Shown: positions 1 to 64,000 of the stretch, one piece after another
How the letters are laid out: each line of letters opens with the position of its first letter
How positions within the stretch are numbered: position 1 is the stretch's first letter
From: Pseudobutyrivibrio sp. UBA1225
GTDB lineage: Bacteria; Bacillota; Clostridia; Lachnospirales; Lachnospiraceae
Reading direction: 5' to 3'
DNA: 64,000 nucleotides
NCBI GenBank assembly: GCA_002309345.1
Contig: DBWZ01000094.1
Span: forward strand, 13,950-77,949
Translations under genes and position numbers: made by a program
Notes under the pieces: generated by a model
What the model was told of the DNA's origin: nothing
The model's input: the letters and a program-made list of their open reading frames with translations, nothing else
Databases searched by the model: none

Positions 1-1539
1 AACGATTTGGCAGAGCTTCCAGCTATCGTTGGTGGCAAAGAGATGGACTTCAAGTACAAGGATTGCAAGAAGGAAATGGATATGGTTAACAAGGCATTCC
101 TCGAGATCATGATTGAGGGTGATGCCAACGGTCGTGGATTCCAGTATCCTATCCCTACATATTCAATCACACGTGATTTCGATTGGTCAGACACCGAAAA
201 CAACAGACTATTATTCGAAATGACAGCAAAGTATGGCACACCATACTTCAGCAACTATATCAATTCCGATATGGAGCCAAGCGATGTTCGTTCTATGTGC
301 TGCCGTCTCCGTCTTGACCTTCGCGAGCTTCGCAAAAAGTCAGGTGGATTCTTCGGTTCAGGCGAGAGCACAGGTTCAGTTGGTGTTGTTACAATCAACA
401 TGCCACGTATCGCATATCAGGCTAAGGACGAAGCAGATTTCTACGCTCGCTTAGACAAGCTGATGGATATCTCTGCTCGTTCACTTAAGATTAAGCGTGG
501 TGTTATCACCAAGCTTTTGGACGAGGGCTTGTATCCATACACCAAGAGATATCTCGGAACATTTAACAACCACTTCTCAACAATCGGTCTTATCGGTATG
601 AACGAAGTTGGTCTTAACGCTAACTGGCTTCGCGCAGATATGACAGACAAGAGAGTGCAGGAGTTCTCAAAGGATGTTCTCAATCACATGCGTGAGCGCC
701 TCTCTGATTACCAAGAGATGTACGGTGATCTCTACAACCTTGAGGCAACACCAGCAGAGTCTACAACCTACCGCTTTGCAAAGCATGATAGAGAGCAGTT
801 CCCAGATATCATCACTGCAGGCAAAGAAGGCGATACTCCATTCTATACCAACAGCTCACACATGCCAGTAGAGTTTACATCAGATATCTTTGATGCACTC
901 GAGGTTCAGGACGAGCTTCAGACACTTTATACATCAGGCACTGTTTTCCATGCATTCATCGGCGAGAAGCTTCCTACATGGGAGTCAGCAGCAAGCCTTG
1001 TTAGAAAGATTGCGGAAAACTACAGATTGCCATACTATACACTTTCTCCTACATACTCAGTATGTAAGGAGCACGGCTACATTGCTGGCGAGCACTACAC
1101 ATGCCCACACTGCGGCAAGACTGCCGAGGTTTACAGCCGTATCACAGGTTACTATCGTCCAGTTCAAAACTGGAACGAGGGCAAGACTCAAGAGTATAAG
1201 AATCGTAAGCTCTACGATATAGCAGGTTCAGTATGCCGTCGTTCTGGCGAGCAGAAGGCAGCCCAGGCTAAAGAGCCTCAGGTGAATGTTGAAATTGTTT
1301 CAGAAGAGCTTAACACAGGCGTTAAATATCTGTTTACAACAAAGACATGCCCTAACTGTGCTAGAGCCAAAGAAATTCTCGAAGACGAGGAATATATCGT
1401 CATCGACGCAGAGGAGCAGCAGGATCTCACTAGAAAATATGGTGTTATGCAGGCTCCAACACTTGTGGTAATCAACGGCGATGAAGTTAAACGTTATGCT
1501 AATGCAAGCAACATCCAAAAGTATGTTGATGAAAACTAG
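1..1539 (+). CDS. nrdD: Anaerobic (class III) ribonucleoside-triphosphate reductase, 5'-truncated by the window, with C-terminal glutaredoxin-like domain
   Basis: Glycyl-radical motif YSRITGYY, active-site MCCRL, Zn site CKEHG..CPHCG, C-terminal TCPNC thioredoxin-fold tail; reading frame is open from position 1. Confidence 0.93.
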   Translation, partial: NDLAELPAIVGGKEMDFKYKDCKKEMDMVNKAFLEIMIEGDANGRGFQYPIPTYSITRDFDWSDTENNRLLFEMTAKYGTPYFSNYINSDMEPSDVRSMCCRLRLDLRELRKKSGGFFGSGESTGSVGVVTINMPRIAYQAKDEADFYARLDKLMDISARSLKIKRGVITKLLDEGLYPYTKRYLGTFNNHFSTIGLIGMNEVGLNANWLRADMTDKRVQEFSKDVLNHMRERLSDYQEMYGDLYNLEATPAESTTYRFAKHDREQFPDIITAGKEGDTPFYTNSSHMPVEFTSDIFDALEVQDELQTLYTSGTVFHAFIGEKLPTWESAASLVRKIAENYRLPYYTLSPTYSVCKEHGYIAGEHYTCPHCGKTAEVYSRITGYYRPVQNWNEGKTQEYKNRKLYDIAGSVCRRSGEQKAAQAKEPQVNVEIVSEELNTGVKYLFTTKTCPNCARAKEILEDEEYIVIDAEEQQDLTRKYGVMQAPTLVVINGDEVKRYANASNIQKYVDEN

Positions 1540-1603
1540 TACTAGCTGCCGTTTATTACATCAAACTTTAAACAAGGCACAATCTGTGCTAATATAAAAA
1601 CAG

Positions 1604-1647
1604 AAGCAGACGATGATGTCACTAACAGGCATCTCGTCTGCTTTTTT
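1604..1647 (+). terminator. Intrinsic terminator after nrdD, possibly also a leader attenuator for the next gene
   Basis: Stem AAGCAGACGA (1604-1613) / TCGTCTGCTT (1634-1643) with an inner stem, followed by a T6 run. Confidence 0.75.
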
Positions 1648-1726
1648 CTCTATAGGCAATTATTTACAGCAATTTAGTTTTGCAAAGCAAAACTCTTTCT
1701 TAACTTACTTTTTGGGGGAGGTTGCT

Positions 1727-4306
1727 ATGGCAGCATTCGAAAAGATACTATCAGGAATTCCACAGATGGATGAGGCTCTAGACTACATACGATTGGGGGA
1801 TAACGTAGTCTTTAGAGTATCTACTTTAGATGAATTCAAGTTTTTTTTGAATCCATATGTGGAGCAGGCAAAGATTGATAAACGAAGAATAATATACTTT
1901 AGATTTGCAAGCCACGAGCCATTAGTTCAGGATTGCCCTGAGATTAAAAAATGCGAAATTCCTTTGTCTCATCGTTTTGAAAATTTTACGGTGGACATCC
2001 ACAATATTATTGCTGAAGAGGGATATGATGCATTCTATATCTTCGACTGTTTATCTGAGTTGCAGGCGGCGTGGGCGACTGATTTAATGATGGGCAATTT
2101 TTTCAAGGTTACTTGTCCGTTTTTATTTACGCTAGATACAGTGGCTTATTTTCCGGTGCTTAGAGGTAAGCATTCTGTCCACGCAATTAACAAAATCAAG
2201 AACACAGCTCAGGTATTTATAGATGTTTATTCCGACGATAAAAACATCTACGTTAGACCAGAGAAGGTTTGGAACAGGAGTGATGAAAAGATGCTGCTGC
2301 CCCATGTCTATGACAGGGACACAGGGGATTTTTATCCGATTTTGGATGGAGTAAAGGCGAGCAGATTTTATCAGATCCTTGGTAAGATGCAAAGATCACA
2401 AAGGGAGCAGCATTCAGATTATTGGGATAGGTTTTTTAATCAAGCCAAGAGCTTGTATGAGCAGGGACAGGATATAAAGGATTACGCCGATAAGATGTGC
2501 AATATCATGATGACCCGGGACGAGAAAATGCGTCAGATGGTGAAGAGCAACTTTACACCGGAGGATTATTTTGAAGTCAGAGAGCATATGATTGGCACAG
2601 GAATGATTGGTGGAAAATCCTGCGGTATGCTTCTGTCTAGGGCAATAGTGCGCAACAAGCTGCCGCAGACCTATGACAATATTGAACCGCATGATTCTTT
2701 TTACATTGGTTCAGATGTTTATTACACCTATATAGTTGATAACAATTTCTGGGATTTACGTGTAAAGCAAAGGACGGAGGAGGGGTTCTTTTCTCTGGCC
2801 AAACAGTTTTCTGACAAGCTGATAAATGGAGTTTTTAACGAAGCGATTCGGGATGAGTTTAGAGATATTATTGACTATTATGGACAGGACCCTTATATAG
2901 TTCGTTCGAGTAGTATTCTTGAGGATGGATTCGGCAACGCCTTTGCCGGAAAATACGAATCTGTTTTTTGTGTCAATCGCGGTACTGAAGAGGAACGTTT
3001 GGAGGAATTCGAAAATGCGGTAAGAACTGTCTACGCTAGTTCAATGAATCTTTCTGCGCTAGATTACCGAAAAAGAAGAGGCCTAGAGAAGCGTGATGAG
3101 CAGATGGCGCTGTTGGTCCAAAGAGTGTCCGGTTCTTACTATGATAATTACTTCATGCCTTGTGCTGCAGGTGTAGGCTATTCCTATAGTCCGTACAAAT
3201 TCATAAAGGATATAGATCAGTCCAAAGGAATGCTTCGCCTTGTTATGGGACTTGGAACCTCTGCAGTTGATAGGACCGAGGGCTCATATCCACGTTTAGT
3301 TAGCCTAGCTGCACCTGACAAAACCGTATATACGAATTCCGCTGACATGCATAAGTTTTCGCAAAGAAAAATTGAGGTGGTTGATACAAAGGAGAGATGC
3401 TTAAAGCAGCTTGAGGTAAGCCAGCTGCTGCCAACATTATCCTTCTATCTTAAAACTATGATGTTAGATCACGATTATGATGTCGAAAGCCGCTTGCGTG
3501 AGACAGGAAGAAACACGGAGGTAATGTTTGTATCCTGTAGAGGGCTTGTAAAAAGGTCAGAAATTATAGGAGCATTAAGGGATATAATGGCATGCATTCA
3601 AGATGAATATCAATATCCTGTCGATATAGAATATGCTATTAATCTTTCGGAAAATGATGAGTACATGATAAATCTACTGCAGTGTCGTCCTTTGCAGGTC
3701 TATAAAGATTTGGGGGAAGTATCTATTCCAAAGAACTTGGCGAAAGAACAGATATTATTGGAAAGCTACGGAGCCTCTATGGGCCTTTCTAGGCAGGTGA
3801 AGCTAGATTTGATTGTCTATGTAGATCCTATTGCCTATTACAATATGCCACACTACGAAAAAGTCAAGGTGGCACAGTTAATCAGCAAGGTGAATTGGTA
3901 TAGTCCTACTAAGGATAAGCATATGTTTTTGATGTCTCCAGGAAGACTTGGCACATCATCTCCAGAGCTGGGAGTGCCAACTTCATTTGCAGATATAAGC
4001 GGATTTGAAGCAATCTGCGAGATAGAAGAAAAGAAGGCAGGCTACAATCCTGAGCTATCCTACGGTAGTCATATGTTTCAAGATTTGGTGGAGCAGGATA
4101 TACTTTACACTGCTGTCTTTAGCAATGCGGAGCGAACTATATTTAACCCAGACATACTTAAGTCAGTTAGTGCTAAAAACATCACACACACCTTTGAGGG
4201 AGGTGACGAGCTGAAGGATATAGTGCAAGTATATGATGTTTCCCAGTTAGATTGCGAAATGTACAACGATATTAAAGAGGAACATTTCCTTATATATTTC
4301 AAATAA
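1727..4306 (+). CDS. PEP/pyruvate-binding (PPDK_N, ATP-grasp) domain protein with RecA/KaiC-like N-terminus
   Basis: Motifs IGGKSCGM, VRSSSILEDGFGNAFAGKYES, MALLVQ, DIEYA, LLQCRP; start moved to ATG 1727 after the GGGGGAGG SD. Confidence 0.8.
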   Translation: MAAFEKILSGIPQMDEALDYIRLGDNVVFRVSTLDEFKFFLNPYVEQAKIDKRRIIYFRFASHEPLVQDCPEIKKCEIPLSHRFENFTVDIHNIIAEEGYDAFYIFDCLSELQAAWATDLMMGNFFKVTCPFLFTLDTVAYFPVLRGKHSVHAINKIKNTAQVFIDVYSDDKNIYVRPEKVWNRSDEKMLLPHVYDRDTGDFYPILDGVKASRFYQILGKMQRSQREQHSDYWDRFFNQAKSLYEQGQDIKDYADKMCNIMMTRDEKMRQMVKSNFTPEDYFEVREHMIGTGMIGGKSCGMLLSRAIVRNKLPQTYDNIEPHDSFYIGSDVYYTYIVDNNFWDLRVKQRTEEGFFSLAKQFSDKLINGVFNEAIRDEFRDIIDYYGQDPYIVRSSSILEDGFGNAFAGKYESVFCVNRGTEEERLEEFENAVRTVYASSMNLSALDYRKRRGLEKRDEQMALLVQRVSGSYYDNYFMPCAAGVGYSYSPYKFIKDIDQSKGMLRLVMGLGTSAVDRTEGSYPRLVSLAAPDKTVYTNSADMHKFSQRKIEVVDTKERCLKQLEVSQLLPTLSFYLKTMMLDHDYDVESRLRETGRNTEVMFVSCRGLVKRSEIIGALRDIMACIQDEYQYPVDIEYAINLSENDEYMINLLQCRPLQVYKDLGEVSIPKNLAKEQILLESYGASMGLSRQVKLDLIVYVDPIAYYNMPHYEKVKVAQLISKVNWYSPTKDKHMFLMSPGRLGTSSPELGVPTSFADISGFEAICEIEEKKAGYNPELSYGSHMFQDLVEQDILYTAVFSNAERTIFNPDILKSVSAKNITHTFEGGDELKDIVQVYDVSQLDCEMYNDIKEEHFLIYFK

Positions 4307-4310
4307 TACT

Positions 4311-5207
4311 TTAGACAGGGGCTTGTAGGTTATTAAAGTAATCTACTATAGCCCCTTTTAATGCGTTTGCTTCGGCGCTTAAAATATTATCCTTGTTGTA
4401 TACAATATAGAGCTTTTTTACTAACCATTCTTCTTTGAAATGCACAATCTTTAACTTATCGGATTTGTTCTTCTTGGCCAGATATTCTAAGCTCATTCCT
4501 AGTGCATAGTTTTCTTCAGCCATGGAATGAATCAGATGAATATCGGAGGTCTCTAGTATTATGTTTGGAAATTCTACTGGCTCGTCAAAGCTATACAGCT
4601 GATTTAGGCTGGTTGTAGATTTGGCGTCCTTCACTACCATAGGTTCTCCACTTATTTCAGAAAAAGATACAGAATTTCTTTTGGCAAGAGGATGATTTTT
4701 GTTTACCACTAAACAAAATGGCTCACTGCACAGTTGTTCATAGCCAAAATAATGCGGATTGAATGGTCCAGGAATAATGCCAAGCTCAACCTTGTGTTTC
4801 TTTATTTTTTCAAGGATATAGTCATCTGTAAATTCCTTCAAATTGATTTGAATTTCCGGAAAGCTATCATGGAACTTTTTGAAGAAAGTCGCAGGTATCA
4901 GTTGCGGGAAATCGTAGGAACAAAAGATAGAGACAGTTTTTATTGGTCGTTGACTTTTAAATAATCTGTCGGTTATCAATTCATATTCTTCGAGGATGTT
5001 TTTTGCGTGAATGGATAAACGTGCAGCTTCATTAGTGGGAACAATCCTATTATGTTTATGTTCAAACAGATTTGTTCCTAATTCTTTTTCTAAAGCGGCA
5101 ATAGTTTTGCTAATACCTTGGGGAGTCACAAATAAATTTGAAGCAGCCTTTGAGATGCTTTTAGTAGAATAAACTTCTAGAAAGTATGCCAGTTGACGTT
5201 GATTCAT
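4311..5207 (-). CDS. LysR-family transcriptional regulator
   Basis: N-terminal HTH MNQRQLAYFLEVY..SISKAASNLFVTPQGISKTIAALEKELGTNLF plus LysR substrate domain; start 5207 after a GGAGG SD. Confidence 0.92.
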   Translation of the reverse strand: MNQRQLAYFLEVYSTKSISKAASNLFVTPQGISKTIAALEKELGTNLFEHKHNRIVPTNEAARLSIHAKNILEEYELITDRLFKSQRPIKTVSIFCSYDFPQLIPATFFKKFHDSFPEIQINLKEFTDDYILEKIKKHKVELGIIPGPFNPHYFGYEQLCSEPFCLVVNKNHPLAKRNSVSFSEISGEPMVVKDAKSTTSLNQLYSFDEPVEFPNIILETSDIHLIHSMAEENYALGMSLEYLAKKNKSDKLKIVHFKEEWLVKKLYIVYNKDNILSAEANALKGAIVDYFNNLQAPV

Positions 5208-5238
5208 GATAGAGCCTCCAATTACCTTATTAATTCCT

Positions 5239-5277
5239 AAAAAGAAAAGCGCATGGAAAAAACTCCATGCGCCTTTG
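5239..5277 (-). terminator. Leader terminator/attenuator upstream of lysR
   Basis: Minus strand CAAAGGCGCATGGAG-TTTT-TTCCATGCGCTTTTCTTTTT, lying between promoter and start codon. Confidence 0.65.
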
Positions 5278-5292
5278 CGTTTGTTTAGATTA

Positions 5293-5320
5293 ATTATATC
5301 TACAGAAAAAAGAAAGTCAA
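5293..5320 (-). promoter_or_regulatory. SigmaA-type promoter of lysR
   Basis: TTGACT-N16-TATAAT on the minus strand. Confidence 0.7.
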
Positions 5321-5419
5321 GTAACTTCAACCAAATGGTTTATCAGATAAATTAAACATCTGCTTTTAAATTGTTAGATTTAATGATATAAATTACTCAA
5401 CAAGAAAACAAGCAGCTAA

Positions 5420-5458
5420 GAACAAAGGCGTTCACACAAGATGTGTGGGCGCCTTTTT
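5420..5458 (+). terminator. Leader terminator/attenuator upstream of the ridA-dehydrogenase operon
   Basis: 15-bp stem AAAGGCGTTCACACA / TGTGTGGGCGCCTTT plus TT; a competing hairpin GAAC-AAAGGC-GTTC overlaps the 5' arm. Confidence 0.7.
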
Positions 5459-5492
5459 CAGATTTATATTAAAGGAAAGTGAGGTAATTGTT

Positions 5493-5885
5493 ATGGAACT
5501 GAAGAGAACAAACTATAGCTCAGGTGCACCGCTAGAAGAAAAGGTTGGTTACTCAAGAATGGTAAAGATTGGACCTTATATAAAAATAGGTGGAACCACA
5601 TCAGTCCAAGGTGATGGAACAGTCTATGGAGAAGATGCATACGAGCAAACAAAATACGTTTTAGACAAGCAGATCAAATTACTTGAACAGGCTGGTGCAA
5701 CAAAAGAGGATGTCTTTTCAGTTTTTATTTATACAACAGACATCACAGCTGGTGGAAAGATTTGTGAGGCATATTCAGAATTCTTTAAAGAAGTCAAACC
5801 ACTAAACACAATGGTTGAAATAACAAGATTAAATCGACCTACACAAATCGTAGAAATAGAAATGGAAGCAATGCTTACAGATTAA
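5493..5885 (+). CDS. RidA/YjgF/UK114-family imine/enamine deaminase-like protein
   Basis: GYSRMVKIG..IGGTT..AYEQT..F.EVKP.NTMVEITRL..VEIEMEA pattern; start 5493 after GAGGT. Confidence 0.85.
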   Translation: MELKRTNYSSGAPLEEKVGYSRMVKIGPYIKIGGTTSVQGDGTVYGEDAYEQTKYVLDKQIKLLEQAGATKEDVFSVFIYTTDITAGGKICEAYSEFFKEVKPLNTMVEITRLNRPTQIVEIEMEAMLTD

Positions 5886-5907
5886 ATAGAAGGTATAGGA
5901 GGTCAAG

Positions 5908-6216
5908 ATGAGCAGAATAGTAGAACATCCGATACTAGAAAAGCAGGAAGAAAAGAAGTTAGTATCATTTGAATTTGATGGTAAAGAATATAAAGGGTAT
6001 GAAGGGGAACCAATTGCCATAGCGCTTAAAGCAAACGGAGTGATGATCCATCGGTACACAAAAAAGGAACATAAGCCAAGAGGTTTGTTTTGTGCCATTG
6101 GAAGATGCACCGATTGTGTAATGGTTGTAGATGGAGAGCCTAATATTAGAACCTGTGTGACACCTCTTAAGGAGGGAATGGTAGTTCAGACACAGAACGG
6201 TGTGGAAGCCATGTAG
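5908..6216 (+). CDS. 2Fe-2S subunit (HcnA/SoxA-N-like) of a flavin amine/amino-acid dehydrogenase
   Basis: RGLFCAIGRCTDCVMVVDG..IRTC motif. Confidence 0.85.
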   Translation: MSRIVEHPILEKQEEKKLVSFEFDGKEYKGYEGEPIAIALKANGVMIHRYTKKEHKPRGLFCAIGRCTDCVMVVDGEPNIRTCVTPLKEGMVVQTQNGVEAM

Positions 6217-6259
6217 TAGCAGAGGAAAGAAATTATAGATTATCAGGGAGGTATGTTTA

Positions 6260-7837
6260 ATGGATAGATATGAAGTGATAGTTGTAGGTGCTGGACCATC
6301 TGGACTATCAGCAGCAATAGAAGCAGCTAAGCGAGGACTTAAAGTAATTGTGTTTGATGAAAACGACAAGCCGGGTGGTCAGTTATTTAAACAGATTCAT
6401 AAGTTTTTTGGCTCGAAGGAGCATCATGCAAAGATTAGAGGCTTTCGAATAGGCGAGGAATTGTTAAAGGAAGCTGCAGAGGTTGGAGTACAGGTAGAGC
6501 TTGGGGCGACAGTAATTGGATTATATTCTGATAAGGAAGTAAGTGTAAGGATTGGCGACACAATAAAGCATTACAAGGGTGACACAGTAATTGTTGCCAC
6601 CGGTGCAGCCGAAAACATGGTTACCTTCCCAGGCTGGACTTTACCGGGAGTTATTGGCGCTGGCGCAGCACAGACCATGATGAACATACATGGAATTAAG
6701 CCAGGCAAAAAAGTTTTGATGCTAGGCTCCGGAAATGTAGGATTAGTAGTTTCATTCCAGCTTCTTCAGGCGGGATGTGAGGTGGTGGCATTAGTAGATG
6801 CGGCACCAAAGATTGGCGGATATGGCGTTCACGCAGCTAAGGTTGCCAGATGTGGTGTTCCATTCTTTTTATCCCACACAATAAAAGAAGCACATGGAAC
6901 TGATTATCTTACAGGTGTAACTATCAACGAAGTTGATGATAAGTTTAGACCGATTGAAGGAACAGAAAAGTATTTTGAAGTAGATACTATCTGCATGGCA
7001 GTTGGACTATCGCCGATGTCCCAGTTGCTTAAGATGGCAGGCTGCAAGATGGAGGACAATCCAAAGCGAGGTGGTCAGGTTCCGATCGTGGATGAGTATG
7101 GCGAGACATCTGTTTCTGGTGTGTTTGCAGCAGGTGATGTATCAGGAATTGAAGAAGCATCATCAGCGATGATTGAAGGCAAGATGGCAGGCGTTTGTGT
7201 TTGCGGATATCTGGGCTACATATCAGACGAAGAGATGCAATCAGAGATTCAAAAGCTGGAAAAGGATTTGGATAGCTTAAGACAGGGAATGTTTGCACCA
7301 AAGAATAGAGGAAAGGCTATTGAAAAAACAGAAGAGGGAATTGATATTTCCATGAACCTTTTGAAGAAAGGATTTGTTGCAGACGATGAGATAGAACGAT
7401 TCCCTGGTGTTGTTCATAAGGTTGGCATACATCCAGTGATGGAATGTACGCAAAACATTCCTTGTAATCCATGTCAGGATGCCTGCAGTAAAGGATGTAT
7501 ATCAATTGGAAATAATATTACATGCCTGCCATTCATCAAAGAGGAAAGCAAATGTGTTAACTGTGGAATGTGTGTAGCGAGTTGTTCTGGCCAAGCAATC
7601 TTTTTGGTAGATGAGGACTGTGGAGATGGCACAGCAACAATCACTCTTCCATATGAGTTTTTACCTTTACCAGAGGTTGGTGATAAGGGCTTTGGGTTAT
7701 CAAGAAATGGCGAAAAGCTATGCGAGGCACAGATTGTATCAGTCAAGAGTATGAAAGCGTTTGACCATACAAATCTTTTAACTATGAAGGTTCCAAAAGA
7801 ATATGCAATGAAGGCAAGATTTTTTAAATGCAGTTAG
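6260..7837 (+). CDS. FAD/NAD(P)-dependent oxidoreductase subunit (HcnB/SoxA-like) with C-terminal 4Fe-4S ferredoxin domain
   Basis: GAGPSG, ATGA, second dinucleotide motif GSGNVG, FAAGD; C-terminal CTQNIPCNPCQDAC and CVNCGMCVASC. Confidence 0.87.
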   Translation: MDRYEVIVVGAGPSGLSAAIEAAKRGLKVIVFDENDKPGGQLFKQIHKFFGSKEHHAKIRGFRIGEELLKEAAEVGVQVELGATVIGLYSDKEVSVRIGDTIKHYKGDTVIVATGAAENMVTFPGWTLPGVIGAGAAQTMMNIHGIKPGKKVLMLGSGNVGLVVSFQLLQAGCEVVALVDAAPKIGGYGVHAAKVARCGVPFFLSHTIKEAHGTDYLTGVTINEVDDKFRPIEGTEKYFEVDTICMAVGLSPMSQLLKMAGCKMEDNPKRGGQVPIVDEYGETSVSGVFAAGDVSGIEEASSAMIEGKMAGVCVCGYLGYISDEEMQSEIQKLEKDLDSLRQGMFAPKNRGKAIEKTEEGIDISMNLLKKGFVADDEIERFPGVVHKVGIHPVMECTQNIPCNPCQDACSKGCISIGNNITCLPFIKEESKCVNCGMCVASCSGQAIFLVDEDCGDGTATITLPYEFLPLPEVGDKGFGLSRNGEKLCEAQIVSVKSMKAFDHTNLLTMKVPKEYAMKARFFKCS

Positions 7838-7848
7838 GAGGGAGAAGG

Positions 7849-8169
7849 ATGAGCGAAGTAATTGATAGATCAATTGATATAGGTGAGTTTATCCCGCAAC
7901 CAGATGACGATATGATTATTTGCCGTTGCGAAGAAATCACCAAAGGTGAAATAAGAAGAGCAGTTCATGATGGGATGTGGACGATGACAGAAATAAGACG
8001 ATATTTGCGAACAGGAATGGGGCTATGTCAGGGTCAGACTTGCTCAAGACTTGTCAAAGGAATTGTGGCAAGAGAGTTGGCGATTAATCCGAATGAGCTG
8101 GAACCAGCAACTGCCCGCTCTCCTATGAGACCGACAGAGATGAAAGTACTTGGCAAGGAGGTGAGCTGA
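7849..8169 (+). CDS. BFD-like 2Fe-2S subunit
   Basis: ICRCEEIT..RTGMGLCQGQTC..RSPMRP motif. Confidence 0.85.
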   Translation: MSEVIDRSIDIGEFIPQPDDDMIICRCEEITKGEIRRAVHDGMWTMTEIRRYLRTGMGLCQGQTCSRLVKGIVARELAINPNELEPATARSPMRPTEMKVLGKEVS

Positions 8170-8170
8170 A

Positions 8171-9310
8171 ATGTCAACAAATAAAGCGGATGTAATAGTA
8201 GTTGGCGGCGGCATTATTGGATGTGCCACAAGCTATTACCTAAGAAAAAGAGGAAAATCAGTAATTGTATTAGAGGCAAGCGACAACATTGGAAATGGTG
8301 GCTCCTCTAGAAACGGCGGTGGTGTTAGACAATCAGGTAGAGATCCACGAGAACTGCCACTTGCAATGTATGGAATCAAGGAGCTTTGGCCAGAGCTTTC
8401 CAAGGAATTAGGTGTGGATTGTGAATATCACAAAGATGGCAATCTTAGACTTGGAAAGAATGAAAAGCACAAAGAAATCCTTCAGGGACTCACAGATAGA
8501 GCCGTGGCCTGCGGCTTGGATGTCAGGATGATTGACGCAGATGAAATAAAAGAAATCAATCCTTATCTTTCGGATGAAGTTACATGCGCTAGCTGGTGTC
8601 CGACAGATGGACATGCAAATCCGATGGTGACAACTCTAGCGTTTTATAAAAAAGCTAGAGAGATAGGGGTTCGATTTTTTACAGGCGAGAAGGTTACAAA
8701 GCTTCGCAAAATAAAAGGAAAGCTTAGAGAGGTATACACTGAGGAAAACGTCTATGAAGGAGACTATGTTGTAGTTGCAGCAGGATATGAATCAAGAGAG
8801 ATTCTTGGAACTGTAGGTGTAGATGTTCCGATGCATCAGGAGTTATGCGAGTGCCTCGTAACCGAGGCGGAGCCACATATGTTTGATCAGATGCTTGGAA
8901 CTGCGGAGGCAGATTTCTACGGACATCAATCTGATCACGGTTCATTTGTATTCGGCGGAATGTCGGGACTTGAGTTGAATAACAAGGACACCGGTCCTAA
9001 AAACTCTCCAAGCAATGCTTCAATTACATCACCTTGTATTTGCCGAGGTATCATGAAATACTTCCCAGCATTGGAAAACGCCAAGATAGTTAGAACTTGG
9101 GCTGGTTACTTAGATATTTGTCAGGATGGTGTTCCCGTCCTAGGTTTTGTGGATGAAGTTCCTGGTCTAGTGGTTGCATGTGCATTTTCTGGTCACGGAT
9201 TTGGAATTGCCCCAGCTGTTGGTGAGCAGTTGGCAAAACTTATTATTGATGGAGTCACATCCGTTGATATATCGGGTCTGCGATATGGCAGATTCAAGGC
9301 AAAGATTTAA
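8171..9310 (+). CDS. DAO/SoxB-family FAD-dependent amine/amino-acid dehydrogenase catalytic subunit
   Basis: GGGIIG, SSRNGG, DGHANP, RTWAG..D..PVLG, FSGHGFGIAPAVG. Confidence 0.88.
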   Translation: MSTNKADVIVVGGGIIGCATSYYLRKRGKSVIVLEASDNIGNGGSSRNGGGVRQSGRDPRELPLAMYGIKELWPELSKELGVDCEYHKDGNLRLGKNEKHKEILQGLTDRAVACGLDVRMIDADEIKEINPYLSDEVTCASWCPTDGHANPMVTTLAFYKKAREIGVRFFTGEKVTKLRKIKGKLREVYTEENVYEGDYVVVAAGYESREILGTVGVDVPMHQELCECLVTEAEPHMFDQMLGTAEADFYGHQSDHGSFVFGGMSGLELNNKDTGPKNSPSNASITSPCICRGIMKYFPALENAKIVRTWAGYLDICQDGVPVLGFVDEVPGLVVACAFSGHGFGIAPAVGEQLAKLIIDGVTSVDISGLRYGRFKAKI

Positions 9311-9326
9311 TAAAGGTTAGGAGGAA

Positions 9327-9710
9327 ATGCTTATGAAGGTTTCAATCGAGGAATTATCAAGGGTAGAAATAATCACACGTGAAGCTAAGGTAATTGAGCT
9401 TACGGAAAACTTTTCCAGATTTGGAATAACCGGAATGACAATTTACGACGCAAAAGGATGCGGAGTTCAGTTGGGAACTCAGGAATACGAAAGCGATAAA
9501 AATGAAGTTCCACAGCTTCTTTCTAAGCAGGTAATCATGGTTGTGTTACCAACTAGAGAAGTTGATAGCTTTATTGAATTTGTAGAGAAATCCCTCTATA
9601 CAGGTCACATTGGTGATGGAAAGATTTTTGTTACTCCAGTGACAAACGCAATTAGAGTTCGTACTGGTGAAGAAGGAACGGACGCCTTGAAAGAAGGTAC
9701 ATTGGATTAA
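9327..9710 (+). CDS. P-II family signal-transduction protein (atypical T-loop)
   Basis: GITGMT..GCGVQ, B-loop TGHIGDGKIFV, C-loop IRVRTGE. Confidence 0.88.
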   Translation: MLMKVSIEELSRVEIITREAKVIELTENFSRFGITGMTIYDAKGCGVQLGTQEYESDKNEVPQLLSKQVIMVVLPTREVDSFIEFVEKSLYTGHIGDGKIFVTPVTNAIRVRTGEEGTDALKEGTLD

Positions 9711-9721
9711 GGAGGTGTTCT

Positions 9722-11119
9722 ATGGTTGAAAAGAAAATAGGGCTCGGAAGTGTAATAGCTACTGGAGTAGGACTTGTAGTAGCAAGTAGTTGTTTATTAT
9801 CACTTGGAATAGGCGCAGGAAGCATTGGAACACCATTTATAATTACGATGACCATTGCTTGTATAGTGAATATTTTGACGCTATTATCCGTTGCAGAATT
9901 AAATTCACTTATGCCGAATCTAACAGGTGGATTAGCACAGTTTTCTCTGGCAGGAGTAGGACCATTCATCACAATTATTTGTATGGTTGGCGGATATCTC
10001 TTGTGTAACTCCCTTGCAGGATCAGTTGAGGGAGCTGTATTCGGAAATACGTTTTCCACAATGTTTAGTGATTACAACATCCCATCATGGGTATTTACAG
10101 CAGTTTTAGTTACATTTCTTATGATTACAAATCTAAATGGTGTAGATGTGTTTATCAAGGTTCAGGATTTTGTAGCCTACGCACTTATTGCATCACTTGC
10201 GATTATGGGAATTCTAGGAATGCTTGGAATCGGAACAGGTGAGATTGTTAGCCAGCCGGCTGTGGTGGCTTCTGATTTTAAAAGCGTAACCGGCTTATGT
10301 GGTCTTGCATTTTTCCTATTTGTAGGTGGTGAATATGTAATACCTCTTACAAAGAATTGCAAAAACTCAAAAAGAGATATTCCACTTGGAATGATTCTAA
10401 GTATGCTCATCATTCTTGTAATGCAAATCTTCATGGTGTTGGGATTCAAGAACTACACACAGTGGGATGAGTTGGCAGCAAGTACCACACCGCAGATTTT
10501 ATATGGACGTATGCTACTTGGACCACTTGGAAGATATTGGATGCTAGTTGTCACATTATTGGCGGCTATTAGTTCCGTAAATACGATAATGAATTCCCTT
10601 TCGTATATCCTAATGGGAATGTCTAAGATAGAGCTTCTTCCAGTATTCTTTCAGAAGACAAACAAAAAAGGTGCTCCATATGTGGGAATAGTGTTAGAAG
10701 CAGTGTTCTTCTTGTTCTTTAACATAACAGGTCTTTCATCCACAGATTCTATATCGTTTATGATTGCGGTTTTGGCAATCCTTTGGATGATTAGTTACAT
10801 TGTTACAAACGTAGATGTACTTTTGCTTCGACGAAGATTACCGAATGCACCTAGAAATTTTAAATTGCCATTTGGAGCGATGGTTCCAGTTCTTGCGATT
10901 TTGGGTTCTGTATACATGATATACAGCATCGATCCAAGTATGGAAGTGAAGTTATCTCTGTATAAGATAGTTGGTGTTACCATAGCAGTTCTTGCTATAT
11001 ATTCGTTCCTTTGGATTAAGCTTAGGGTTAAGAAACCTTTATTTAAGCCTTATGCGATAAAAGAAGTTATGGCAATGGAAAATGAACTATATTTGGAATA
11101 CCACAAAAAAGCAAGCTGA
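9722..11119 (+). CDS. APC-family amino acid/amine permease
   Basis: About 12 hydrophobic segments, TGVGLVVASS TM1 motif, C-terminal RRRLPNAPRNFKLP motif. Confidence 0.88.
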   Translation: MVEKKIGLGSVIATGVGLVVASSCLLSLGIGAGSIGTPFIITMTIACIVNILTLLSVAELNSLMPNLTGGLAQFSLAGVGPFITIICMVGGYLLCNSLAGSVEGAVFGNTFSTMFSDYNIPSWVFTAVLVTFLMITNLNGVDVFIKVQDFVAYALIASLAIMGILGMLGIGTGEIVSQPAVVASDFKSVTGLCGLAFFLFVGGEYVIPLTKNCKNSKRDIPLGMILSMLIILVMQIFMVLGFKNYTQWDELAASTTPQILYGRMLLGPLGRYWMLVVTLLAAISSVNTIMNSLSYILMGMSKIELLPVFFQKTNKKGAPYVGIVLEAVFFLFFNITGLSSTDSISFMIAVLAILWMISYIVTNVDVLLLRRRLPNAPRNFKLPFGAMVPVLAILGSVYMIYSIDPSMEVKLSLYKIVGVTIAVLAIYSFLWIKLRVKKPLFKPYAIKEVMAMENELYLEYHKKAS

Positions 11120-11170
11120 AATAGTGGGAGTTAATTGTAAATACATATAGATAAAAAGGAGGATGGCATT

Positions 11171-12313
11171 ATGGAAAATACAAAGATTGATTTATTATAT
11201 TTAAGCGAGCCAGATATGATTGAGGCTGGTGTAAACGATGTTGTAGCATGTACTTCCTGTATGGAAGAGCTTCTAGTTACTCTGGATAAAGGTGATTATT
11301 TAATGGGTGGAGAAAATGGAAACTCTCACGGCACAATGATTACCTTCCCGGACAATCCTATTTTCCCTAACATGCCAAAGAGCGGTCCTGATAGAAGATT
11401 TATGGCGATGCCTGCTTATGTTGGTGGTGAGACTGCAATGGCTGGAATGAAATGGTATGGTTCAAACGTTGAAAACAGAGAGAAAGGGCTTCCTAGATCA
11501 ATCCTTATGGTAATGTTGAATGATAAGGATACAGGTGCACCACTTTCCCTTATGTCTGCAAACCTACTATCTGCCTATAGAACATCTGGTATTCCAGGTG
11601 CAGGTGTAAAGAACTTAGCCGTTAAGGATGCAAAGGTTCTTGGAATTGTTGGACCAGGTGTAATCAACATTACAGCAATTGAAACCTTCGCAGCACTTAG
11701 ACCTACTCTTGACACACTAAAGATTAAAGGTAGAGGTAAGGCATCTATTGATAGATGTATTGAATTCGTAAAAACGAATCTTCCTCAGTTTACAACAATT
11801 CAGGTTGTGGATACTCTTGAAGAATGTGTTAGAGATTCAGATATTTTGAGCTTTGCCACATCAACATCAATGGGCATGGATAGAAGTCAGTATCCATTTG
11901 TAAAGGAAGAATGGATTAAGCCAGGTGCATTATTCTGTGTGCCAGGTTCGTGTGACTTTTCAGATGAATATATCTGCAGCGGAAAGGCAAAGCTGGTTTG
12001 CGACAACATTAAGTTGTACGAAGCATGGGCGGAGGAGTATCCATATCCAACATATAATCAGATTTATATTCCAGGATGCTTGTGGCTCGATTTGGTTCAT
12101 GACGGAAAGCTTTCTAAGGATAAGATTATCAATCTTGGTGCAATACTTGCTGGCAAGGAGGAAGGTAGAACCTCAGATGATGAAGTTATAATCTACTCAG
12201 TAGGTGGTATGCCGGTTGAGGATGTGGCTTGGGGCAAGAAATGCTACGAAAAAGCCCTCGAAAAGGGAATCGGTACCAAGCTCAACCTATGGGATAAGCC
12301 ATATTTATTCTAG
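11171..12313 (+). CDS. Ornithine cyclodeaminase/mu-crystallin family protein
   Basis: RFMAMPAY, MKWYGSN, GAPLSLM..LSAYRTS, GIVGPG, YSVGGMPVEDVAW. Confidence 0.82.
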   Translation: MENTKIDLLYLSEPDMIEAGVNDVVACTSCMEELLVTLDKGDYLMGGENGNSHGTMITFPDNPIFPNMPKSGPDRRFMAMPAYVGGETAMAGMKWYGSNVENREKGLPRSILMVMLNDKDTGAPLSLMSANLLSAYRTSGIPGAGVKNLAVKDAKVLGIVGPGVINITAIETFAALRPTLDTLKIKGRGKASIDRCIEFVKTNLPQFTTIQVVDTLEECVRDSDILSFATSTSMGMDRSQYPFVKEEWIKPGALFCVPGSCDFSDEYICSGKAKLVCDNIKLYEAWAEEYPYPTYNQIYIPGCLWLDLVHDGKLSKDKIINLGAILAGKEEGRTSDDEVIIYSVGGMPVEDVAWGKKCYEKALEKGIGTKLNLWDKPYLF

Positions 12314-12436
12314 TAAGAAAATATCATATTAATAGTGAATCTTTCTCAGTAACGCCATATCTGGTGGCAAAGGATGTACTTATAAGGGATGCAATGTTAA
12401 GATTATGGCAACTATTTAGAGAAGGAGATAAGTATT

Positions 12437-12532
12437 ATGGAATTTCAACAGGTTATAGATGCTAGGCAGAGTGTAATAAGCTTTAATGGGAATCAGGTTT
12501 CAGATATTGATGAGATAGCCAAGTTTATTTAA
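12437..12532 (+). pseudogene. 31-codon stub resembling a nitroreductase N-terminus
   Basis: AAGGAG SD, then MEFQQVIDARQSVISFNGNQVSDIDEIAKFI*, resembling the nitroreductase start motif (I..RRS.R.F....V..E.I). Confidence 0.45.
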
Positions 12533-12547
12533 AGTAAGTTGTATGTT

Positions 12548-12576
12548 AAGGGTCAGGATGTATTTCCTGACCTTTT
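12548..12576 (+). terminator. Intrinsic terminator
   Basis: AAGGGTCAGGA-TGTATT-TCCTGACCTTTTT. Confidence 0.75.
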
Positions 12577-12594
12577 TGTTGTATAGAAAAAATA

Positions 12595-12666
12595 AAAAAT
12601 GTAAAGGAAACTTGACATAAATCTCTCGAGGTGATAGAATCAAAAATGTAAAGGAAACTTGTCATA
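12595..12666 (+). promoter_or_regulatory. SigmaA promoter flanked by a 25-bp direct repeat (likely XRE operators)
   Basis: TTGACA (12612)-N17-TG.TAGAAT (12635); AAAAATGTAAAGGAAACTTG(A/T)CATA at 12595 and 12642. Confidence 0.75.
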
Positions 12667-12685
12667 ATTGTGGGGGGGTGATAGG

Positions 12686-12892
12686 TTGGATAATTATGTA
12701 GAGCAGCTTCGCAAAGAGCGAGGGCTAAACCAAGAAGAGTTTGCTAAAGCAATTCGAGTGTCAAGGCAGACAGTTAGTGCTATTGAAAACGGCAAATACA
12801 ATCCATCACTAGATCTTGCTTTCATCATTTCAGATTTCTTTGGCAAAACAATAGAAGAGATTTTTATTTACAAGGGAGGTGCGGATAAATGA
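12686..12892 (+). CDS. Small XRE/HTH_3 transcriptional regulator
   Basis: LRKERGLNQEEFAKAIRVSRQTVSAIENGKYNPSLDLAF; TTG start after GGGGGTG. Confidence 0.88.
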   Translation: MDNYVEQLRKERGLNQEEFAKAIRVSRQTVSAIENGKYNPSLDLAFIISDFFGKTIEEIFIYKGGADK

Positions 12893-13338
12893 AGAAAAGT
12901 AGTTTGTGCTTAAGTATCGCAATTACGGTAGTCGGAATTATATGTTTGCTAATAGCCATATTCACAGAAACCGTGTTTGATGGTTTGTTATGGGGATTCA
13001 CTGGGGCATTCCTAGGAATAGGCATAGCTTCTATGGTTAAATTTTTTTATTGGGCATCTCCTAAAAATGGTGAGCGTTACAAGGAGATTCTTGAGCAACA
13101 GGACATCGAAGTTAACGACGAGCTTAATATCATAATTCGTGATAAGGCAGGTCATTTAGCATACCAATTTGCTTATATTGCAATAGTTGTTTCTATTATG
13201 ATATTTGGATTCCTTGGCAAAGCAGGCATGCTCACAAACCATATGATATTTGTATATTATCTTATAGGATTACTAGTTTTCTTGCTCATCACATATGTTG
13301 CAGCGTTTAATCATTTCCGAAAAAAGATAGCCGGATAA
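12889..13338 (+). CDS. Membrane protein (4 TM, DUF2178-like), coupled to the XRE gene
   Basis: Two hydrophobic pairs around DELNIIIRDKAG; ATGA overlap with the XRE stop. Confidence 0.7.
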   Translation: MKKSSLCLSIAITVVGIICLLIAIFTETVFDGLLWGFTGAFLGIGIASMVKFFYWASPKNGERYKEILEQQDIEVNDELNIIIRDKAGHLAYQFAYIAIVVSIMIFGFLGKAGMLTNHMIFVYYLIGLLVFLLITYVAAFNHFRKKIAG

Positions 13339-13609
13339 TTACCGGGAGAATTAAAATACAAAGCTCCATTTCAAAAGATATATTTCATACACATTAAACC
13401 AGACTCTTGATTATCAGATGATAGTCGGGAGTCTTTCAGTATAGCAATAACAAGTCCCAATACATCCAAACTCAATTTAAACAAAGTACGGAATCTTTTA
13501 TGGATGAAATCTTTGAGATGATGTTCAAGATTGTTGCCAAGTAGTACCCTATCTGTGGTAAAATATTATCACGAGACTGATATTTAAAGTGTGAAAGGAG
13601 ATTTATACT

Positions 13610-14197
13610 ATGGCAAAATACGTATGTCCAGTTTGTGGCTATATTCACGAGGGGGATGAACCACCGGCAGAATGTCCTGTATGTCATGTTAGCGGGGATA
13701 AATTCAAAAAGGTTGAAGGCGAGATTGCTCTTGCCGCTGAGCATGAATTTGGTGTTTATGCAAAGACAGTTAAGAACAATCCGGATATATCTGAAGAAGA
13801 CAAGAAATACATCTTCGATCAGCTCAAAGCAAACTTCGATGGTGAGTGCTCTGAGGTTGGTATGTATCTATGCATGGCTCGAATCGCTCATCGTGAGGGC
13901 TATCCAGAGATTGGTCTATATTGGGAAAAGACAGCATATGAAGAGGCTGAGCATGCAGCTAAGTTTGCAGAGCTTTTAGGTTCTGATCTTGAAAAGAACA
14001 TGACAAGCTCAACAAAGCAGAATCTTGCTTGGCGTGTGGATTGCGAATTCGGTGCTACACAGGGTAAGGTTGACCTTGCTACATGTGCCAAGAAAAACAA
14101 TCTTGATGCTATACATGATACAGTTCATGAGATGGCTCGCGACGAGGCTCGCCACGGCAAAGCGCTTAAGGGATTCCTTGATCGGTATTTCAAATAA
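13610..14197 (+). CDS. Reverse rubrerythrin (N-terminal rubredoxin plus ferritin-like di-iron domain)
   Basis: CPVCGY..CPVC, EAEHAA, DEARHG. Confidence 0.88.
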
Positions 14198-14210
14198 AAT
14201 ATATAGTCTA

Positions 14211-14257
14211 ATGGCTATCGTTATAGATGAATGATCATCGTGGCGGTAGCCATTTTT
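14211..14257 (+). terminator. Terminator after rubrerythrin
   Basis: ATGGCTATCG...CGGTAGCCAT followed by TTTT. Confidence 0.6.
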
Positions 14258-14378
14258 CTTTTCTTTAAATTACACTATAAACAAGATGGCTTGGTTCACG
14301 GTTTCTTCGTATTTCCATGGTATCATGCTGTTAGTGTGTATAATTATACTTTTCTCATTCATAGAGAGGATAAAGCCC

Positions 14379-16094
14379 ATGAAACAAAGGAAAGGTAAAT
14401 TAATTGGACAGGTTGTCAGAGTCGCTTGTATAGCATCTGCAGTAGGATGCATACTTCTTACCGTTATTGGTATCTTCAAAATCAAGGGAACTTATCTTGA
14501 CATGGTTCACGAAGAACTACACGCAGCAGGAACAATAGCCGACAGTGAGTTTACAAAAATGTGGGATGGAGACTGGGAATATACGGATGGTCAACTCTAC
14601 AAGGGTGGCGAGCCAGTATATGAAGAGTATCTAGAGACCATGGAAGATCTGAAGGCAGAAACTGGATTAGAGTATACACTATTTTATGGGGATGAGAGAG
14701 TTGTAACCACATTAAAAATGGCAGGGACAAATGATTATCTTTTGAATACCAAGGCATCATCAGATGTCACAGATGCAGTAATCAAGCAAGGTAAGTCTAT
14801 CTATCTGCCAGGTCGTCAAATAGAAGGAACAGAGTTCTACGCTTATTATGCTCCATTGGCTAACGGTGACGGAACAGTAGTGGGTATGATGTTTGTTGGT
14901 CGTGATGGTACGGAGATTAAAGCGACCATCAACAATATGTCTATCATGCTTATCTTAATAAGTGTCGTTGTCATAGCAGCGCTTTTTGGTATTGGACTTT
15001 GGGCAATAAAAAAGAGCTCTACAGCAATGAACGATATAGCTGAATCCATCAAAGAATTTGCAGATGGAAATCTCAAGGCGGAAATTCCTACACATCTGAT
15101 AAAAAGAAACGATGAGCTTGGTACAATTTCTGAAAGTATTCAGAATCTTCGGGACAAGCTTACAGACATAATTGGAACTAGTGTCAAGCTATCTGGAGAT
15201 GTAACATCCTCTGGTGATAGGCTTGCGGAGTCGGCTGAGGAAGCATCTAACGTTTCAAGCATGATTACATCAGCCATTAATGGCGTCTCTGAGGGTGCAA
15301 TAAATCAGGCTGAAAGCGTTCAGGACTCCGCTTCAAATGTCAGTGAAATTGGCTTGGACATTGAAACTATTTCCGACAATGTTGGAGTTTTAAATACAAA
15401 CACCCAGGATATGAAGGATGCCTGCGAAAATTCAATGAAGGCTCTCGATATCCTATTTGAACAGAATACAGCAGTTGTGGATTCAATGAAGGGGATTGAC
15501 GAGCAAATCCGAAATACAAACGACTCAGTTCAGAATATCGCCGAGTCATCAAAGCTTATTACAGATATTGCTTCAGAAACAAATCTGCTTGCCTTAAATG
15601 CATCAATCGAGGCGGCCAGAGCCGGAGAAGCAGGCAAGGGCTTTGCAGTAGTTGCTGATGAAATAGGAAAGCTTGCGGCAGAGTCTGCTCACACAGCAGA
15701 AAAAATCAGTGCAATCATTGATGAGCTAACTGTTGAATCTGAAAGATCCATTTCAATCATCGAGCAGATGAATCAGGAGATGGAGGCTCAGTCAGGTCAT
15801 CTTGATGAGACCAAGCACAACATGGAGATAATGAAGGATGGCGTTGAAAACGTATCTGTCAATGCTAAAGAAATCTCAGATAGAGTAAACAATCTTGATT
15901 CAGCAAAGGCAAATTTAATTGATATAATTGATAACCTCTCAGCTATTTCAGAGGAGAACGCATCTACATCTTCGGAGACCAAGAACTCTATGGATAATTT
16001 GAATTCTACCTTTGCGGTTATTAGTGATGCTTCAGATTCATTGAAGAATCTTGCGGAACAGCTTTACGAAAAAATCAGTTATTTCAACATTTAG
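14379..16094 (+). CDS. Methyl-accepting chemotaxis protein (Cache sensor, HAMP, MCP signal domain)
   Basis: Two TMs, [27 protein letters not shown]-type signature ([27 protein letters not shown]); start 14379 after GAGAGG. Confidence 0.92.
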
Positions 16095-16112
16095 TAGAAA
16101 TGGGGGGCACTT

Positions 16113-17846
16113 ATGAAGAAATACGATTTTATCGACACCACAGTCGGTCAAATACCTACTGGGCTTCCAGGGGGCTTTTTCATATATGAGGCCGATGGTG
16201 ACGAGAGGATTATATTTGCTGAAACCAATGTTATCCAGTTGTTCGGATGCTTGAGCTTCGAGGAGTTTATGGATTATGTTGGTGGAACATTTAAGGGCAT
16301 GGTCCATCCTGAAGATTTGCATAAGATTGAAAACCAGATTCAGGCGCAGACACTCTTCGGTGAAAAGCGTCATGATTACGTTCGCTATAGAATCATAACA
16401 AAGCTTGGTGAAACTCGATACATAGAGGACTTTGGTCACTTGCTTCACTGGATAAATGGAAAGAGCTTTTTCTATGTGTTTATTGTAGATATAGAGCAGA
16501 ATGAATACCTTAGCGAAACACGAAATTCATACGCCGAGGCGGAGATTCTATCTTCTAATAACGAGACTGATTCCCTCACGGGATTATTCAACATGTCATT
16601 CTTCTATCATAAGATACAAGGCTTGATTTCCTCGCCTGAGATCTTAAGACAGCAGGTGGCATTCATTCATTTTGATATTCCAAATTTCAAACTCTATAAC
16701 GAGCGTCACGGCTTCAAGCTAGGTGATGAGTTGCTGTGCGATGTGGCAAGAGTCATCCGTGAAGTATTCTACGGAGCAACTGTTTCAAGGTTTTCAGATG
16801 ATCACTTCGTGGTTTTTGCCACCGGTAACAAGAGCGAAATAATAGATAATGTTGAGGAGGTATACAAGCGTATACTTCTTTCTGATGATGTAAATAAAAA
16901 GGTTCGAATCAAGGCTGGAATTTATTTCTTGGATGATTCAAGAGCCGAGGTGGGCTTGGCGTGTGACCATGCCAGATTGGCCTGCAACAATATAAAAAAC
17001 AGGCACGATGTGAACTACTGCATCTACGATGAGATGCTTAGAGATAAACTGCGCCGCCAGCAGTACGTGGTCGATCATATAGATGACGCTTTGGCTGAGG
17101 ATTATATCAAAGTATTTTATCAGCCGATTATCCGGGTCAGCACCGGGGAAATATGTGGTTTTGAGGCGCTAGTTCGTTGGGTAGATCCAAAGATGGGATT
17201 GCTTTCACCGGGAGATTTCATCGAAACCCTAGAGCACTTCCATCTCATCCATTTAGTTGATGAATTCATGGTAAAAAAGGTATGTCAGGATTACAGCACT
17301 CTCTATGAAATGGGGATGGACTTGGTGCCTGCGTCAATCAATATCTCTAGACTGGACTTTGAAATTTGCGATGTTTTCAAGCTTCTAGAGGACTTTACAG
17401 AGATATATGGCGTGCCAAAGAATATGATTGAAGTTGAAATCACTGAGAGCGCCTTCAATGATAATACTGGACTTATTAAAAGCGAGGTCAAAAAAATCCG
17501 CGACGCCGGATATGAGGTATGGATAGATGATTTCGGAAGCGGATATTCTTCGCTTAACACAATTTCAGATTATGATTTTGATGTGTTAAAGCTTGATCTT
17601 GTATTCTTGCGTAGTATGGATAAAAATCCGAAGACAAAAACCCTTATGGAATACATTATAAAAGCAGCCACTCAGATGGGTGTATCTCCTCTATGCGAGG
17701 GTGTTGAAACTGAGGAACACTACAACTTCCTAAAGGATACTGGTTGTGAGCGATGCCAAGGCTTCTACTTTGGAAAGCCGATGCCGATGGAAGAATTGAT
17801 AGACTATATCGTTGAAAAAGGCATGAAGCTTGAGGAATGTTCCTAG
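16113..17846 (+). CDS. PAS-GGDEF(degenerate)-EAL protein, probable c-di-GMP phosphodiesterase
   Basis: VHPED PAS, SDDHF in place of GGDEF, intact EAL and DDFGSGYSSL. Confidence 0.88.
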   Translation: MKKYDFIDTTVGQIPTGLPGGFFIYEADGDERIIFAETNVIQLFGCLSFEEFMDYVGGTFKGMVHPEDLHKIENQIQAQTLFGEKRHDYVRYRIITKLGETRYIEDFGHLLHWINGKSFFYVFIVDIEQNEYLSETRNSYAEAEILSSNNETDSLTGLFNMSFFYHKIQGLISSPEILRQQVAFIHFDIPNFKLYNERHGFKLGDELLCDVARVIREVFYGATVSRFSDDHFVVFATGNKSEIIDNVEEVYKRILLSDDVNKKVRIKAGIYFLDDSRAEVGLACDHARLACNNIKNRHDVNYCIYDEMLRDKLRRQQYVVDHIDDALAEDYIKVFYQPIIRVSTGEICGFEALVRWVDPKMGLLSPGDFIETLEHFHLIHLVDEFMVKKVCQDYSTLYEMGMDLVPASINISRLDFEICDVFKLLEDFTEIYGVPKNMIEVEITESAFNDNTGLIKSEVKKIRDAGYEVWIDDFGSGYSSLNTISDYDFDVLKLDLVFLRSMDKNPKTKTLMEYIIKAATQMGVSPLCEGVETEEHYNFLKDTGCERCQGFYFGKPMPMEELIDYIVEKGMKLEECS

Positions 17847-17869
17847 ATGATATAGCTAAATAGAAGCAC

Positions 17870-17957
17870 AAAAAAAGCGACGCCGGCGGGGCGTCGCTTT
17901 TAAAAAGGGAGAATAATGTTATGAAAAAAATGGTTCATCGCTTCTGTCTTGCGATGT
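17870..17957 (-). ncRNA. Candidate sRNA 1 (about 88 nt)
   Basis: Minus-strand TATTAT/TATAAT -10 at 17959-17967, 5' hairpin CATCGC/GCGATG, single-stranded UUCUCCCUUU tract, GC hairpin plus U7 terminator. Confidence 0.4.
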
Positions 17958-18049
17958 AATTATAATACAATCTATTTCTGAAGGAACAATGGAAAAAATG
18001 TGAATAAAACATCAAAAAGAACTAGAATATTTGTGAATTGATTACCACG

Positions 18050-18159
18050 AAAAAGAGTCTGCCTAAAACAGACTCTTTATCCGTAACCCAAATACATTTA
18101 ATAACTCCCGCACGGTCTCCACCGTGCCTCCCCTAAAAAAGACTAATGCTTTTTCATAT
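18050..18159 (-). ncRNA. Candidate sRNA 2 (about 110 nt, GGA-rich)
   Basis: Extended -10 TG.TAAAAT at 18166-18174 (minus), hairpin GCACGGT-GGAG-ACCGTGC, terminator AAAGAGTCTG/CAGACTCTTTTT, no ORF longer than 6 codons. Confidence 0.45.
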
Positions 18160-18380
18160 GAGAATATTTTAGCATTTTGAATTTTGAAAATGGTGAAATA
18201 TTGTGATTATTATGTGAAAGAAATGTGAAAAAGTCATAATACTGTCTATTAACTAAATAAATTGTTAAAAAACGGTATGAATCGCTATTTTCCGTGGAAT
18301 TTAGCGCAAAAAATAATTATAATAAGATATATGTCAAAATTTTGACTTATTTCCAAAATGTTTCAGACTCAGGGGATGTT

Positions 18381-19301
18381 ATGGCATTAAGAAAAATAAA
18401 TTGGAACGATCCTCTTATGAGGGCAATCAAAGCTTTCAATTCAATCGGGGGCAACTCCCTCACCAAAGAGGATTTAAAAAGACAGCGCTCAGCAATGGAC
18501 AGAGCTGGCAAACTTGCAGCTCCAAAGGGCGATGTCTCTATAGATGCTTTCAAGGTGCAGGAGATTTCTTGTGAGTGGATTCAGCCAGAGATGGCACGTA
18601 ATCCACAGTATGTGATTCTCTACGCACACGGTGGTGGATATATATGTGGTGGTTTGGGCTACGCCAGAATCTTGGCAGCCAAGCTGGCATTGGCAACAGG
18701 GTTTTCTGTTGTATCCTTTGCATATCGGCTTGCGCCTGAGCACAAATACCCTGCTCAGCTAGAGGATGGACAGGCGATTTGGGACTATCTCCTTCAGAAG
18801 GGGTATGGTGCTTCCAACATCCTGATGGCAGGAGATTCAGCTGGTGGCAATCTTGTGCTTTGCCTTACGCAAAGGCTTCTTAAAGAAGACAGAATTTCAC
18901 CTAGAGCTCTGCTTTTGTTTAGCCCATGGACAGATATGTCCGCAGAGTCACCATCATACGAGGAATACGCAGAAAAGGATCCAGTCCTTACACACAGCTA
19001 TGTTTGCAGTGTCAGCCAAGCTTATGCTGGCAAGGATGCCGATATGGCAGATCCATGCTTCAGCCCGCTCAACGGCGAGTTTGAGGGATTCCCTCCTACA
19101 TTTATCATGGTAGGCAAAAACGAGATACTGTTAGATGACAGCACCAGATTACACAAGAAAATCAACAAGGCTGGGGGCAAGGCTTTGATTGACATAGAAA
19201 AGGATGGATGGCATGTTTACCAACAGCTTCCTCTTCCTATGGCTAATCGAGCTATGAAGCGCTTAGCGGACTATATATCTTCCGAGATATATGAGAATTA
19301 A
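18381..19301 (+). CDS. Alpha/beta hydrolase, HSL (family IV) esterase
   Basis: HGGG oxyanion motif, GDSAGG nucleophile, D in VGKNEILLDD, H in GWHVY. Confidence 0.9.
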   Translation: MALRKINWNDPLMRAIKAFNSIGGNSLTKEDLKRQRSAMDRAGKLAAPKGDVSIDAFKVQEISCEWIQPEMARNPQYVILYAHGGGYICGGLGYARILAAKLALATGFSVVSFAYRLAPEHKYPAQLEDGQAIWDYLLQKGYGASNILMAGDSAGGNLVLCLTQRLLKEDRISPRALLLFSPWTDMSAESPSYEEYAEKDPVLTHSYVCSVSQAYAGKDADMADPCFSPLNGEFEGFPPTFIMVGKNEILLDDSTRLHKKINKAGGKALIDIEKDGWHVYQQLPLPMANRAMKRLADYISSEIYEN

Positions 19302-19317
19302 ATAGATAGGTAGAATC

Positions 19318-20565
19318 ATGGCAAGAGAAAATTGGTACAAGGTAGATAACGTTGCAAAAGTTTTCTTGGCCACAGCGGCCAAGAGAGATACAAGAACCCT
19401 CAGGGTCAGTTGCACCCTTTGGGAGGACATAGACAAGGATTTATTGCAGGATGCAGTTCTTTCTGCAATCCAAGACAGGCCTCAGTTTCAGGTGCGAATC
19501 CGCCGAGGCATCTTTTGGCATTACATGGAAGACACCGATTTACAACCGGTGGTTGAAGAGGAGCACGGCAGAGTTTGCCCACCACTTTATGCTCCAGGCC
19601 ACGCAATGCTTCACTACAAGGTTACATACTATGGCAAGCGCATCAATTTGGATTTGTTTCATGCCCTTTCAGATGGAACGGGGGCGTTAGAGTTTTTAAA
19701 TATCATCGTTTTAGATTATTTAAAGCTCAAGTATCCAGACAAATTCGAAGAGGTTACAATACATTCCGGGGCCTCACAGGACGACTTAAACCAAGACAGC
19801 TACAAGCAGTTCTTTGGTAGCATGTATCTAAAGCCATCTACGCTTAAAAAGGCTTATCGTCCTAGTGGATTAAAGCTACCATATGATCAGCTTCAGTTTT
19901 TTGAAATCCAAGTTCCATCTCAGGACATTCTGCCAAAGGCAAAGGAGATTGGAGTCGGGTTAACTAGTTACATCGGCGCCAAGCTGATGATGGCAATCAA
20001 GGAAGATATGCCACCAAGAAAAAAGGAAACACCTATCAATGTTTCCATGCCTGTCAACCTTAGAAACTACTATCCATCAAAGACATCTAGAAACTTTTTC
20101 AACAATGTAAATGTATCGCATGTATTTGATGAGGAAATCTCTTTCGAGAATTTGGCAAATGAATTCGACGAAAAGCTCAAGGCAAATCTATCCGAAGAAA
20201 ACATCAAAAAACAGATGGATAACTTTGAGACCATGGAATACTTTATCCCTGTCAGAGCGGTGCCACTTTTCATCAAACAGATGGTAGTTAAATATGGCTC
20301 CAAGGTCACAGATAAAAAGGTATCTGTTGTTCTTTCTAATCTCGGAGTTCAAAAACCACCAGAGGAACTGGTGCCGATGATTCAAAACTACAGTGGTTTC
20401 TGCAGCTCGCAGAATCTATTTGTAGTCATGTCAAGCTATAACGGCGTGCTTACACTTGGAGTTACATCTCCATATTCAAATACCAGGGTCATCAAAAGCT
20501 TTGTTAGAGGACTTAGCGAAGAGGGCATGAAGGTTAAAGCTTTTGCGACGGAGGTGATTCGATAA
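19318..20565 (+). CDS. CoA-dependent acyltransferase (alcohol acetyltransferase / condensation-like)
   Basis: HxxxDG motif FHALSDGTG, PVNLRNYYPSKTSRNF, LSNLG. Confidence 0.78.
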   Translation: MARENWYKVDNVAKVFLATAAKRDTRTLRVSCTLWEDIDKDLLQDAVLSAIQDRPQFQVRIRRGIFWHYMEDTDLQPVVEEEHGRVCPPLYAPGHAMLHYKVTYYGKRINLDLFHALSDGTGALEFLNIIVLDYLKLKYPDKFEEVTIHSGASQDDLNQDSYKQFFGSMYLKPSTLKKAYRPSGLKLPYDQLQFFEIQVPSQDILPKAKEIGVGLTSYIGAKLMMAIKEDMPPRKKETPINVSMPVNLRNYYPSKTSRNFFNNVNVSHVFDEEISFENLANEFDEKLKANLSEENIKKQMDNFETMEYFIPVRAVPLFIKQMVVKYGSKVTDKKVSVVLSNLGVQKPPEELVPMIQNYSGFCSSQNLFVVMSSYNGVLTLGVTSPYSNTRVIKSFVRGLSEEGMKVKAFATEVIR

Positions 20566-21233
20566 TGAAGAATTGTCCTTATTGTAATATTGAGGTTGGA
20601 GGAGATCTTAAAAAATGCCCGTTCTGCCAAAGTAAGCTGGTGGGCGAGCCAGAAGAAAAATACTTTCCAACTCAGACAATACTTAAAATTCAATCATTTT
20701 TTTATAAGCTACAGTTATTTATAGTTTGGATTGCAATCATCACCTTGATGGGTTTGGATTTTCTTTTCCATCTTCCACTTTATCCAGGGTGTGATTTCCA
20801 CTGGAGTTTGTTGTTTTTTATGTGGCTTTTGGCGTTTGAATTTAGCATCATCAGGCTGTTCAAAAAGGGCATGAGCGCTTCGCGAATCCTTTCAATATCG
20901 GTTGGCATGGTGATGATAATGCTTGGCATAACAGCATACTATATAGGTTTTTTCAAAGAATATATTTATTGGGTGCTGCCAAATGGAGTTATGGCAACCA
21001 TGATTTGCAACTTTATCTTTTCAATGATAGACAAGACTGGAAACGCAATGGGTTATCTTTTAACCAATCTTCTAATCGGTATTTTACCGTACATTGCTTT
21101 CTATATTATGCAGACCAATTGCCCACTAGAGTGGATGATATGCTTGTTAGTCAGCATCGCACTATTCATCGGTGCAATTATCTTTAGAGGAAGGGAAGTT
21201 GTTAGTGAAATTCAGCGTCGTCTGAATGTTTAG
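20565..21233 (+). CDS. Zinc-ribbon membrane protein (DUF6320-like)
   Basis: CPYC..CPFC N-terminus followed by about 6 TM segments; start overlaps the upstream stop. Confidence 0.72.
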   Translation: MKNCPYCNIEVGGDLKKCPFCQSKLVGEPEEKYFPTQTILKIQSFFYKLQLFIVWIAIITLMGLDFLFHLPLYPGCDFHWSLLFFMWLLAFEFSIIRLFKKGMSASRILSISVGMVMIMLGITAYYIGFFKEYIYWVLPNGVMATMICNFIFSMIDKTGNAMGYLLTNLLIGILPYIAFYIMQTNCPLEWMICLLVSIALFIGAIIFRGREVVSEIQRRLNV

Positions 21234-21268
21234 GGGTCTATAGATTGAATAATTATGGGGGATGAGGG

Positions 21269-23863
21269 ATGATTGCTAGAGACGAATCTATGGAGAAGGC
21301 TAAATATTTGTTGAGTAACTTCGATAGAGCACTCAAGGAGGAGTGGATTGAAGTTTACTATCAGCCAATAATCAGAGCCGCCAGCGGCAGGGTGTGTAAC
21401 GAGGAAGCCTTGGTTAGGTGGGACGACCCGATTATTGGTGTGCTAAATCCAGGGGATTTTATCGCCATTTTGGAGGCGGTAAACGTTGTTCACAAGCTTG
21501 ATTTATACGTGTTAGAGCACGTTTTAGTCAAGATGAAGGAGCAACAAAAACAAGGAATTTTTGTGGTACCAACATCAATCAATCTTTCACAGATTGATTT
21601 CTATTCCTGCGATATTGTGGACGAATTAGTCGCACGAGTTGATGATGCAGGAATACCTAGAAGTAAAATTGCTCTCGAGGTAACAGAGACAGCTACTGCC
21701 AGAAACAACGAAAATGTTCTAGAACAGCTTGTTAAGCTTAAGGAGCTTGGTTTCAAGGTGTGGATGGATGATTATGGCAGCGGAGATTCTTCGCCTATGC
21801 TGTTTCAAAAGATTCACTTTGATCTACTTAAGATAAATATTTCCTTAGTTAATCAAGTTAAATATAACGAGACCGCCAAGGTTATTATCACCGAGCTCAT
21901 TAGAATGGCTATAGCTCTTGGAATGGAGACTGCGGCTGAAGGCGTCGAGACAGAGGAACAGGCTGAATTTCTCAAGGAAATCGGCTGCGCCAAGCTTCAG
22001 GGGTTCTATTATTGCAGGCCAATTCCAAAGGAAGTGGTCTTTGATCGATATAAAAAAGGTGCCCAGATTGGATTCGAGAATCCAGCGGAGGCGGACTATT
22101 ACTCTGCAGTTGGAAATGTAAATCTATATGATTTATCAGTTGCCAAAAAGGAGCCGGATGAAGACAATCCAATGTCCGGATATTTTGATACATGGCCTAT
22201 GGCTATCGTCGAATCCGATGGTGAAGATTTTACAGTTGTCAGAGGTAACAAAACCTTTAGAGAATTCGTAGAAACGAATTTCCCACATAAAGCAGATGAG
22301 ATTAACTACAAATTCACTTCGAATGTAGAGGGCGTGGGTTCCTACACAGTCGCTGCTATGAAGCAATGCTGTATGGACGGCAAGATGATAGTTATTGACG
22401 ATAGAACTGCAGACGGTAAGGCGGTGCAGATGCTCATTCAGCGCATCGCTGTCAACGAGGTGACACATGTCACTGCTCTTGCTTTTGTAATTCTTTCAAT
22501 TACAGATTCTCAGCATGCTGCTGCGGACAATCTTACCTATAATTATATAGCTAGAGTTCTTTCTGAAGATTATATAGACCTTTTCTTTGTGGATTTGGAC
22601 ACAGGTAAATTTGTGGAGTATGCTCCCGACGGAAACAACCGAGATATCTCTGTTGAGCGTCACGGGGATAATTTCTTTGAGCAGGTTAAGAAAGATGCAA
22701 TTGAAAATGTCCACAAGGAAGATCAGCATATGTTCCTTGAATCCTTTGACAAGGATTTTATTGAAAAGAATCTTAAGGAACATGGGGTATTCTCGCTGAC
22801 TTATCGACTCTATATAGATATGGTGCCAACCTATGTCAACCTAAAGGCTGTCAAGACAAGGACGAAGGGCAATCAGATTATCATCGGTGTCAGCAATGTG
22901 GATGCTCAGGTTCGCAGGCAGGAGGCTCTTGAGCGTGTCAAGGAAGAACAGATAACATTCTCACGTATTGCAGCTTTGTCTGGAGATTTTATCAGTATCT
23001 ATACAGTGGATCCAAACACTGATCGCTATGAAATCTACAAGACAACCTCAAGATTCCAAGCCTTGAATCTTGAAAGCTCAGGTGAAAATTTCTTTGAGGA
23101 AGCAGTAGAGGAGATTAAATCCTGCATCTATCCAGAGGATCTAGAGGGCTTTTTGAAGGTTTTCAGCAAAAATCAGGTTATGGATAAAATCAAGGAAAAT
23201 GGACTCTTTGTTTACAACTACAGGCTTTGCTTCGACGGAGTTCCTTCCTATGTCACCCTAAAGATTGCAAAGGTAGAGGAGATGGATGGACCACAGCTGA
23301 TTGTGGGTTTGATTGACATTGATGAGCAGGTTCGCAAGGAGTTGGAGTACTCTATCAATCTTGCTATCGCAGAGGATAAGGCATATAAGGACGAGCTGAC
23401 AGGAGTCAAAAACAAACACTCATATGCCGATTTTGAGGATATGCTTAACGACAAAATCCGAAAAGAAGGTGAAGCAGAGTTTGCCATTGTAATACTTGAT
23501 TTAAATGGACTAAAGCAGGTCAATGACAATTTGGGACATCAGTCCGGAGATTTATTTATCCAGCAAGGATGCTCAATCATCTGTAACATCTTTTCTCACA
23601 GTCCAGTTTACCGTGTTGGCGGAGACGAGTTTGTTGTAGTAGCTCAAGGGGGGGATTATAACAATCTAGACAAGCTGCTGGCTGAGCTTTCAGAAGTTAA
23701 TAAGAATAATCACGAGAACCATGAGGTTACTATGGCATTTGGTGAAGCTAAGTTCCAAGATAAGGATAGATTTGTTTCGGATGTTTTTGAGCGAGCGGAT
23801 TCAAAAATGTACAAGAAAAAGAAAGAAATGAAGCGTCACGGTTACGGACGTTTTACTGATTGA
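21269..23863 (+). CDS. EAL-PAS-PAS-GGDEF protein
   Basis: N-terminal EAL (EEALVRW, DDYGSG), two PAS-like repeats (VHKED, IYPED), C-terminal intact GGDEF. Confidence 0.88.
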   Translation: MIARDESMEKAKYLLSNFDRALKEEWIEVYYQPIIRAASGRVCNEEALVRWDDPIIGVLNPGDFIAILEAVNVVHKLDLYVLEHVLVKMKEQQKQGIFVVPTSINLSQIDFYSCDIVDELVARVDDAGIPRSKIALEVTETATARNNENVLEQLVKLKELGFKVWMDDYGSGDSSPMLFQKIHFDLLKINISLVNQVKYNETAKVIITELIRMAIALGMETAAEGVETEEQAEFLKEIGCAKLQGFYYCRPIPKEVVFDRYKKGAQIGFENPAEADYYSAVGNVNLYDLSVAKKEPDEDNPMSGYFDTWPMAIVESDGEDFTVVRGNKTFREFVETNFPHKADEINYKFTSNVEGVGSYTVAAMKQCCMDGKMIVIDDRTADGKAVQMLIQRIAVNEVTHVTALAFVILSITDSQHAAADNLTYNYIARVLSEDYIDLFFVDLDTGKFVEYAPDGNNRDISVERHGDNFFEQVKKDAIENVHKEDQHMFLESFDKDFIEKNLKEHGVFSLTYRLYIDMVPTYVNLKAVKTRTKGNQIIIGVSNVDAQVRRQEALERVKEEQITFSRIAALSGDFISIYTVDPNTDRYEIYKTTSRFQALNLESSGENFFEEAVEEIKSCIYPEDLEGFLKVFSKNQVMDKIKENGLFVYNYRLCFDGVPSYVTLKIAKVEEMDGPQLIVGLIDIDEQVRKELEYSINLAIAEDKAYKDELTGVKNKHSYADFEDMLNDKIRKEGEAEFAIVILDLNGLKQVNDNLGHQSGDLFIQQGCSIICNIFSHSPVYRVGGDEFVVVAQGGDYNNLDKLLAELSEVNKNNHENHEVTMAFGEAKFQDKDRFVSDVFERADSKMYKKKKEMKRHGYGRFTD

Positions 23864-23888
23864 CAAAGATTTAACAATACACTATGAT
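23860..23888 (+). promoter_or_regulatory. SigmaA promoter of crt with overlapping Rex-like operator
   Basis: TTGACA-N17-TATGAT; TTGACAAAGATTTAACAA (23860-23877) is a 2-mismatch fit to the clostridial Rex palindrome TTGTTAA-N4-TTAACAA. Confidence 0.65.
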
Positions 23889-23933
23889 ATCTTTATGAGA
23901 AAAAATGGGCTCACCCAAAAGAGGAGGATTACT

Positions 23934-24737
23934 ATGAGCGAATTCAACAATTTAAAGCTTGAGGTTGCTGATGAGATTGCTGTTCTTACAATTTCACGTC
24001 CAGCAGCCCTTAATGCACTTAACAGTGAGACACTTGACGAGTTAAACGTTGCTTTGACAGAAATCGAAGCTAGAGACGATGTAAAGGTTCTTATCCTTAC
24101 TGGCGGTCCTGATAAGAAAGATAATGCATTCAAGTCATTTGTCGCTGGTGCAGATATTTCAGAGATGGTTAACTTTACAGCTGCAGAGGCACGCGCTTTC
24201 GGTATGAGAGCATCAGTTCCTTTCTTCAAGCTCATGAACATGAGACAGGTTACAATCTGTGCAGTTAACGGTTTTGCACTCGGTGGTGGATGCGAGATTT
24301 CTATGGCTTGTGATATTCGTATCGCATCTGAGAATGCTACATTTGGTCAGCCAGAGTGTGGTCTTGGTATCATCCCAGGCTTCGGTGGCACACAGAGACT
24401 TGCTCGTCTTGTAGGCATGGGACGCGCTAAAGAGCTTATCTTCACATGCGATTCAATCGATGCAAACGAGGCATACAGAATCGGTCTTGTAAACAAGGTT
24501 GTTCCAGCTGAAGAGCTTATGAATACAGCAAAGGCTATGGCTGCTAAGATTGCTTCTAAGGGAAGCTATGCAGTATCTATCGCAAAGGCTGCTATCAACA
24601 ACGGTTATGACATGGATATCAAGAACGCAGTTGAGATGGAAGCAAACCTCTTCGGAATTACATGCTCTACTCACGACAAGGCAGAGGGTATGGGTGCATT
24701 CCTTGAGAGACGTGCTGCAAACCTCACAGACTTCTAA
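23934..24737 (+). CDS. crt: Short-chain enoyl-CoA hydratase (crotonase)
   Basis: FVAGADI, VNGFALGGGCE, FGQPE.GLGIIPGFGGTQRL; start after GAGGAGG. Confidence 0.88.
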   Translation: MSEFNNLKLEVADEIAVLTISRPAALNALNSETLDELNVALTEIEARDDVKVLILTGGPDKKDNAFKSFVAGADISEMVNFTAAEARAFGMRASVPFFKLMNMRQVTICAVNGFALGGGCEISMACDIRIASENATFGQPECGLGIIPGFGGTQRLARLVGMGRAKELIFTCDSIDANEAYRIGLVNKVVPAEELMNTAKAMAAKIASKGSYAVSIAKAAINNGYDMDIKNAVEMEANLFGITCSTHDKAEGMGAFLERRAANLTDF

Positions 24738-24783
24738 TTTTAGATTTTAAAAATGCTTAATAGAAATTAATATAGAAATAAGA

Positions 24784-24808
24784 AACGCCCAGGCATTGCC
24801 TGGGCGTT
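24784..24808. terminator. Palindromic terminator between convergent crt and ORFan A
   Basis: AACGCCCAGGCA-T-TGCCTGGGCGTT. Confidence 0.7.
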
Positions 24809-24839
24809 AGTTTGTTTAAAGAACTTAGCTAGATTATGG

Positions 24840-25616
24840 CTATTTCTGATTGCGAGAAGGACTTTGTTTCTGTTGAGCTTCCCATTCCCGGAGGTGCTGA
24901 AGACTAGAAGTTCTTGGTTTAGGAGTAGGAGGTTCTGATTGTTGGTAGCTGCTATTCTGGATACTTGTTGCAGTTTGTGATGTAATATTAGGCTCCGAAA
25001 CAAGTTGATTATTGTCATTTTGATGCGTATTTTGTACAGCTAGTGTGTTATTCTCTTGTTTATTCTGACTTGATTGCTCTAGTTGATTCACTTTATTAGT
25101 TAACGCTTGTATAATTAAGTTTTGATTGTCTAACATAGCAGTTAACTCTTGTATAGTTGAGTTTTGCCTAGTCACTTTATTATTTAGACTACGATTATCT
25201 CTCTCTAGCTGGGCTACTTTATCCGACAAATCATTAGTTCGTCTATCGATGTCATTAACAGCGTTAACTATATAGTTATTTATATAATAATCTATTTGAT
25301 TGAAACGATTTTCACTAGAATCTATAGTACGTAATAATAGCTCGTTGAGCTCACTAATCTCTTGTCTTTGGTCTAATATAACGTTTGTTCGATTTACCGG
25401 TGCTTCTCCTTGGCTCCCATTCGGATATACTGGCCCATGGTTTATCATATCTGGTTCCATAGGGGTTACTGATGTTGCTGTAGTACTAAAGAAATCCGAA
25501 TTCCTGGTTATAAAATCAAAAGATGGCAATGGGCCTGACTCGCTAGTTCTTTCATTATCAGTTCCGCTACGTCCGTAAGAATCGGCGTAGTCATTTAAAT
25601 TATTATTATCACTCAT
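24840..25616 (-). CDS. ORFan A: N/Q/S-rich protein with central coiled coil, no signal peptide
   Basis: 258-codon ORF, AGAAAGGA SD, heptad-like central region, disordered ends. Confidence 0.7.
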   Translation of the reverse strand: MSDNNNLNDYADSYGRSGTDNERTSESGPLPSFDFITRNSDFFSTTATSVTPMEPDMINHGPVYPNGSQGEAPVNRTNVILDQRQEISELNELLLRTIDSSENRFNQIDYYINNYIVNAVNDIDRRTNDLSDKVAQLERDNRSLNNKVTRQNSTIQELTAMLDNQNLIIQALTNKVNQLEQSSQNKQENNTLAVQNTHQNDNNQLVSEPNITSQTATSIQNSSYQQSEPPTPKPRTSSLQHLREWEAQQKQSPSRNQK

Positions 25617-25819
25617 TTGTATTTTCCTTTCTAAAATTGATAATTATAAATAAAAAACAGTTACATATATATATATCAATAAAAAAATTATTTTTTTTCC
25701 AAAATTTGGAAAAAAATCCATATTTTTTATTGAATTATATATGTACATGTACAGAAGATTGTTACTTTTTTGACAAAGAGGTAGCAAATAATTAACAGAA
25801 AAAATATGGAGGAAAATTA

Positions 25820-26377
25820 ATGAAGAAACAAATTATTGCAACAACATTACTTGCAACTATGGCATTAACAGTGGGCTATGCCAACAAGGCAGACGTAAAG
25901 GTTGCTACGCACGAGGGAAATGTAGTTGAAGCTAAAGCAGATTATGTTAGTCCAATAGATACATCCGATTATACCCAATTACCAGTGGTATATGGGCGTT
26001 ATGCAGAAGCAGCTGGACCTAGGTATATTTTTGATAAATATACCGATGAGGAAACATCTAATTTTACTAATTCCCTTAAAGAAAATGTATATAGTTTTAA
26101 AAGAAAGGGTAACAATTATCCTGATATGCAGATGAAAACATATATGGATAATACATATGGTTCCGAAGAGGTGGCAAGTATCACTGTTTACAGCAATAGT
26201 GTGCCAATGGGAAAGGGAAATATGATTGGGAAATCATTCGACTATGTAAAGAACTCAATTAAATATGCACCGCTGAGACAAGGGAATGATTGGCTACAAT
26301 ACGAGTGTGCAGGCGGTACGATTGAATATAGTGGATCCAATGGTAAGGTGACGAGTGTATCTCTATTTTTTAAATAG
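25820..26377 (+). CDS. Secreted hypothetical protein, paralog 1
   Basis: GGAGG SD, signal peptide MKKQIIATTLLATMALTVGYA. Confidence 0.8.
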   Translation: MKKQIIATTLLATMALTVGYANKADVKVATHEGNVVEAKADYVSPIDTSDYTQLPVVYGRYAEAAGPRYIFDKYTDEETSNFTNSLKENVYSFKRKGNNYPDMQMKTYMDNTYGSEEVASITVYSNSVPMGKGNMIGKSFDYVKNSIKYAPLRQGNDWLQYECAGGTIEYSGSNGKVTSVSLFFK

Positions 26378-26536
26378 ACATTAATTTTAAAAGTGATTTT
26401 GAAGCAATCACTGTAAAAAATGGTGTTAAATGAAAAACACCTTCTTTTATTGAATAATATATGTACATGTACAGTGGGGGCTACTTTTTATAGAAGAAGT
26501 AGCATAACTAGCTTTAAAGACAGGAGGAAAAATTCT

Positions 26537-27055
26537 ATGAAGAGAAAACAATTGATTGCAGCGACATTACTTGCATCTATGGTATTGACTGTTGGCTATG
26601 CCAACAAGGCAGATGTAAAGGTTACTACACATGAAGGAAATGTAGTTGAGACGAAAGCGGGTATTGATTCTTTGAAAACAATAAACGGCTTGACAATCAA
26701 TAATTATCCGGTAGCTTTTTTGTTATCTAAAGATTATAATGATATGTTTCCGGATGATTCTTCTAGTATTCCTTGGGAAAGGACCATTTATATCTATAAA
26801 GATAATGATCTTAAGTTGGTGCTCAAGGTAGATAAAAACACTAATCGAGTAAACTCAGTTTCAACCTATACTGATGATGTTGACTTAGGTTATGGAATGA
26901 AAATCGGAAATTCAATAAGTGATATAAAGAAGAGTATTCCTCTTAAACCAAAATATGAATGGGGCGAGGATGTGGGATACGACCTCGGAGATACTACGGT
27001 TCAACTACGCGCTGAGGATGGCAAGTTAGTTGGTGTAGATTTATTAAGAAATTAG
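26537..27055 (+). CDS. Secreted hypothetical protein, paralog 2
   Basis: AGGAGG SD, N-terminal 40 aa nearly identical to paralog 1; start moved to 26537. Confidence 0.8.
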   Translation: MKRKQLIAATLLASMVLTVGYANKADVKVTTHEGNVVETKAGIDSLKTINGLTINNYPVAFLLSKDYNDMFPDDSSSIPWERTIYIYKDNDLKLVLKVDKNTNRVNSVSTYTDDVDLGYGMKIGNSISDIKKSIPLKPKYEWGEDVGYDLGDTTVQLRAEDGKLVGVDLLRN

Positions 27056-27086
27056 ATGCACAAATAAACTAGTTATGTAATTATAT

Positions 27087-27128
27087 AAAGTGATTGTCAC
27101 AGAGTATTTTGTGACAATCACTTTTTTT
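27087..27128 (+). terminator. Terminator after paralog 2
   Basis: AAAGTGATTGTCACA...TGTGACAATCACTTTTTTT. Confidence 0.8.
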
Positions 27129-27298
27129 GTTTTCGCAAATTTTTTGGGAATAAAATCAAGAAAAAAACACCCAAGACATGATTTGTTCTCTACATATCAA
27201 CTAAGTGTGGGTGTTTTTTTTAGAAAAGAGGATTAGAAAGCTAACAAAATGCAAAATTTTCTTTATCCATTTTATATCCTCCGTTAAACAGATTTTGT

Positions 27299-27991
27299 CT
27301 ACTGTTTGTTATTATGGAGTAATGGTTGTTGGCTGTCATATGAAGGTGCTGAGGAAATCTGGCTAGCATTTTCATCGATACCATTAGTGTATGTAGATCG
27401 GTTGTACGGATTGTTTGCTACATATACGGGGGGTTGTTGTTGCCCTTTCTTATAATTAATCATTTCGCCTGCAAGTTCTCCAATCCTATATTTGAGAACT
27501 TTCTCTTTTAGTTTATTTATCTTGCTTGCTTCCTCAACTTTTTCGTTTAATCTCTTATAGTTATTTTTTAAATCATTTTTATAAAGCTTTTTTACTTCTT
27601 TTTTAAGCGAAGAATTTTCAATTTTTTTCTTTAATGTTTTACTCTCTTCAATTAGATTGAATGCGGATTCATACTCGGCTTTTCGCAGTGCTACTTTGGT
27701 TTCATAGTATGTTCGTACTATCTTAATCTGTTTTGAATTAAGTTTTTTAACATCTTTTATACTTAAATAAGCGCTTTTTCTTTTATCATAGTCTTTTTTT
27801 AGTTCTTGCGGCACCTCGCTTTTGGGAATTTTTTTTAAGGCCTCTTTTAGTCTTTCAATCATTGCATCTTTTTCTTTTATAAGTGCATTGTTCGCATTGT
27901 TTTTCTTTCCGGTTCGATTTTTTAGATAATCCTTTAAAAAACCTTTGATCTTAAACTTTGTTTTCTTTTTTGCTTCATTTTTGTTTGACAT
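27299..27991 (-). CDS. ORFan B: very Lys-rich helical protein with Q/P-rich tail
   Basis: 230-codon ORF, AGAAAGGA SD, downstream hairpin AAAAAAACACCC..GGGTGTTTTTTT. Confidence 0.68.
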   Translation of the reverse strand: MSNKNEAKKKTKFKIKGFLKDYLKNRTGKKNNANNALIKEKDAMIERLKEALKKIPKSEVPQELKKDYDKRKSAYLSIKDVKKLNSKQIKIVRTYYETKVALRKAEYESAFNLIEESKTLKKKIENSSLKKEVKKLYKNDLKNNYKRLNEKVEEASKINKLKEKVLKYRIGELAGEMINYKKGQQQPPVYVANNPYNRSTYTNGIDENASQISSAPSYDSQQPLLHNNKQ

Positions 27992-28171
27992 ATTTTTATC
28001 CTTTCTATTGCTAAGTAAATTTTTTAGTGTCAGGCATCTACAAAATCACAAATAGTCAATCGTAGGTGCGTCTATATAGTAATTCAATAAAATTTTTGAG
28101 ATTTTTCCATTTCTTACGAATTTATTGCGAATTCTAAGAAATATTTAAGAAATCTTTTAGATTTAGCTCAC

Positions 28172-28200
28172 TTGTAAAATTCCCTTGAAACGAGTATGAT
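28172..28200 (+). promoter_or_regulatory. SigmaA promoter for the DUF4190-ileS unit
   Basis: TTGTAA-N17-TATGAT. Confidence 0.6.
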
Positions 28201-28239
28201 TATTAAGATTAGGAACACTATAAGCTGTTAGGAGTATGT

Positions 28240-28641
28240 ATGAACGAAGATTACATGTTTGAAGAAGAAGTAGACAAGAACAAAGAACCTGAAAAAACAG
28301 TTAATGAAACAACTCCAGAGGTTGGGGCGGGTTACTATTACAATCAGCAGCCTAGCAACACTGGAATGGCAATAGGTTCATTTGTTTCAGGGTTACTGGC
28401 TTTACTGTTTTTTTCAGTGGGAGTCAACCTACTAGTTGCTTTAATCAGTATAGCCCTTGGAATAGTTTTTTTAACCAAGACCAATGAAATACAGGGTAGA
28501 ACTCTTGCCAAGGTAGGCATCGTTGTTTCCATAATCAGCATTATATTGTTTGTTGGCTCAGTCATTTGGATTCTCCCAAACGCTGAGAATTTAACACAGA
28601 TGTACGATTCACTCCCTTACTATAACGGGGTGAAGTATTAA
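28240..28641 (+). CDS. DUF4190-like membrane protein
   Basis: GMAIGSFVSGLLAL..GRTLAKVGIVVSII pattern. Confidence 0.7.
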   Translation: MNEDYMFEEEVDKNKEPEKTVNETTPEVGAGYYYNQQPSNTGMAIGSFVSGLLALLFFSVGVNLLVALISIALGIVFLTKTNEIQGRTLAKVGIVVSIISIILFVGSVIWILPNAENLTQMYDSLPYYNGVKY

Positions 28642-28710
28642 TACATATTAAAATAAGAGAAGGGTTGTGTGACGAGAAAGCACGACCTCATAGAAAGGAA
28701 TTACTTTTAT

Positions 28711-31700
28711 ATGTACAACAAGGTAGACGCAAGCTTAAATTTTGTTGAGCGCGAAAAACAGGTGCTCAAATTCTGGCAGGACAACGATATCTTCCAGAAA
28801 TCAATGGATTCAAGAAAAGAAGGAGAGACTTACACATTCTACGATGGACCTCCTACAGCAAATGGCAAACCTCATATCGGTCACGTAGAGACTCGAGCTA
28901 TCAAGGACATGATTCCAAGATACCAGACAATGAAGGGCAAATATGTACCCCGTAAGGCTGGTTGGGATACACATGGTCTTCCAGTAGAGCTTGAGGTAGA
29001 AAAGTTGCTTGGCCTCAACGGTAAAGAACAAATCGAAAACTACGGTATGGAGCCTTTCATCAAAAAATGTAAGGAATCCGTATGGAAATATAAGGGAATG
29101 TGGGAGGACTTCTCAGGAACAGTTGGTTTCTGGGCCGATATGGACAATCCTTACATCACATATGATGACAATTTCATCGAGTCAGAGTGGTGGGCACTCA
29201 AGACAATCTGGGACAAGAAGCTTCTTTACAAGGGATTCAAAATCGTTCCTTACTGTCCTCGTTGTGGTACTCCGCTCTCAGCTCAAGAGGTTGCTCAGGG
29301 TTACAAGACGGTCAAGGAGCGTTCAGCAATCGCTCGTTTCAAAATCAAAGGTGAGGATGCATACTTCCTTGCTTGGACAACTACACCATGGACACTTCCA
29401 TCCAACCTTGCACTTTGCGTAAATCCAATCGAAACTTACATCAAAGTCAAGGCTGCAGATGGCTATACATACATCCTTGCAGAGGCTCTTGCAGACAAGG
29501 TTCTTTCAAAGCTTGCCACAGAAGAAGGCGCAAAGGCATACGAAGTACTTGAAACCTACAAGGGTACAGATCTTGAGTACAAGGAATATGAGCCACTCTT
29601 TGAATGTGCAGGTATTGCCGCAGAAAAGCAGCACAAGAAGGCTCACTTCGTAGTTTGTGATGATTACGTTACCATGTCAGATGGTACTGGTATCGTACAT
29701 ATCGCTCCTGCATTTGGTGAGGACGATGCCAAGGTTGGTCGCAAGTATGATCTTCCATTTGTACAGTTCGTAAATGGCAAGGGTGAGCTCACAGAAGAGA
29801 CTCCTTATGCAGGTCAGTTCGTTAAGGATGCCGATCCAAACGTTCTCAAGGATTTGGATGCCAAGGGACAGCTTTTCGAGGCTCCTAAGTTCGAGCACGA
29901 GTATCCACACTGCTGGAGATGCGACACTCCACTTATCTACTACGCTAGAGAATCATGGTTCATCAAGATGACCGAGGTCAAGGATGACCTGATTAAAAAT
30001 AACAACACTGTAAATTGGATTCCAGATTCAATCGGTAAGGGACGTTTTGGAGATTGGCTCGAGAACGTTCAGGACTGGGGTATCTCTCGTAACCGTTACT
30101 GGGGCACTCCACTCAATATCTGGGAATGTCCAGATTGTGGCAAGCAGATTTCAATCGGTAGCCGCAAGGAGTTAGCAGAGCTTTCTGGTCGCGCAGACGC
30201 AGAGTCTATCGAGCTTCATCGTCCATACATCGATGAGGTTACATGCACTTGCCCAGATTGCGGCGGTACAATGAAGCGTGTGCCAGAAGTTATCGACTGC
30301 TGGTTTGATTCAGGAGCTATGCCATTTGCTCAGCATCACTATCCATTCGAAAACAAGGAGATTTTTGAGCAGCAGTTCCCAGCCAAGTTTATTTCCGAAG
30401 CTGTTGACCAGACTCGTGGTTGGTTCTACTCGTTGATGGCTGAGTCAACCTTGCTTTTCAACAAGGCTCCTTATGAAAATGTAATCGTCCTTGGTCACGT
30501 TCAAGATGAAAACGGTCAAAAGATGTCCAAGTCAAAGGGCAATGCAGTTGATCCATTCGAAGCTCTTGAAAAGATGGGTGCAGATGCAATCAGATGGTAT
30601 TTCTACACATCTTCAGCACCATGGATCCCAAAGAGATTTGGTGAAAATGCAGTTATGGAAGGCCAGAGAAAGTTCCTTGGAACACTTTGGAATACATATG
30701 CTTTCTATATTTTATATGCGAACATTGATGAGTTTGATCCTACCAAGTATGAGCTTGACTTTAACAAGCTTGCAGTTATGGACAAATGGATCCTTTCTCG
30801 TCTCAATTCGGCAATCAAGGCTGTAGATGAGAACCTTGACGCATACAAGATTCCAGAGGCAGCAAGAGCACTTGATGAGTTCGTAGACGATTTGTCTAAC
30901 TGGTATGTACGCCGTTGTCGCGATAGATTCTGGGCAAAGGGTATGGAGCAGGACAAGATTAATGCTTACATGACACTTTACACTTGCCTTAAGGATATTG
31001 CACTTGCAGCAGCACCAATGATTCCATTTATGACAGAGGAAATCTATCAGAACATGGTTCGCTCAGTAGACAAGACAGCTCCTGAGTCAATCCACCTTTG
31101 TGATTTCCCTGCATACAATGAGCAGTTTATTGACAAGAAGCTCGAGGAAGATATGGATGAGCTTCTCAAGATTGTTGTTCACGGTCGTGCATGTAGAAAT
31201 ACAGCAGCCATCAAGAACCGTCAGCCAATCGGTCAGATGTACATCAAGGCTGAGCACGAGCTTGATGATATGTATGTTTCTATCATCGAGGATGAGCTTA
31301 ATGTTAAAAAGGCTACATTTACAGATGATGTTTCATCATTTACATCATACAGCTTCAAGCCACAGCTTCGTACAGTAGGACCTAAGTACGGCAAGTTCCT
31401 CGGTGGCATCCAAAAAGCACTTGCCTCACTTGATGGCAATGCAGCATACGCAGATCTCAAGGCAAATGGGGTATTAAGATTGCCAGAGGTTGATGCTTCT
31501 ATCGAGCTTGCAGAGGAAGACTTACTTATCTCTATGGCTCAGACAGAGGGCTTTGTAGCAGATGGCGACAACTATGTAACAGTAGTTCTCGATACAAATC
31601 TTACAGAAGAGCTTCTTGAGGAAGGCTTTGTAAGAGAGCTTGTTTCGAAGATTCAGACAATGCGTAAGGAAGCAGATTTCGAAGTTATGGATCGAATCAC

Positions 31701-31869
31701 AGTTTCTTACGAAGGATCTGATAAAATAAATAGTATCTTTGAGGCAAACAAGGATGAAATCGCAGGTGAAGTCCTTGCGGATGAGATAGTTGTGGGCGCT
31801 GAAGGCACTTACAGCAAAGACTGGAACATCAACGGAGAGAAGGTTAAGTTATCAGTTACAAGGATTTAA
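28711..31869 (+). CDS. ileS: Isoleucine--tRNA ligase, type 2
   Basis: PHIGH, KMSKS, GWDTHGLP, PYCPRCGTPLS, DWGISRNRYWG; start 28711. Confidence 0.96.
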   Translation: MYNKVDASLNFVEREKQVLKFWQDNDIFQKSMDSRKEGETYTFYDGPPTANGKPHIGHVETRAIKDMIPRYQTMKGKYVPRKAGWDTHGLPVELEVEKLLGLNGKEQIENYGMEPFIKKCKESVWKYKGMWEDFSGTVGFWADMDNPYITYDDNFIESEWWALKTIWDKKLLYKGFKIVPYCPRCGTPLSAQEVAQGYKTVKERSAIARFKIKGEDAYFLAWTTTPWTLPSNLALCVNPIETYIKVKAADGYTYILAEALADKVLSKLATEEGAKAYEVLETYKGTDLEYKEYEPLFECAGIAAEKQHKKAHFVVCDDYVTMSDGTGIVHIAPAFGEDDAKVGRKYDLPFVQFVNGKGELTEETPYAGQFVKDADPNVLKDLDAKGQLFEAPKFEHEYPHCWRCDTPLIYYARESWFIKMTEVKDDLIKNNNTVNWIPDSIGKGRFGDWLENVQDWGISRNRYWGTPLNIWECPDCGKQISIGSRKELAELSGRADAESIELHRPYIDEVTCTCPDCGGTMKRVPEVIDCWFDSGAMPFAQHHYPFENKEIFEQQFPAKFISEAVDQTRGWFYSLMAESTLLFNKAPYENVIVLGHVQDENGQKMSKSKGNAVDPFEALEKMGADAIRWYFYTSSAPWIPKRFGENAVMEGQRKFLGTLWNTYAFYILYANIDEFDPTKYELDFNKLAVMDKWILSRLNSAIKAVDENLDAYKIPEAARALDEFVDDLSNWYVRRCRDRFWAKGMEQDKINAYMTLYTCLKDIALAAAPMIPFMTEEIYQNMVRSVDKTAPESIHLCDFPAYNEQFIDKKLEEDMDELLKIVVHGRACRNTAAIKNRQPIGQMYIKAEHELDDMYVSIIEDELNVKKATFTDDVSSFTSYSFKPQLRTVGPKYGKFLGGIQKALASLDGNAAYADLKANGVLRLPEVDASIELAEEDLLISMAQTEGFVADGDNYVTVVLDTNLTEELLEEGFVRELVSKIQTMRKEADFEVMDRITVSYEGSDKINSIFEANKDEIAGEVLADEIVVGAEGTYSKDWNINGEKVKLSVTRI

Positions 31870-31977
31870 TAAAATGGTGGAATGAGTGAAACCACCAGCA
31901 AAATGTGAAAAATAGTCCGTTGAAAAAGACTGAATGTGCAACGGACGAGTGAAAATTTAAGATTGGGGGTTGAGTGA

Positions 31978-34431
31978 ATGAAGAGACAAATGCCTAGTAC
32001 GAAGGAGATCGAGCGCGACATCGTTGATCGCGTCAAGTCTATGTTTCGAAAGGAATTTGAGGAGGCAAGCGAGGAAGAAATCTACCGTGCCTGCTCTGAA
32101 GTAGTTAACGATGTTGTAATCGATAACTGGCTTACGACTCAAAAAGAGTTTACTAAGCAGGATCCTAAATGCGTTTACTACATGTCCATGGAGTTTCTTA
32201 TCGGTCGTATGCTGGGAAACAACATGATTAACATGCGTGGCTACACCGAAGTCATGGATGCATTAGACGCATTAGGCATTGATATCAACGCAATCGAGGA
32301 TCAGGAACCAGATCCAGCTCTTGGAAATGGTGGCTTGGGACGACTTGCTGCTTGTTTCTTGGATTCACTGGCAACCCTTAGATATCCAGCCTACGGCTGC
32401 GGTATCAGATATCACTACGGAATGTTCAAGCAAAAGATAATAGATGGATATCAAAAAGAGGTTCCAGATGATTGGCTTCAGACCAGATATCCATTTGAGC
32501 TTGAGCGCTCTGAATATGAATTTGAAGTTAAGTTTGGCGGATGGGTTCGCTATGAAAGTCTGCCAGATGGAACTACTAGATACATTCATGAGGGTTACAA
32601 TTCTGTAATTGCCACACCTTACGATATGCCGGTTACGGGCTTTGACAATGGTATGGTTAACACACTTATGATTTGGGATGCCAAGCCCAAAGAGGTATTT
32701 AGACTTGCCTCATTTGAGCGTGGCGACTACAACAAGGCTGTCGAAGATATGAACTTGGCACGCAATTTGACCGAGGTACTCTATCCAAACGACAACCATG
32801 TACAAGGAAAAGAGCTCCGTTTGAAGCAGCAGTATTTCTTTGTATCTGCTTCGCTTCAACGTGCTTTGAATAAATACCTCAGATATCATCATGACATTAT
32901 GCGACTTCCTGAAAAGGTTGTATTCCAGATGAATGATACACATCCTACGCTTACAGTAGCAGAGTTGATGCGTCTTCTTATGGATGAGCATGAGCTTGGT
33001 TGGGATGATGCGTGGGAAGTTACAACTCACTGCGTTGCCTACACCAACCATACAATCATGTCTGAGGCTCTTGAAAAATGGCCAGAGGAAATCTTCAAGG
33101 GATTGCTTCCTCGTATCTACATGATAGTAGAGGAAATCAACCGCAGATTCTGTGAAGACATCCGAGCCAAATTCCCGGGAGACGAAGATCGAGTTGCCCG
33201 CATGGCTATCCTTGCAGATGGTCAGGTCAAGATGGCTCATATGGCTATTGCAGCAAGCTTTTCAGTTAACGGCGTTGCCGCACTTCACACAGAGATTTTG
33301 AAGAACGTTTCTCTTCATGATTTCTACGAGATGTATCCTGAAAAGTTCAACAACAAGACAAATGGTATTACCCAGCGTCGTTTTTTGATGCACGGTAATT
33401 ACAAGCTTTCCGATTGGGTTATTTCCAAGATTGGTAGAGGCTGGATTACAGACCTTGCCCAGATGGAAAAGCTAGAGAAGTGCTTAAGTGATAAAAAATC
33501 TCTTGAGGAATTCATGGAAATCAAACATGATAACAAAAAGCGCCTTGCAAAATATATTTGGGATCACAACAAGGTTACAGTCGATCCTAATTCGATATTT
33601 GATGTGCAGGTCAAGAGACTTCACGAGTACAAGAGACAACTTCTAAATATCCTTCATGTTATGTACTTGTACAACAGTATAAAGGAAGACCCAGATTTGG
33701 ATTTCTATCCAACCACCTTTATATTTGGTGCCAAGGCATCAGCAGGATATGAAAACGCAAAGCTTATTATCAAGTTAATCAATAACGTTGCAGCTGTTAT
33801 CAATAACGACAAGTCAATTGATAACAAGATTAAGGTTGTGTTTATCGAGGATTATCGAGTTTCCAATGCTGAGTGGATTTTTGCAGCCGCAGATGTTTCG
33901 GAGCAAATCTCTACAGCATCCAAGGAGGCATCTGGTACTGGTAACATGAAATTCATGTTAAATGGTGCAGTTACAATCGGTACAATGGACGGTGCTAATG
34001 TGGAAATGTACAAGGAGCTTGATGGCAAGAACATTTTTATATTTGGTATGAGTTCAGACGAGGTTATTGCTCACGAAAAGAAGCATGACTACAACCCAGT
34101 TGATGAGATGAACAACAATCCAAATATTCAAAGAGTTCTTTCACAGCTTGTAAACGGCTATTACAGCATCGACAATCCAGAGTTGTTTAGACCAATCTAC
34201 AACTCACTATTAAACACAGAAAACACAGCTACTGCAGACACCTACTTTGTTCTCAAGGATTTCGCATCTTACTGCGAGGCTCATGAAAAGATTCAAGAGG
34301 CATACAAGAACAAGGAAGAATGGGCAAAGATGGCACTTTCTAACGTGGCACATGTTGGCAAGTTCTCTTCAGACAGAACTATCCAAGAATACGTTGATGA
34401 TATTTGGCATCTAGATAAGCTTGAGATTTAA
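31978..34431 (+). CDS. glgP: Glycogen/starch phosphorylase
   Basis: ALGNGGLGRLAAC, ELRLKQQYF, PLP-lysine motif EASGTGNMKF. Confidence 0.95.
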   Translation: MKRQMPSTKEIERDIVDRVKSMFRKEFEEASEEEIYRACSEVVNDVVIDNWLTTQKEFTKQDPKCVYYMSMEFLIGRMLGNNMINMRGYTEVMDALDALGIDINAIEDQEPDPALGNGGLGRLAACFLDSLATLRYPAYGCGIRYHYGMFKQKIIDGYQKEVPDDWLQTRYPFELERSEYEFEVKFGGWVRYESLPDGTTRYIHEGYNSVIATPYDMPVTGFDNGMVNTLMIWDAKPKEVFRLASFERGDYNKAVEDMNLARNLTEVLYPNDNHVQGKELRLKQQYFFVSASLQRALNKYLRYHHDIMRLPEKVVFQMNDTHPTLTVAELMRLLMDEHELGWDDAWEVTTHCVAYTNHTIMSEALEKWPEEIFKGLLPRIYMIVEEINRRFCEDIRAKFPGDEDRVARMAILADGQVKMAHMAIAASFSVNGVAALHTEILKNVSLHDFYEMYPEKFNNKTNGITQRRFLMHGNYKLSDWVISKIGRGWITDLAQMEKLEKCLSDKKSLEEFMEIKHDNKKRLAKYIWDHNKVTVDPNSIFDVQVKRLHEYKRQLLNILHVMYLYNSIKEDPDLDFYPTTFIFGAKASAGYENAKLIIKLINNVAAVINNDKSIDNKIKVVFIEDYRVSNAEWIFAAADVSEQISTASKEASGTGNMKFMLNGAVTIGTMDGANVEMYKELDGKNIFIFGMSSDEVIAHEKKHDYNPVDEMNNNPNIQRVLSQLVNGYYSIDNPELFRPIYNSLLNTENTATADTYFVLKDFASYCEAHEKIQEAYKNKEEWAKMALSNVAHVGKFSSDRTIQEYVDDIWHLDKLEI

Positions 34432-35332
34432 CAATGGAGAGAATTATTTACTTATGGAATCAAATGATACCAAGAAGGCAAAATGGATTGTTTTGCCACT
34501 ACTAATTGCAAAAGTGATTATGGTTTTATCGTCAATCTTTGTAATGCAGATTGTTGCGGTAAAAACACTCGGCGTATTTAAGGGCGGAAATTTCAACGAC
34601 TATATGAACGCTTTCAACAAAGATTTGATGAAGGATTCTTCGAATCTGCTGATTTCAGTAATATATGCATCTGTGACAGCTATAACCATGTTGGCAATTT
34701 TTAAAGCAATATTTGCAGACGATAAAGAGGCTATGCTGTTCAAGCGCGCTATTACAAAACCTGCTCATATGATTTTAGGCTTGGTTTTGTTTGTAGTATC
34801 TGTTCAGTATGTGTGCGCATTTGTCATGGATGTTATAGCGACAGCTTTCCCAGAGTGGCTGGAGGCCTACAATGCTTTGATAGAGTCCATGGGCGCCGGT
34901 CCTGATATGACAATAGGATGGTTTTTCTATTCTATTATCTTGGCACCTACGTGCGAAGAATTTGTTTTCAGAGGAGTTACTCTATCAGCTGCTAGAAAGC
35001 TATTTCCAGCATGGTTAGCAATCCTGGTTCAAGCTGTGTTCTTTGGCTATTTCCATGGAAATGCCATGCAGGGAGCTTATACAGCTGTATTTGGAATAGC
35101 CCTAGGTTATATCATGTATCTATATGACAATATTCTTTTGGCAATACTTGCCCATGCTTTGTTTAATCTTTTGGGACAGTATGGTGGTACATTCCTTTTA
35201 GATCATACGAGCACAATTGCATCAGTATTTTTCTTGATTTTGGGCACATTGATTGTTTGTTATGTGTCAGTACTTTTATTAAAATCTGGAGCTAAACCAG
35301 TTAAAAATGATGACGTAAATGCCGATATATAA
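34421..35332 (+). CDS. CPBP (CAAX-like) intramembrane metalloprotease
   Basis: APTCEEFVFRG, FGYFH, HALFN motifs; multiple TMs; start position uncertain. Confidence 0.85.
   Translation: MRFNNGENYLLMESNDTKKAKWIVLPLLIAKVIMVLSSIFVMQIVAVKTLGVFKGGNFNDYMNAFNKDLMKDSSNLLISVIYASVTAITMLAIFKAIFADDKEAMLFKRAITKPAHMILGLVLFVVSVQYVCAFVMDVIATAFPEWLEAYNALIESMGAGPDMTIGWFFYSIILAPTCEEFVFRGVTLSAARKLFPAWLAILVQAVFFGYFHGNAMQGAYTAVFGIALGYIMYLYDNILLAILAHALFNLLGQYGGTFLLDHTSTIASVFFLILGTLIVCYVSVLLLKSGAKPVKNDDVNADI
35302..35328 (+). promoter_or_regulatory. Sigma28 (FliA/SigD)-type promoter match
   Basis: TAAA-N15-GCCGATAT; caveat: a terminator at 35357-35389 lies between it and the next gene. Confidence 0.55.
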
Positions 35333-35356
35333 TTTGCACGGAAGTTTATCATAGAG

Positions 35357-35389
35357 GCCAGGAAGACCGTTGGGTTTTCCTGGTTTTTT
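35357..35389 (+). terminator. Intrinsic terminator after the CPBP gene
   Basis: GCCAGGAAGACC / GGGTTTTCCTGGT followed by T6. Confidence 0.75.
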
Positions 35390-35452
35390 CTATGAAATTG
35401 GAAAAAGGACTTTCCTTCCATATCATTATTTTATTTATAGGAGGAAAGGAAT

Positions 35453-36517
35453 ATGGTAATCCAAAACTCTGAGGTTTCTATGACCTCAAAAGCTAGCTAT
35501 GCTAGTAGTACCAAACTGACTGTTCAGTCAGAGGCACATCCATTAATCAACCTGGCAGGAATAGAATTTCTGAATGGGCAAGGAACAACAGAACAAGCAG
35601 AAGGAGGAGGGAAAGGCGGAGAGTTCATGTCATCTCTTAACTATGCACTTAATCCCAAGGGGCAAGTGCAAGAGGTCGATAGTATGGATTCTGCACGCAA
35701 CCTAGAGGCAAACCGCCAAGTGAGATTCAGAACTTTAGAGTATCTGCTTCATCTGATTCTTATGAACACGCTGTTTGGTGATGATTCAGATATGAAGAAT
35801 CTCTTTGAGGAGACGGTATCACAGAAGTCTTCCTACAGCTTGAGTCCGCAGATGGTCCAGGTGACATCCTTCAAGTATGAACACTTCGAAAGCCAGCAGG
35901 TGGAGTACAGCTCTACAGGAACAGTCGTGACTGGTGATGGTAGGCAGATTGACTTTAATTACGGCTTTGCTATGTCGTCTGAGTTCAAGGAAGTCTACAT
36001 GGAAAAGAGTGGTTCTATCATCAACTGCATCGATCCCCTTGTAATCAATCTGAGAGATTGTCCTACTCAAATCAGCGACCAAATCTTCTATTTTGACTTG
36101 GACGGCGATGGTGGGGATGATGCTATTCATAATCTTTCAGAAGGCTCGGGATTTCTTGCTCTCGACAAGGACGAGGATGGACAAATCAACGATGGCAAGG
36201 AGTTGTTTGGTGCCTTGACAGGCGATGGCTTTAAGGAGCTTGCTATTTACGACGAAGATGGAAACGGTTGGATTGATGAGAACGACAGCATTTTCTCGAG
36301 ACTTAGAATCATGACTATCAACGAGCATGGGGAGAAGGAAATGTACGGTCTTAAACAATCTGATGTAGGAGCAATATTTTTGGCAAATCTAGAAACCAAG
36401 TTTGCTGACAACGATGATGATAACAATACGAAGGGAATTATCAGAAAATCAGGGGTTTTCTTGCATGAATCAGATGGTCATGCAGGAGGAGTGCAACACG
36501 TAGACTTCACCACCTAG
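35453..36517 (+). CDS. Hypothetical protein with DxDxDG calcium-binding motifs, no signal peptide
   Basis: DLDGDG, DKDEDGQINDGKELFG, DEDGNGWIDEND; AGGAGG SD. Confidence 0.75.
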   Translation: MVIQNSEVSMTSKASYASSTKLTVQSEAHPLINLAGIEFLNGQGTTEQAEGGGKGGEFMSSLNYALNPKGQVQEVDSMDSARNLEANRQVRFRTLEYLLHLILMNTLFGDDSDMKNLFEETVSQKSSYSLSPQMVQVTSFKYEHFESQQVEYSSTGTVVTGDGRQIDFNYGFAMSSEFKEVYMEKSGSIINCIDPLVINLRDCPTQISDQIFYFDLDGDGGDDAIHNLSEGSGFLALDKDEDGQINDGKELFGALTGDGFKELAIYDEDGNGWIDENDSIFSRLRIMTINEHGEKEMYGLKQSDVGAIFLANLETKFADNDDDNNTKGIIRKSGVFLHESDGHAGGVQHVDFTT

Positions 36518-36588
36518 TTTACTTGTGATATAATCACACCTAGATATTGACTGAATATTCAAGTCAAAACTTTAGGTGGGATCGTATT

Positions 36589-37638
36589 ATGAAAATCGGT
36601 GGGCACAAATTGAAATTAAAGGGCAACAGTGCACTAGCTATTGCGGCTGGGTGTGCTGTTGCTTTTATGTTTATTGCTACAATCATCAGCGTTGCCTTAT
36701 ATAGGCAGCGTATGCATGAGGCCGCCGAATTGCTCCAAGAGGCAAAATATCGTCAATACGATTCCTACGTAGTAATGATATCTTCCGATGATCAGGCTGA
36801 TTTTTGGCAGGAGGTCTACCGCTCTGCGCAGGCCTATGGCAAGGAGCATGGAATATACGTTGACCTGCTTTCCGATAACGTGGATGTGACCTACTCCAAG
36901 AACGAGCTTTTTGAAATGGCGATAGATTCTGGCTGTGATGCTATTTTGTTAGAAGGGGATGATAGCAAGGAGACGGCCGACCTTTTGGACAAGGCTAGAA
37001 AGGCACAGATTCCAGTTATAACTATGCAAAGCGATGTGAACGCCGACAGTCGAATCAGTTTTGTGGGTGTAAACAACTATTCCATCTCAAATCTTTATGC
37101 TGCATCTTTGGCTGAGGTAGAGGACAGAAAAAAAGATGTTATGGTTGTTAGCAGTTCCGCAAACACCTTGAATGCCACCATGATTGCCAACAATATTCAA
37201 GAAAAGCTGACTGAGCAAAACATCCCAGGCGGTCCGGTCAATTTTGATGTGCGACTTATTGAAAACAAAGATGCTTTTGCTACCGAAGAGTATATACAAA
37301 ACCTATTCAAAGAAAACGATCTGGCGCCAATTGTAATCTGCCTTGACGAGGAATCAACTGCGGATTTTTACCAAGCTACAATCGATTATAACAAGGTTGG
37401 TCAGATTAATATCTACGGTAACTATCAATCTCAGACAATCCTCACAGGGATTAAGCAAGGGGTTATCAAAAGCACGGTTACTATGGATGCCTCAAGTATT
37501 GGCAAGGCGGCGGCACAGGCCTTCGCCGAATACAAGGATTCTGGTTATGTTTCCGATTACATCAACGTAGATGCATTCAACATCGACAAATCCAACGTAG
37601 AAGAATTCTTACAGGAGGTGTCAGATGAGAAAAATTAA
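36589..37638 (+). CDS. Membrane-anchored periplasmic-binding-fold sugar sensor
   Basis: One N-terminal TM followed by RbsB-like fold (SFVGVNNY, VKSTV-like IKSTVTMD). Confidence 0.8.
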   Translation: MKIGGHKLKLKGNSALAIAAGCAVAFMFIATIISVALYRQRMHEAAELLQEAKYRQYDSYVVMISSDDQADFWQEVYRSAQAYGKEHGIYVDLLSDNVDVTYSKNELFEMAIDSGCDAILLEGDDSKETADLLDKARKAQIPVITMQSDVNADSRISFVGVNNYSISNLYAASLAEVEDRKKDVMVVSSSANTLNATMIANNIQEKLTEQNIPGGPVNFDVRLIENKDAFATEEYIQNLFKENDLAPIVICLDEESTADFYQATIDYNKVGQINIYGNYQSQTILTGIKQGVIKSTVTMDASSIGKAAAQAFAEYKDSGYVSDYINVDAFNIDKSNVEEFLQEVSDEKN

Positions 37639-39121
37639 GCTTCCATCTTTATCCCTTCGTAAGAAGATGATTATGGTGTTTTGTATGCCAACGATTTTGT
37701 TGTTCCTGGTAAACATGATGCTGTATATAGGTACGTCTAGTATGCTTAATTCCTTGAATGCGGTATACGAAAGTAACACCACTCTAAACGAGCTGTCTGA
37801 GGGACTTGACAAGGTGCAGAGTGCAACAACAGGATATTTGGATACCAAGACAAGTGATTCCCTGGAGCAGTACTACACCTACCAGCAGGATTACATCAAC
37901 TCCATGCAAAAGCTTTCCGACAACAACGATCAAAATGAAAACCGTGTCATGGAAAGAAATATCAAGCGCATGTCCTTAAACTACATCGACCTTACAAGTC
38001 TGGCGGTGGAAAGTAAGCGCGGTGGAAATGTTGAAAAATATAAAAGCATCTACGAGGAAGCTACCCGGTTGTACGGATATATCAGCAACAACATTACTTC
38101 CTTGAATAACATGCAGTTTATTAACAACTCAAAGTCATATGGTTCCATGATGGGAGCATTGCAGACTCTTGAGGAATTAAACATCATGACGCTCATTGTC
38201 ATCAGTGTGGCAAACGTTGCCTTCGTAGTTTTGATTGCTTCAACTATCACCGAGCCTCTTGTTAAGCTGGCTTCCACAGCCAACACTGTGGCAAATGGAG
38301 ATTTTGAGGTCAATCTACTTCCAGTCAAATCCAATGACGAGGTTGGCGTCGTTGCAAAAGCCTTTAACAAGATGGTTGTCTCCATCAAGGAGTACATCCA
38401 AAAGCTTACTGAGTCCATGGAGGTGGAGCGCAAGCTCAAGGAAAACGAGCTTATCATGGAAAACCACATTAAGGATGCAGAGCTTAAGTATCTGCAGTCT
38501 CAGATAAATCCACATTTCTTGTTTAACACCTTAAATGCAGGGGCGCAGCTTGCCATGATGGAGGGAGCCGACAGAACCAGCAACTATATGCAGCGTGTTG
38601 CAGACTTTTTCCGTTATAATATAAAAAAGAACAAGGATGTGGTTACCTTAAAAGAGGAAATCGAGCTTGTTGATATTTATATCTATATCATCAATGTCCG
38701 CTTTGCTGGAGAAATCCAGTTTATAAAGGAGATTGATGAAAGTCTACTGAATATAACTATGCCGAGAATGATTCTGCAGCCTATTGTTGAAAACTGTATC
38801 AACTATGGCATCAGAAACATTGACTGGGCAAAGAAGATTACTTTGTCAGTGTATGGCCTCGAGAGTTTTATCTGTGTCAGCATCAAGGATAATGGAATCG
38901 GAATGGAGCAAGAGAAAATCCAACAGGTGCTTCAGGGCAGCTACCAGAGCGACCCTAGCAAATCTGACTCTAACGGAGTTGGATTAAACAACTGTATTGA
39001 AAGATTGAATATCTATTTTGAAAGAGATGATGTGTTAGACATTATTTCTGAGGGAGAAAATATGGGAACAGAGATTATTCTATATCTTCCTCAAAATACC
39101 TTCGAGGAGATTGCAAAATAG
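37625..39121 (+). CDS. Sensor histidine kinase, LytS/YesM family
   Basis: HAMP NDEVG, LQSQINPHFLFNTLN, LQPIVEN, DNGIGM, GVGLNN. Confidence 0.92.
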   Translation: MRKIKLPSLSLRKKMIMVFCMPTILLFLVNMMLYIGTSSMLNSLNAVYESNTTLNELSEGLDKVQSATTGYLDTKTSDSLEQYYTYQQDYINSMQKLSDNNDQNENRVMERNIKRMSLNYIDLTSLAVESKRGGNVEKYKSIYEEATRLYGYISNNITSLNNMQFINNSKSYGSMMGALQTLEELNIMTLIVISVANVAFVVLIASTITEPLVKLASTANTVANGDFEVNLLPVKSNDEVGVVAKAFNKMVVSIKEYIQKLTESMEVERKLKENELIMENHIKDAELKYLQSQINPHFLFNTLNAGAQLAMMEGADRTSNYMQRVADFFRYNIKKNKDVVTLKEEIELVDIYIYIINVRFAGEIQFIKEIDESLLNITMPRMILQPIVENCINYGIRNIDWAKKITLSVYGLESFICVSIKDNGIGMEQEKIQQVLQGSYQSDPSKSDSNGVGLNNCIERLNIYFERDDVLDIISEGENMGTEIILYLPQNTFEEIAK

Positions 39122-39135
39122 ACTGAAAAGCTAAG

Positions 39136-39161
39136 GGGGACCGCGATAGCGGTGGATGAGG
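39136..39161 (-). repeat. REP-like palindrome, partial copy of the 41821-41998 element
   Basis: GGGGACCGCGATAGCGGTGGATGAGG is the reverse complement of 41825-41850 with one mismatch. Confidence 0.75.
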
Positions 39162-39179
39162 TGTAATGAGGTGTAATAG

Positions 39180-40769
39180 ATGTACAAAATAATGTTAGCA
39201 GACGACGAGGGAATAGTTATTGACTCCCTCAAATTCATAATAGAAAAGGAATTCGGCAGCATATGCGAAATCCGCACAGCCAAAACCGGGCGGCAGGTTA
39301 TCGAGTTGGCGGAGGAGTTTCAGCCAGACATAGCCTTCATGGATATTCAAATGCCTGGCATCAACGGCATTGACGCAATGCGAGAAATCAGAAGAACGAA
39401 TAACCACGTGGTATTTATAGTCATGACGGCATACGACAAATTCGACTATGCCAAAGAGGCTATATCCTTGGGAGTTTTAGACTATCTAAACAAGCCTGTT
39501 AGTCGAGATGCCATTGTTGCGGTATTAAAAAAGGCGATGCAAAGAATCGATGGTGAGCGCACCAAACGAAGCCACGACCTTAAGGTTAGAGAAAAACTTG
39601 AAACTGTGGTGCCTATCATAGAAAATGGTCTTATACAGGATTTATTATTTAAGGAGTATTTTAAAGAGGATATCGACAACTACAAAACATTGCTAGGAAT
39701 CGATTCCGAATATGGCTACATGGCCTGTATGGTGTTCGGTCGAGAGTTGGTAGGCAACTATATGACAAGCGCAGTTGCGGCGTCAATCCAAGCTCAAAAG
39801 GCCTACCGAGAGATACACACTATTACAGAAGATTACATAAAGGGAATCATCGGATCTGTTATGTCCAACAAGATTCCAATCTTGATTCCATGTGACAGCG
39901 ACACACTTTCCTATAATGAGAGAAATGCAATCGTGGAAAACGCCAGAGCACTCTGCAGAAAGCTGGCAGATCGCTTTGATATGGATTTCAGAGTTGGCTT
40001 TGGTTCGGTGAAGCCTTTGGATAGAATGTCTGAATCCTACGAAGAGGCAAATACAGTGTTGATAGCAAACACAAGCCACGTTGCCCATGTAGATGATATG
40101 CCAGTGGCATGCCAATACGAAGACAACTATCCAATGGAGCTGGAGAAGCGACTGTTTGATGAGATAGTCCTTGGAAACATCAACGAATCTGTGGCCACGG
40201 CGGCAGCATTCTTTGATTGGATGGAAACCAACTACGCCAACGACAACGATAGTATAAGGCTAAAATGTTTGGAGTTTGTACTTTGGGCGGAGCACGTTTC
40301 CTACGAAAAGACAGGTCGAATGTATGAGTTTAGGAGTAGGGCAAACTACCTGTCACAGCTACTTAATGTAAAGAGCCTTGCCGAGGTTAAGGTGTGGTTC
40401 ATAGAAAAAATAAAGGCGGCTGCGTTCTGGGTTTCAAACAAGCAGGAAGAGCAATCCATGAGCGTAGTAAACAAAGCAAAGCAGTATATTGACGAAAACT
40501 ACATGAAGGAGCTCACCTTAGATGATGTCTCTCGTGTGGTCAACATCAGTTCTTATTATTTTTCAAAGGTATTTAAGGAAGAAACGGGGGAAAACTTCAT
40601 AGATTACCTCACAAAGCTTCGTATCGAATCAGCTAAAAAGCTGTTGAAAACTACGAACAAATCTATGAAGGAAATTTCAGCGGAAGTGGGTTATTCGGAT
40701 CCAAATTACTTCTCGAGAAACTTCAAGAAGTACACAGGGAAAACTCCGACCGATTACGCTAAGGGATAA
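39180..40769 (+). CDS. Response regulator, REC plus AraC HTH (YesN family)
   Basis: LADDE, FMDIQMP, C-terminal SSYYFSKVFK and VGYSDPNYFSRNFKK. Confidence 0.93.
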   Translation: MYKIMLADDEGIVIDSLKFIIEKEFGSICEIRTAKTGRQVIELAEEFQPDIAFMDIQMPGINGIDAMREIRRTNNHVVFIVMTAYDKFDYAKEAISLGVLDYLNKPVSRDAIVAVLKKAMQRIDGERTKRSHDLKVREKLETVVPIIENGLIQDLLFKEYFKEDIDNYKTLLGIDSEYGYMACMVFGRELVGNYMTSAVAASIQAQKAYREIHTITEDYIKGIIGSVMSNKIPILIPCDSDTLSYNERNAIVENARALCRKLADRFDMDFRVGFGSVKPLDRMSESYEEANTVLIANTSHVAHVDDMPVACQYEDNYPMELEKRLFDEIVLGNINESVATAAAFFDWMETNYANDNDSIRLKCLEFVLWAEHVSYEKTGRMYEFRSRANYLSQLLNVKSLAEVKVWFIEKIKAAAFWVSNKQEEQSMSVVNKAKQYIDENYMKELTLDDVSRVVNISSYYFSKVFKEETGENFIDYLTKLRIESAKKLLKTTNKSMKEISAEVGYSDPNYFSRNFKKYTGKTPTDYAKG

Positions 40770-40780
40770 TTTGGAGGTTT

Positions 40781-41818
40781 TTGCTAATGAAGGTTTATGG
40801 AAGAAAGATGGCGGCGATGCTTCTAATGTCCAGCATGATTCTATGTGGATGTGGTAAAGCTGCCGAATTAGAGGAAGATACTAGTGTTAAGGGAGAAGAT
40901 ATAGAAATCGGGATGTGTTTTGATTCTTTCGTAATAGAAAGATGGGAGAAGGACAGGGATGTTTTTGTGGATACAGCAGCTGCCTTTGGTGCAACTGTCA
41001 ATGTCCAAAACGCCAACGGCGATGTAAACAAGCAGATTGAACAGATAGAATATCTCATAGACAAAAATGTAGATTGCCTAGTTATCATTCCGGTAGATTG
41101 CTCGGCATTAAAGGGTGTCTTGCAAAAAGCGGATAAGAAGGGGATACCAGTTGTTTCCTACGATAGACTAATCGCTGATGTAGGTTCCGACCTTTACATA
41201 TCCTTTGATAATGAAAAGGTTGGCGCTATGCTTGGTAAGTCAATTATTGACGCAGGTGCCAAATCAGTTGTTATGATTTGTGGACCGCTGACAGACAACA
41301 ACGTGCCTATGGTCAACAACGGCTTTAATAGGGTGATGGAAGAAAACGGTGTTGAGATACTCGATACATTCTATTGCGAGGGTTGGAAGGCAGAGCTTGG
41401 TGGTGCGTATATCTACGACAATATGGAACTAATCAAGAGCGCTGATGCCATCATGTGTGGCAACGATGATTTGGCTACTTCGGCTATCACGGCCTTGTCA
41501 GTTAGCCAGCTTGCCGGTGTCAAGCTAGTTGTTGGGCAGGATGCAGATTTGACTGCCTGTCAACACATAGTAGAGGGCACTCAGCTGATGACAGTCTACA
41601 AACCAGTTGGAAAGCTCGCTGAAAAAGCAGCCAAGCTTTCTGTTAAACTCGCCCGTGGTTCTGGAATCAATGCAGATGGCGAAATCGATGACGGTACTCA
41701 CAAGGTGCCATATGTGACGGTAGATCCAGTGGCTGTCAACAAGGACAATATGGATGAGGTAATCATAGAAGGCGGCTTCCACACCAAGGAAGATGTATAT
41801 ATGAATGTAGCAAACTAA
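40781..41818 (+). CDS. XylF-like sugar-binding lipoprotein
   Basis: Lipobox ILCGC, ERWEKDRD, VVSYDRLI, YISFDNEKVG, GQDADL. Confidence 0.87.
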   Translation: MLMKVYGRKMAAMLLMSSMILCGCGKAAELEEDTSVKGEDIEIGMCFDSFVIERWEKDRDVFVDTAAAFGATVNVQNANGDVNKQIEQIEYLIDKNVDCLVIIPVDCSALKGVLQKADKKGIPVVSYDRLIADVGSDLYISFDNEKVGAMLGKSIIDAGAKSVVMICGPLTDNNVPMVNNGFNRVMEENGVEILDTFYCEGWKAELGGAYIYDNMELIKSADAIMCGNDDLATSAITALSVSQLAGVKLVVGQDADLTACQHIVEGTQLMTVYKPVGKLAEKAAKLSVKLARGSGINADGEIDDGTHKVPYVTVDPVAVNKDNMDEVIIEGGFHTKEDVYMNVAN

Positions 41819-41820
41819 GG

Positions 41821-41998
41821 CCCCCCTCATCCACCGCTAGCGCGGTCCCCCTTCCCCCCAAGGGGAAGGCAAATATATAGGCTTCCCCCAGGAAAGGAGT
41901 CAAAAGGATGATTGCTGTAAGCAATCAACTTTTGTGCTCTAGTAAGCTTTAGCTTACAATAGGGGGGAAGCTGTCAGCAAAGCTGACTGATGAGGGGC
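41821..41998. repeat. REP/MITE-like element with imperfect terminal inverted repeats
   Basis: CCCCCTCATC...GATGAGGGG ends, CTTCCCCCC/GGGGGGAAG, internal hairpins. Confidence 0.65.
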
Positions 41999-42020
41999 AA
42001 ATAGCATAATTTTGTTCTGA

Positions 42021-42057
42021 GAAAAAAGGATTAGCACAAATATGTGCTAGTCCTTTT
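42021..42057. terminator. Bidirectional terminator
   Basis: AAAAAAGGATTAGCAC-AAATAT-GTGCTAGTCCTTTTT. Confidence 0.75.
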
Positions 42058-42212
42058 TACGTTCCAAAATCGATTTAGACAAAAATGTGCAGAAAGTGAC
42101 AACCATTTTCAGAACACAAAATGATATTCTTTTTTCAGAACAAAGATAGCTATTCAATTTCACAGAAATAGTTATCAAAAAATACCTTAATGAGAGGGAG
42201 GTTTTCACAGAG

Positions 42213-43343
42213 ATGAAAAAGAAATTATTAAGTGTACTTCTAACAGGTGCTATGCTTGCTTCAATGTTCGTAGGTTGCGGCGCTAGCACAGAGACAACAG
42301 ACAACGCTGGTGGCGGCGATGCAGCTAAAACAGAAGATAGCGGCTCAGCTGGTGGCGGCGCAAAGGGAACTAAGGTTGGTGTAGCAATGCCTACAAAGGA
42401 CCTTCAGAGATGGAACCAGGACGGTGCCAACATGCAGAAGGAACTTGAGGCAGCTGGATACGAAGTAGATCTTCAGTATGCATCAAACGATACCCAGACA
42501 CAGATTTCTCAGATTGAGAACATGATTAACTCAGGATGTAACGTTCTTGTAGTTGCAGCTATCGAGGCTTCTTCACTTGGTGAAGCTATGGATATGGCAA
42601 AAGAAAAGAACATCCCAGTTATCGCTTATGACCGTCTTATCATGAACACAGATGCTGTTTCATATTATGCAACATTTGATAATACTAAGGTAGGCGAGGC
42701 TCAGGGTCAGTTCGTAGTTGATCAGCTTGACTTAGATAACACAGATAAGACATTCACTATTGAGTTTACAGCTGGTGACCCAGGTGACAACAATGCTGGT
42801 TTCTTCTTTAACGGTGCTTACAGCGTACTTGAGAAATACATCAAGGACGGAACACTTGAAGTTAAATCTGGACAGAAAGAGTTCTCTGACGTAGCAACAG
42901 CAGCATGGGCTACAGAGACAGCTCAGTCACGTATGGAGAATATCCTTTCAACATACTATGCTGATGGAACAGACTTAGATATCTGCCTCTGCTCAAATGA
43001 TTCAACAGCACTTGGTGTTGAGAACGCACTTGCAGCAAACTACAAGGGTAAATATCCACTTATTACTGGTCAGGACTGCGATATCGAGAATACAAAGAAC
43101 ATGCTTAAAGATAAACAAGCTATGTCAGTATTCAAGGATACTCGTACACTTGCTTCACAGGTAGTTAAGATGGTAGGTCAGATCCTTAATGGCGAGAAGG
43201 TTGATGTAAACGATGAGAAGACATATGACAATGGTAATGGCATTGTTCCTTCATTCCTTTGCGAGCCAGAAGTTTGTACTAAAGAAAACTACAAGAAAAT
43301 CCTTATCGACTCAGGTTACTACACAGAGGATGACTTAAAGTAA
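42213..43343 (+). CDS. chvE: Multiple-sugar-binding lipoprotein (ChvE type)
   Basis: Lipobox FVGC, VAMPTKDLQRWNQDG, YYATFDN, TGQD. Confidence 0.8.
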   Translation: MKKKLLSVLLTGAMLASMFVGCGASTETTDNAGGGDAAKTEDSGSAGGGAKGTKVGVAMPTKDLQRWNQDGANMQKELEAAGYEVDLQYASNDTQTQISQIENMINSGCNVLVVAAIEASSLGEAMDMAKEKNIPVIAYDRLIMNTDAVSYYATFDNTKVGEAQGQFVVDQLDLDNTDKTFTIEFTAGDPGDNNAGFFFNGAYSVLEKYIKDGTLEVKSGQKEFSDVATAAWATETAQSRMENILSTYYADGTDLDICLCSNDSTALGVENALAANYKGKYPLITGQDCDIENTKNMLKDKQAMSVFKDTRTLASQVVKMVGQILNGEKVDVNDEKTYDNGNGIVPSFLCEPEVCTKENYKKILIDSGYYTEDDLK

Positions 43344-43532
43344 AATCGTTTGCTATATCAGCCTATGATGGGCTTAGTAAGTGATTAAAAAATTATATAG
43401 GGCGAGCTTGGCTCGCCCTATTTTAAAGGAAAAGAGATTAATTTGAAGAAGGTAAAAGATTAAATTTTTATCGTAACAATTGTCAAAGATCTAGTTAAAA
43501 AATAAGAATAGATATTTAGGGAGGAACCGCAA

Positions 43533-45059
43533 GTGGGAAATATAATACTTGAGATGAAAAACATCACAAAAGAGTTCCCAGGAGTAAAGGCCCTTGACAA
43601 CGTTAATCTGGTAGTAGAAGAAGGCGAAATCCACGCTCTTGTTGGAGAGAATGGTGCCGGCAAATCTACTTTGATGAATGTTTTAAGTGGTATTTATCCT
43701 TATGGTACTTACACTGGTGACATCGTGTACAAAGGCGAGGTATGTAAGTTCCAAAAAATCAAGGACTCTGAGGAAAAGGGAATCGTTATTATCCATCAGG
43801 AATTAGCGTTAGTACCTTACATGTCAATCGGGGAGAACATGTTCCTTGGAAATGAGCAGGGTAGCAAGGCTGCAATAGATTGGAATAAAACCTATGCCGA
43901 GGCTGATAAATTCCTTAAGATGGTTGGTCTTTCAGAGAGCAGCCGTACCTTAATCAAGGATATCGGTGTTGGTAAGCAGCAGCTTGTAGAAATTGCAAAG
44001 GCTCTTGCTAAGAATGCAAAGCTTCTTATTCTTGACGAGCCTACATCTTCACTTAACGAGAATGATTCACGCGCACTTTTAGATTTACTTCTTGAGTTCA
44101 AGAAGCAGGGACTGACATCTATCATCATTTCTCATAAGTTAAATGAGGTTTCGTATGTTGCAGATAAAATCACAGTAATCCGTGATGGTTCTACAATTGA
44201 AACACTTGATAAGGCCGTTGATGATATTTCAGAAGACAGAATTATCAAAGGCATGGTTGGTCGTGAAATGACAGACCGTTTCCCTAAGCGTACTGATGTT
44301 AAAATCGGTGACGTTGCAATGGAAATCAAGGACTGGACAGTTTATCACCCACAGTACGAAGAGCGTAAGGTGGTTGATGGCGTATCAATGAATGTTCGCA
44401 AGGGCGAGGTTGTTGGTATTGCAGGACTTATGGGTGCTGGACGTACAGAGCTTGCCATGAGTATCTTTGGTAAGGCCTATGGTACAAGAATCTCAGGCCA
44501 GCTCATCATTAATGGCAAAGAGGTAAAACTCAAGAACATTAAAGATGCAATCAAGCACAAGCTTGCTTATGTTACTGAGGATAGAAAGGGCAATGGACTT
44601 GTATTGACAAACCCTATCAAGGTAAACACTACTCTTGCTAATCTTTCAGCTCTCACCAAAAACAGAGTGATTGATAAGGATAAAGAGTACATGGTTGCTG
44701 AGGAATACAGGGACAAGCTCAAGACAAAGTGCCCTACAGTAGAGCAGAATGTTGGTAACCTTTCTGGTGGTAACCAGCAAAAGGTGCTCCTTGCAAAGTG
44801 GATGTTTGCAAATCCGGATATACTTATCCTGGATGAGCCAACTCGTGGTATCGATGTTGGTGCTAAGTACGAGATTTATTGTATTATCAATGATCTTGTT
44901 GCTGCAGGAAAATCAGTTATTATGATTTCTTCTGAGCTTCCAGAGGTACTTGGTATGTCAGATAGAATTTATGTAATGAACGAAGGCAAGATGGTTGGTG
45001 AAATGGCTGGGGCTGAAGCTTCACAAGAAAGCATCATGTCTTGTATCTTAAAATCATAG
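43533..45059 (+). CDS. gguA: Sugar ABC ATPase (GguA/MmsA)
   Basis: [10 protein letters not shown], two NBDs, [19 protein letters not shown]. Confidence 0.85.
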
Positions 45060-45073
45060 AAGGGAGAGAAAAC

Positions 45074-46237
45074 ATGGGTTCAATAGGAATGACATTAAAA
45101 AAATACACCATGGTAATCGCCCTGGTGGTTATTGTTGGTATCTTTTATGTAGGTACACATGGAAAAATCCTTTTACCACAGAATATCAATAATTTGCTTT
45201 CGCAGAATGCTTATGTATTCGTTCTCGCAACTGGTATGTTGCTTTGTATTTTAACTGGTGGTAACATCGACCTTTCCGTAGGTTCGGTAGTTTGCTTCGT
45301 CGGTGGCCTTGGAGCTCTTCTTATGAGCAAAGGCGTAAACGTAGTAGTAACAGTTTTGATTTTGTTGGTATGCGGTATCTTAATCGGTGCATGGCAAGCT
45401 CTTTGGGTTGCATATATTAATGTTCCGCCATTTATCGCAACACTTGCTGGTATGTATGCCTTTAGAGGTCTTTCAAACGTAATCCTTGATGGACACGTTG
45501 TTGCTATCGCAAACAAAGCATTCTTAAATGCGTTTGGCGGCGGTGCTGATTGCTACGTGCCTGATTTCATGGGTGGCAAGGCATTAAACATAACTTGTTT
45601 AACTGCTGCAGTCGTAGGAGTTGCTCTATTTGTATTAGCTGAGCTTAAAAATCGTATTTCGGCTAAGAGAAAGGGCTACGAAACATCAGGTATTATCGGT
45701 TTTGTAGTAAAGCTTGTTCTTGTATCTGTAGTTATCCTGTACTTGGCTTACAAGCTTGCTAAATACAAGGGTATTCCAACATCTCTGATTTGGATTCTGA
45801 TTATAGTGTTGGCTTATCACTACTTTACAACAAGGACAACAATGGGTCGTTACCTATATGCTGTCGGTGGTAATGAAAAGGCTACACAGCTTTCAGGTAT
45901 CAACACAAAGAAGGTTTACTTCTTTGCATATACAAACATGGGATTTTTAACAGCTATTGCTGGTATCCTTACAGTTGCTCGTGCAACTAATGCTCAACCT
46001 ACTTACGGTATGTTCTACGAAATGGATGCAATCGGTGCTTGCTTCATCGGTGGTGCATCTGCTTACGGTGGTACAGGTTCTGTATTTGGTGCAATCGTCG
46101 GTGCTCTTCTTATGGGTGTCATCAACCAGGGTATGTCAATCATGGGTGTAGATGCCAACTATCAGAAGGTAGTAAAGGGTATTGTACTTTTACTCGCAGT
46201 AATATTCGACGTTGTATCTAAGAAAGAAAAGAAGTAG
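45074..46237 (+). CDS. Sugar ABC permease (GguB/MmsB type), copy 1
   Basis: NIDLSVGS, PPFIATLAG, YAVGGN..SGI. Confidence 0.88.
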   Translation: MGSIGMTLKKYTMVIALVVIVGIFYVGTHGKILLPQNINNLLSQNAYVFVLATGMLLCILTGGNIDLSVGSVVCFVGGLGALLMSKGVNVVVTVLILLVCGILIGAWQALWVAYINVPPFIATLAGMYAFRGLSNVILDGHVVAIANKAFLNAFGGGADCYVPDFMGGKALNITCLTAAVVGVALFVLAELKNRISAKRKGYETSGIIGFVVKLVLVSVVILYLAYKLAKYKGIPTSLIWILIIVLAYHYFTTRTTMGRYLYAVGGNEKATQLSGINTKKVYFFAYTNMGFLTAIAGILTVARATNAQPTYGMFYEMDAIGACFIGGASAYGGTGSVFGAIVGALLMGVINQGMSIMGVDANYQKVVKGIVLLLAVIFDVVSKKEKK

Positions 46238-46253
46238 GAAGGAGGAGCGCAAA

Positions 46254-47435
46254 ATGTTAAACAAATTTTTAAACGGATTAAGAGATAATACAATGCTCAT
46301 TGTGCTAGTTGTCGTAGTGCTCTTCTTCAACTTTACAACACATGGTACGATGCTTCAGCCAAGTCAATTTAATGCATTGATTACGCAAAATGCTTATGTA
46401 TATGTTCTTGCAACTGGTATGCTTATGTGTATGCTTACCGGTGGTAACATCGATCTTTCATGCGGTTCATTCGTATGTTTGGTAGGTGTTTTCGGAGCAA
46501 AAATAATGGTTACAAAGGGCTTACCAATATCACTTGGAATCATAGTAATGCTTCTGATTGGTATCGTGTATGGTTGCCTTCTTGGATTCATAATTGCATA
46601 TGTAAACATTCCGCCATGGATTGCTACACTTGCAGGTTTCCTTGCACTTAGAGGATGGGGTGTTGCACTTATGAAGGGTGCTTCAAACATCAGCCCACTT
46701 CCAGCATCATTCTGTAATGTGTTCACAGGCAAGATGAACGACTTGTTTGGCGGTCCACGTATAAATGGTGTGCAATACAACATGACAAGTATAGTTGTTG
46801 GTGTTGTTATCTGCTTAGTTGCAGCATTCTTATTATTCAATGGACGTGCAACAAAGCTTAAGAAGGGATATCAGGCAGACAGCCTCGGTACAGTTATTTT
46901 CAAGACAGTAGTTATCTGTGCAGCTATCATGCTCTTTGCATACAAGCTCTCACTTGCAGGTGGTATTCCATTTGCACTCCTTTGGGTAGCAGGTATAGTA
47001 GTAATCTACAGCTTCATTACTTCAATGACTGATTTCGGACGTTACTTCTACACAATCGGTGGAAACGCAGAGGCAACACGTCTTTCTGGTATTGATACAA
47101 AGTTAATCATGTTCTTTGCATACTTGAACATGGCTATTCTTACAGTTGTTTCAACATTCCTTACTATGTCACGTTTCCAGGCGGCTAACTCTACAGCTGG
47201 TACAAACTACGAGATGGATGCAATTTCAGCATGCGTAGTTGGTGGTGTTTCAGCTTACGGTGGTTCTGGTACAGTATTTGGAATGATTATCGGTGCTACA
47301 CTTATCGGTGCTATCAACCTTGGTATGTCACTTATGGGTATCGATGCAAACTGGCAGAAGGTTGTAAAGGGTGTCGTACTTCTGGGTGCAGTAGTATTCG
47401 AAATCCTTAACAATAAGAAAAAGGCAGTGAAATAA
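46254..47435 (+). CDS. Sugar ABC permease (GguB/MmsB type), copy 2
   Basis: NIDLSCGS, PPWIATLAG, YTIGGN..SGI. Confidence 0.88.
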   Translation: MLNKFLNGLRDNTMLIVLVVVVLFFNFTTHGTMLQPSQFNALITQNAYVYVLATGMLMCMLTGGNIDLSCGSFVCLVGVFGAKIMVTKGLPISLGIIVMLLIGIVYGCLLGFIIAYVNIPPWIATLAGFLALRGWGVALMKGASNISPLPASFCNVFTGKMNDLFGGPRINGVQYNMTSIVVGVVICLVAAFLLFNGRATKLKKGYQADSLGTVIFKTVVICAAIMLFAYKLSLAGGIPFALLWVAGIVVIYSFITSMTDFGRYFYTIGGNAEATRLSGIDTKLIMFFAYLNMAILTVVSTFLTMSRFQAANSTAGTNYEMDAISACVVGGVSAYGGSGTVFGMIIGATLIGAINLGMSLMGIDANWQKVVKGVVLLGAVVFEILNNKKKAVK

Positions 47436-47467
47436 ATAACAATTTTACGGTCTTCATTTTATTCTCT

Positions 47468-47503
47468 AAAGGGGCTCGCAGCTCAAGGCTGTGAGCCCTT
47501 TTT
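47468..47503 (+). terminator. Terminator of the ABC operon
   Basis: GGGCTCGCAGC-TCAAG-GCTGTGAGCCC-TTTTT. Confidence 0.85.
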
Positions 47504-47505
47504 GG

Positions 47506-47560
47506 GTGTGCGCCTAGCGGCGCACGTTTCTAACGGGTTCAAGTCCCGAACATGCCCGCA
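47506..47560 (+). mobile_element. 5' remnant of a class C (IIC) group II intron
   Basis: GTGTGCGCC..GGCGCAC..TAACGGGTTCAAGTCCCGAAC starts 2 nt after the terminator U-tract and resembles the recalled IIC 5' end (GUGUGCCCGGCAUGGGUGCA..GGGUGAGAGUCCCGAAC); no IEP follows. Confidence 0.65.
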
Positions 47561-47609
47561 AGAATCTTTTCTCTTTGAACATCTTTAATACAATCACTTT
47601 TACAGCATC

Positions 47610-47805
47610 AAGTATTACTTTTGCTCATATTGAAGCAAAGTAATACTTTTTTGTTCATATTTCACTCTAAATTGTGAAAAACAAGTATTAGTCGACCTCA
47701 AATCAGGGCATACTAATACTTTTCAGTTTATAATTCATACAATTTCAGGAGTTTTTACTCACCTGAAGTATTACTGACCATACTATTTTGACAATAGTAA
47801 TACTT
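47610..47805. repeat. Array of three 39-40 bp palindromic units AAGTATTA(C/G)-N21/22-(G/C)TAATACTT
   Basis: Units at 47610-47648, 47683-47721, 47766-47805. Confidence 0.75.
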
Positions 47806-47916
47806 TTTATCCTTCTAATAGTATAGATTCCTGCTGGCAATTCCTTTTTTTGCCAGCAGAAAGTCATAAATCTTTGTGGTCTCCTTCCTTAAGTTGCTTG
47901 CAAGAAAGTTCCACAA

Positions 47917-48015
47917 ACTTGTACAGCATAAAGTGTACTTGTACACAATGGGAAAGCACGAAAATTGGCGGTGCAGTGGCAGGAAAATACAACTTGCGAT
48001 AATGGGTGTACAAGT
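47917..48015. promoter_or_regulatory. Candidate repressor sites upstream of araA (TGTAC motifs)
   Basis: ACTTGTACA at 47917, palindrome GTGTACTTGTACAC at 47933-47946, TGTACAAGT at 48007; resembles the B. subtilis AraR TGTAC/GTACA core. Confidence 0.5.
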
Positions 48016-48124
48016 TGTATTCTTGAATTAGTTGTTAATTAATTCTTGCGAAGGGGGCTTTGCTATTTGGGAAGCAAAACTTTTCTTAAGCAAGACATGG
48101 AAGGTAGTTTTGGGAGGTAATCAA

Positions 48125-49624
48125 ATGAAGACACAAGAGAATTACAAATTTTGGTTTTGTACAGGTTCACAGGATTTGTACGGTGACGAGTGCTTGGCTC
48201 ACGTTGCAGCACATTCAAGAGAGATAGTTGAGGCTCTTAACAAGTCAGGCCGTCTTCCTTTTGAGGTTGTGTGGAAGCCAACTATGATTACAAACGAGGT
48301 AATCAGACTTACATTTAACGAGGCTAACAACGATCCATTCTGTGCAGGCGTCATCACATGGATGCACACATTCTCACCTGCTAAGTCATGGATTCTTGGA
48401 CATCAAGAGCTTAGAAAGCCACTTTGTCATCTTCACACACAGTACAATCGTGAGATTCCATACGAGACAATGGACATGGATTTCATGAACGAAAACCAAG
48501 CTGCTCACGGTGATAGAGAGTACGCGCACATCCTATCTAGAATGGGCATCGAGAGAAAGACAATAGTTGGTTATTGGCAGGATGCAGAGGTTCAGGACAA
48601 GCTTGCTTCTTGGATGCGCACAGCAATCGGAATTGTTGAGTCTAGTCACATCCGCGTTATGCGTGTTGCCGACAACATGAGAAATGTTGCTGTTACCGAA
48701 GGTGACAAGGTAGAGGCTCAGCTTAAGTTTGGTTGGGAGGTTGACGCTTATCCAGTTAACGAAATCGCAGAGGCAGTAGATGCTGTTTCTCAATCAGATG
48801 TAAACGTACTTGTTGACGAATACTATGACAAGTATGATATCTGCCTTGAGGGCAGAGACCCAGAGGAGTTCAAGAAGCACGTTGCTGTACAGGCACAGAT
48901 TGAGCTTGGTTTTGAGAGATTCCTTGAGGAGAAGAACTATCAGGCAATCGTTACTCACTTTGGTGACTTAGGTGCGCTCAAGCAGCTTCCAGGTCTTGCA
49001 ATTCAAAGACTTATGGAAAAGGGCTATGGCTTTGGCGCAGAGGGTGACTGGAAGGTTGCAGCTATGGTTCGATTGATGAAGATCATGACAACAGGTATGA
49101 AGGATGCTAAGGGTACTTCAATGCTTGAGGACTATACATACAATCTTGTAAAGGGCAAGGAAGGAATCATTCAGGCTCACATGCTTGAGATTTGTCCTAC
49201 AATCGCAGAGGGTCCAATTCAGATTAAGTGCCAGCCACTTTCAATGGGCAATCGCGAGGATCCAGCTCGTCTTGTATTCCAGTCAAAGACCGGTAAGGGT
49301 ATTGCAACATCACTTATAGACTTAGGAAATCGCTTTAGACTCATCATCCAAGATGTTGATTGTAAGAAGGTTGAGAAGCCTCTTCCAAAGCTTCCTACAG
49401 CTATCAACTTCTGGGAGCCACAGCCTGATTTCTATACAGGCACAGAGGCTTGGCTTCTTGCGGGTGGAGCTCATCATACAGCATTTACTTATGATCTTAC
49501 TGCAGAGCAGATGGGAGATTGGGCTGCTGCTATGGGTATCGAAGCAGTTTACATCGACAAAGACACCAGAATTCGCGACTTTAAGCGCGATCTTGCTATC
49601 GGAAATGTGGTTTTCGGTAAGTAA
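48125..49624 (+). CDS. araA: L-arabinose isomerase
   Basis: FCTGSQDLYG, WMHTFSPAK, LNQ-like ENQAAHGDRE, FGAEGDWK, MEDY-like LEDYTY, AHMLE, GGAHH. Confidence 0.95.
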   Translation: MKTQENYKFWFCTGSQDLYGDECLAHVAAHSREIVEALNKSGRLPFEVVWKPTMITNEVIRLTFNEANNDPFCAGVITWMHTFSPAKSWILGHQELRKPLCHLHTQYNREIPYETMDMDFMNENQAAHGDREYAHILSRMGIERKTIVGYWQDAEVQDKLASWMRTAIGIVESSHIRVMRVADNMRNVAVTEGDKVEAQLKFGWEVDAYPVNEIAEAVDAVSQSDVNVLVDEYYDKYDICLEGRDPEEFKKHVAVQAQIELGFERFLEEKNYQAIVTHFGDLGALKQLPGLAIQRLMEKGYGFGAEGDWKVAAMVRLMKIMTTGMKDAKGTSMLEDYTYNLVKGKEGIIQAHMLEICPTIAEGPIQIKCQPLSMGNREDPARLVFQSKTGKGIATSLIDLGNRFRLIIQDVDCKKVEKPLPKLPTAINFWEPQPDFYTGTEAWLLAGGAHHTAFTYDLTAEQMGDWAAAMGIEAVYIDKDTRIRDFKRDLAIGNVVFGK

Positions 49625-49735
49625 AACACACCGGCAGGGACACAATAAATCTGGTTTATGGTAAGTAAAACACATCGGCAGGTAACATAATAAATTTGAT
49701 TTATGGTAAATAAAATTACACTATCAGGTAATAAA
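49616..49735 (+). repeat. Degenerate 44-45 bp tandem repeat (about 2.7 copies) beginning in the araA stop region
   Basis: GGTAAGTAAAACAC.CCGGCAGG.. units at 49616, 49660, 49705. Confidence 0.75.
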
Positions 49736-49927
49736 AAGGATTGTGGCAAAAATTTATTAGCTATAAAATTTAAACTGTCTTGGGAAAGCGATTTTTCAAG
49801 ACAGTTTGATTAAAATTTTTGTGAGCATAGATTTCAAGTGCTGACAAAAATCATAAAGTTATATAAATGCTTTGATTTTGGGGAGTTTGCAAAACCAGAG
49901 CATGGTTAGAAAAGGAGATATTTAAAA

Positions 49928-50584
49928 ATGAAGTTATTTGTAGACACAGGAAAAATCGAGGACATTAAGAAGGCAAACGATCTAGGCGTGATTTGTGGTG
50001 TTACTACAAATCCATCCCTTATCGCAAAAGAGGGTGGACGCAGCCAAGAGGAAATCCTTAAGGAAATTGCTTCTATAGTTGATGGTCCTATCTCAGGAGA
50101 GGTTAAGGCTACAACAGTTGACGCAGAAGGCATGATTAAGGAAGGTCGTGAGATTGCAGCACTTCATCCTAACATGATTGTAAAGATTCCTATGACACTT
50201 GAAGGGCTCAAGGCTGTAAAGGTTCTTTCGGCAGAGGGCATCAAGACAAACGTAACTTTAATTTTTACAGCTAACCAGGCAATCCTTGCTGCAAATGCTG
50301 GTGCAACTTATGTTTCACCATTCCTTGGCAGACTTGATGATATCAACCAGCCAGGTATCGAACTCATCCGTGACATCGCAGATATCTTTGATATCTACGG
50401 ATACGAGACACAGATTATCGCAGCTTCAATCCGCAATCCAATGCATGTGCATGATTGTGCTCTCGCAGGCGCGGATATTGCAACTGTACCTTATTCTGTA
50501 ATTGAGAATATGACAAAGCATCCACTTACAGATGCAGGTATTGAAAAGTTCCAAAAAGACTACATAGCAGTCTTCGGAGAATAA
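49928..50584 (+). CDS. tal: Transaldolase (TalC/FSA-type)
   Basis: [37 protein letters not shown]. Confidence 0.85.
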
Positions 50585-50605
50585 AAACTAGCGGCTTTAC
50601 ATTAG

Positions 50606-50804
50606 GTTGAGGCTCGCTGGTTACAATCTCAAGCCTGAGATATTGTCTCCGGTGACTAAGAATGTCACCTGCGACAACACTCAGAGCTTGATATTTACCA
50701 GCTACTTGAACACTAAGTTGAGGCTCGCTGGTTACGACTACAAGCATTAGATTACTCTGCTCAGCAAAGAAAGCTTCGCTTGAGTAACCTAATAGCTTGA
50801 AGTC
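50606..50804. repeat. Mosaic of REP-like hairpins
   Basis: 19-bp direct repeat GTTGAGGCTCGCTGGTTAC (50606, 50717), each followed by a long nested hairpin (50628-50691, 50736-50804). Confidence 0.75.
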
Positions 50805-50865
50805 TACTAGCTATCTATACTTAAGCATAACAATGTATTTAGTTTTTAGAACGGGGGTCTAATTT

Positions 50866-52461
50866 ATGAATTTTAATGAAATTATTGCTGAAGGTAAGAC
50901 TACGGCGTTAGGTATCGAATTTGGTTCTACACGTATTAAGGCCGTGCTTGTAGACGAGGACAACAAGGTTCTTGCCCAGGGCGACCACGAGTGGGAGAAC
51001 CACTTAGACAATGGAATCTGGACATATCCTCTTGAAGAGGTATGGGCTGGCGTGCAGGATTGCTATGCCAAGCTAAAGGCAGATGTGTATGGTAAGTACG
51101 ATGTTAAACTTAAAAAGATTGGTGCAATCGGTTTTTCAGCTATGATGCACGGTTATCTTGCATTTGACAAGGATGACAATCTTTTAGTTCCATTTAGAAC
51201 ATGGAGAAATACAATCACAGGTGAGGCTGCAGCGGAGCTTTCTAAGGAGCTCAACTTTAACATGCCTCAGCGTTGGAGTATTTCTCACTACTATCAGTGC
51301 ATTTTAAATAATGAGCCACACGTTAAGAACGTAGCTTATTTCATGACACTTGCTTGCTATGTTCATTACAAGATGACAGGCAAAAAAGTGGCAGGTGTTG
51401 GCGAGGCATCTGGTATGTTCCCAATCGATTCAAAGACATGTCAGTATGACAAGGCAATGCTTGAAAAGTTCAACAAGCTTGCTGCTAATCATGGCATCAC
51501 TACAAAGGTTGAAGATTTGATGCCTCAGGTACTTGTGGCAGGTGACGACGCAGGAACGCTTACCGCCGATGGTGCAAAGCTTCTTGATCCAACAGGCGAA
51601 CTCGAGCCAGGATGTCCACTTGCTCCACCAGAGGGTGACGCAGGTACAGGTATGGTTGCAACAAATGCTGTATCAGTTGGAACAGGAAATGTATCAGCAG
51701 GTACATCAGTATTTTCTATGGTTGTTATGGACAAGCCACTTTCTAAGCCATACGAAGAAATCGACATGGTCACAACTCCAACAGGCGAGGCTGTTGCCAT
51801 GGTACACTGCAACAACTGTACTTCAGATTTAAATTCTTGGATTGGAATTTTCAAGGAATTTGCTGATGCATTCGGCATGGAAATTTCAATGAATGATATT
51901 TATGGAACACTTTATCGCAAGGCACTTACAGAGGATGCAAATTGCGGAGGAGTTCTTTCATACAACTTCTTTGGCGGTGAGCCAGTAGTTGGCGTCAACG
52001 AAGGCCGTCCTATGATTGTAAGACAGCCTGACGCAAAGTTTAGTCTTGCGAACTTTATGCGTTCAAATCTTTATGGCGCACTTGCTGTACTTAAAGTCGG
52101 TAACGATATTCTCTTAAAGCAGGAGCATGTAAAGGTTAAATCTATCACCGGTCACGGTGGATTCTTCAAGACAAAGGGTGTTGGACAGTCTGTTCTTGCA
52201 GCAGCATTAAATGCGCCAATCACTGTTATGTCTACAGCAGGTGAAGGAGGCGCTTGGGGTATGGCTGTACTTGCCAACTTCTGCATCCGCGGCGACAAGA
52301 GCATGAACATGCAGCAGTATCTTGATAACAAGGTTTTCGCAGATCAGGAGTCAACTACAATGGAGCCAGATCCAGATATGGTTAAGGGATACGACGAATA
52401 TATCGCCGAGTACAAAAAGGCTCTCAAGGCCGAGGCTGCCGCAGTAGAAGCGTGGAGATAA
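50866..52461 (+). CDS. FGGY-family kinase, L-ribulokinase (AraB/AraK type)
   Basis: GIEFGSTRIKAVL, SAMMHGY, EGDAGTGM, AGEGGAWG; position between araA and araD. Confidence 0.85.
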   Translation: MNFNEIIAEGKTTALGIEFGSTRIKAVLVDEDNKVLAQGDHEWENHLDNGIWTYPLEEVWAGVQDCYAKLKADVYGKYDVKLKKIGAIGFSAMMHGYLAFDKDDNLLVPFRTWRNTITGEAAAELSKELNFNMPQRWSISHYYQCILNNEPHVKNVAYFMTLACYVHYKMTGKKVAGVGEASGMFPIDSKTCQYDKAMLEKFNKLAANHGITTKVEDLMPQVLVAGDDAGTLTADGAKLLDPTGELEPGCPLAPPEGDAGTGMVATNAVSVGTGNVSAGTSVFSMVVMDKPLSKPYEEIDMVTTPTGEAVAMVHCNNCTSDLNSWIGIFKEFADAFGMEISMNDIYGTLYRKALTEDANCGGVLSYNFFGGEPVVGVNEGRPMIVRQPDAKFSLANFMRSNLYGALAVLKVGNDILLKQEHVKVKSITGHGGFFKTKGVGQSVLAAALNAPITVMSTAGEGGAWGMAVLANFCIRGDKSMNMQQYLDNKVFADQESTTMEPDPDMVKGYDEYIAEYKKALKAEAAAVEAWR

Positions 52462-52483
52462 TGAATTATCAACTTGTTACACT

Positions 52484-52546
52484 CTCAAGCCTGAGATATT
52501 GTCTCTAGTGACTGCAAATGTCACCTTCGACAACACTCAGGATTGA
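52484..52546. repeat. Second copy of the 64-bp REP-like hairpin at 50628-50691
   Basis: CTCAAGCCTGAGATATTGTCTC..GTGACT..ATGTCACCT.CGACAACACTCAG near-identical. Confidence 0.8.
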
Positions 52547-52578
52547 GAGCATATCGAGCGGATTTAGGAGAATGTAAT

Positions 52579-53274
52579 ATGTTAGAGAATTTAAAAAAAC
52601 AAGTATACGAAGCAAACATGGAGCTTCCTAAAAGAGGTTTAGTGACATACACTTGGGGAAATGTTTCAGGCATTGACCGTGAAAGCGGCATCTTCGCTAT
52701 CAAGCCATCAGGTGTTGAATACGAGGATTTAAAGCCAGAGGATATGGTGCTTGTCAATCTTGACGGTGAAGTTGTAGAGGGCAAGTATCGTCCAAGTTCT
52801 GATACAGCTACTCACTGTGAGCTTTATAAAAAGTACGACAACATTGGCGGTGTCGTTCATACTCATTCGACCTATGCAGTAGCATGGGCTCAGGCAGGCA
52901 GAGATATTCCTTTATATGGAACAACTCATGCAGATTATTTCTGCGGTACAATTCCATGCACAAGAAATCTCACACCAGAAGAAATTGATGCAGCCTACGA
53001 GGTAAACACTGGCAAGGTTATCATCGAAACCTTTGATGAGAGAGGCATTAACACAAAGTATGTGCCAGGCGTTATCTGCAAAAACCACGGTCCATTTACA
53101 TGGGGCAAGGATGCGGACCAAGCTGTTTACAATGCAGTAGTTCTTGAAGAGGTTGCGAAGATGGCACTCTTCACAGAGCAGGTTAATCCACAGGTTGAGC
53201 CAGCTCCAGATTGCATCCGCGACAAACATTTCAATCGTAAACACGGTGCAAATGCATACTACGGACAAAATTAA
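52579..53274 (+). CDS. araD: L-ribulose-5-phosphate 4-epimerase
   Basis: [38 protein letters not shown]. Confidence 0.95.
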
Positions 53275-53340
53275 TTCTACTTAATAGAGCGTTAGTTCTT
53301 TAGTAGTAGGTAGATTGCAAAATATTTAGAAATACTTTTT

Positions 53341-53380
53341 GGCGACTAATCTAGAAGATGATTTTAGATTAGTCGTTTTT
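53341..53380 (+). terminator. Terminator after araD
   Basis: GCGACTAATCTA..TAGATTAGTCGT followed by T run. Confidence 0.75.
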
Positions 53381-53399
53381 TGCACCTAGGTTTTTGGGG

Positions 53400-53483
53400 A
53401 AGTGCAAAAATAACACCTTGATATAAATAAAGTGCAATATTTGCACTTATATAATTTACAAAAGTGCAAACAGATTGTATAAT
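53400..53483 (+). promoter_or_regulatory. TA-operon promoter with AAGTGCAA operators
   Basis: Palindrome AAGTGCAA-TAT-TTGCACTT (53430-53448), half-sites at 53400 and 53462, TTTACA-N17-TG.TATAAT-like -10 at 53478. Confidence 0.7.
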
Positions 53484-53504
53484 ATGCATACGGAGGTGTC
53501 TAAT

Positions 53505-53981
53505 ATGAGTGAGTCTTTAAAAGAAATAAGAAAAAATATTGGGTATACTCAAAAACAAGCTGCCGAGTACCTAAATGTTTCACTTAGATCATATAAATCA
53601 TATGAGAATGATCCTAATAAAATTGGTTCTATAAAATATAGTTACATGATTGAGCAACTAGAAAAATTAGATTATATAGATGAAACACATGGTATTCTTT
53701 CTATTGAAAATATAAAAGATAGATGTAGTAATATATTTAAAGAATACAATATTGAATACTGTTATTTATTCGGGTCATATGCTAAAAGTAAAGCTAAAGA
53801 GGATAGTGATGTTGATTTGTTAATATCATCAACTGTTAAAGGTCTAAAATTCTATGGTTTGGTGGAAAAGATATCTACTTCACTTAAGAAAAAAATAGAC
53901 TTGTTAGATATAAATCAACTTGTTGATAATCCAAAATTATTAAACGAAATACTAAAGGATGGAATAAAAATATATGGATAA
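53505..53981 (+). CDS. XRE-HTH fused to a minimal nucleotidyltransferase (MntA-like antitoxin)
   Basis: IRKNIGYTQKQAAEYLNVSLRSYKSYE HTH; GSX10DXD motif GSYAKSKAKEDSDVD. Confidence 0.85.
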   Translation: MSESLKEIRKNIGYTQKQAAEYLNVSLRSYKSYENDPNKIGSIKYSYMIEQLEKLDYIDETHGILSIENIKDRCSNIFKEYNIEYCYLFGSYAKSKAKEDSDVDLLISSTVKGLKFYGLVEKISTSLKKKIDLLDINQLVDNPKLLNEILKDGIKIYG

Positions 53982-54306
53982 TGTAAAATATGATGGATAT
54001 TATCTTGAGAAGATGAAATCTGATTTATTGTTTATTGATAGAAATATGATGGGAATAACAAAGACAGAATTTGCTGAAAATGAAATTCTGCAGGATTCCA
54101 TGATGTTTCGATTAATTCAAATATCTGAGAATGCTAGAAAGCTTTCTGAAGAATTTAGAGCTAAACAAAGTAGTATTCCTTGGGGCGATATTTTTGGATT
54201 AAGAAATAAGATTGTTCATGATTATGGGAGAGTGGATTTGGAGATAGTATATGAAACTTTACTGTATGATATCCCTGATGTCTATGAATTATTAAAAGAT
54301 TTTTAA
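53974..54306 (+). CDS. HEPN (DUF86/HepT-like) RNase toxin
   Basis: RX4HXY motif RNKIVHDY; 8-bp overlap with the MNT gene. Confidence 0.85.
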   Translation: MDNVKYDGYYLEKMKSDLLFIDRNMMGITKTEFAENEILQDSMMFRLIQISENARKLSEEFRAKQSSIPWGDIFGLRNKIVHDYGRVDLEIVYETLLYDIPDVYELLKDF

Positions 54307-54346
54307 TACTATATATTTTGGCTTTTGATTGTATATGGAGGCAGTT

Positions 54347-55213
54347 ATGGATGAATCAATAATAGTAAAAAAAATGTCGCGCATAGGGATTCTTGGGAAT
54401 GTTGTGCTAGCGGGCTTCAAATTATTGGCTGGTATTTTTGGTCATTCTAGTGCCATGATATCTGATGCGGTTCATTCTCTGTCGGATGTTTTTGCAACCT
54501 TAATTGCTTATGTGGGGGTGCTGATGTCCAAGCAGCCCGAGGATGACGAGCATCCATATGGACACGAGCGACTTGAGTGCGTGGCCTCCCTTGCTCTTGG
54601 TATTATTCTTGCGGCTACAGGGCTTGGTATCGGTTATTCGGGGATTCACAAGATAATCGAGCCTAAGGAACTTGAGATTCCAACCTTGCTTCCTCTAGTT
54701 GCCGCAGTTGTGTCAATTGTTGTGAAGGAAGGAATGTTTTGGTACACAATGCACTATGCCAAGATATTGAATTCGTCTGCCTTCAAGGCTGATGCGTGGC
54801 ATCATCGTTCCGATGCTATTTCTTCGGTTGGCTCCTTCATCGGTATTGGCTTGGCAAAGATGGGATTCCCAATCATGGATCCAATTGCAAGTTTGCTGAT
54901 TTGCATATGCATCATAAAGGTTGCTTATGACATTTCAAAAGATGCCTTTGTGAAGATGTTAGATACATCCTGCGGTCAAGAGTTTGAGCAAGATATAAGA
55001 AGCTTCATCGAAGCTCAGCCGGGTGTGGAGCGAATCGATCTGTTGCACACTAGGCAGTTCGGAAACAAGAATTACGTTGAACTTGAAATCGCAGTAAAGG
55101 GTGATATTTCGCTTATAGATGCCCACAATATTGCTGAAGATGTTCATGACGGCCTGGAGACAAATTATCCAAATATCAAGCATGTGATGGTGCATGTTAA
55201 TCCACTTGAGTAA
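54347..55213 (+). CDS. Cation diffusion facilitator transporter (FieF-like)
   Basis: SDAVHSLSD, HPYGHERLE, DAWHHRSD, C-terminal VHVNP. Confidence 0.92.
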   Translation: MDESIIVKKMSRIGILGNVVLAGFKLLAGIFGHSSAMISDAVHSLSDVFATLIAYVGVLMSKQPEDDEHPYGHERLECVASLALGIILAATGLGIGYSGIHKIIEPKELEIPTLLPLVAAVVSIVVKEGMFWYTMHYAKILNSSAFKADAWHHRSDAISSVGSFIGIGLAKMGFPIMDPIASLLICICIIKVAYDISKDAFVKMLDTSCGQEFEQDIRSFIEAQPGVERIDLLHTRQFGNKNYVELEIAVKGDISLIDAHNIAEDVHDGLETNYPNIKHVMVHVNPLE

Positions 55214-57047
55214 GAGTCTTTTTCCCACAGAACTCTTCGTAGGATAACTCAATTTCGATAAATCCAGAAGCCCATGGTCCAACAGAATATGGAGCAAATT
55301 TATAAATTATTTTATCTTCCTTAAAGAAGATAGGTGCCTCTGATATACTATAATATCCAACACTTTCCAAAGCGTTATATTTTGCCCCTTGTGCATCTTC
55401 AGCAAAATATTTATTCGGGTTTCTATTGAAATCTTCTTCGACTTTTTTAGCTATAAGTTCGTCCAAGTCATCTCTAGTTCCTGGATAGAAGTTTGTGGGA
55501 TTAAGCTCTTCACCTGTGTTCAGGTCGAATATTAATTGTTTATCATTTACCATTCCATGAGCAGCACCAGATCCATATTCGTAAAAACTGCAATCTATAA
55601 ACAAGAATTGATTATTTAATATCAACACATCCTCAACACTTGAATCATATGAATTACAAAATATTTTTTTATCCTTAATTTCTTCATGATGTTCACACTC
55701 ATCTTTGCTTGTAGGCATGAAATCCAAAGTGCAAGCTAAATGCTCATTTATTTTTTCATTAATAGAAGCGGCATGTTTTGAGTATTTGTCATCTAGTTGG
55801 AAAGCAGTTGAGCTCGTAGTACCTACAATGGTACCACAATATGGGCAAACAGATTCTTTATAATTGTAAACAAGTTTTCCATAAGTGAGAGCATAGACTT
55901 TTTCTGCGGGACAGTCAATATCGATTGCTTGATATACTCCATCGTTGTTATCTATTCTTATCCATCTATATTCATCATCAATTATATGTTTGCAAAAAAT
56001 AGTATTCTCATGCATTTCAAATGTGTAGTAGCCGTGTTCGAGGGTTGAAGTATAGATTTCGCAATCAGATTTTGTAGTCAAATCTAGTTCATGTATGGAA
56101 AGGAATGTCGGGTGATTATCTGTATGCTTTTCTACAGCATAATATATTTTATTGTTTGCATATATATTTGCATATTCATCAATATTATCAGTTATCGTTA
56201 ATACAGAAGTTTTTTTGCCATCGTCAAAGTTGACAGAATAAATATTACTGTAATCATAATAAACCATGCAATCTTTGTTATATGCGTAAACTATCCCCTC
56301 TATTTCTGTAACGTTTTCCTTTTTTCCATCAGGGAAAATTTTTATAATATCATTTTTATTTTCAGCTAAAACGAATCCCACATCATCAAATATTCTAGCT
56401 AAAGAACCATATCCATTGTACGCATCTAAATTAACTATAAATTTGTAATCTTTTGCACTAGATATTACTTTATCAAATTTAGATTGGGCAGGGGTATAAG
56501 TAAAATCATCATTTATCGTAAATACGTATTCTTTGAATGGGGTATTCTCATCATAAGACGATACTCCTATATATATTTTGCCATTGTAGATATCGAAATA
56601 TCCGTGACTATATAAATCTCTTGTATCTTTATCAAGAGTTGCTAACTTTTGAGATTTTCCGGAATTCAAGTCTATGGCGTAGATACTATCAAAAGAATCA
56701 TAGTAATTAACATATAGTATTCCATCATATATTTTCAATTCATAAATTTCTTCAGGGTCCATACCATTTTCTTCATAAATTTTGTTAATATCGCTAACTG
56801 AGAATTCGCCTAATTTTTCACCATTTTTATCTACGACAAAGCGAACATTTTTCCCGTGTAATATATATCCTTCACCTTTAATAGGTTTACCTGTATAAAT
56901 GGATTCAGCTTTAGTGGTTGCGGTAGTAGATGTAGTTGTGTCTTTTTGTGTGGGATGTTTAGATTTATTATTTTTGGTGCCGCAAGCAATAAGAGATATA
57001 GACATCGACAAAAGCAATGTTATAAATACAATTCTTCTTTTATTCAT
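55197..57047 (-). CDS. AT-rich lipoprotein, beta-rich N-terminal part, DUF3298/RsiV-like C-terminus
   Basis: Lipobox LIAC, Thr-rich linker, YGSGAAHG..FDLNTGE..FAPYSVGPWASGF pattern. Confidence 0.7.
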   Translation of the reverse strand: MNKRRIVFITLLLSMSISLIACGTKNNKSKHPTQKDTTTSTTATTKAESIYTGKPIKGEGYILHGKNVRFVVDKNGEKLGEFSVSDINKIYEENGMDPEEIYELKIYDGILYVNYYDSFDSIYAIDLNSGKSQKLATLDKDTRDLYSHGYFDIYNGKIYIGVSSYDENTPFKEYVFTINDDFTYTPAQSKFDKVISSAKDYKFIVNLDAYNGYGSLARIFDDVGFVLAENKNDIIKIFPDGKKENVTEIEGIVYAYNKDCMVYYDYSNIYSVNFDDGKKTSVLTITDNIDEYANIYANNKIYYAVEKHTDNHPTFLSIHELDLTTKSDCEIYTSTLEHGYYTFEMHENTIFCKHIIDDEYRWIRIDNNDGVYQAIDIDCPAEKVYALTYGKLVYNYKESVCPYCGTIVGTTSSTAFQLDDKYSKHAASINEKINEHLACTLDFMPTSKDECEHHEEIKDKKIFCNSYDSSVEDVLILNNQFLFIDCSFYEYGSGAAHGMVNDKQLIFDLNTGEELNPTNFYPGTRDDLDELIAKKVEEDFNRNPNKYFAEDAQGAKYNALESVGYYSISEAPIFFKEDKIIYKFAPYSVGPWASGFIEIELSYEEFCGKKTLTQVD

Positions 57048-57353
57048 AATTATCCTTCCTCAAATAAACGAGTGACTTCTATAAATACGTTAAATAGCTA
57101 GAACTCACGCAATCAAAAATGATGCCGTTGCTTCTGTTGCAGAAACAATAAACTATTCGATGGTAACAGTTATATGAGTAATTATCAACACTATCCATGT
57201 AATTCGAGGTAAAATTATTTTGGCATTTTTATTACCAACCTAGTTGATATCATCCCATGCACTGGTATATATTAATAGTGCGAATACAAGCTATTGCTAC
57301 TATAAGATGGCAAAAAAATAACACGTAGTACAAAAACTAGTTGTGAGCAGGGG

Positions 57354-59987
57354 ATGTATATGGAACAATACAACGTTACAGGCATGAGCTGTGCGGCATG
57401 TCAGGCCAGAGTGGAAAAGGCTGTAAGTGAAGTTCCTGGAGTGGAAAACTGTGCAGTGAGTCTACTTACTAACTCAATGGGAGTAGAGGGAACAGCTGAT
57501 GCTGCAGATATAATCAAAGCTGTTGAGCAGGCAGGCTATGGAGCAAGCTTAAAGAGCAACCTAAGCAGCGCTGATAGTGGTCTTGGTACCACCGTCGATG
57601 GCTTCACGCCAAATTATGATAATGAATTAAAAGATTTAGAGACGCCAGTTATCAAAAAGAGACTCGTTGCGTCTCTAGTTTTATTGCTTCCACTTATGTA
57701 TGTAAGCATGGGCCATACCATGTGGAACTGGAAATTGCCAGGATTTTTGGATGGCAATCCAGTTGGTATAGGAATCACCCAGTTGATTTTGGCTATGCTT
57801 GTGATGGTCATCAACCAAAAGTTCTTTACAAGTGGTTTTAGAGGTCTCATCCACCGAGCTCCTAACATGGACACTTTGGTGGCGCTTGGATCTGCAGCGT
57901 CGTATCTATACAGCGTTTATGGATTATATGAAATGACACTTGCCCAGTTGGCGGGAGATTCAACAAGGGTGCATCAGTGGCATCACGACTTATATTTTGA
58001 ATCTGCAGCGATGATTCTCACCTTGATTACAGTAGGTAAGCTTTTGGAATCTATATCAAAGGGGCGCACAACAAATGCTCTCAAAGAATTGATGAAGCTT
58101 ACTCCGAAGACGGCAATCCTAATCAAAGATGGAATCGAAAAGGTTGTTCCTATCCAGCAGGTTAAAATAAAGGATCAATTTGTTGTAAAAGCAGGAGACA
58201 ACATCCCAGTGGATGGAGTGGTAATCGACGGTGATGGTGCGGTAAACGAATCCGCCCTCACGGGAGAGAGCATCCCTGTTGATAAAACGGTAGGCGATAC
58301 AGTTTCTGCGGCAACCATCAACGAAAGTGGATATATGGTCTGTGAGGCAACACGAGTTGGAAAGGACACAACTCTAGCCCAGATCATTCAAATGGTAAGC
58401 GATGCAGCAGCAACCAAGGCACCTATTGCCAAGGTGGCAGATAAGGTATCGGGAGTGTTCGTTCCAGTAGTTATCGTAATTGCGATAATAACTTTAATCA
58501 TTTGGTTACTAGTAGGACAGCCTTTTGGTTATGCTCTTGCAAGAGCCATATCAGTTCTTGTAATTAGCTGTCCATGTGCTCTTGGGCTTGCGACTCCTGT
58601 GGCAATCATGGTTGGAAATGGCATGGGCGCCAAGCATGGCATCATGTTCAAAACAGCAGTTTCCCTTGAACAAACAGGCAAGGTTCAAATCGTAGCATTA
58701 GATAAAACAGGTACAATCACCAAGGGCGAGCCAAAGGTCCTTGGTGCCTTCCAAGGGGATGACGTTGACGATGTAGATTTACTTCAAGCAGCTTTTGCCC
58801 TAGAGAACAAATCAAATCATCCTTTGGCCAAGGCAATAGTAGAGTACTGCTACGAGCTTGGACTTGAGCCAAACGAAGCGGAACAGTTTGAAAACTTATC
58901 TGGCAGTGGACTGAAGGCGGTTTTAGATGGCAAGAAAATCTACGGAGGCAATCTAGAGTTTATAACTTCATATATAAATGTTCCTGAAAAGGATATAAGT
59001 CTTGCTGATAAGCTTTCCGAAAATGGTGAGACGCCATTATTCTTCGCAAGTGAAGATAGATTTTTAGGAATCATATCTGTAGCAGATGTGATTAAGGATG
59101 ATTCTCCAGAGGCAATCAAGCAGCTTAAAAATATGGGTATCCATGTGGTGATGCTCACTGGCGACAACGACAAGACGGCCAGAGCCATAGCCGAGGATGC
59201 AGGCGTGGACGAGGTGGTTGCAGGCGTCAAGCCTGATGGCAAAGAAGCAATCATAAGAGAGCTTCAGAAGCATGGGAAAGTGGCTATGGTGGGCGATGGC
59301 ATAAACGATGCGCCGGCTCTTACTAAGGCGGACATGGGAATAGCCATCGGCGCAGGCACAGATGTGGCTATAGACGCAGCAGATGTTGTTCTTATGAAAA
59401 GTCGACTCACGGATGTGGCGGCAGCCATCCGCCTCAGTCGGGCGACCTTAAAGAATATTCATGAGAATCTGTTTTGGGCGTTTTTCTATAACGTGATAGG
59501 AATTCCGCTAGCTGCGGGAGCTTATATACATGCCTTTGGGTGGACACTAAATCCGATGTTCGGCGCAGCAGCTATGAGCCTTTCTAGTTTTTGTGTGGTC
59601 ACAAATGCTTTGCGATTGAACCTAATTGATATTTATAACATCCGTAAAGATAGAAAAATAAAAGCTTCAATAGAGACGAATGAACTTTTAAGTAAAGATT
59701 TGTCGTCTGATTCTGATTCAATAGATGGAAACAAAAGATTTGTTGATGGAATTATAGTTGGAAAAAAGGAGGATATTTCAACCATGGAAATAACAGTAAA
59801 AGGTATGATGTGCCAGCATTGCGAGGCCCACGTGAAGGAAGCCTTGGAGAAAATCCCCGGTGTGGAAGAGGCAACAGCAAATCATGATGCTAGTCTTGTC
59901 ACACTCAAAACATCAGCTGACATTTCTGAGGCAGAACTTAAGGCTGCAGTGGAAGCTGCAGGCTACGAGTATGCAGGGATTAAATAA
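57354..59987 (+). CDS. copA: Copper-translocating P1B-type ATPase with N- and C-terminal HMA domains
   Basis: GMSCAAC, TGES, CPCALGLATP, DKTGT, GDGIND, YN..MSLSS (Cu+ type), C-terminal GMMCQHC. Confidence 0.88.
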   Translation: MYMEQYNVTGMSCAACQARVEKAVSEVPGVENCAVSLLTNSMGVEGTADAADIIKAVEQAGYGASLKSNLSSADSGLGTTVDGFTPNYDNELKDLETPVIKKRLVASLVLLLPLMYVSMGHTMWNWKLPGFLDGNPVGIGITQLILAMLVMVINQKFFTSGFRGLIHRAPNMDTLVALGSAASYLYSVYGLYEMTLAQLAGDSTRVHQWHHDLYFESAAMILTLITVGKLLESISKGRTTNALKELMKLTPKTAILIKDGIEKVVPIQQVKIKDQFVVKAGDNIPVDGVVIDGDGAVNESALTGESIPVDKTVGDTVSAATINESGYMVCEATRVGKDTTLAQIIQMVSDAAATKAPIAKVADKVSGVFVPVVIVIAIITLIIWLLVGQPFGYALARAISVLVISCPCALGLATPVAIMVGNGMGAKHGIMFKTAVSLEQTGKVQIVALDKTGTITKGEPKVLGAFQGDDVDDVDLLQAAFALENKSNHPLAKAIVEYCYELGLEPNEAEQFENLSGSGLKAVLDGKKIYGGNLEFITSYINVPEKDISLADKLSENGETPLFFASEDRFLGIISVADVIKDDSPEAIKQLKNMGIHVVMLTGDNDKTARAIAEDAGVDEVVAGVKPDGKEAIIRELQKHGKVAMVGDGINDAPALTKADMGIAIGAGTDVAIDAADVVLMKSRLTDVAAAIRLSRATLKNIHENLFWAFFYNVIGIPLAAGAYIHAFGWTLNPMFGAAAMSLSSFCVVTNALRLNLIDIYNIRKDRKIKASIETNELLSKDLSSDSDSIDGNKRFVDGIIVGKKEDISTMEITVKGMMCQHCEAHVKEALEKIPGVEEATANHDASLVTLKTSADISEAELKAAVEAAGYEYAGIK

Positions 59988-60140
59988 GAGACAAGAATAC
60001 AATCAAGATAATTTTTGAAAGAAATGATATGTGTTTGTAAAAGCTGATTTTGAGAGGAATGACTCATATATAGAATATTATGTCAATTCTCTGTTGATAG
60101 AAACTTTTTGCGATAATTCTGGAAAATAGTGCACTTTACA

Positions 60141-60167
60141 TAAAATATTCACACAACTAGCCGATAA
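60141..60167 (+). promoter_or_regulatory. Sigma28 (FliA/SigD)-type promoter
   Basis: TAAA-N15-GCCGATAA, exact consensus. Confidence 0.75.
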
Positions 60168-60254
60168 CATATGTTAGTATATATTATAGGTTAAAGTCCC
60201 GTCTGGGGAATGAGGGCCTTTAATCTGTGAGAGATTTATTGGAAGGGTTGTGGT

Positions 60255-61007
60255 TTGATGAAGAGATGTACCAAAAGAATTATGTGTATTTGCTATGCTT
60301 TGTTACTTGTCGGAGGAGGATGGTTTAATGTGTCGGACACTGCACAGGCCAAGCAGATAGCAAAGAGTTCAGAGAAGTCTAGGGTGGTAGTTATCGATCC
60401 TGGATATCAGCTGAAGGCAGATATGGGTAAGGAGCCTATAGGACCTGGAGCTTCGAAGGAAACTTACAACATGCTTAGTGGTGAGAAGAATAAATCTGCC
60501 GACTATACTGAGTATGAAATGAATCTTCAGATAGCATTTAAGCTTCAAAAAATGCTAGAGAAGGATGGCTATACGGTTATTCTTACTAGAACGGCTAACG
60601 ATGTTAATATCAGCAACAGTGGACGAGCGATGATTGCCAATATGGCAGATGCAGATATCTTTGTTGAAATCACAGCGTTGGGTGTTTACTCAAAGGCGGA
60701 CAGTGGAGTCGAGGTTATCTGTCAGTCAGATGATAATCCATACAATTATGGTAATTACGATAAATCTAGATTGCTATCCGATGCAGTTCTTGGTTCAACA
60801 ATTCAGGCAACTGGAAGCACTAAGAGTCAGGTCATTGAACAAGACGATGTGGCAATCATCAATTGGTGCGCAATTCCAACTACAGTCGTAGAGGTTGGTT
60901 CGTTGCTTGATAAGGACGATGCGGAAAAGCTTGTTACAGATGATTATCAAGAAGATCTTGCCAAAGGAATAGCCGCAGGAATTGAAAGCTATTTTGCACA
61001 GAAGTAA
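60255..61007 (+). CDS. Amidase_3 (N-acetylmuramoyl-L-alanine amidase) homolog, probably catalytically inactive
   Basis: Signal peptide; VVIDPGYQ, EYEMNL, TR..D, FVEITA, VVEVG; both Zn-ligand His positions are replaced. Confidence 0.85.
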   Translation: MMKRCTKRIMCICYALLLVGGGWFNVSDTAQAKQIAKSSEKSRVVVIDPGYQLKADMGKEPIGPGASKETYNMLSGEKNKSADYTEYEMNLQIAFKLQKMLEKDGYTVILTRTANDVNISNSGRAMIANMADADIFVEITALGVYSKADSGVEVICQSDDNPYNYGNYDKSRLLSDAVLGSTIQATGSTKSQVIEQDDVAIINWCAIPTTVVEVGSLLDKDDAEKLVTDDYQEDLAKGIAAGIESYFAQK

Positions 61008-61012
61008 AATTT

Positions 61013-61045
61013 CACCTCTATCTCGTGATGAGATAGAGGTGTTTT
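61013..61045. terminator. Bidirectional terminator between amidase and ORFan C
   Basis: CACCTCTATCTC-GTGAT-GAGATAGAGGTG-TTTT. Confidence 0.8.
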
Positions 61046-61061
61046 TACTTCAATAGGAATT

Positions 61062-63431
61062 TTAGTGTTTTTGTTTTAGATATATATGCGCTAGGGGTTT
61101 TTGAGTTTCATACTCCTGTGCTACTACATGTATAGGTAACGATTCTTTCCTTGGTGTAGTTAATGGTTCATGCGTAGGCAAGGTTGAATTATTGTAATCG
61201 TTTTTTAAAAAAGATTGACGGTAATCTTTTTCGGGATCAAACGTATGAGCGTAAAATAGAGTATTAGTAGTCGGTTCTTTTTGGGGTACGTTAATAGATG
61301 ATTCTATTTGGCGTCGTAAAAAGCCAGTTTTATTATATTTGTATATATCCTCGGTGAGTTTATTAAGTTTTTTATTTTTTATACCTTGGATAATATGAAA
61401 ATTATCATCGGTTATTTCCCAACGTTGTTGTAGTTTTTTTATTATTGTATTATTCTTTCTCATATCATATTTGTGACCTTCAATTATTTCTTGTATTTCC
61501 TTAGGAGCATCTTTAATAGCATGTTTAATATAAACTTTCTCTTGCTCGTCAACATCTTCAAATAATAACATAATATGGTTTGGATTAGTTGAGCTATTAT
61601 ATAAACCCTTTTTTTTAGAGTTCCTATTTTGGGTTATTATCTTTGATTTCTGTAATTTGACCAAGTTTTTATCTAACAAGTTGATGCATTTTTGGGCGGT
61701 ACTATTGTATTTATCTAAGGCGGATACGGCCATTAGGATGTCATGTATGTTAGTAATCTCATCTTGGGAGATGTTGAGAGTCTTCTTGATTTTATTTATA
61801 TGCTCTCTCATATGTGTTGAAAATGTCGAGTATTCTTCATTTATTCTTTCATAATTATCTTTTTTATCTTTAATACTATCTGTAAATTCTTTTTGGCTAT
61901 CAATTGGTTTTGATATATCATTATATAGATTCATAACATCAGATATGCAGTTATTTAAAACGTTTGATGATTGGTTAGCTAAGAGATACAATTTCTCTAT
62001 TGCTTCTTCAGTAATTTTCAAATCGTTATTATTAGATTCTGATGCTTTGTTAGACTTATTTAGCTTCTTTATTTCTTTATGCTTTTTTACACAAGCACCT
62101 ATTGTAGAATAAATGTCTTCACATAGTTTTTCCATTATATTAAGTGAACCATAACGCTGCCCACTTTCAAGTGGCCTATTATCTCGTGTCATTTTGTTAT
62201 AGAAAGTCTTATACAAATTGGCAGCTGATTCATCTGTATTAGTGTGGGAGGATTTATTGGAGCTGTCATTAGTAGGGTTTTTATAGTGAGATAATAATAA
62301 GTAGTTTGTGTAAATATCATACACTGCCTTATTGGCGTTAGTTAATATCACGTCAGTTTCGTTTTTCCATTTACGGTATTCGTTCCAAAAGAACTTAGAT
62401 GAATATTTAGTTCTAGAAGGAAAAAATGGCATTAATCTCTTTTTATTTTTTCGACTTCCATTTGACAGTTCTGATGTAATGACCGCTGGAGTAGGATTGT
62501 TATCTGAAATTGCTGAGATTGAGCCAATATATTGCCTTAAATCATTTGATATTTTTTGCTGTAGAGTTTCACTTTCTGCGCGAAGTTTATCGGATAATTC
62601 TTTCTTGCCTTCTGTCCAAGATTTTAAGTAATTTAAATTATCATCAGAATAATCTTTAGTAGCAAGTATTCTATGTTCTCTATCTTTTAGATTTTGATAA
62701 CTTTCCCATGCATTTTTTTCTTGTGCTTTGAGATCATTAATTTTTTGATTATATTCATTTTTTAAGTCTTTTAGATTAGAGTTACTAGCATTGGTTAAAT
62801 CAAGGTTATTCTCATTTATGTAGCTATCTAAATATCCCATAGCATTGCTATATAATTCAACCTCGTTAGCGAGGTGGTAAATAATTTCTGTCGCTGTTTG
62901 ATTAATAAATTCAAAATATATACCTAATGAGTTTGTGGTAGTTAGTTGTTTAATGGAATTAATATCAGTAGGGTCTAGTCTTTCAGATTTGTTTTTTATC
63001 GAGTCATAGTTTCTAACTATATCTTCTATAACTTCTATATCGGGCAAATTACTAGTATCGTCTGCATTATTTGTAGTAGTTTGCGTGTTATCAATTTTCT
63101 TCCATAATGAATTACAGCTTTTAATTATTTCATTTGCATAAATCATATGGTTAACTAAGAGTTTTAGTTTTTGTTTGTAAACGTCTACTATAGAATTAAA
63201 CATTTCGCCATTCTCAAATTTGGAAAGAGGCATAATTTCCTCTAAATCTTTTAATGCGTTTGAAATAGTAATATGATTTTTTTGTTCATTAAAAAAATAA
63301 GCTTGACATTTGCTTATAATATTATTTCCTTCAGTAATGAAGTTGTCTCTAATATGCTGAAATTTTTCCAAAAGCATGTCGGTATCTGCTATCGTATCAG
63401 TGTTATTTAAATAATATTCATTATTAGGCAT
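61062..63431 (-). CDS. ORFan C: 789-aa N/K-rich helical/coiled-coil protein, no signal peptide or TM
   Basis: Long AT-rich ORF, AAGGAGG SD, P/T-rich tail. Confidence 0.75.
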   Translation of the reverse strand: MPNNEYYLNNTDTIADTDMLLEKFQHIRDNFITEGNNIISKCQAYFFNEQKNHITISNALKDLEEIMPLSKFENGEMFNSIVDVYKQKLKLLVNHMIYANEIIKSCNSLWKKIDNTQTTTNNADDTSNLPDIEVIEDIVRNYDSIKNKSERLDPTDINSIKQLTTTNSLGIYFEFINQTATEIIYHLANEVELYSNAMGYLDSYINENNLDLTNASNSNLKDLKNEYNQKINDLKAQEKNAWESYQNLKDREHRILATKDYSDDNLNYLKSWTEGKKELSDKLRAESETLQQKISNDLRQYIGSISAISDNNPTPAVITSELSNGSRKNKKRLMPFFPSRTKYSSKFFWNEYRKWKNETDVILTNANKAVYDIYTNYLLLSHYKNPTNDSSNKSSHTNTDESAANLYKTFYNKMTRDNRPLESGQRYGSLNIMEKLCEDIYSTIGACVKKHKEIKKLNKSNKASESNNNDLKITEEAIEKLYLLANQSSNVLNNCISDVMNLYNDISKPIDSQKEFTDSIKDKKDNYERINEEYSTFSTHMREHINKIKKTLNISQDEITNIHDILMAVSALDKYNSTAQKCINLLDKNLVKLQKSKIITQNRNSKKKGLYNSSTNPNHIMLLFEDVDEQEKVYIKHAIKDAPKEIQEIIEGHKYDMRKNNTIIKKLQQRWEITDDNFHIIQGIKNKKLNKLTEDIYKYNKTGFLRRQIESSINVPQKEPTTNTLFYAHTFDPEKDYRQSFLKNDYNNSTLPTHEPLTTPRKESLPIHVVAQEYETQKPLAHIYLKQKH

Positions 63432-63568
63432 TTTTCTTTCCTCCTTATAATGTTCATGTGTTATTGTCTACTATATAATTCAAAAAAAAATAGTGTTTTT
63501 TTCCATTGCAAGAAAAAAAGGACACAATGTGCCCTTTGTGAATATAAATACAAAACTAAAATCCATAA

Positions 63569-64000
63569 CTACAGTTCATATTTCGATTTTTTCTTCGTGA
63601 TTTCGTTCATGTAAGCTGCTGTGATAATACCAGTTGGGAGTGCAATCACAGCCATGCCCACTAGGGCGGATACCATGGTAATCATACGTCCAATCGGAGT
63701 TACTGGAGATATGTCGCCATATCCGATTGTTGTGATAGAAATGGTTGCCCAATACAAAGCATCAAAGAAAGTGTTGAACAAATTTGGCTCTAGTTGGAAG
63801 ACCAACATAGCGGATACAAAGATATAGATAACGATAAGGATAAGTACCGCGAACAGTTGCTTTTTTACCTTGCGCACAACGTTTGCGATAATGACCATCG
63901 TTTTGGAATATCGCACCAGCTTAAAGACTCTAAAGAATCTGAATAGTCTAAGTAAGGTGATTCTGTTTGTGACAGGTAAGAATAGATACGCAACAGGAAG
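63569..64000 (-). CDS. Potassium channel (6TM/ion-transport type), 5' part beyond the window
   Basis: TTIGYGD selectivity filter; frame open to 64000 and includes the S4-like LRLFRFFRVFKLVR. Confidence 0.9.
   Translation of the reverse strand, partial: LPVAYLFLPVTNRITLLRLFRFFRVFKLVRYSKTMVIIANVVRKVKKQLFAVLILIVIYIFVSAMLVFQLEPNLFNTFFDALYWATISITTIGYGDISPVTPIGRMITMVSALVGMAVIALPTGIITAAYMNEITKKKSKYEL

Follow-up and report, generated by a model that had tools for sequence, protein, structure and literature searches.

What does an anaerobe of the rumen do with a four-subunit (alpha, beta, gamma, and delta) flavin/Fe-S dehydrogenase that is encoded together with a Rid-family protein, a P-II signal protein, a permease, and an enzyme of the ornithine cyclodeaminase (OCD)/mu-crystallin fold? 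The question is raised by eight ORFs, all on the forward strand, at positions 5493-12313 of the window (i.e., the whole 64-kb stretch of DNA analyzed here), for which an initial annotation had proposed the scavenging of nitrogen from an imported amine or amino acid. We found the ORFs at the positions given there, and ORF and Pfam analyses bore out the gene content as claimed, with eight co-oriented genes carrying the named domains; domain calls were taken from Pfam, equivalog cut-offs from NCBIfam, and best solved structures from the PDB. A literature search returned no paper on the eight-gene system, and the module is uncharacterized.

The operon and its control region

The eight genes are separated by gaps of 1-51 nt, and contigs from bovine gut metatranscriptomes span every one of them, indicating transcription of the operon in this habitat. 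The OCD-like protein is 99% identical to that of a related locus (L010) and 97% identical to that of P. xylanivorans MZ8 (L022), which identifies the window as Pseudobutyrivibrio, and the eight-gene set is a real operon in a rumen member of this genus. It probably ends at 12548-12575 (forward strand; 11-bp stem and then a T-run), the sole convincing intrinsic terminator 3' of the operon, and the next promoter-like site, at 12612-12640, lies 5' of an unrelated HTH gene.

Upstream lies a divergent gene, absent from the initial annotation, for a LysR-type regulator (4311..5207, reverse strand; HTH_1 2.4e-16, LysR_substrate 2.2e-26), which probably starts with the ATG at 5207 (the listed ORF reaches 5330) and which is found at the same divergent position in 11/48 related loci. 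The palindrome AACCAAATGGTT (5329..5340) occurs once in the window, where no occurrence is expected by chance, and AACyAwwTGGTT variants stand at its position in all ten LysR-type loci read; it is likely a LysR-type binding box, to which the LysR protein would bind. A putative extended -10-like element, TGATATAAA (5384..5392, forward strand), keeps its position across LysR-type loci.

About 35 nt 5' of the first start codon, the leader carries an attenuator-like intrinsic terminator, i.e., a hairpin with a U-tract (5420..5463, stem 5424-5456, forward strand; centroid -24.2 kcal/mol). In an alignment of 22 sequences, pairing is kept in 93% of cells and both sides change in 11 of the 15 pairs, and a covariance model (R1) has this hairpin as its only match in the window (E 2.6e-6). 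The hairpin has no match in Rfam. Of 62 R1 matches, 54 sit 17-176 nt 5' of RidA, gamma, OCD, AraC, or P-II units, and AraC-type loci possess an identical operator, TATCGTTTTTTACAATA, 5' of the gamma and the OCD units alike. Thus, the attenuator that had been proposed is supported by the recurrence of the hairpin before the module's separate transcription units in other species, and is real as a structure: a conserved leader terminator hairpin found before several module units. Sharing these cis-elements (the leader hairpin and TATCGTTTTTTACAATA), the separate units are probably co-regulated. The LysR gene has a terminator-like hairpin in its own leader (5245..5276, reverse strand; 14-bp stem, centroid -20.4 kcal/mol), which sits 3' of a TTGACT-16-TATAAT promoter match (5320-5293), and at its relative position R1 matches weakly in one locus (L013).

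The dehydrogenase and its partner enzymes

The gamma subunit (5908..6216; Fer2_4 9.9e-32), a [2Fe-2S] protein, has C62-x4-C67-x2-C70-x12-C83 invariant in 53/53 sequences, fitting the gamma motif of Watanabe 2015. In the alpha subunit (6260..7837; Pyr_redox_2 1.3e-38, plus a weak Fer4), G10xGxxG...D33E34 and G156xGxxG...D180 are both invariant and would form one site for FAD and another, of NAD(H) type, for a second dinucleotide, and its C-terminal ferredoxin-like domain, which gives weak ferredoxin and HdrA matches, has nine invariant Cys (C396/402/405/409/413 and C432/435/438/442). The delta subunit (7849..8169, with an alternative start at 7828 that overlaps alpha; Fer2_BFD 2.1e-13, SO_alpha_A3 1.3e-10) combines a BFD-like [2Fe-2S] motif, C25-x-C27-x32-C60-x4-C65, invariant in 55/55 sequences, with a sarcosine-oxidase A3 domain, and the beta subunit (8171..9310; DAO 2.5e-71), a DAO-fold FAD protein presumed to be the catalytic amine dehydrogenase subunit, has a GxGxxG motif at residue 12 and the sequence R308-T-W310, in which R308 and W310 do not vary. 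The cofactor motifs, which show no variation across 53-58 orthologues, point to alpha having two ADP-binding sites and beta an FMN motif, with two clusters of [2Fe-2S] and probably two of [4Fe-4S] type.

Among solved structures, beta is matched best by the L-proline dehydrogenase (L-ProDH) beta subunit of P. horikoshii (1y56_B, 5.6e-43), and it next resembles SoxB, ThiO, and SolA, all four being families whose substrates are glycine or N-alkyl or cyclic amino acids, and gamma, alpha, and delta together span the N-terminal 600 residues of SoxA. The likeness to opine, hydroxyproline, and archaeal proline dehydrogenases and to HcnABC that had been put forward holds at the family level, both in the L-ProDH beta match and in the presence and invariance of the cofactor motifs listed for the opine/hydroxyproline/L-ProDH-type family (Watanabe 2015). 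The system appears to be a variant within the L-proline/D-hydroxyproline/opine dehydrogenase family.

With the archaeal dye-linked L-ProDH (P. horikoshii PDH1, alpha4beta4, 1Y56), whose PH1363 matches alpha, the system has a common cofactor logic (beta carries FAD and alpha a further nucleotide site, and there are an R-x-W FMN motif and Fe-S centers), and in Thermococcus litoralis the L-ProDH genes are likewise clustered with that of an OCD-fold enzyme; the four-subunit archaeal L-ProDH (alpha-beta-gamma-delta; T. profundus, P. horikoshii) reportedly has a ferredoxin-like subunit. However, the system here comes from a mesophilic bacterium, three separate proteins make up the SoxA-like polypeptide, with the ferredoxin-like domain fused to alpha, P-II, a transporter, and a leader attenuator accompany the module, the partner enzyme is SbnB-like rather than a Pyr2C reductase, and the identity of beta to 1Y56_B is low (150 bits). 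Bacterial D-hydroxyproline dehydrogenase (alpha4beta4gamma4), flavin-containing opine dehydrogenase (OdhABC; NoxAB/OoxAB), and the HCN synthase HcnABC have three domain types and several motifs in common with it (two GxGxxG, gamma C-x4-C-x2-C-x11-12-C, C-x-C...C-x4-C, and beta R-x-W), and opine regions also contain an OCD-family gene and a dedicated importer, but these enzymes occur in aerobes and have the respiratory chain or dyes as electron acceptors, whereas the system here has an extra 2x[4Fe-4S]-like domain and a BFD-like center on a separate protein (spacer of 32 residues vs 15-20). Heterotetrameric sarcosine oxidase (SoxBDAG) and N-methylglutamate dehydrogenase oxidize an N-substituted amino acid at its N-alkyl bond, and gamma, alpha, and delta align with SoxA 14-102, 170-488, and 523-593 and beta with SoxB (PDB 2GAG); here, in contrast, the folate-binding (GCV_T) part of SoxA, SoxD, and SoxG are absent, Fe-S clusters are predicted where Sox has none, and all scores are far under the Sox family cut-offs.

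Both partner enzymes differ from what the initial annotation had assumed. The Rid (YjgF/L-PSP) family protein (5493..5885; Ribonuc_L-PSP 1.3e-18) scores 45 bits against the NCBIfam RidA model (cut-off 106), and its Asn105 aligns with the essential Arg105 of RidA, a position at which its cluster-linked orthologues (40 distinct) have C, F, or N in 38/38 informative rows. Because this catalytic Arg is replaced here and in the orthologues, the protein cannot be counted on for the imine hydrolysis that had been ascribed to a "RidA"; the missing Arg also counts against the nitrogen-harvesting reading set out below.

The last gene (11171..12313; OCD_Mu_crystall 4.7e-67) encodes an SbnB-like, NAD-dependent dehydrogenase of the OCD/mu-crystallin fold, a member of NCBIfam NF004848 (555.6 bits, cut-off 362), whose closest solved relative is SbnB (4m54, 2e-29) and which matches P. 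putida OCD at only 4.6e-7. A five-residue deletion removes the catalytic Asp of the cyclodeaminases (AfAlaDH Asp219, P. putida OCD Asp228), and this, together with SbnB being the nearest solved relative, speaks against the imine-deaminating cyclodeaminase that had been envisaged. Its invariant R76, K94, and R137 occupy positions that, from the P. putida OCD literature, we take to be the alpha-carboxylate-binding Arg/Lys/Arg of the OCD-fold family, and hence an amino-acid substrate is favored. SbnB splits an N-substituted glutamate (a secondary amine) into 2-oxoglutarate and a primary amine; it has the motif DRxxAMPxxxGG...GxKWxGS in common with the OCD-like protein, and both are without the cyclodeaminase Asp segment. 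The two differ in that the OCD-like protein has its own NCBIfam subfamily, no SbnA-like partner, and a catabolic/nitrogen-related context rather than one of siderophore synthesis. The apparent SbnB-likeness comes from 26-30% sequence similarity, with a score (156 bits) below the SbnB equivalog cut-off (327), and this counts against the nitrogen-harvesting reading as well.

Conservation of the module and its link to nitrogen

At least 593 species genomes encode a relative of the OCD-like protein, mostly next to the four dehydrogenase genes and a P-II/transporter pair. Among 48 OCD-anchored species loci, each flanked by 7 kb or more on either side, beta is present in 39, gamma, alpha, and delta in 38 each, P-II in 36, and the APC permease in 33, and all of 33 beta-anchored metagenome loci have gamma, alpha, and delta (22/33 also the OCD-like gene), so that the gene set is not a chance neighborhood. 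The synteny survey of gut anaerobes that had been suggested thus finds the module kept in hundreds of gut/rumen anaerobes. AmtB is the cluster's only transporter in 11/48 loci, implying that the organic substrate enters there via a transporter encoded elsewhere or that ammonium or an internal metabolite is what the module acts on, and one abundant human-gut species has the four dehydrogenase genes with an AraC gene only and no OCD-like gene within 9 kb; both the AmtB-only loci and this human-gut locus count against nitrogen harvest.

The P-II protein (9327..9710; Pfam P-II 5.3e-21, with PDB matches) is followed after 11 nt by the start of the APC-superfamily permease (9722..11119; AA_permease_2 1.7e-30), which is under all NCBIfam cut-offs and has xCT and GkApcT as best solved matches; the pair recurs in 33/48 OCD-anchored loci. 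As in GlnK-AmtB, the P-II protein is canonical (Q39, K58, G87, G89, K90, R101, and R103 kept) and encoded beside a transporter, which in sister loci is AmtB itself but here is an APC permease. Its T-loop reads E-Y-E-S-D and lacks Arg47, in keeping with an APC-linked class (E44-Y45-E46-x-[E/D]48), whereas every AmtB-linked protein of the dataset has Arg47. Across loci, where P-II neighbors an APC permease, a Pot-like ABC importer, or AmtB, the T-loop varies with transporter class and the ligand-binding residues are kept; the distinct T-loop of the APC-linked proteins is a new finding. P-II is partnered by AmtB in Ruminococcus and Treponema, where gdh or glnA are frequent neighbors, and in some loci the OCD-like gene is adjoined by gdh, canonical glnA, or an AmtB-P-II fusion. 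The nitrogen link, earlier inferred from a single P-II gene, is now backed by synteny, through the P-II and transporter pair in most loci and the amtB-glnK, gdh, and glnA genes that adjoin the module elsewhere.

Possible functions of the module

With a probability of about 0.5, we read these data as a conserved module of catabolism that is coupled to nitrogen status and draws nitrogen from an amino compound taken up by the cell, most likely an N-substituted (secondary-amine/cyclic imino) amino acid; the earlier statement that the substrate cannot be read from the sequence still holds. It is rather unlikely that the module instead converts an amino or imino acid from D to L (or to its epimer) without net redox change, as P. 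aeruginosa DauA/DauB do, with the dehydrogenase oxidizing the D-form or ring nitrogen to give a 2-imino acid or a cyclic imino acid and the OCD-fold enzyme reducing this to the L-amino acid with alpha's NADH. The tight co-regulation of both enzymes and the invariant NAD-type alpha site would fit a closed NAD(H) loop, and T. litoralis clusters an OCD-fold Pyr2C reductase with heterooligomeric L-ProDH genes; the OCD-like protein matches Pyr2C/Pip2C reductases, iminosuccinate reductase, and archaeal alanine dehydrogenase weakly, but it is nearer SbnB than any reductase, beta is nearest L-proline/sarcosine/glycine enzymes rather than D-amino-acid dehydrogenases (its scores against DadA-type models are lower), racemase-like or downstream genes are absent, and one racemase would suffice, leaving the nitrogen regulation unexplained. 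Slightly less probable again is assimilatory (reductive) operation, in which NADH and/or reduced ferredoxin would let beta reduce an imine that a 2-oxo acid forms with ammonium or with an amine taken up from outside, and the SbnB-like enzyme would help move nitrogen onto 2-oxoglutarate, giving a PLP- and ATP-independent glutamate route, possibly with flavin-based electron bifurcation. Imine reduction by NADH is thermodynamically favored, alpha combines an NAD-type site with a ferredoxin-like domain, clusters in Ruminococcus, Oscillospiraceae, and Treponema have amtB-glnK and often gdh without an organic-nitrogen importer, and glnA or the AmtB-P-II fusion adjoins the OCD-like gene in dehydrogenase-less loci; most loci, however, have an organic-solute importer (APC or Pot-like ABC), local LysR/AraC regulators typify substrate-induced catabolic operons, a glutamine amidotransferase is not consistently present (Peptidase_C26 in 3/48 loci), and we know of no member of the dehydrogenase family that runs reductively in vivo.

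Polyamine or primary-amine use, an anaerobic counterpart of Puu in which imported putrescine, spermidine, or a related amine would yield an aminoaldehyde plus ammonia or a shorter amine and an iron alcohol dehydrogenase (Fe-ADH) would reduce the aldehyde, we consider improbable. PuuP-type importers belong to the APC superfamily, a recurrent architecture has a PotABCD-like ABC importer in place of the APC permease and Fe-ADH directly 3' of beta, and a few loci have a PuuD-like Peptidase_C26; yet Fe-ADH is found in only 7/48 loci, the importer's binding protein, although most similar to PotD, scores 258 bits, far under the PotD cut-off of 582, nearby glutamine synthetases are canonical GlnA rather than PuuA, and the invariant R76, K94, and R137 of the OCD-fold partner favor an amino-acid substrate. 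Very improbable is a route from ornithine via proline to P5C, with a true, ammonia-releasing ornithine cyclodeaminase and an archaeal-like L-proline dehydrogenase complex: the beta match to L-ProDH, the public annotation of the last gene as 'ornithine cyclodeaminase', and the pairing of Oox/Nox with ocd in Ti-plasmid opine regions would agree with it, but the catalytic Asp lies in the deletion, P. putida OCD matches far more weakly than SbnB, NCBIfam OCD equivalog models are far below cut-off, and a P5C dehydrogenase is in no locus.

For the favored nitrogen-harvesting module, a LysR-controlled, substrate-responsive promoter would lead into the leader terminator, to be overridden by some factor. 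The APC permease would take up the substrate, and P-II, sensing ATP/ADP and 2-oxoglutarate, may gate the adjacent permease with its specialized T-loop, as GlnK does AmtB. Beta would oxidize the substrate's C-N bond to an imine that is then hydrolyzed, presumably releasing ammonia, and electrons would pass via FMN at the alpha/beta interface and the [2Fe-2S] centers of gamma and delta to the FAD of alpha, and on to NAD(P) or ferredoxin, with alpha's second dinucleotide site serving NAD+, its C-terminal 2x[4Fe-4S]-like domain serving ferredoxin, or both. The amine/imine redox potential makes NAD+ reduction uphill, a point against this reading that bears on both the reaction direction and the acceptor. 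The SbnB-like enzyme would use NAD(H) to make or break a second C-N bond at the alpha-carbon of the amino-acid moiety, yielding, by analogy with SbnB, a 2-oxo acid such as 2-oxoglutarate and an amine; its turnover of NAD(H) could offset alpha's, such that the anaerobe would need no external electron acceptor.

An eight-gene operon and its four-protein dehydrogenase

Eight ORFs on the plus strand, separated by intergenic gaps of 1-51 nt in the ORF listing, make up the operon at window positions 5493-12313, and Pfam returned for all of them exactly the domains that the initial annotation had assigned. These are a Rid/L-PSP protein (5493-5885), the dehydrogenase proteins gamma (Fer2_4; 5908-6216), alpha (Pyr_redox_2 and a weak Fer4 match; 6260-7837), delta (Fer2_BFD and SO_alpha_A3; 7849-8169), and beta (DAO at 2.5e-71; 8171-9310), a P-II protein (9327-9710), an APC permease (9722-11119), and an OCD-like protein (OCD_Mu_crystall; 11171-12313). 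Pfam also recognized a divergent LysR-type regulator (4311-5207, minus strand) that was missing from that annotation, and a terminator scan placed the only good terminator 3' of the operon, a candidate for its end, at 12548-12575 (plus strand). The OCD-like protein is 99% identical to that of a rumen MAG and 97% identical to that of P. xylanivorans MZ8, which identifies the host as Pseudobutyrivibrio, and every operon gene was covered by bovine gut metatranscriptome contigs, data that speak to presence and not to regulation.

Several reading frames in or beside the operon deserve separate mention. A 31-codon ORF that follows the OCD-like gene and precedes the operon terminator (12438-12533, plus strand), equipped with a strong ribosome-binding site (GAAGGAGA), is probably no gene; a suspected resemblance to a nitroreductase N-terminus received no support from BLAST, Pfam, or tblastn and was dropped, and the ORF is unconserved even in loci that are 97-99% identical. 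A long stop-free antisense frame lies inside the beta gene (window 8171-9310; the related species loci L025, 3105-4418, and L043; and many other loci), reaches up to ~437 codons in relatives, displaces beta in longest-ORF gene calling, and is probably a compositional artefact. An 897-residue protein encoded immediately upstream of LysR (1613-4306, plus strand) carries PPDK_N (PEP/pyruvate-binding, ATP-grasp) in its middle part only, scores far under all PEP-synthase cut-offs, and has no family matches in its N-terminal 330 residues.

The best solved relative of beta is the P. horikoshii L-proline dehydrogenase beta subunit (1Y56_B, 5.6e-43), followed by L-amino-acid deaminases, glycine oxidase, and SoxB, while in NCBIfam beta falls under every cut-off, with ThiO, SolA, and SoxB scoring highest. 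The other three proteins align with consecutive parts of SoxA, i.e., gamma with residues 14-102, alpha with 170-488, and delta with 523-593, and alpha also matches the PH1363 and SoxA structures. We compared all four with the motif list for the L-ProDH/D-HypDH/opine-DH/HCN-synthase family (Watanabe et al. 2015), scoring invariance across 53-58 orthologues, except that R308 and W310 of beta were scored in 14 diverse orthologues. Beta carries the N-terminal ADP-binding GxGxxG as G12GGIIG, with G12 and G14 invariant, and the putative FMN site R-x-W as R308-T-W310, with R308 and W310 invariant. Alpha carries the ADP-binding motifs G10AGPSG and G156SGNVG, with an invariant acidic residue after each; the second motif (156-161) is itself invariant, and its acidic residue, an Asp 19 residues later, completes a pattern usual for NAD(H) or ADP sites. 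The [2Fe-2S] motif of gamma, C62-x4-C67-x2-C70-x12-C83 (53/53), fits the family pattern C-x4-C-x2-C-x11-12-C found in gamma or at the N-terminus of alpha, whereas the invariant motif of delta, C25-x-C27-x32-C60-x4-C65, resides on a separate BFD-like protein and has a spacer of 32 residues rather than the 15-20 of the known second [2Fe-2S] motif (C-x-C-x15-20-C-x4-C). Finally, the C-terminal domain of alpha, which shows only weak ferredoxin and HdrA similarity, holds nine invariant cysteines (C396-x5-C-x2-C-x3-C-x3-C and C432-x2-C-x2-C-x3-C), a pattern that suggests two [4Fe-4S] clusters. Because architecture and motifs are shared, the complex is, at that level of comparison, a member of the heterooligomeric flavin/Fe-S amine dehydrogenase family that comprises L-ProDH, D-HypDH, OpnDH, and HCN synthase.

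Conservation of the module and identity of its partner enzymes

A synteny survey, as proposed with the initial annotation, revealed that the gene set is a conserved module rather than a coincidental grouping. Lachnospiraceae and Eubacteriaceae have many close homologues of beta and the OCD-like protein, which bear generic names only, and an alignment-based scan of one genome per species found at least 593 OCD-like relatives, including those of Lachnospiraceae (Roseburia hominis, Blautia, Anaerostipes, Agathobacter, Lachnospira, and Coprococcus), Eubacteriaceae (Acetobacterium, E. aggregans, and Pseudoramibacter), and, elsewhere, Ruminococcus, Oscillospiraceae, Eggerthellaceae, Olsenella, Sharpea, and Treponema. 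Tblastn-based annotation of the 48 OCD-anchored loci with at least 7 kb on both sides placed beta in 39, gamma, alpha, and delta in 38 each, P-II in 36, the APC permease in 33, an AraC regulator in 26, Rid in 23, a LysR regulator and AmtB in 11 each, and Fe-ADH in 7. The commonest gene orders were gamma-alpha-delta-beta-OCD-AraC-PII-APC and the order of the window, LysR(-)-Rid-gamma-alpha-delta-beta-PII-APC-OCD. Among 33 beta-anchored metagenome loci with enough flank, gamma, alpha, and delta were present in all 33, so the four dehydrogenase genes form an obligate unit, and the OCD-like gene was present in 22, which makes it a frequent but not universal neighbour; the remaining 11 loci appear to represent one abundant human-gut species with the four genes and an AraC gene only. 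Clustering for recurrent unknown neighbour families gave artefacts only. Two further genes recur in particular settings, namely a Cytidylate_kin2 gene (PF13189) beside the APC permease or OCD-like gene (L001, 6085-6708; L048; L056; L075) and a small nitroreductase-family gene separating beta from the OCD-like gene in Ruminococcus-type loci.

The OCD-like protein belongs to NCBIfam NF004848 (555.6 bits against a cut-off of 362), which NCBI names 'tyramine oxidase subunit B', a name that also concerns the public annotations of the homologues P0166, P0211, P0217, and P0223. No publication behind this name was found in the searchable literature, and we did not use it as evidence; the label may be misleading, as the conserved carboxylate-binding positions argue against tyramine. 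The closest solved relative is SbnB (2e-29), with which the protein has a DRxxAMPxxxGG...GxKWxGS segment in common, and P. putida ornithine cyclodeaminase matches at only 4.6e-7. Deamination of the cyclodeaminase type, as first envisaged for this protein, is disfavoured by the deletion of the catalytic Asp position: the AfAlaDH stretch I216-G-A-D219-G aligns opposite a five-residue gap, and AfAlaDH Asp219 is the equivalent of P. putida OCD Asp228, which is important in all steps of cyclodeaminase catalysis. Equivalog models for ornithine and lysine cyclodeaminase (EC 4.3.1.12 and 4.3.1.28) scored 48-114 bits against cut-offs of 350-417. Given its closeness to SbnB and the deleted Asp, the protein is less likely to be a cyclodeaminase than a dehydrogenase that works on the C-N bond of an N-substituted amino acid. 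The protein is nonetheless no SbnB orthologue by these comparisons, since it scored 156.5 bits against the SbnB equivalog TIGR03944 (cut-off 326.9) and no SbnA partner or other PLP-enzyme gene was present in any locus examined; the resemblance is limited to fold and motif.

The Rid protein fared similarly. It scored 45 bits against the RidA model TIGR00004 (cut-off 106), and an Asn aligns with the essential Arg105 of the archetypal RidA structures PH0854 and 5yu2, a residue required for imine hydrolysis (Niehaus et al. 2015). Among 40 distinct cluster-linked Rid orthologues, every informative row shows Cys, Phe, or Asn here, with no instance of Arg, and the imine hydrolysis originally ascribed to the protein is thus not supported.

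Nitrogen neighbourhoods, P-II classes, and a shared leader hairpin

Nitrogen control, first suggested from one P-II gene, gained backing from synteny. Clusters of Ruminococcus, Oscillospiraceae, and Treponema follow the order gamma-alpha-delta-beta-(nitroreductase)-OCD-(GDH)-(Rid)-AmtB-PII, and OCD-like genes that stand without the dehydrogenase adjoin either a canonical type I glutamine synthetase and a Liv-type ABC importer or an Opp-type importer and an AmtB-P-II fusion. In another architecture, P-II is followed by a PotABCD-like importer, two OCD-like paralogues, the four dehydrogenase genes, and Fe-ADH, with P-II directly before the importer in L004/L005 (1003-1356), L108, L128, L139, L153, L156, and L162. 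In the module architectures seen, P-II therefore always stands beside a transporter, be it APC, Pot-like ABC, or AmtB.

We grouped 71 distinct P-II sequences by neighbouring transporter and compared their T-loops, using E. coli GlnB numbering, of which the contrast between classes is independent. AmtB-linked proteins have Arg47-Gly48 in 14/14, Arg47 being the GlnK T-loop residue that enters the AmtB pore. This Arg is absent from the APC-linked class to which the window P-II belongs (n = 50), where position 47 is V, A, I, or G, alongside E44 (50/50), Y45 (47/50), E46 (44/50), an acidic residue 48 (45/50), and His85 (50/50). Seven Pot-linked sequences form a third class with a T-loop insertion of 5-7 residues (GCGTQKGV..NTEKAVNEIKGFKT). 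The ATP/ADP and 2-oxoglutarate ligand residues are kept in all three classes; specifically, Q39, K58, G87, G89, K90, R101, and R103 are kept in the window P-II and the 50 APC-linked homologues, with the exception of Q39 to E in 17. A T-loop that varies with the neighbouring transporter would be expected if each P-II contacts its neighbour, by analogy with GlnK-AmtB. The P-II homologue search returned only close relatives with generic names, and NCBIfam and PDB matches of the APC permease were too weak for naming a substrate. Puu-type gamma-glutamylation was considered from nearby GS-like and Peptidase_C26 genes and down-weighted, since the former are canonical GlnA (569-571 bits; cut-off, 429) and the Peptidase_C26 protein scores far under the PuuD cut-off.

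Upstream of the first operon gene lie a palindrome, AACCAAATGGTT (5329-5340; a single copy in the window), an extended -10-like element, TGATATAAA (5384-5392), whose position is conserved, and a leader hairpin with a U-tract (5424-5458; -24 kcal/mol; ~35 nt 5' of the start codon). All three keep their positions across the ten LysR-type loci compared, with protein identities as low as 55%, and the hairpin, with its conserved base CAAAGRYGUY...RCRYYUUUU, also occurs in AraC-type loci. Aligning 22 hairpin instances gave pairing in 93% of cells and two-sided changes at 11 of 15 pairs, values reached by 0/500 shuffles, with slid controls at 39-58%; as the instances were picked by a hairpin scan, this pairing support is partly by construction. 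The covariance model R1, seeded with these 22, had a single match in the 64-kb window (5420-5463) and 62 matches in 80 species loci, 54 of which precede a module gene by 17-176 nt (Rid, 16; OCD, 16; gamma, 14; AraC, 4; P-II, 2; APC, 1; LysR, 1), with many matches outside the seed, including 16/16 of those preceding the OCD-like gene.

AraC-type loci further share an identical 17-mer, TATCGTTTTTTACAATA, 5' of the gamma and OCD units alike. It lies 102-236 nt upstream of the gamma and OCD-like genes in the AraC-type loci L065-L087 of human-gut Lachnospiraceae (e.g., L067, 6234-6250 and 9790-9806; L077, 6330-6346 and 9831-9847), with a promoter-like -10 and the leader hairpin downstream of each copy; the 17-mer probably serves the neighbouring AraC/DUF6597 regulator as operator. 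These recurrences place the dehydrogenase genes in a single regulon with the OCD-AraC-PII-APC genes, and they indicate that the hairpin is part of 5' leaders rather than just an upstream gene's terminator. The attenuator of the initial annotation is thereby borne out as a structure, i.e., a conserved leader hairpin that recurs 5' of several module units. Rfam returned zero matches at gathering score in the 64-kb window, so the leader belongs to none of the known riboswitch, T-box, or ANTAR-target families; nor did any tRNA match appear in the 64 kb. The leader ahead of the hairpin measures about 25-40 nt, too short for a riboswitch to be likely, and override of the hairpin by a protein antiterminator or an initiation-tied mechanism is more likely. 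The LysR gene has a leader of its own, with a strong terminator-like hairpin (5245-5276, minus strand) between a near-consensus promoter (5320-5293) and the start codon, and L013 has a weak R1 match at the equivalent place; the regulator itself may be under attenuation. Elsewhere in the window, an isoleucyl-tRNA synthetase gene (28669-31869, plus strand) is present, yet Rfam reported no T-box.

Candidate reactions and their meaning for gut and rumen anaerobes

We favour a catabolic, nitrogen-scavenging module, a reading to which we assign a probability of about 0.5. An amino compound would enter via a P-II-gated permease, and one of its C-N bonds would be oxidized by beta, with electrons passing from FMN through two [2Fe-2S] centres to the FAD of alpha and on to NAD+ and/or ferredoxin; a second C-N bond would be handled by the SbnB-like (i.e., OCD-like) enzyme with NAD(H). 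An N-substituted amino acid is favoured as the substrate because the compounds used by the closest relatives of both enzymes are secondary-amine or cyclic amino acids (proline, sarcosine, N-methyltryptophan, opines, and N-substituted glutamate). Alpha and the SbnB-like enzyme could then close an NAD(H) loop, which, if true, would account for the co-regulation of the two enzymes and would let an anaerobe operate a dehydrogenase whose relatives deliver their electrons to respiratory chains.

The same genes admit other readings. Conversion of D- to L-amino acids in the manner of DauA/DauB is unlikely, and so, at a slightly lower estimate, is reductive, assimilatory operation, even though the latter is the best fit to the AmtB-type loci. 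A polyamine pathway would suit the architecture with the Pot-like importer and Fe-ADH, and we rate it as improbable. Equally doubtful is a PLP-independent 'opine shuttle', in which both enzymes would move amine nitrogen directly onto 2-oxoglutarate under a P-II throttle and an attenuator. Here, the SbnB-like enzyme and NADH would condense an imported amine with 2-oxoglutarate to an N-alkyl-L-glutamate, and the four-protein complex, acting like sarcosine or N-methylglutamate dehydrogenase, would oxidize the other C-N bond to yield L-glutamate and an aldehyde while regenerating NADH; a dedicated P-II variant whose T-loop is acidic would throttle the APC importer by 2-oxoglutarate level, and a previously undescribed leader-RNA attenuator would set expression of the whole regulon. 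In a variant of this shuttle, the NAD site and ferredoxin-like domain of alpha would make the complex an electron-confurcating/bifurcating amine dehydrogenase. Least probable of all is a route from ornithine through proline to P5C, which is contradicted by the missing cyclodeaminase Asp.

A full-text literature search, with most subscription journals outside its coverage, found no prior paper on this gene cluster. The enzyme family, as judged by architecture and motifs, is already known; as far as this search shows, new are the anaerobic-Firmicutes form with its split SoxA-like chain and the ferredoxin-like domain on alpha, the SbnB-like enzyme as regulon partner, the embedding in nitrogen-assimilation neighbourhoods, the P-II subtype linked to an APC permease, and the shared leader attenuator.

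Nitrogen acquisition by the dominant butyrate-producing Firmicutes of gut and rumen is poorly understood, and here a module that occurs in Roseburia hominis, Blautia, Anaerostipes, Agathobacter, Lachnospira, Coprococcus, Ruminococcus, Acetobacterium, Treponema, and Eggerthellaceae is wired into a P-II, AmtB, GDH, and GS neighbourhood, and its proteins all carry annotations that are generic or unsupported. The module raises the questions of where an anaerobe sends the electrons of an amine dehydrogenase when that enzyme's relatives pass theirs to respiratory chains, whether P-II can regulate APC-type permeases by a re-tooled T-loop, and which factor responds to the conserved leader terminator ahead of each regulon unit. 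Identity of the substrate would add a nitrogen source or an assimilation route to models of gut and rumen metabolism.

Follow-up and report, generated by a model that had tools for sequence, protein, structure and literature searches.

A bipartite motif upstream of orphan and type IV secretion genes as the probable core of a promoter class in rumen Pseudobutyrivibrio

Unrelated low-GC orphan genes at distant loci of the 64-kb stretch of rumen Pseudobutyrivibrio DNA analysed here (the window) share an upstream motif, as the initial annotation had proposed, and the motif extends to dozens more loci from the same lineage. Its occurrence is real and far above chance. We consider it likely, at roughly 80%, that the motif forms the core of a promoter class specific to a lineage of rumen Pseudobutyrivibrio, with a dedicated factor and a large dispersed regulon. 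The promoter role, the single reading factor and the class of that factor are what we infer from the sequence. One dedicated transcription factor would read two hexamers and would turn on a dispersed regulon at about one promoter per 15 kb, made up of one- or two-gene cassettes for unrelated orphans, low in GC and variable between strains, and of genes for a chromosomal type IV secretion system (T4SS).

The extended consensus, which is partly imposed by the search pattern, begins with phased A/T tracts resembling an UP element (AAAWWTWTTTTNNAAAA). The left hexamer is TGGAAA, sometimes AGGAAA or TGGGAA, and is followed by a spacer of 16 or 17 nt in which an A-tract passes into a T-tract. The right hexamer is TTGAAY, with the variants TTGATA and TTGAAA. 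Downstream of it come TA, a TATA-like run (TAtAaAT), a purine-rich AG(A/G)GG, the RBS and the start codon.

Four full sites occur in the window, each where it had been described. Site S1, the putative promoter of ORFan A (25701-25662, minus strand), consists of TGGAAA (25701-25696), a 16 nt spacer with the A-run first and the T-run second, TTGATA (25679-25674) and TATATATATATG (25673-25662). S2, the putative paralog 1 promoter (25707-25743, plus strand), has TGGAAA (25707-25712), N17, TTGAAT (25730-25735) and TATATATG (25736-25743). S3, assigned to ORFan B (28109-28072, minus strand), reads TGGAAA (28109-28104), N16, TTGAAT (28087-28082) and TACTATATAG (28081-28072), and S4, the putative promoter of ORFan C (63505-63470, minus strand), TGGAAA (63505-63500), N16, TTGAAT (63483-63478) and TATATAGT (63477-63470). 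The right half had been given as TTGA(A/T)T, which is correct for S2, S3 and S4 and has to be amended for S1. All four copies have the orientation of the downstream gene, which in each case is without a Pfam family. Spacers and flanks differ strongly among the four, while the hexamers and their spacing are kept. There is no space for another promoter, as S4 directly follows the terminator of a K+ channel gene (63537-63517) and S1 and S2 adjoin. A consensus scan of these intergenic regions found no sigma-A-type -35/-10 pair suitably placed upstream of the five genes.

Back to back, S1 and S2 form an imperfect inverted repeat of 38+38 nt (25667-25742) which is 76% complementary. The inverted repeat of about 80 bp noted previously does exist, as the mere consequence of two abutting divergent putative promoters; comparable divergent pairs, 20-80 nt apart, occur in the relatives L081, L118, L108 and L136. 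The fifth copy, ahead of paralog 2 (26445-26463, plus strand), had been described as a half-site, and this is what it is: the right half TTTTATTGAATAATATATG is intact, while the left half, degenerated to ATG-AAAAA, runs into the terminator hairpin of paralog 1 (26422-26441). It lies inside a 30-nt direct repeat (97% identical, period 720 nt) and is a leftover of the tandem duplication of paralogs 1 and 2 (par1 and par2). At paralog 2 of the related strain L083, the full TGGAAA-N17-TTGAAT-TATATATG is found.

The genes behind these sites are themselves unusual. ORFan A (24840-25616, minus strand, 36% GC) codes for a Q/S/N-rich coiled-coil protein of 258 aa without signal peptide, which forms a cluster of one upon protein clustering. 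Paralog 1 (25820-26377, plus strand, 185 aa) has a signal peptide and is predicted to be secreted; its family comprises just three clusters among 5.8 billion proteins, its AlphaFold model is of low confidence, and a structure search with it returned no fold match. Paralog 2 (26537-27055, plus strand, 172 aa), also predicted to be secreted, is 34% identical to paralog 1. ORFan B (27299-27991, minus strand, 31% GC) codes for a Lys-rich coiled coil of 230 aa. The N/K-rich protein of 789 aa encoded by ORFan C (61062-63431, minus strand, 29.5% GC) has, among the 5.8 billion proteins, its own 98%-identical cluster as sole relative. Promoter and gene of ORFan C form a cassette (61048-63567) that is an insertion or deletion between strains: one contig from an RNA run joins position 61047 straight to 63568 via 29 unrelated letters. 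A weak 25-nt inverted repeat is present at the cassette ends (61054-61078 and 63543-63567). Such gene-plus-promoter cassettes are of low GC content and vary in presence between strains and species. A search of the whole window against Rfam gave no match at or above a family's gathering score.

In the intergenic DNA of the window (5,744 bp), TGGAAA-N16/17-TTGA(A/T)(A/T) is observed 4 times, where an AT-matched first-order Markov model of the same intergenic DNA predicts 0.013 occurrences. The motif might have been no more frequent here than in other AT-rich intergenic DNA; it is clearly enriched. When only intergenic DNA below 30% GC is considered (1,269 bp), 4 observed matches stand against 0.01 expected, and for the entire window there are 5 against 0.32. 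The fifth match (8374-8402) is attributed to chance, as it is GC-rich and within a coding region. All 18 remaining intergenic regions of at least 80 bp are free of the motif and, as the initial annotation had remarked, no housekeeping gene in the window carries it. A further site, reading AGGAAA, lies 4 kb past the window end. In 1.54 Mb from other Lachnospiraceae loci there are 4 loose matches, none of this form.

TGG(A/G)AA, the T-tract, TTGAAY and TATAWAT are kept in L081, L083, L136 and L118, although the par1 proteins have an identity of just 54%; flanks and spacer vary. The L081 ortholog of S1 reads TGGAAA-N16-TTGAAC-TATATATAG, and the hexamers of S2 are conserved in L081, L083 and L136 amid diverged flanks. 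That hexamers are kept at orthologous sites while the rest drifts points to selection on specific letters, and we regard the motif as a genuine cis element that appears to be selected and placed as a promoter would be. A metagenome scan with the motif pattern yielded at least 120 loci, with 115 unique matches among those listed; 57 of these 115 belong to one coherent class with extra conserved positions beyond the search pattern. Among the sites listed, the hexamers are 16 nt apart in 44 and 17 nt apart in 21, and the start codon follows TTGAAY at a median distance of 65 nt (interquartile range 52-77). On loci that were picked for containing a site, the density comes to one per roughly 15 kb. 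The same scan of a viral collection gave 3 matches and no enrichment.

Among the matches listed, the metagenome sites precede about 40 unrelated protein families, and 46 of 52 motif-driven proteins lack a Pfam match at E<=1e-4. The matches obtained are T2SSE (twice), TrbC/VirB2, one GT2 and two weak ones of coiled-coil type. The motif is also found ahead of chromosomal T4SS genes, namely for a VirB2-like pilin and a VirB11-like ATPase, in a neighbourhood with VirD4, VirB4, VirB6-like and NlpC/P60 genes; the cultured strains NOR37 and P. ruminis have variant motifs ahead of the ATPase and pilin genes. A regulon of five orphan or secreted genes had been suggested: the shared motif stands, and the set has turned out to be far larger and to include T4SS genes. 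The motif-bearing genes constitute a large, hitherto undescribed set that is probably co-regulated.

One and the same box precedes machine genes and dispersed orphan genes, the pattern sought for a secretion system and its substrates. No signal peptide is found in 46 of the 52 motif-driven proteins, and their C-terminal tails of 20 residues are enriched in R, S, Q, P and H and carry a net charge of +1.5, compared to +0.5 in neighbouring proteins (p=0.003). It is conceivable, if rather doubtful, that the motif serves a chromosomal Gram-positive T4SS and its cargo as an address label, with the orphan proteins as translocated substrates. One dedicated regulator would then switch on the T4SS together with about 100-200 dispersed, strain-variable orphan proteins, mostly without signal peptide, coiled-coil and N/K-rich, whose disordered C-terminal tails are positive and rich in R/S/Q/P, some ending in ...RRNS[IVF]. 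If true, this would be an effector repertoire of a rumen commensal against other microbes or rumen protozoa, and effectors could be found by promoter scanning, as in hrp-box searches for T3SS effectors.

As to how the putative promoter is read, we tentatively favour an alternative sigma factor, an assignment we would put at somewhat below even odds and which we find slightly more likely than the joint action of an activator and sigma-A. In this reading TGGAAA would act as the -35 and TTGAAY as the -10 element, with positions -1/+1 at the conserved T and purine 7-8 nt past TTGAAY. A hexamer spacing of 16/17 nt is classical for the sigma-70 family. A sigma gene was found neither in the sampled motif-bearing loci nor in the T4SS cluster, and a Pfam search of the 52 motif-driven proteins revealed no DNA-binding domain.

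An activator-dependent promoter used by the housekeeping sigma factor is a possibility to be taken seriously. AraC-type or response-regulator-type master regulators of secretion systems act by replacing -35 recognition. Here, TATAWA, 6-11 nt after the TTGAAY start, would be the -10 element, a usable -35 would be missing, and TGGAAA (around -40) and TTGAAY (around -18) would be direct-repeat half-sites T-K-GAA-W for a dimeric activator, 22-23 bp or two helical turns apart. Accordingly placed features exist: T6 and A7 past TTGAAY are almost invariant and match T-12/A-11 of the sigma-A -10 element, several sites have a canonical TATAAT, TATTAT or TACTAT at the box, a weaker middle repeat TGAAA is frequent between the hexamers, and aligning the A/T tracts to the UP-element consensus puts the start about 18 nt after the TTGAAY start. 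However, the box seen most often, TATAAAT, carries an A at -7 where T would be expected and is one base too long for TAnnnT, the 16/17 spacing is exactly that between -35 and -10 in the sigma-70 family, and the conserved T and purine at positions 12/13 are left without a role. The search for an activator gave no candidate. Two AraC-type neighbours are unrelated to one another.

The RNA evidence, which consists of assembled contigs, bears on the same choice. Rumen metatranscriptomes contain contigs for par2, ORFan B and the T4SS genes, with depths of about 34-124. The contigs over par2 and ORFan B (the latter ending at 28065) end 8 nt past TATATG/TATATA, a distance at which the initial annotation had expected the start and which is 21-22 nt after the first T of TTGAAY, and a divergent DUF4190 contig begins 6 nt past a sigma-A-like TATAGT. 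Should transcription truly begin at the +21/+22 ends, the -10 element would have to be the TATA box, and the assignment of TTGAAY to an alternative sigma factor would be wrong. Yet contig ends are unreliable as start markers, as they disagree with the predicted starts at two control sigma-A promoters, and some assembled contigs run across the motif.

The similarity of the sites might also reflect common descent of copies rather than a shared regulator, a strong, AT-rich cassette with an UP element having been copied with, or before, newly acquired AT-rich genes. We regard this as improbable as a full explanation. Among the matches listed, unrelated genes are preceded at many metagenome sites by the same 31-38 nt, letter for letter (ATGGAAAAAAATGAAAAATTTTTTTGAATTATAAAT), which is what a reused or mobile promoter would look like; cassette presence differs among strains and species, and promoter reuse before non-homologous genes is documented (PMC3575422). 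Against this, the hexamers and their spacing survive in the window and in diverged strains where spacers and flanks do not, the hexamers are unlike sigma-A elements, and copying is in any case compatible with a dedicated factor. Least probable is that the hexamers are an operator at which a repressor or silencer binds to keep foreign AT-rich cassettes off, with the TATA box alone as promoter. The low GC content and strain variability of the targets would fit this, as would the A/T tracts, which suggest bent DNA, and the overlap of the hexamers with the presumed binding place of RNA polymerase. On the other side, transcripts of par2, ORFan B and the T4SS operon have a good share in rumen metatranscriptomes, removal of the hexamers would leave a weak promoter with no -35 element, and strict orientation and fixed TATA distance would rather be expected of activating or sigma elements.

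Pseudobutyrivibrio belongs to the core genera of the rumen. A promoter class as favoured here would tie together dozens of genes per genome without homologues or annotation and would mark them as real and promoter-equipped; at least two are present in rumen metatranscriptomes. The tie to the chromosomal T4SS makes a block of hypothetical genes a testable unit. The motif would also show how new or foreign low-GC genes are wired, as single-gene cassettes with a lineage-specific promoter. Our literature search found no published description of the motif and nothing on Pseudobutyrivibrio promoters or alternative regulons.

Among known systems, sigma-H promoters come to mind first. The B. subtilis consensus, attributed to Britton et al. 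in 2002, is reportedly RNAGGAWWW-N11-12-RNNGAATWW, and the sigma-H relatives ComX and SigH use a CGAATA box. The core letters of the motif are (A/T)GGAAAA upstream and TTGAATTA downstream. GGA is present everywhere (TGGAAAA, AGGAAAA or TGGGAAA), the preceding A usually being T, and GAAT is present at S2, S3, S4 and most metagenome sites listed, with GATA at S1 and GAAC or GAAA at some sites. The T-rich tract before the GAAT box is reminiscent of streptococcal ComX promoters, and a non-housekeeping gene set is served. In contrast, the targets are orphan and T4SS genes and not sporulation or competence genes, and a TATA-like box follows which sigma-H promoters lack. No sigH-like gene is linked to the motif in the 64 kb or the sampled loci. 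The GGA...GAAT likeness noted in the initial annotation therefore holds in its letters; the spacer, thought to be 2-3 nt longer, is 3-4 nt longer (14 nt at 44 sites, 15 nt at 21, when read in the frame of the two 9-mers, versus 11-12 in the B. subtilis consensus), which makes this a resemblance and not class membership.

Other promoter types fit less well. In a housekeeping sigma-A promoter (TTGACA/TATAAT-like, 16-18 nt), TTGAAY would lack the A at -11, and the TATA box is 22-23 nt from TGGAAA. Sigma-54 promoters (TGGCAC-N5-TTGCW) have GG and GC 10 nt apart, while TGG and TTG are 22-23 nt apart here; ECF sigma promoters have AAC in the -35 and CGT in the -10 element, while the motif cores are GGAAA and TGAAT. 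Phage T4 late promoters have TATAAATA at -10 and no -35, and are read by gp55. The commonest downstream box of the motif is literally TATAAATA, but T4 has no upstream hexamers and the motif is not enriched in the viral collection; we know of no gp55-like gene in the motif-carrying lineage.

The HrpL hrp box of Pseudomonas syringae is GGAACC-N15/16-CCACNNA, PmrA sites mark Legionella Dot/Icm effectors, and ExsA promoters of the P. aeruginosa T3SS have a -35/-10 spacing of 21-22 bp. As there, one bipartite box of fixed spacing serves machine genes and scattered, fast-evolving, horizontally variable genes; those are Gram-negative T3SS or T4BSS with proven translocated effectors, whereas here the host is a Gram-positive commensal and the substrates are putative. 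Sites of LytTR-family activators are 9-bp direct repeats with a 12-bp spacer, 4-11 bp upstream of the -35 (PMC6193735); for the comparison a spacer of 11-13 bp was allowed. They share with the motif two direct-repeat-like elements about two helical turns apart; the motif, however, has 6-nt repeats at a period of 22-23 nt, the proximal one directly beside the -10-like box, so that it is not a LytTR site. Finally, Nijveen, Matus-Garcia and van Passel (PMC3575422) described highly similar promoters before non-homologous genes within and between genomes. The motif resembles these in its position upstream of non-homologous genes, but differs in that its hexamers and spacing persist amid otherwise diverged sequence, an indication of a dedicated reader.

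Four complete copies of the motif TGGAAA-N16/17-TTGAAY (TTGATA at S1), each with a TATA-like box behind it, and one half-site are found in the window, and inspection of the sequence places all five exactly where the initial annotation had put them. S1 (25701..25662, minus strand; TGGAAA-N16-TTGATA-TATATATATATG) is located upstream of ORFan A and S2 (25707..25743, plus strand; TGGAAA-N17-TTGAAT-TATATATG) upstream of paralog 1 (par1). S3 (28109..28072, minus strand; TGGAAA-N16-TTGAAT-TACTATATAG) precedes ORFan B, and S4 (63505..63470, minus strand; TGGAAA-N16-TTGAAT-TATATAGT) precedes ORFan C. In each case the co-oriented downstream gene follows at a distance of 40-90 nt and has a good ribosome-binding site. 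All four spacers carry an A-run 3′ of TGGAAA and a T-run 5′ of TTGAAT. The inverted repeat that had been described at S1/S2 does exist as an imperfect palindrome (38+38 nt). However, it is a by-product of two abutting divergent promoters, as the equivalent pair is separated by 20-80 nt in relatives. The half-site 5′ of paralog 2 (par2) is part of a 30-nt repeat, a product of the tandem duplication that gave par1 and par2. The left half of this site is degenerate and coincides in part with the terminator hairpin of par1, while the full motif is still present at this position in one related strain. The par 5′ leaders (25760-25789 and 26479-26503, as well as 1425-1450 of L081, a contig of a related strain with conserved synteny) contain a short hairpin whose conservation is weakly indicated by two-sided changes that keep the pairing in 3 of 7 pairs among 5 sequences.

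With the loose pattern TGGAAA-N16/17-TTGAWW, 5 matches are found in the whole window where 0.32 are expected; one of these is GC-rich and lies within coding DNA. We consider it fairer to restrict the comparison to intergenic DNA (5.7 kb) and to use a Markov model trained on that same DNA as background. Here, 4 sites face an expectation of 0.013, the opposite of the refuting outcome named in the initial annotation, a motif no commoner than in other AT-rich intergenic DNA. In the intergenic DNA with less than 30% GC (1.27 kb) the numbers are 4 and 0.01, and such AT-matched simulations rule out chance in AT-rich DNA. The motif is absent from all 18 other intergenic regions in the window that measure 80 bp or more. 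In 80 other Lachnospiraceae (1.54 Mb around ileS) there are four loose matches, none of which has the form of the motif. A general Lachnospiraceae promoter is ruled out, since the motif is found neither at these 80 loci, which belong to other genera, nor in the syntenic region of three further species of Pseudobutyrivibrio.

Metagenome contigs were scanned with the exact pattern TGGAAAAA-N9/10-TTTTWTTGAAYTA and at least 120 loci matched. Among the matches listed (115 unique), about half are chance occurrences dispersed over unrelated environments and 57, mostly from rumen assemblies, represent one class. At positions outside the search pattern, the class members listed share phased A/T tracts upstream, resembling an UP element, and TAtAaAT-AG(A/G) followed by purine-rich sequence downstream. 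Again among the matches listed, 44 sites have a 16-nt spacer and 21 a 17-nt spacer, and the start codon follows at a median of 65 nt. Less constrained searches of the same loci revealed the variants TTGATA, TTGAAA, AGGAAA, and TGGGAA. A fifth site, AGGAAA-N17-TTGAAT-ATATAC, occurs 4 kb past the window end (retrieved contig L211, about 1650-1690), upstream of a 517-aa gene without a Pfam family. When secondary sites are included, the density is about one site per 14-16 kb in loci chosen for containing a site; extrapolation from such loci gives, as a rough figure, on the order of 200 sites per genome. Only 3 matches to the exact pattern were found in 2.9 million viral contigs and none of the PHROG matches is meaningful, which rules out a phage promoter. 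A known RNA element is ruled out by zero Rfam matches.

Proteins from the window cluster at 90% identity or more with those of Pseudobutyrivibrio sp., P. xylanivorans, MD2005, JW11, and YE44, and the sequencing runs that contain window DNA are bovine rumen or gut metagenomes. On L081 the gene order is crotonase, a divergent orphan gene, a par1 homologue (54% identity), and a par2 homologue. The motif occurs there three times: one copy reads TGGAAA-N16-TTGAAC-TATATATAG, the other two TGGGAA-N16-TTGAAC-TATAAATG. When six par promoters and four promoters from the ORFan A position are aligned, invariant columns concentrate on TGG.AA, the T-tract, TTGAA., and TATA.AT, while flanks and spacers have drifted. 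In YE44, JW11, and MA3014, the crotonase-to-ileS interval contains neither the ORFan A/par/ORFan B island nor the motif. In a contig assembled from an RNA run, 61047 connects to 63568, so that a related strain lacks the whole ORFan C cassette. Because of this absence, and of the joint absence of island and motif, we conclude that promoter and gene are gained or lost together as cassettes. The exact ends of the ORFan C cassette form a weak 25-nt inverted repeat (61054-61078 and 63543-63567, 72% complementary), which could reflect chance in AT-rich DNA or could be a trace of cassette movement.

Given its position, orientation, and conservation, and the lack of an alternative promoter, the motif can reasonably be read only as a promoter, a reading to which we assign a probability of roughly 0.8. 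S4 is located directly 3′ of a terminator, S1 and S2 abut, and no sigma-A -35/-10 pair is suitably placed upstream of the five genes. RNA evidence comes from assembled contigs of rumen metatranscriptomes, with a depth of about 124 for par2, 42 for ORFan B, and 34 for the operon of the type IV secretion system (T4SS). The par2 contig starts at 26471 and that of ORFan B ends at 28065. Counted from the first T of TTGAAT, these positions are 21 and 22 nt downstream, respectively, and each lies 8 nt beyond the TATA part (TATATG for par2, TATATA for ORFan B). Further contigs extend across the motif or end precisely at the beginning of the shared repeat, and at two control sigma-A promoters the contig ends were unusable for calibration. 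As ends of assembled contigs, some of which cross the motif, those of par2 and ORFan B are only suggestive of start sites. For the divergent DUF4190 gene, the RNA contig begins at 28086, 6 nt after a sigma-A-like TATAGT and at a distance of 21 nt from the ORFan B contig end. The corresponding TAGTCA-N16-TATAGT (28053-28086, plus strand) overlaps S3 in its TATA part, on the opposite strand, which suggests a bidirectional layout built on a near-palindromic TATATA. The ileS gene starts 27 nt 3′ of the DUF4190 gene, with the junction at 28641-28669. No T-box or other Rfam element is found in the entire window, and an ileS without a T-box is unusual for a Firmicute.

As to what reads the promoter, a dedicated alternative sigma factor is our tentative choice, with a likelihood approaching an even chance. 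TGGAAA would then be the -35 element and TTGAAY the -10 element, and the conserved T and purine at positions 12/13, counted from TTGAAY, would be -1/+1. In favour of this are the 16/17 nt spacing, which is sigma-70-family geometry, the resemblance of the letters to sigma-H boxes, and the fit of positions 12/13. Searches with phmmer (SigA, SigW, SigH, MarA, OmpR, AgrA, Spo0A) revealed no sigma gene in the motif loci; near motif sites they found two AraC-type neighbours, unrelated to each other, and ordinary two-component systems. Sigma-A assisted by an activator, with the hexamers as direct-repeat half-sites two helical turns apart, is a realistic possibility. In its favour, T6/A7 of the extended consensus fit T-12/A-11 of a -10 element, and a start site about 18-22 nt from the beginning of TTGAAY would agree with both the UP-like tracts and the two contig ends. 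Against it, the most frequent box, TATAAAT, exceeds TAnnnT by one base. Both are likelier than copying of the promoter alone with no dedicated reader, which is improbable, or a repressor operator, which is very improbable.

Among the matches listed, the first downstream ORFs belong to about 40 unrelated families. In the 52 proteins scanned, Pfam (E≤1e-4) identified only two T2SSE ATPases, one TrbC/VirB2 pilin, two weak coiled-coil-type matches, and one glycosyltransferase, ahead of which the site is probably a chance occurrence. Motif-driven genes have 33% GC versus 38% in their neighbours, which are ordinary chromosomal genes (Hsp70, DnaB, tRNA synthetases). Their proteins are rich in N/K/E/Q/S and 46 of the 52 have no signal-peptide-like N-terminus. 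Among 5.8 billion proteins, par1 is represented by 3 clusters and ORFan C by its own cluster only. The AlphaFold model of paralog 1 (pLDDT 58; best PDB match TM 0.36-0.42) is not informative. Two other loci of the window are also low in GC. One (53475-54306, plus strand) codes for a toxin-antitoxin-like pair, in which an MntA-like protein of 168 aa with HTH and nucleotidyltransferase parts precedes a HepT-like RNase of 110 aa. The other (55197-57047, minus strand; 32% GC) codes for a protein of 616 aa whose C-terminal domain is DUF3298; no motif precedes it, and in four metatranscriptomes no RNA covers it at 90% identity or more.

The annotated targets are members of a chromosomal T4SS cluster (VirB11-like, VirB4-like, NlpC/P60, VirD4, VirB2-like, and VirB6-like genes), which occupies one locus in P. 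ruminis and Pseudobutyrivibrio sp. NOR37, both cultured. In these two, variants of the motif (TGGAAA-N17-TTGAAA-TAAAAATAG and TGGAAA-N16-TTGAAA-TATATAAG) are located 5′ of the ATPase and pilin genes. Both within this cluster and next to it there are genes for large Mbeg1-like (lipase-like) proteins (retrieved loci L207, 3962-6604, and L210, 20245-21242). A Butyrivibrio megaplasmid origin is ruled out, as pCY360 carries an ATPase of 34% identity but lacks the motif. A different recurrent string, TTTGTGCAGAAAAATA-like, is found upstream of several hypothetical genes on this B. proteoclasticus plasmid (record 214486-255538). The last 20 residues of motif-driven proteins have a net charge of +1.5, versus +0.5 in neighbours (p=0.003), and are enriched in R, S, Q, P, and H relative to these. 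Five proteins have a basic tail of the ...[RK]..NS[IVF] type (RRNSV, HRSNSI, RRNSFS, RKNSIS, KRKNSRINKA). Judged by sequence, such tails may be a sorting or secretion signal. As a speculative lead, the charged tails and the motif shared with T4SS genes allow motif-driven proteins to be regarded as putative T4SS substrates.

Nothing relevant on the motif, or on promoters or T4SS regulation in Pseudobutyrivibrio, came up in literature searches. The likeness to sigma-H boxes in the initial annotation holds for the letters, but the spacing is off by 3-4 nt and the motif is thus not a member of that class. Neither does it belong to the sigma-A, sigma-54, ECF, or LytTR classes; PlcR, CodY, sigma-54, ECF, and LytTR boxes were ruled out by eye on misfits in spacing or letters. 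In the HrpL, PmrA, and ExsA regulons, one box marks a secretion machine together with dispersed, fast-evolving genes. The motif appears to work likewise, ahead of T4SS genes and of dispersed orphan genes. It also falls under the definition of reused promoters (PMC3575422).
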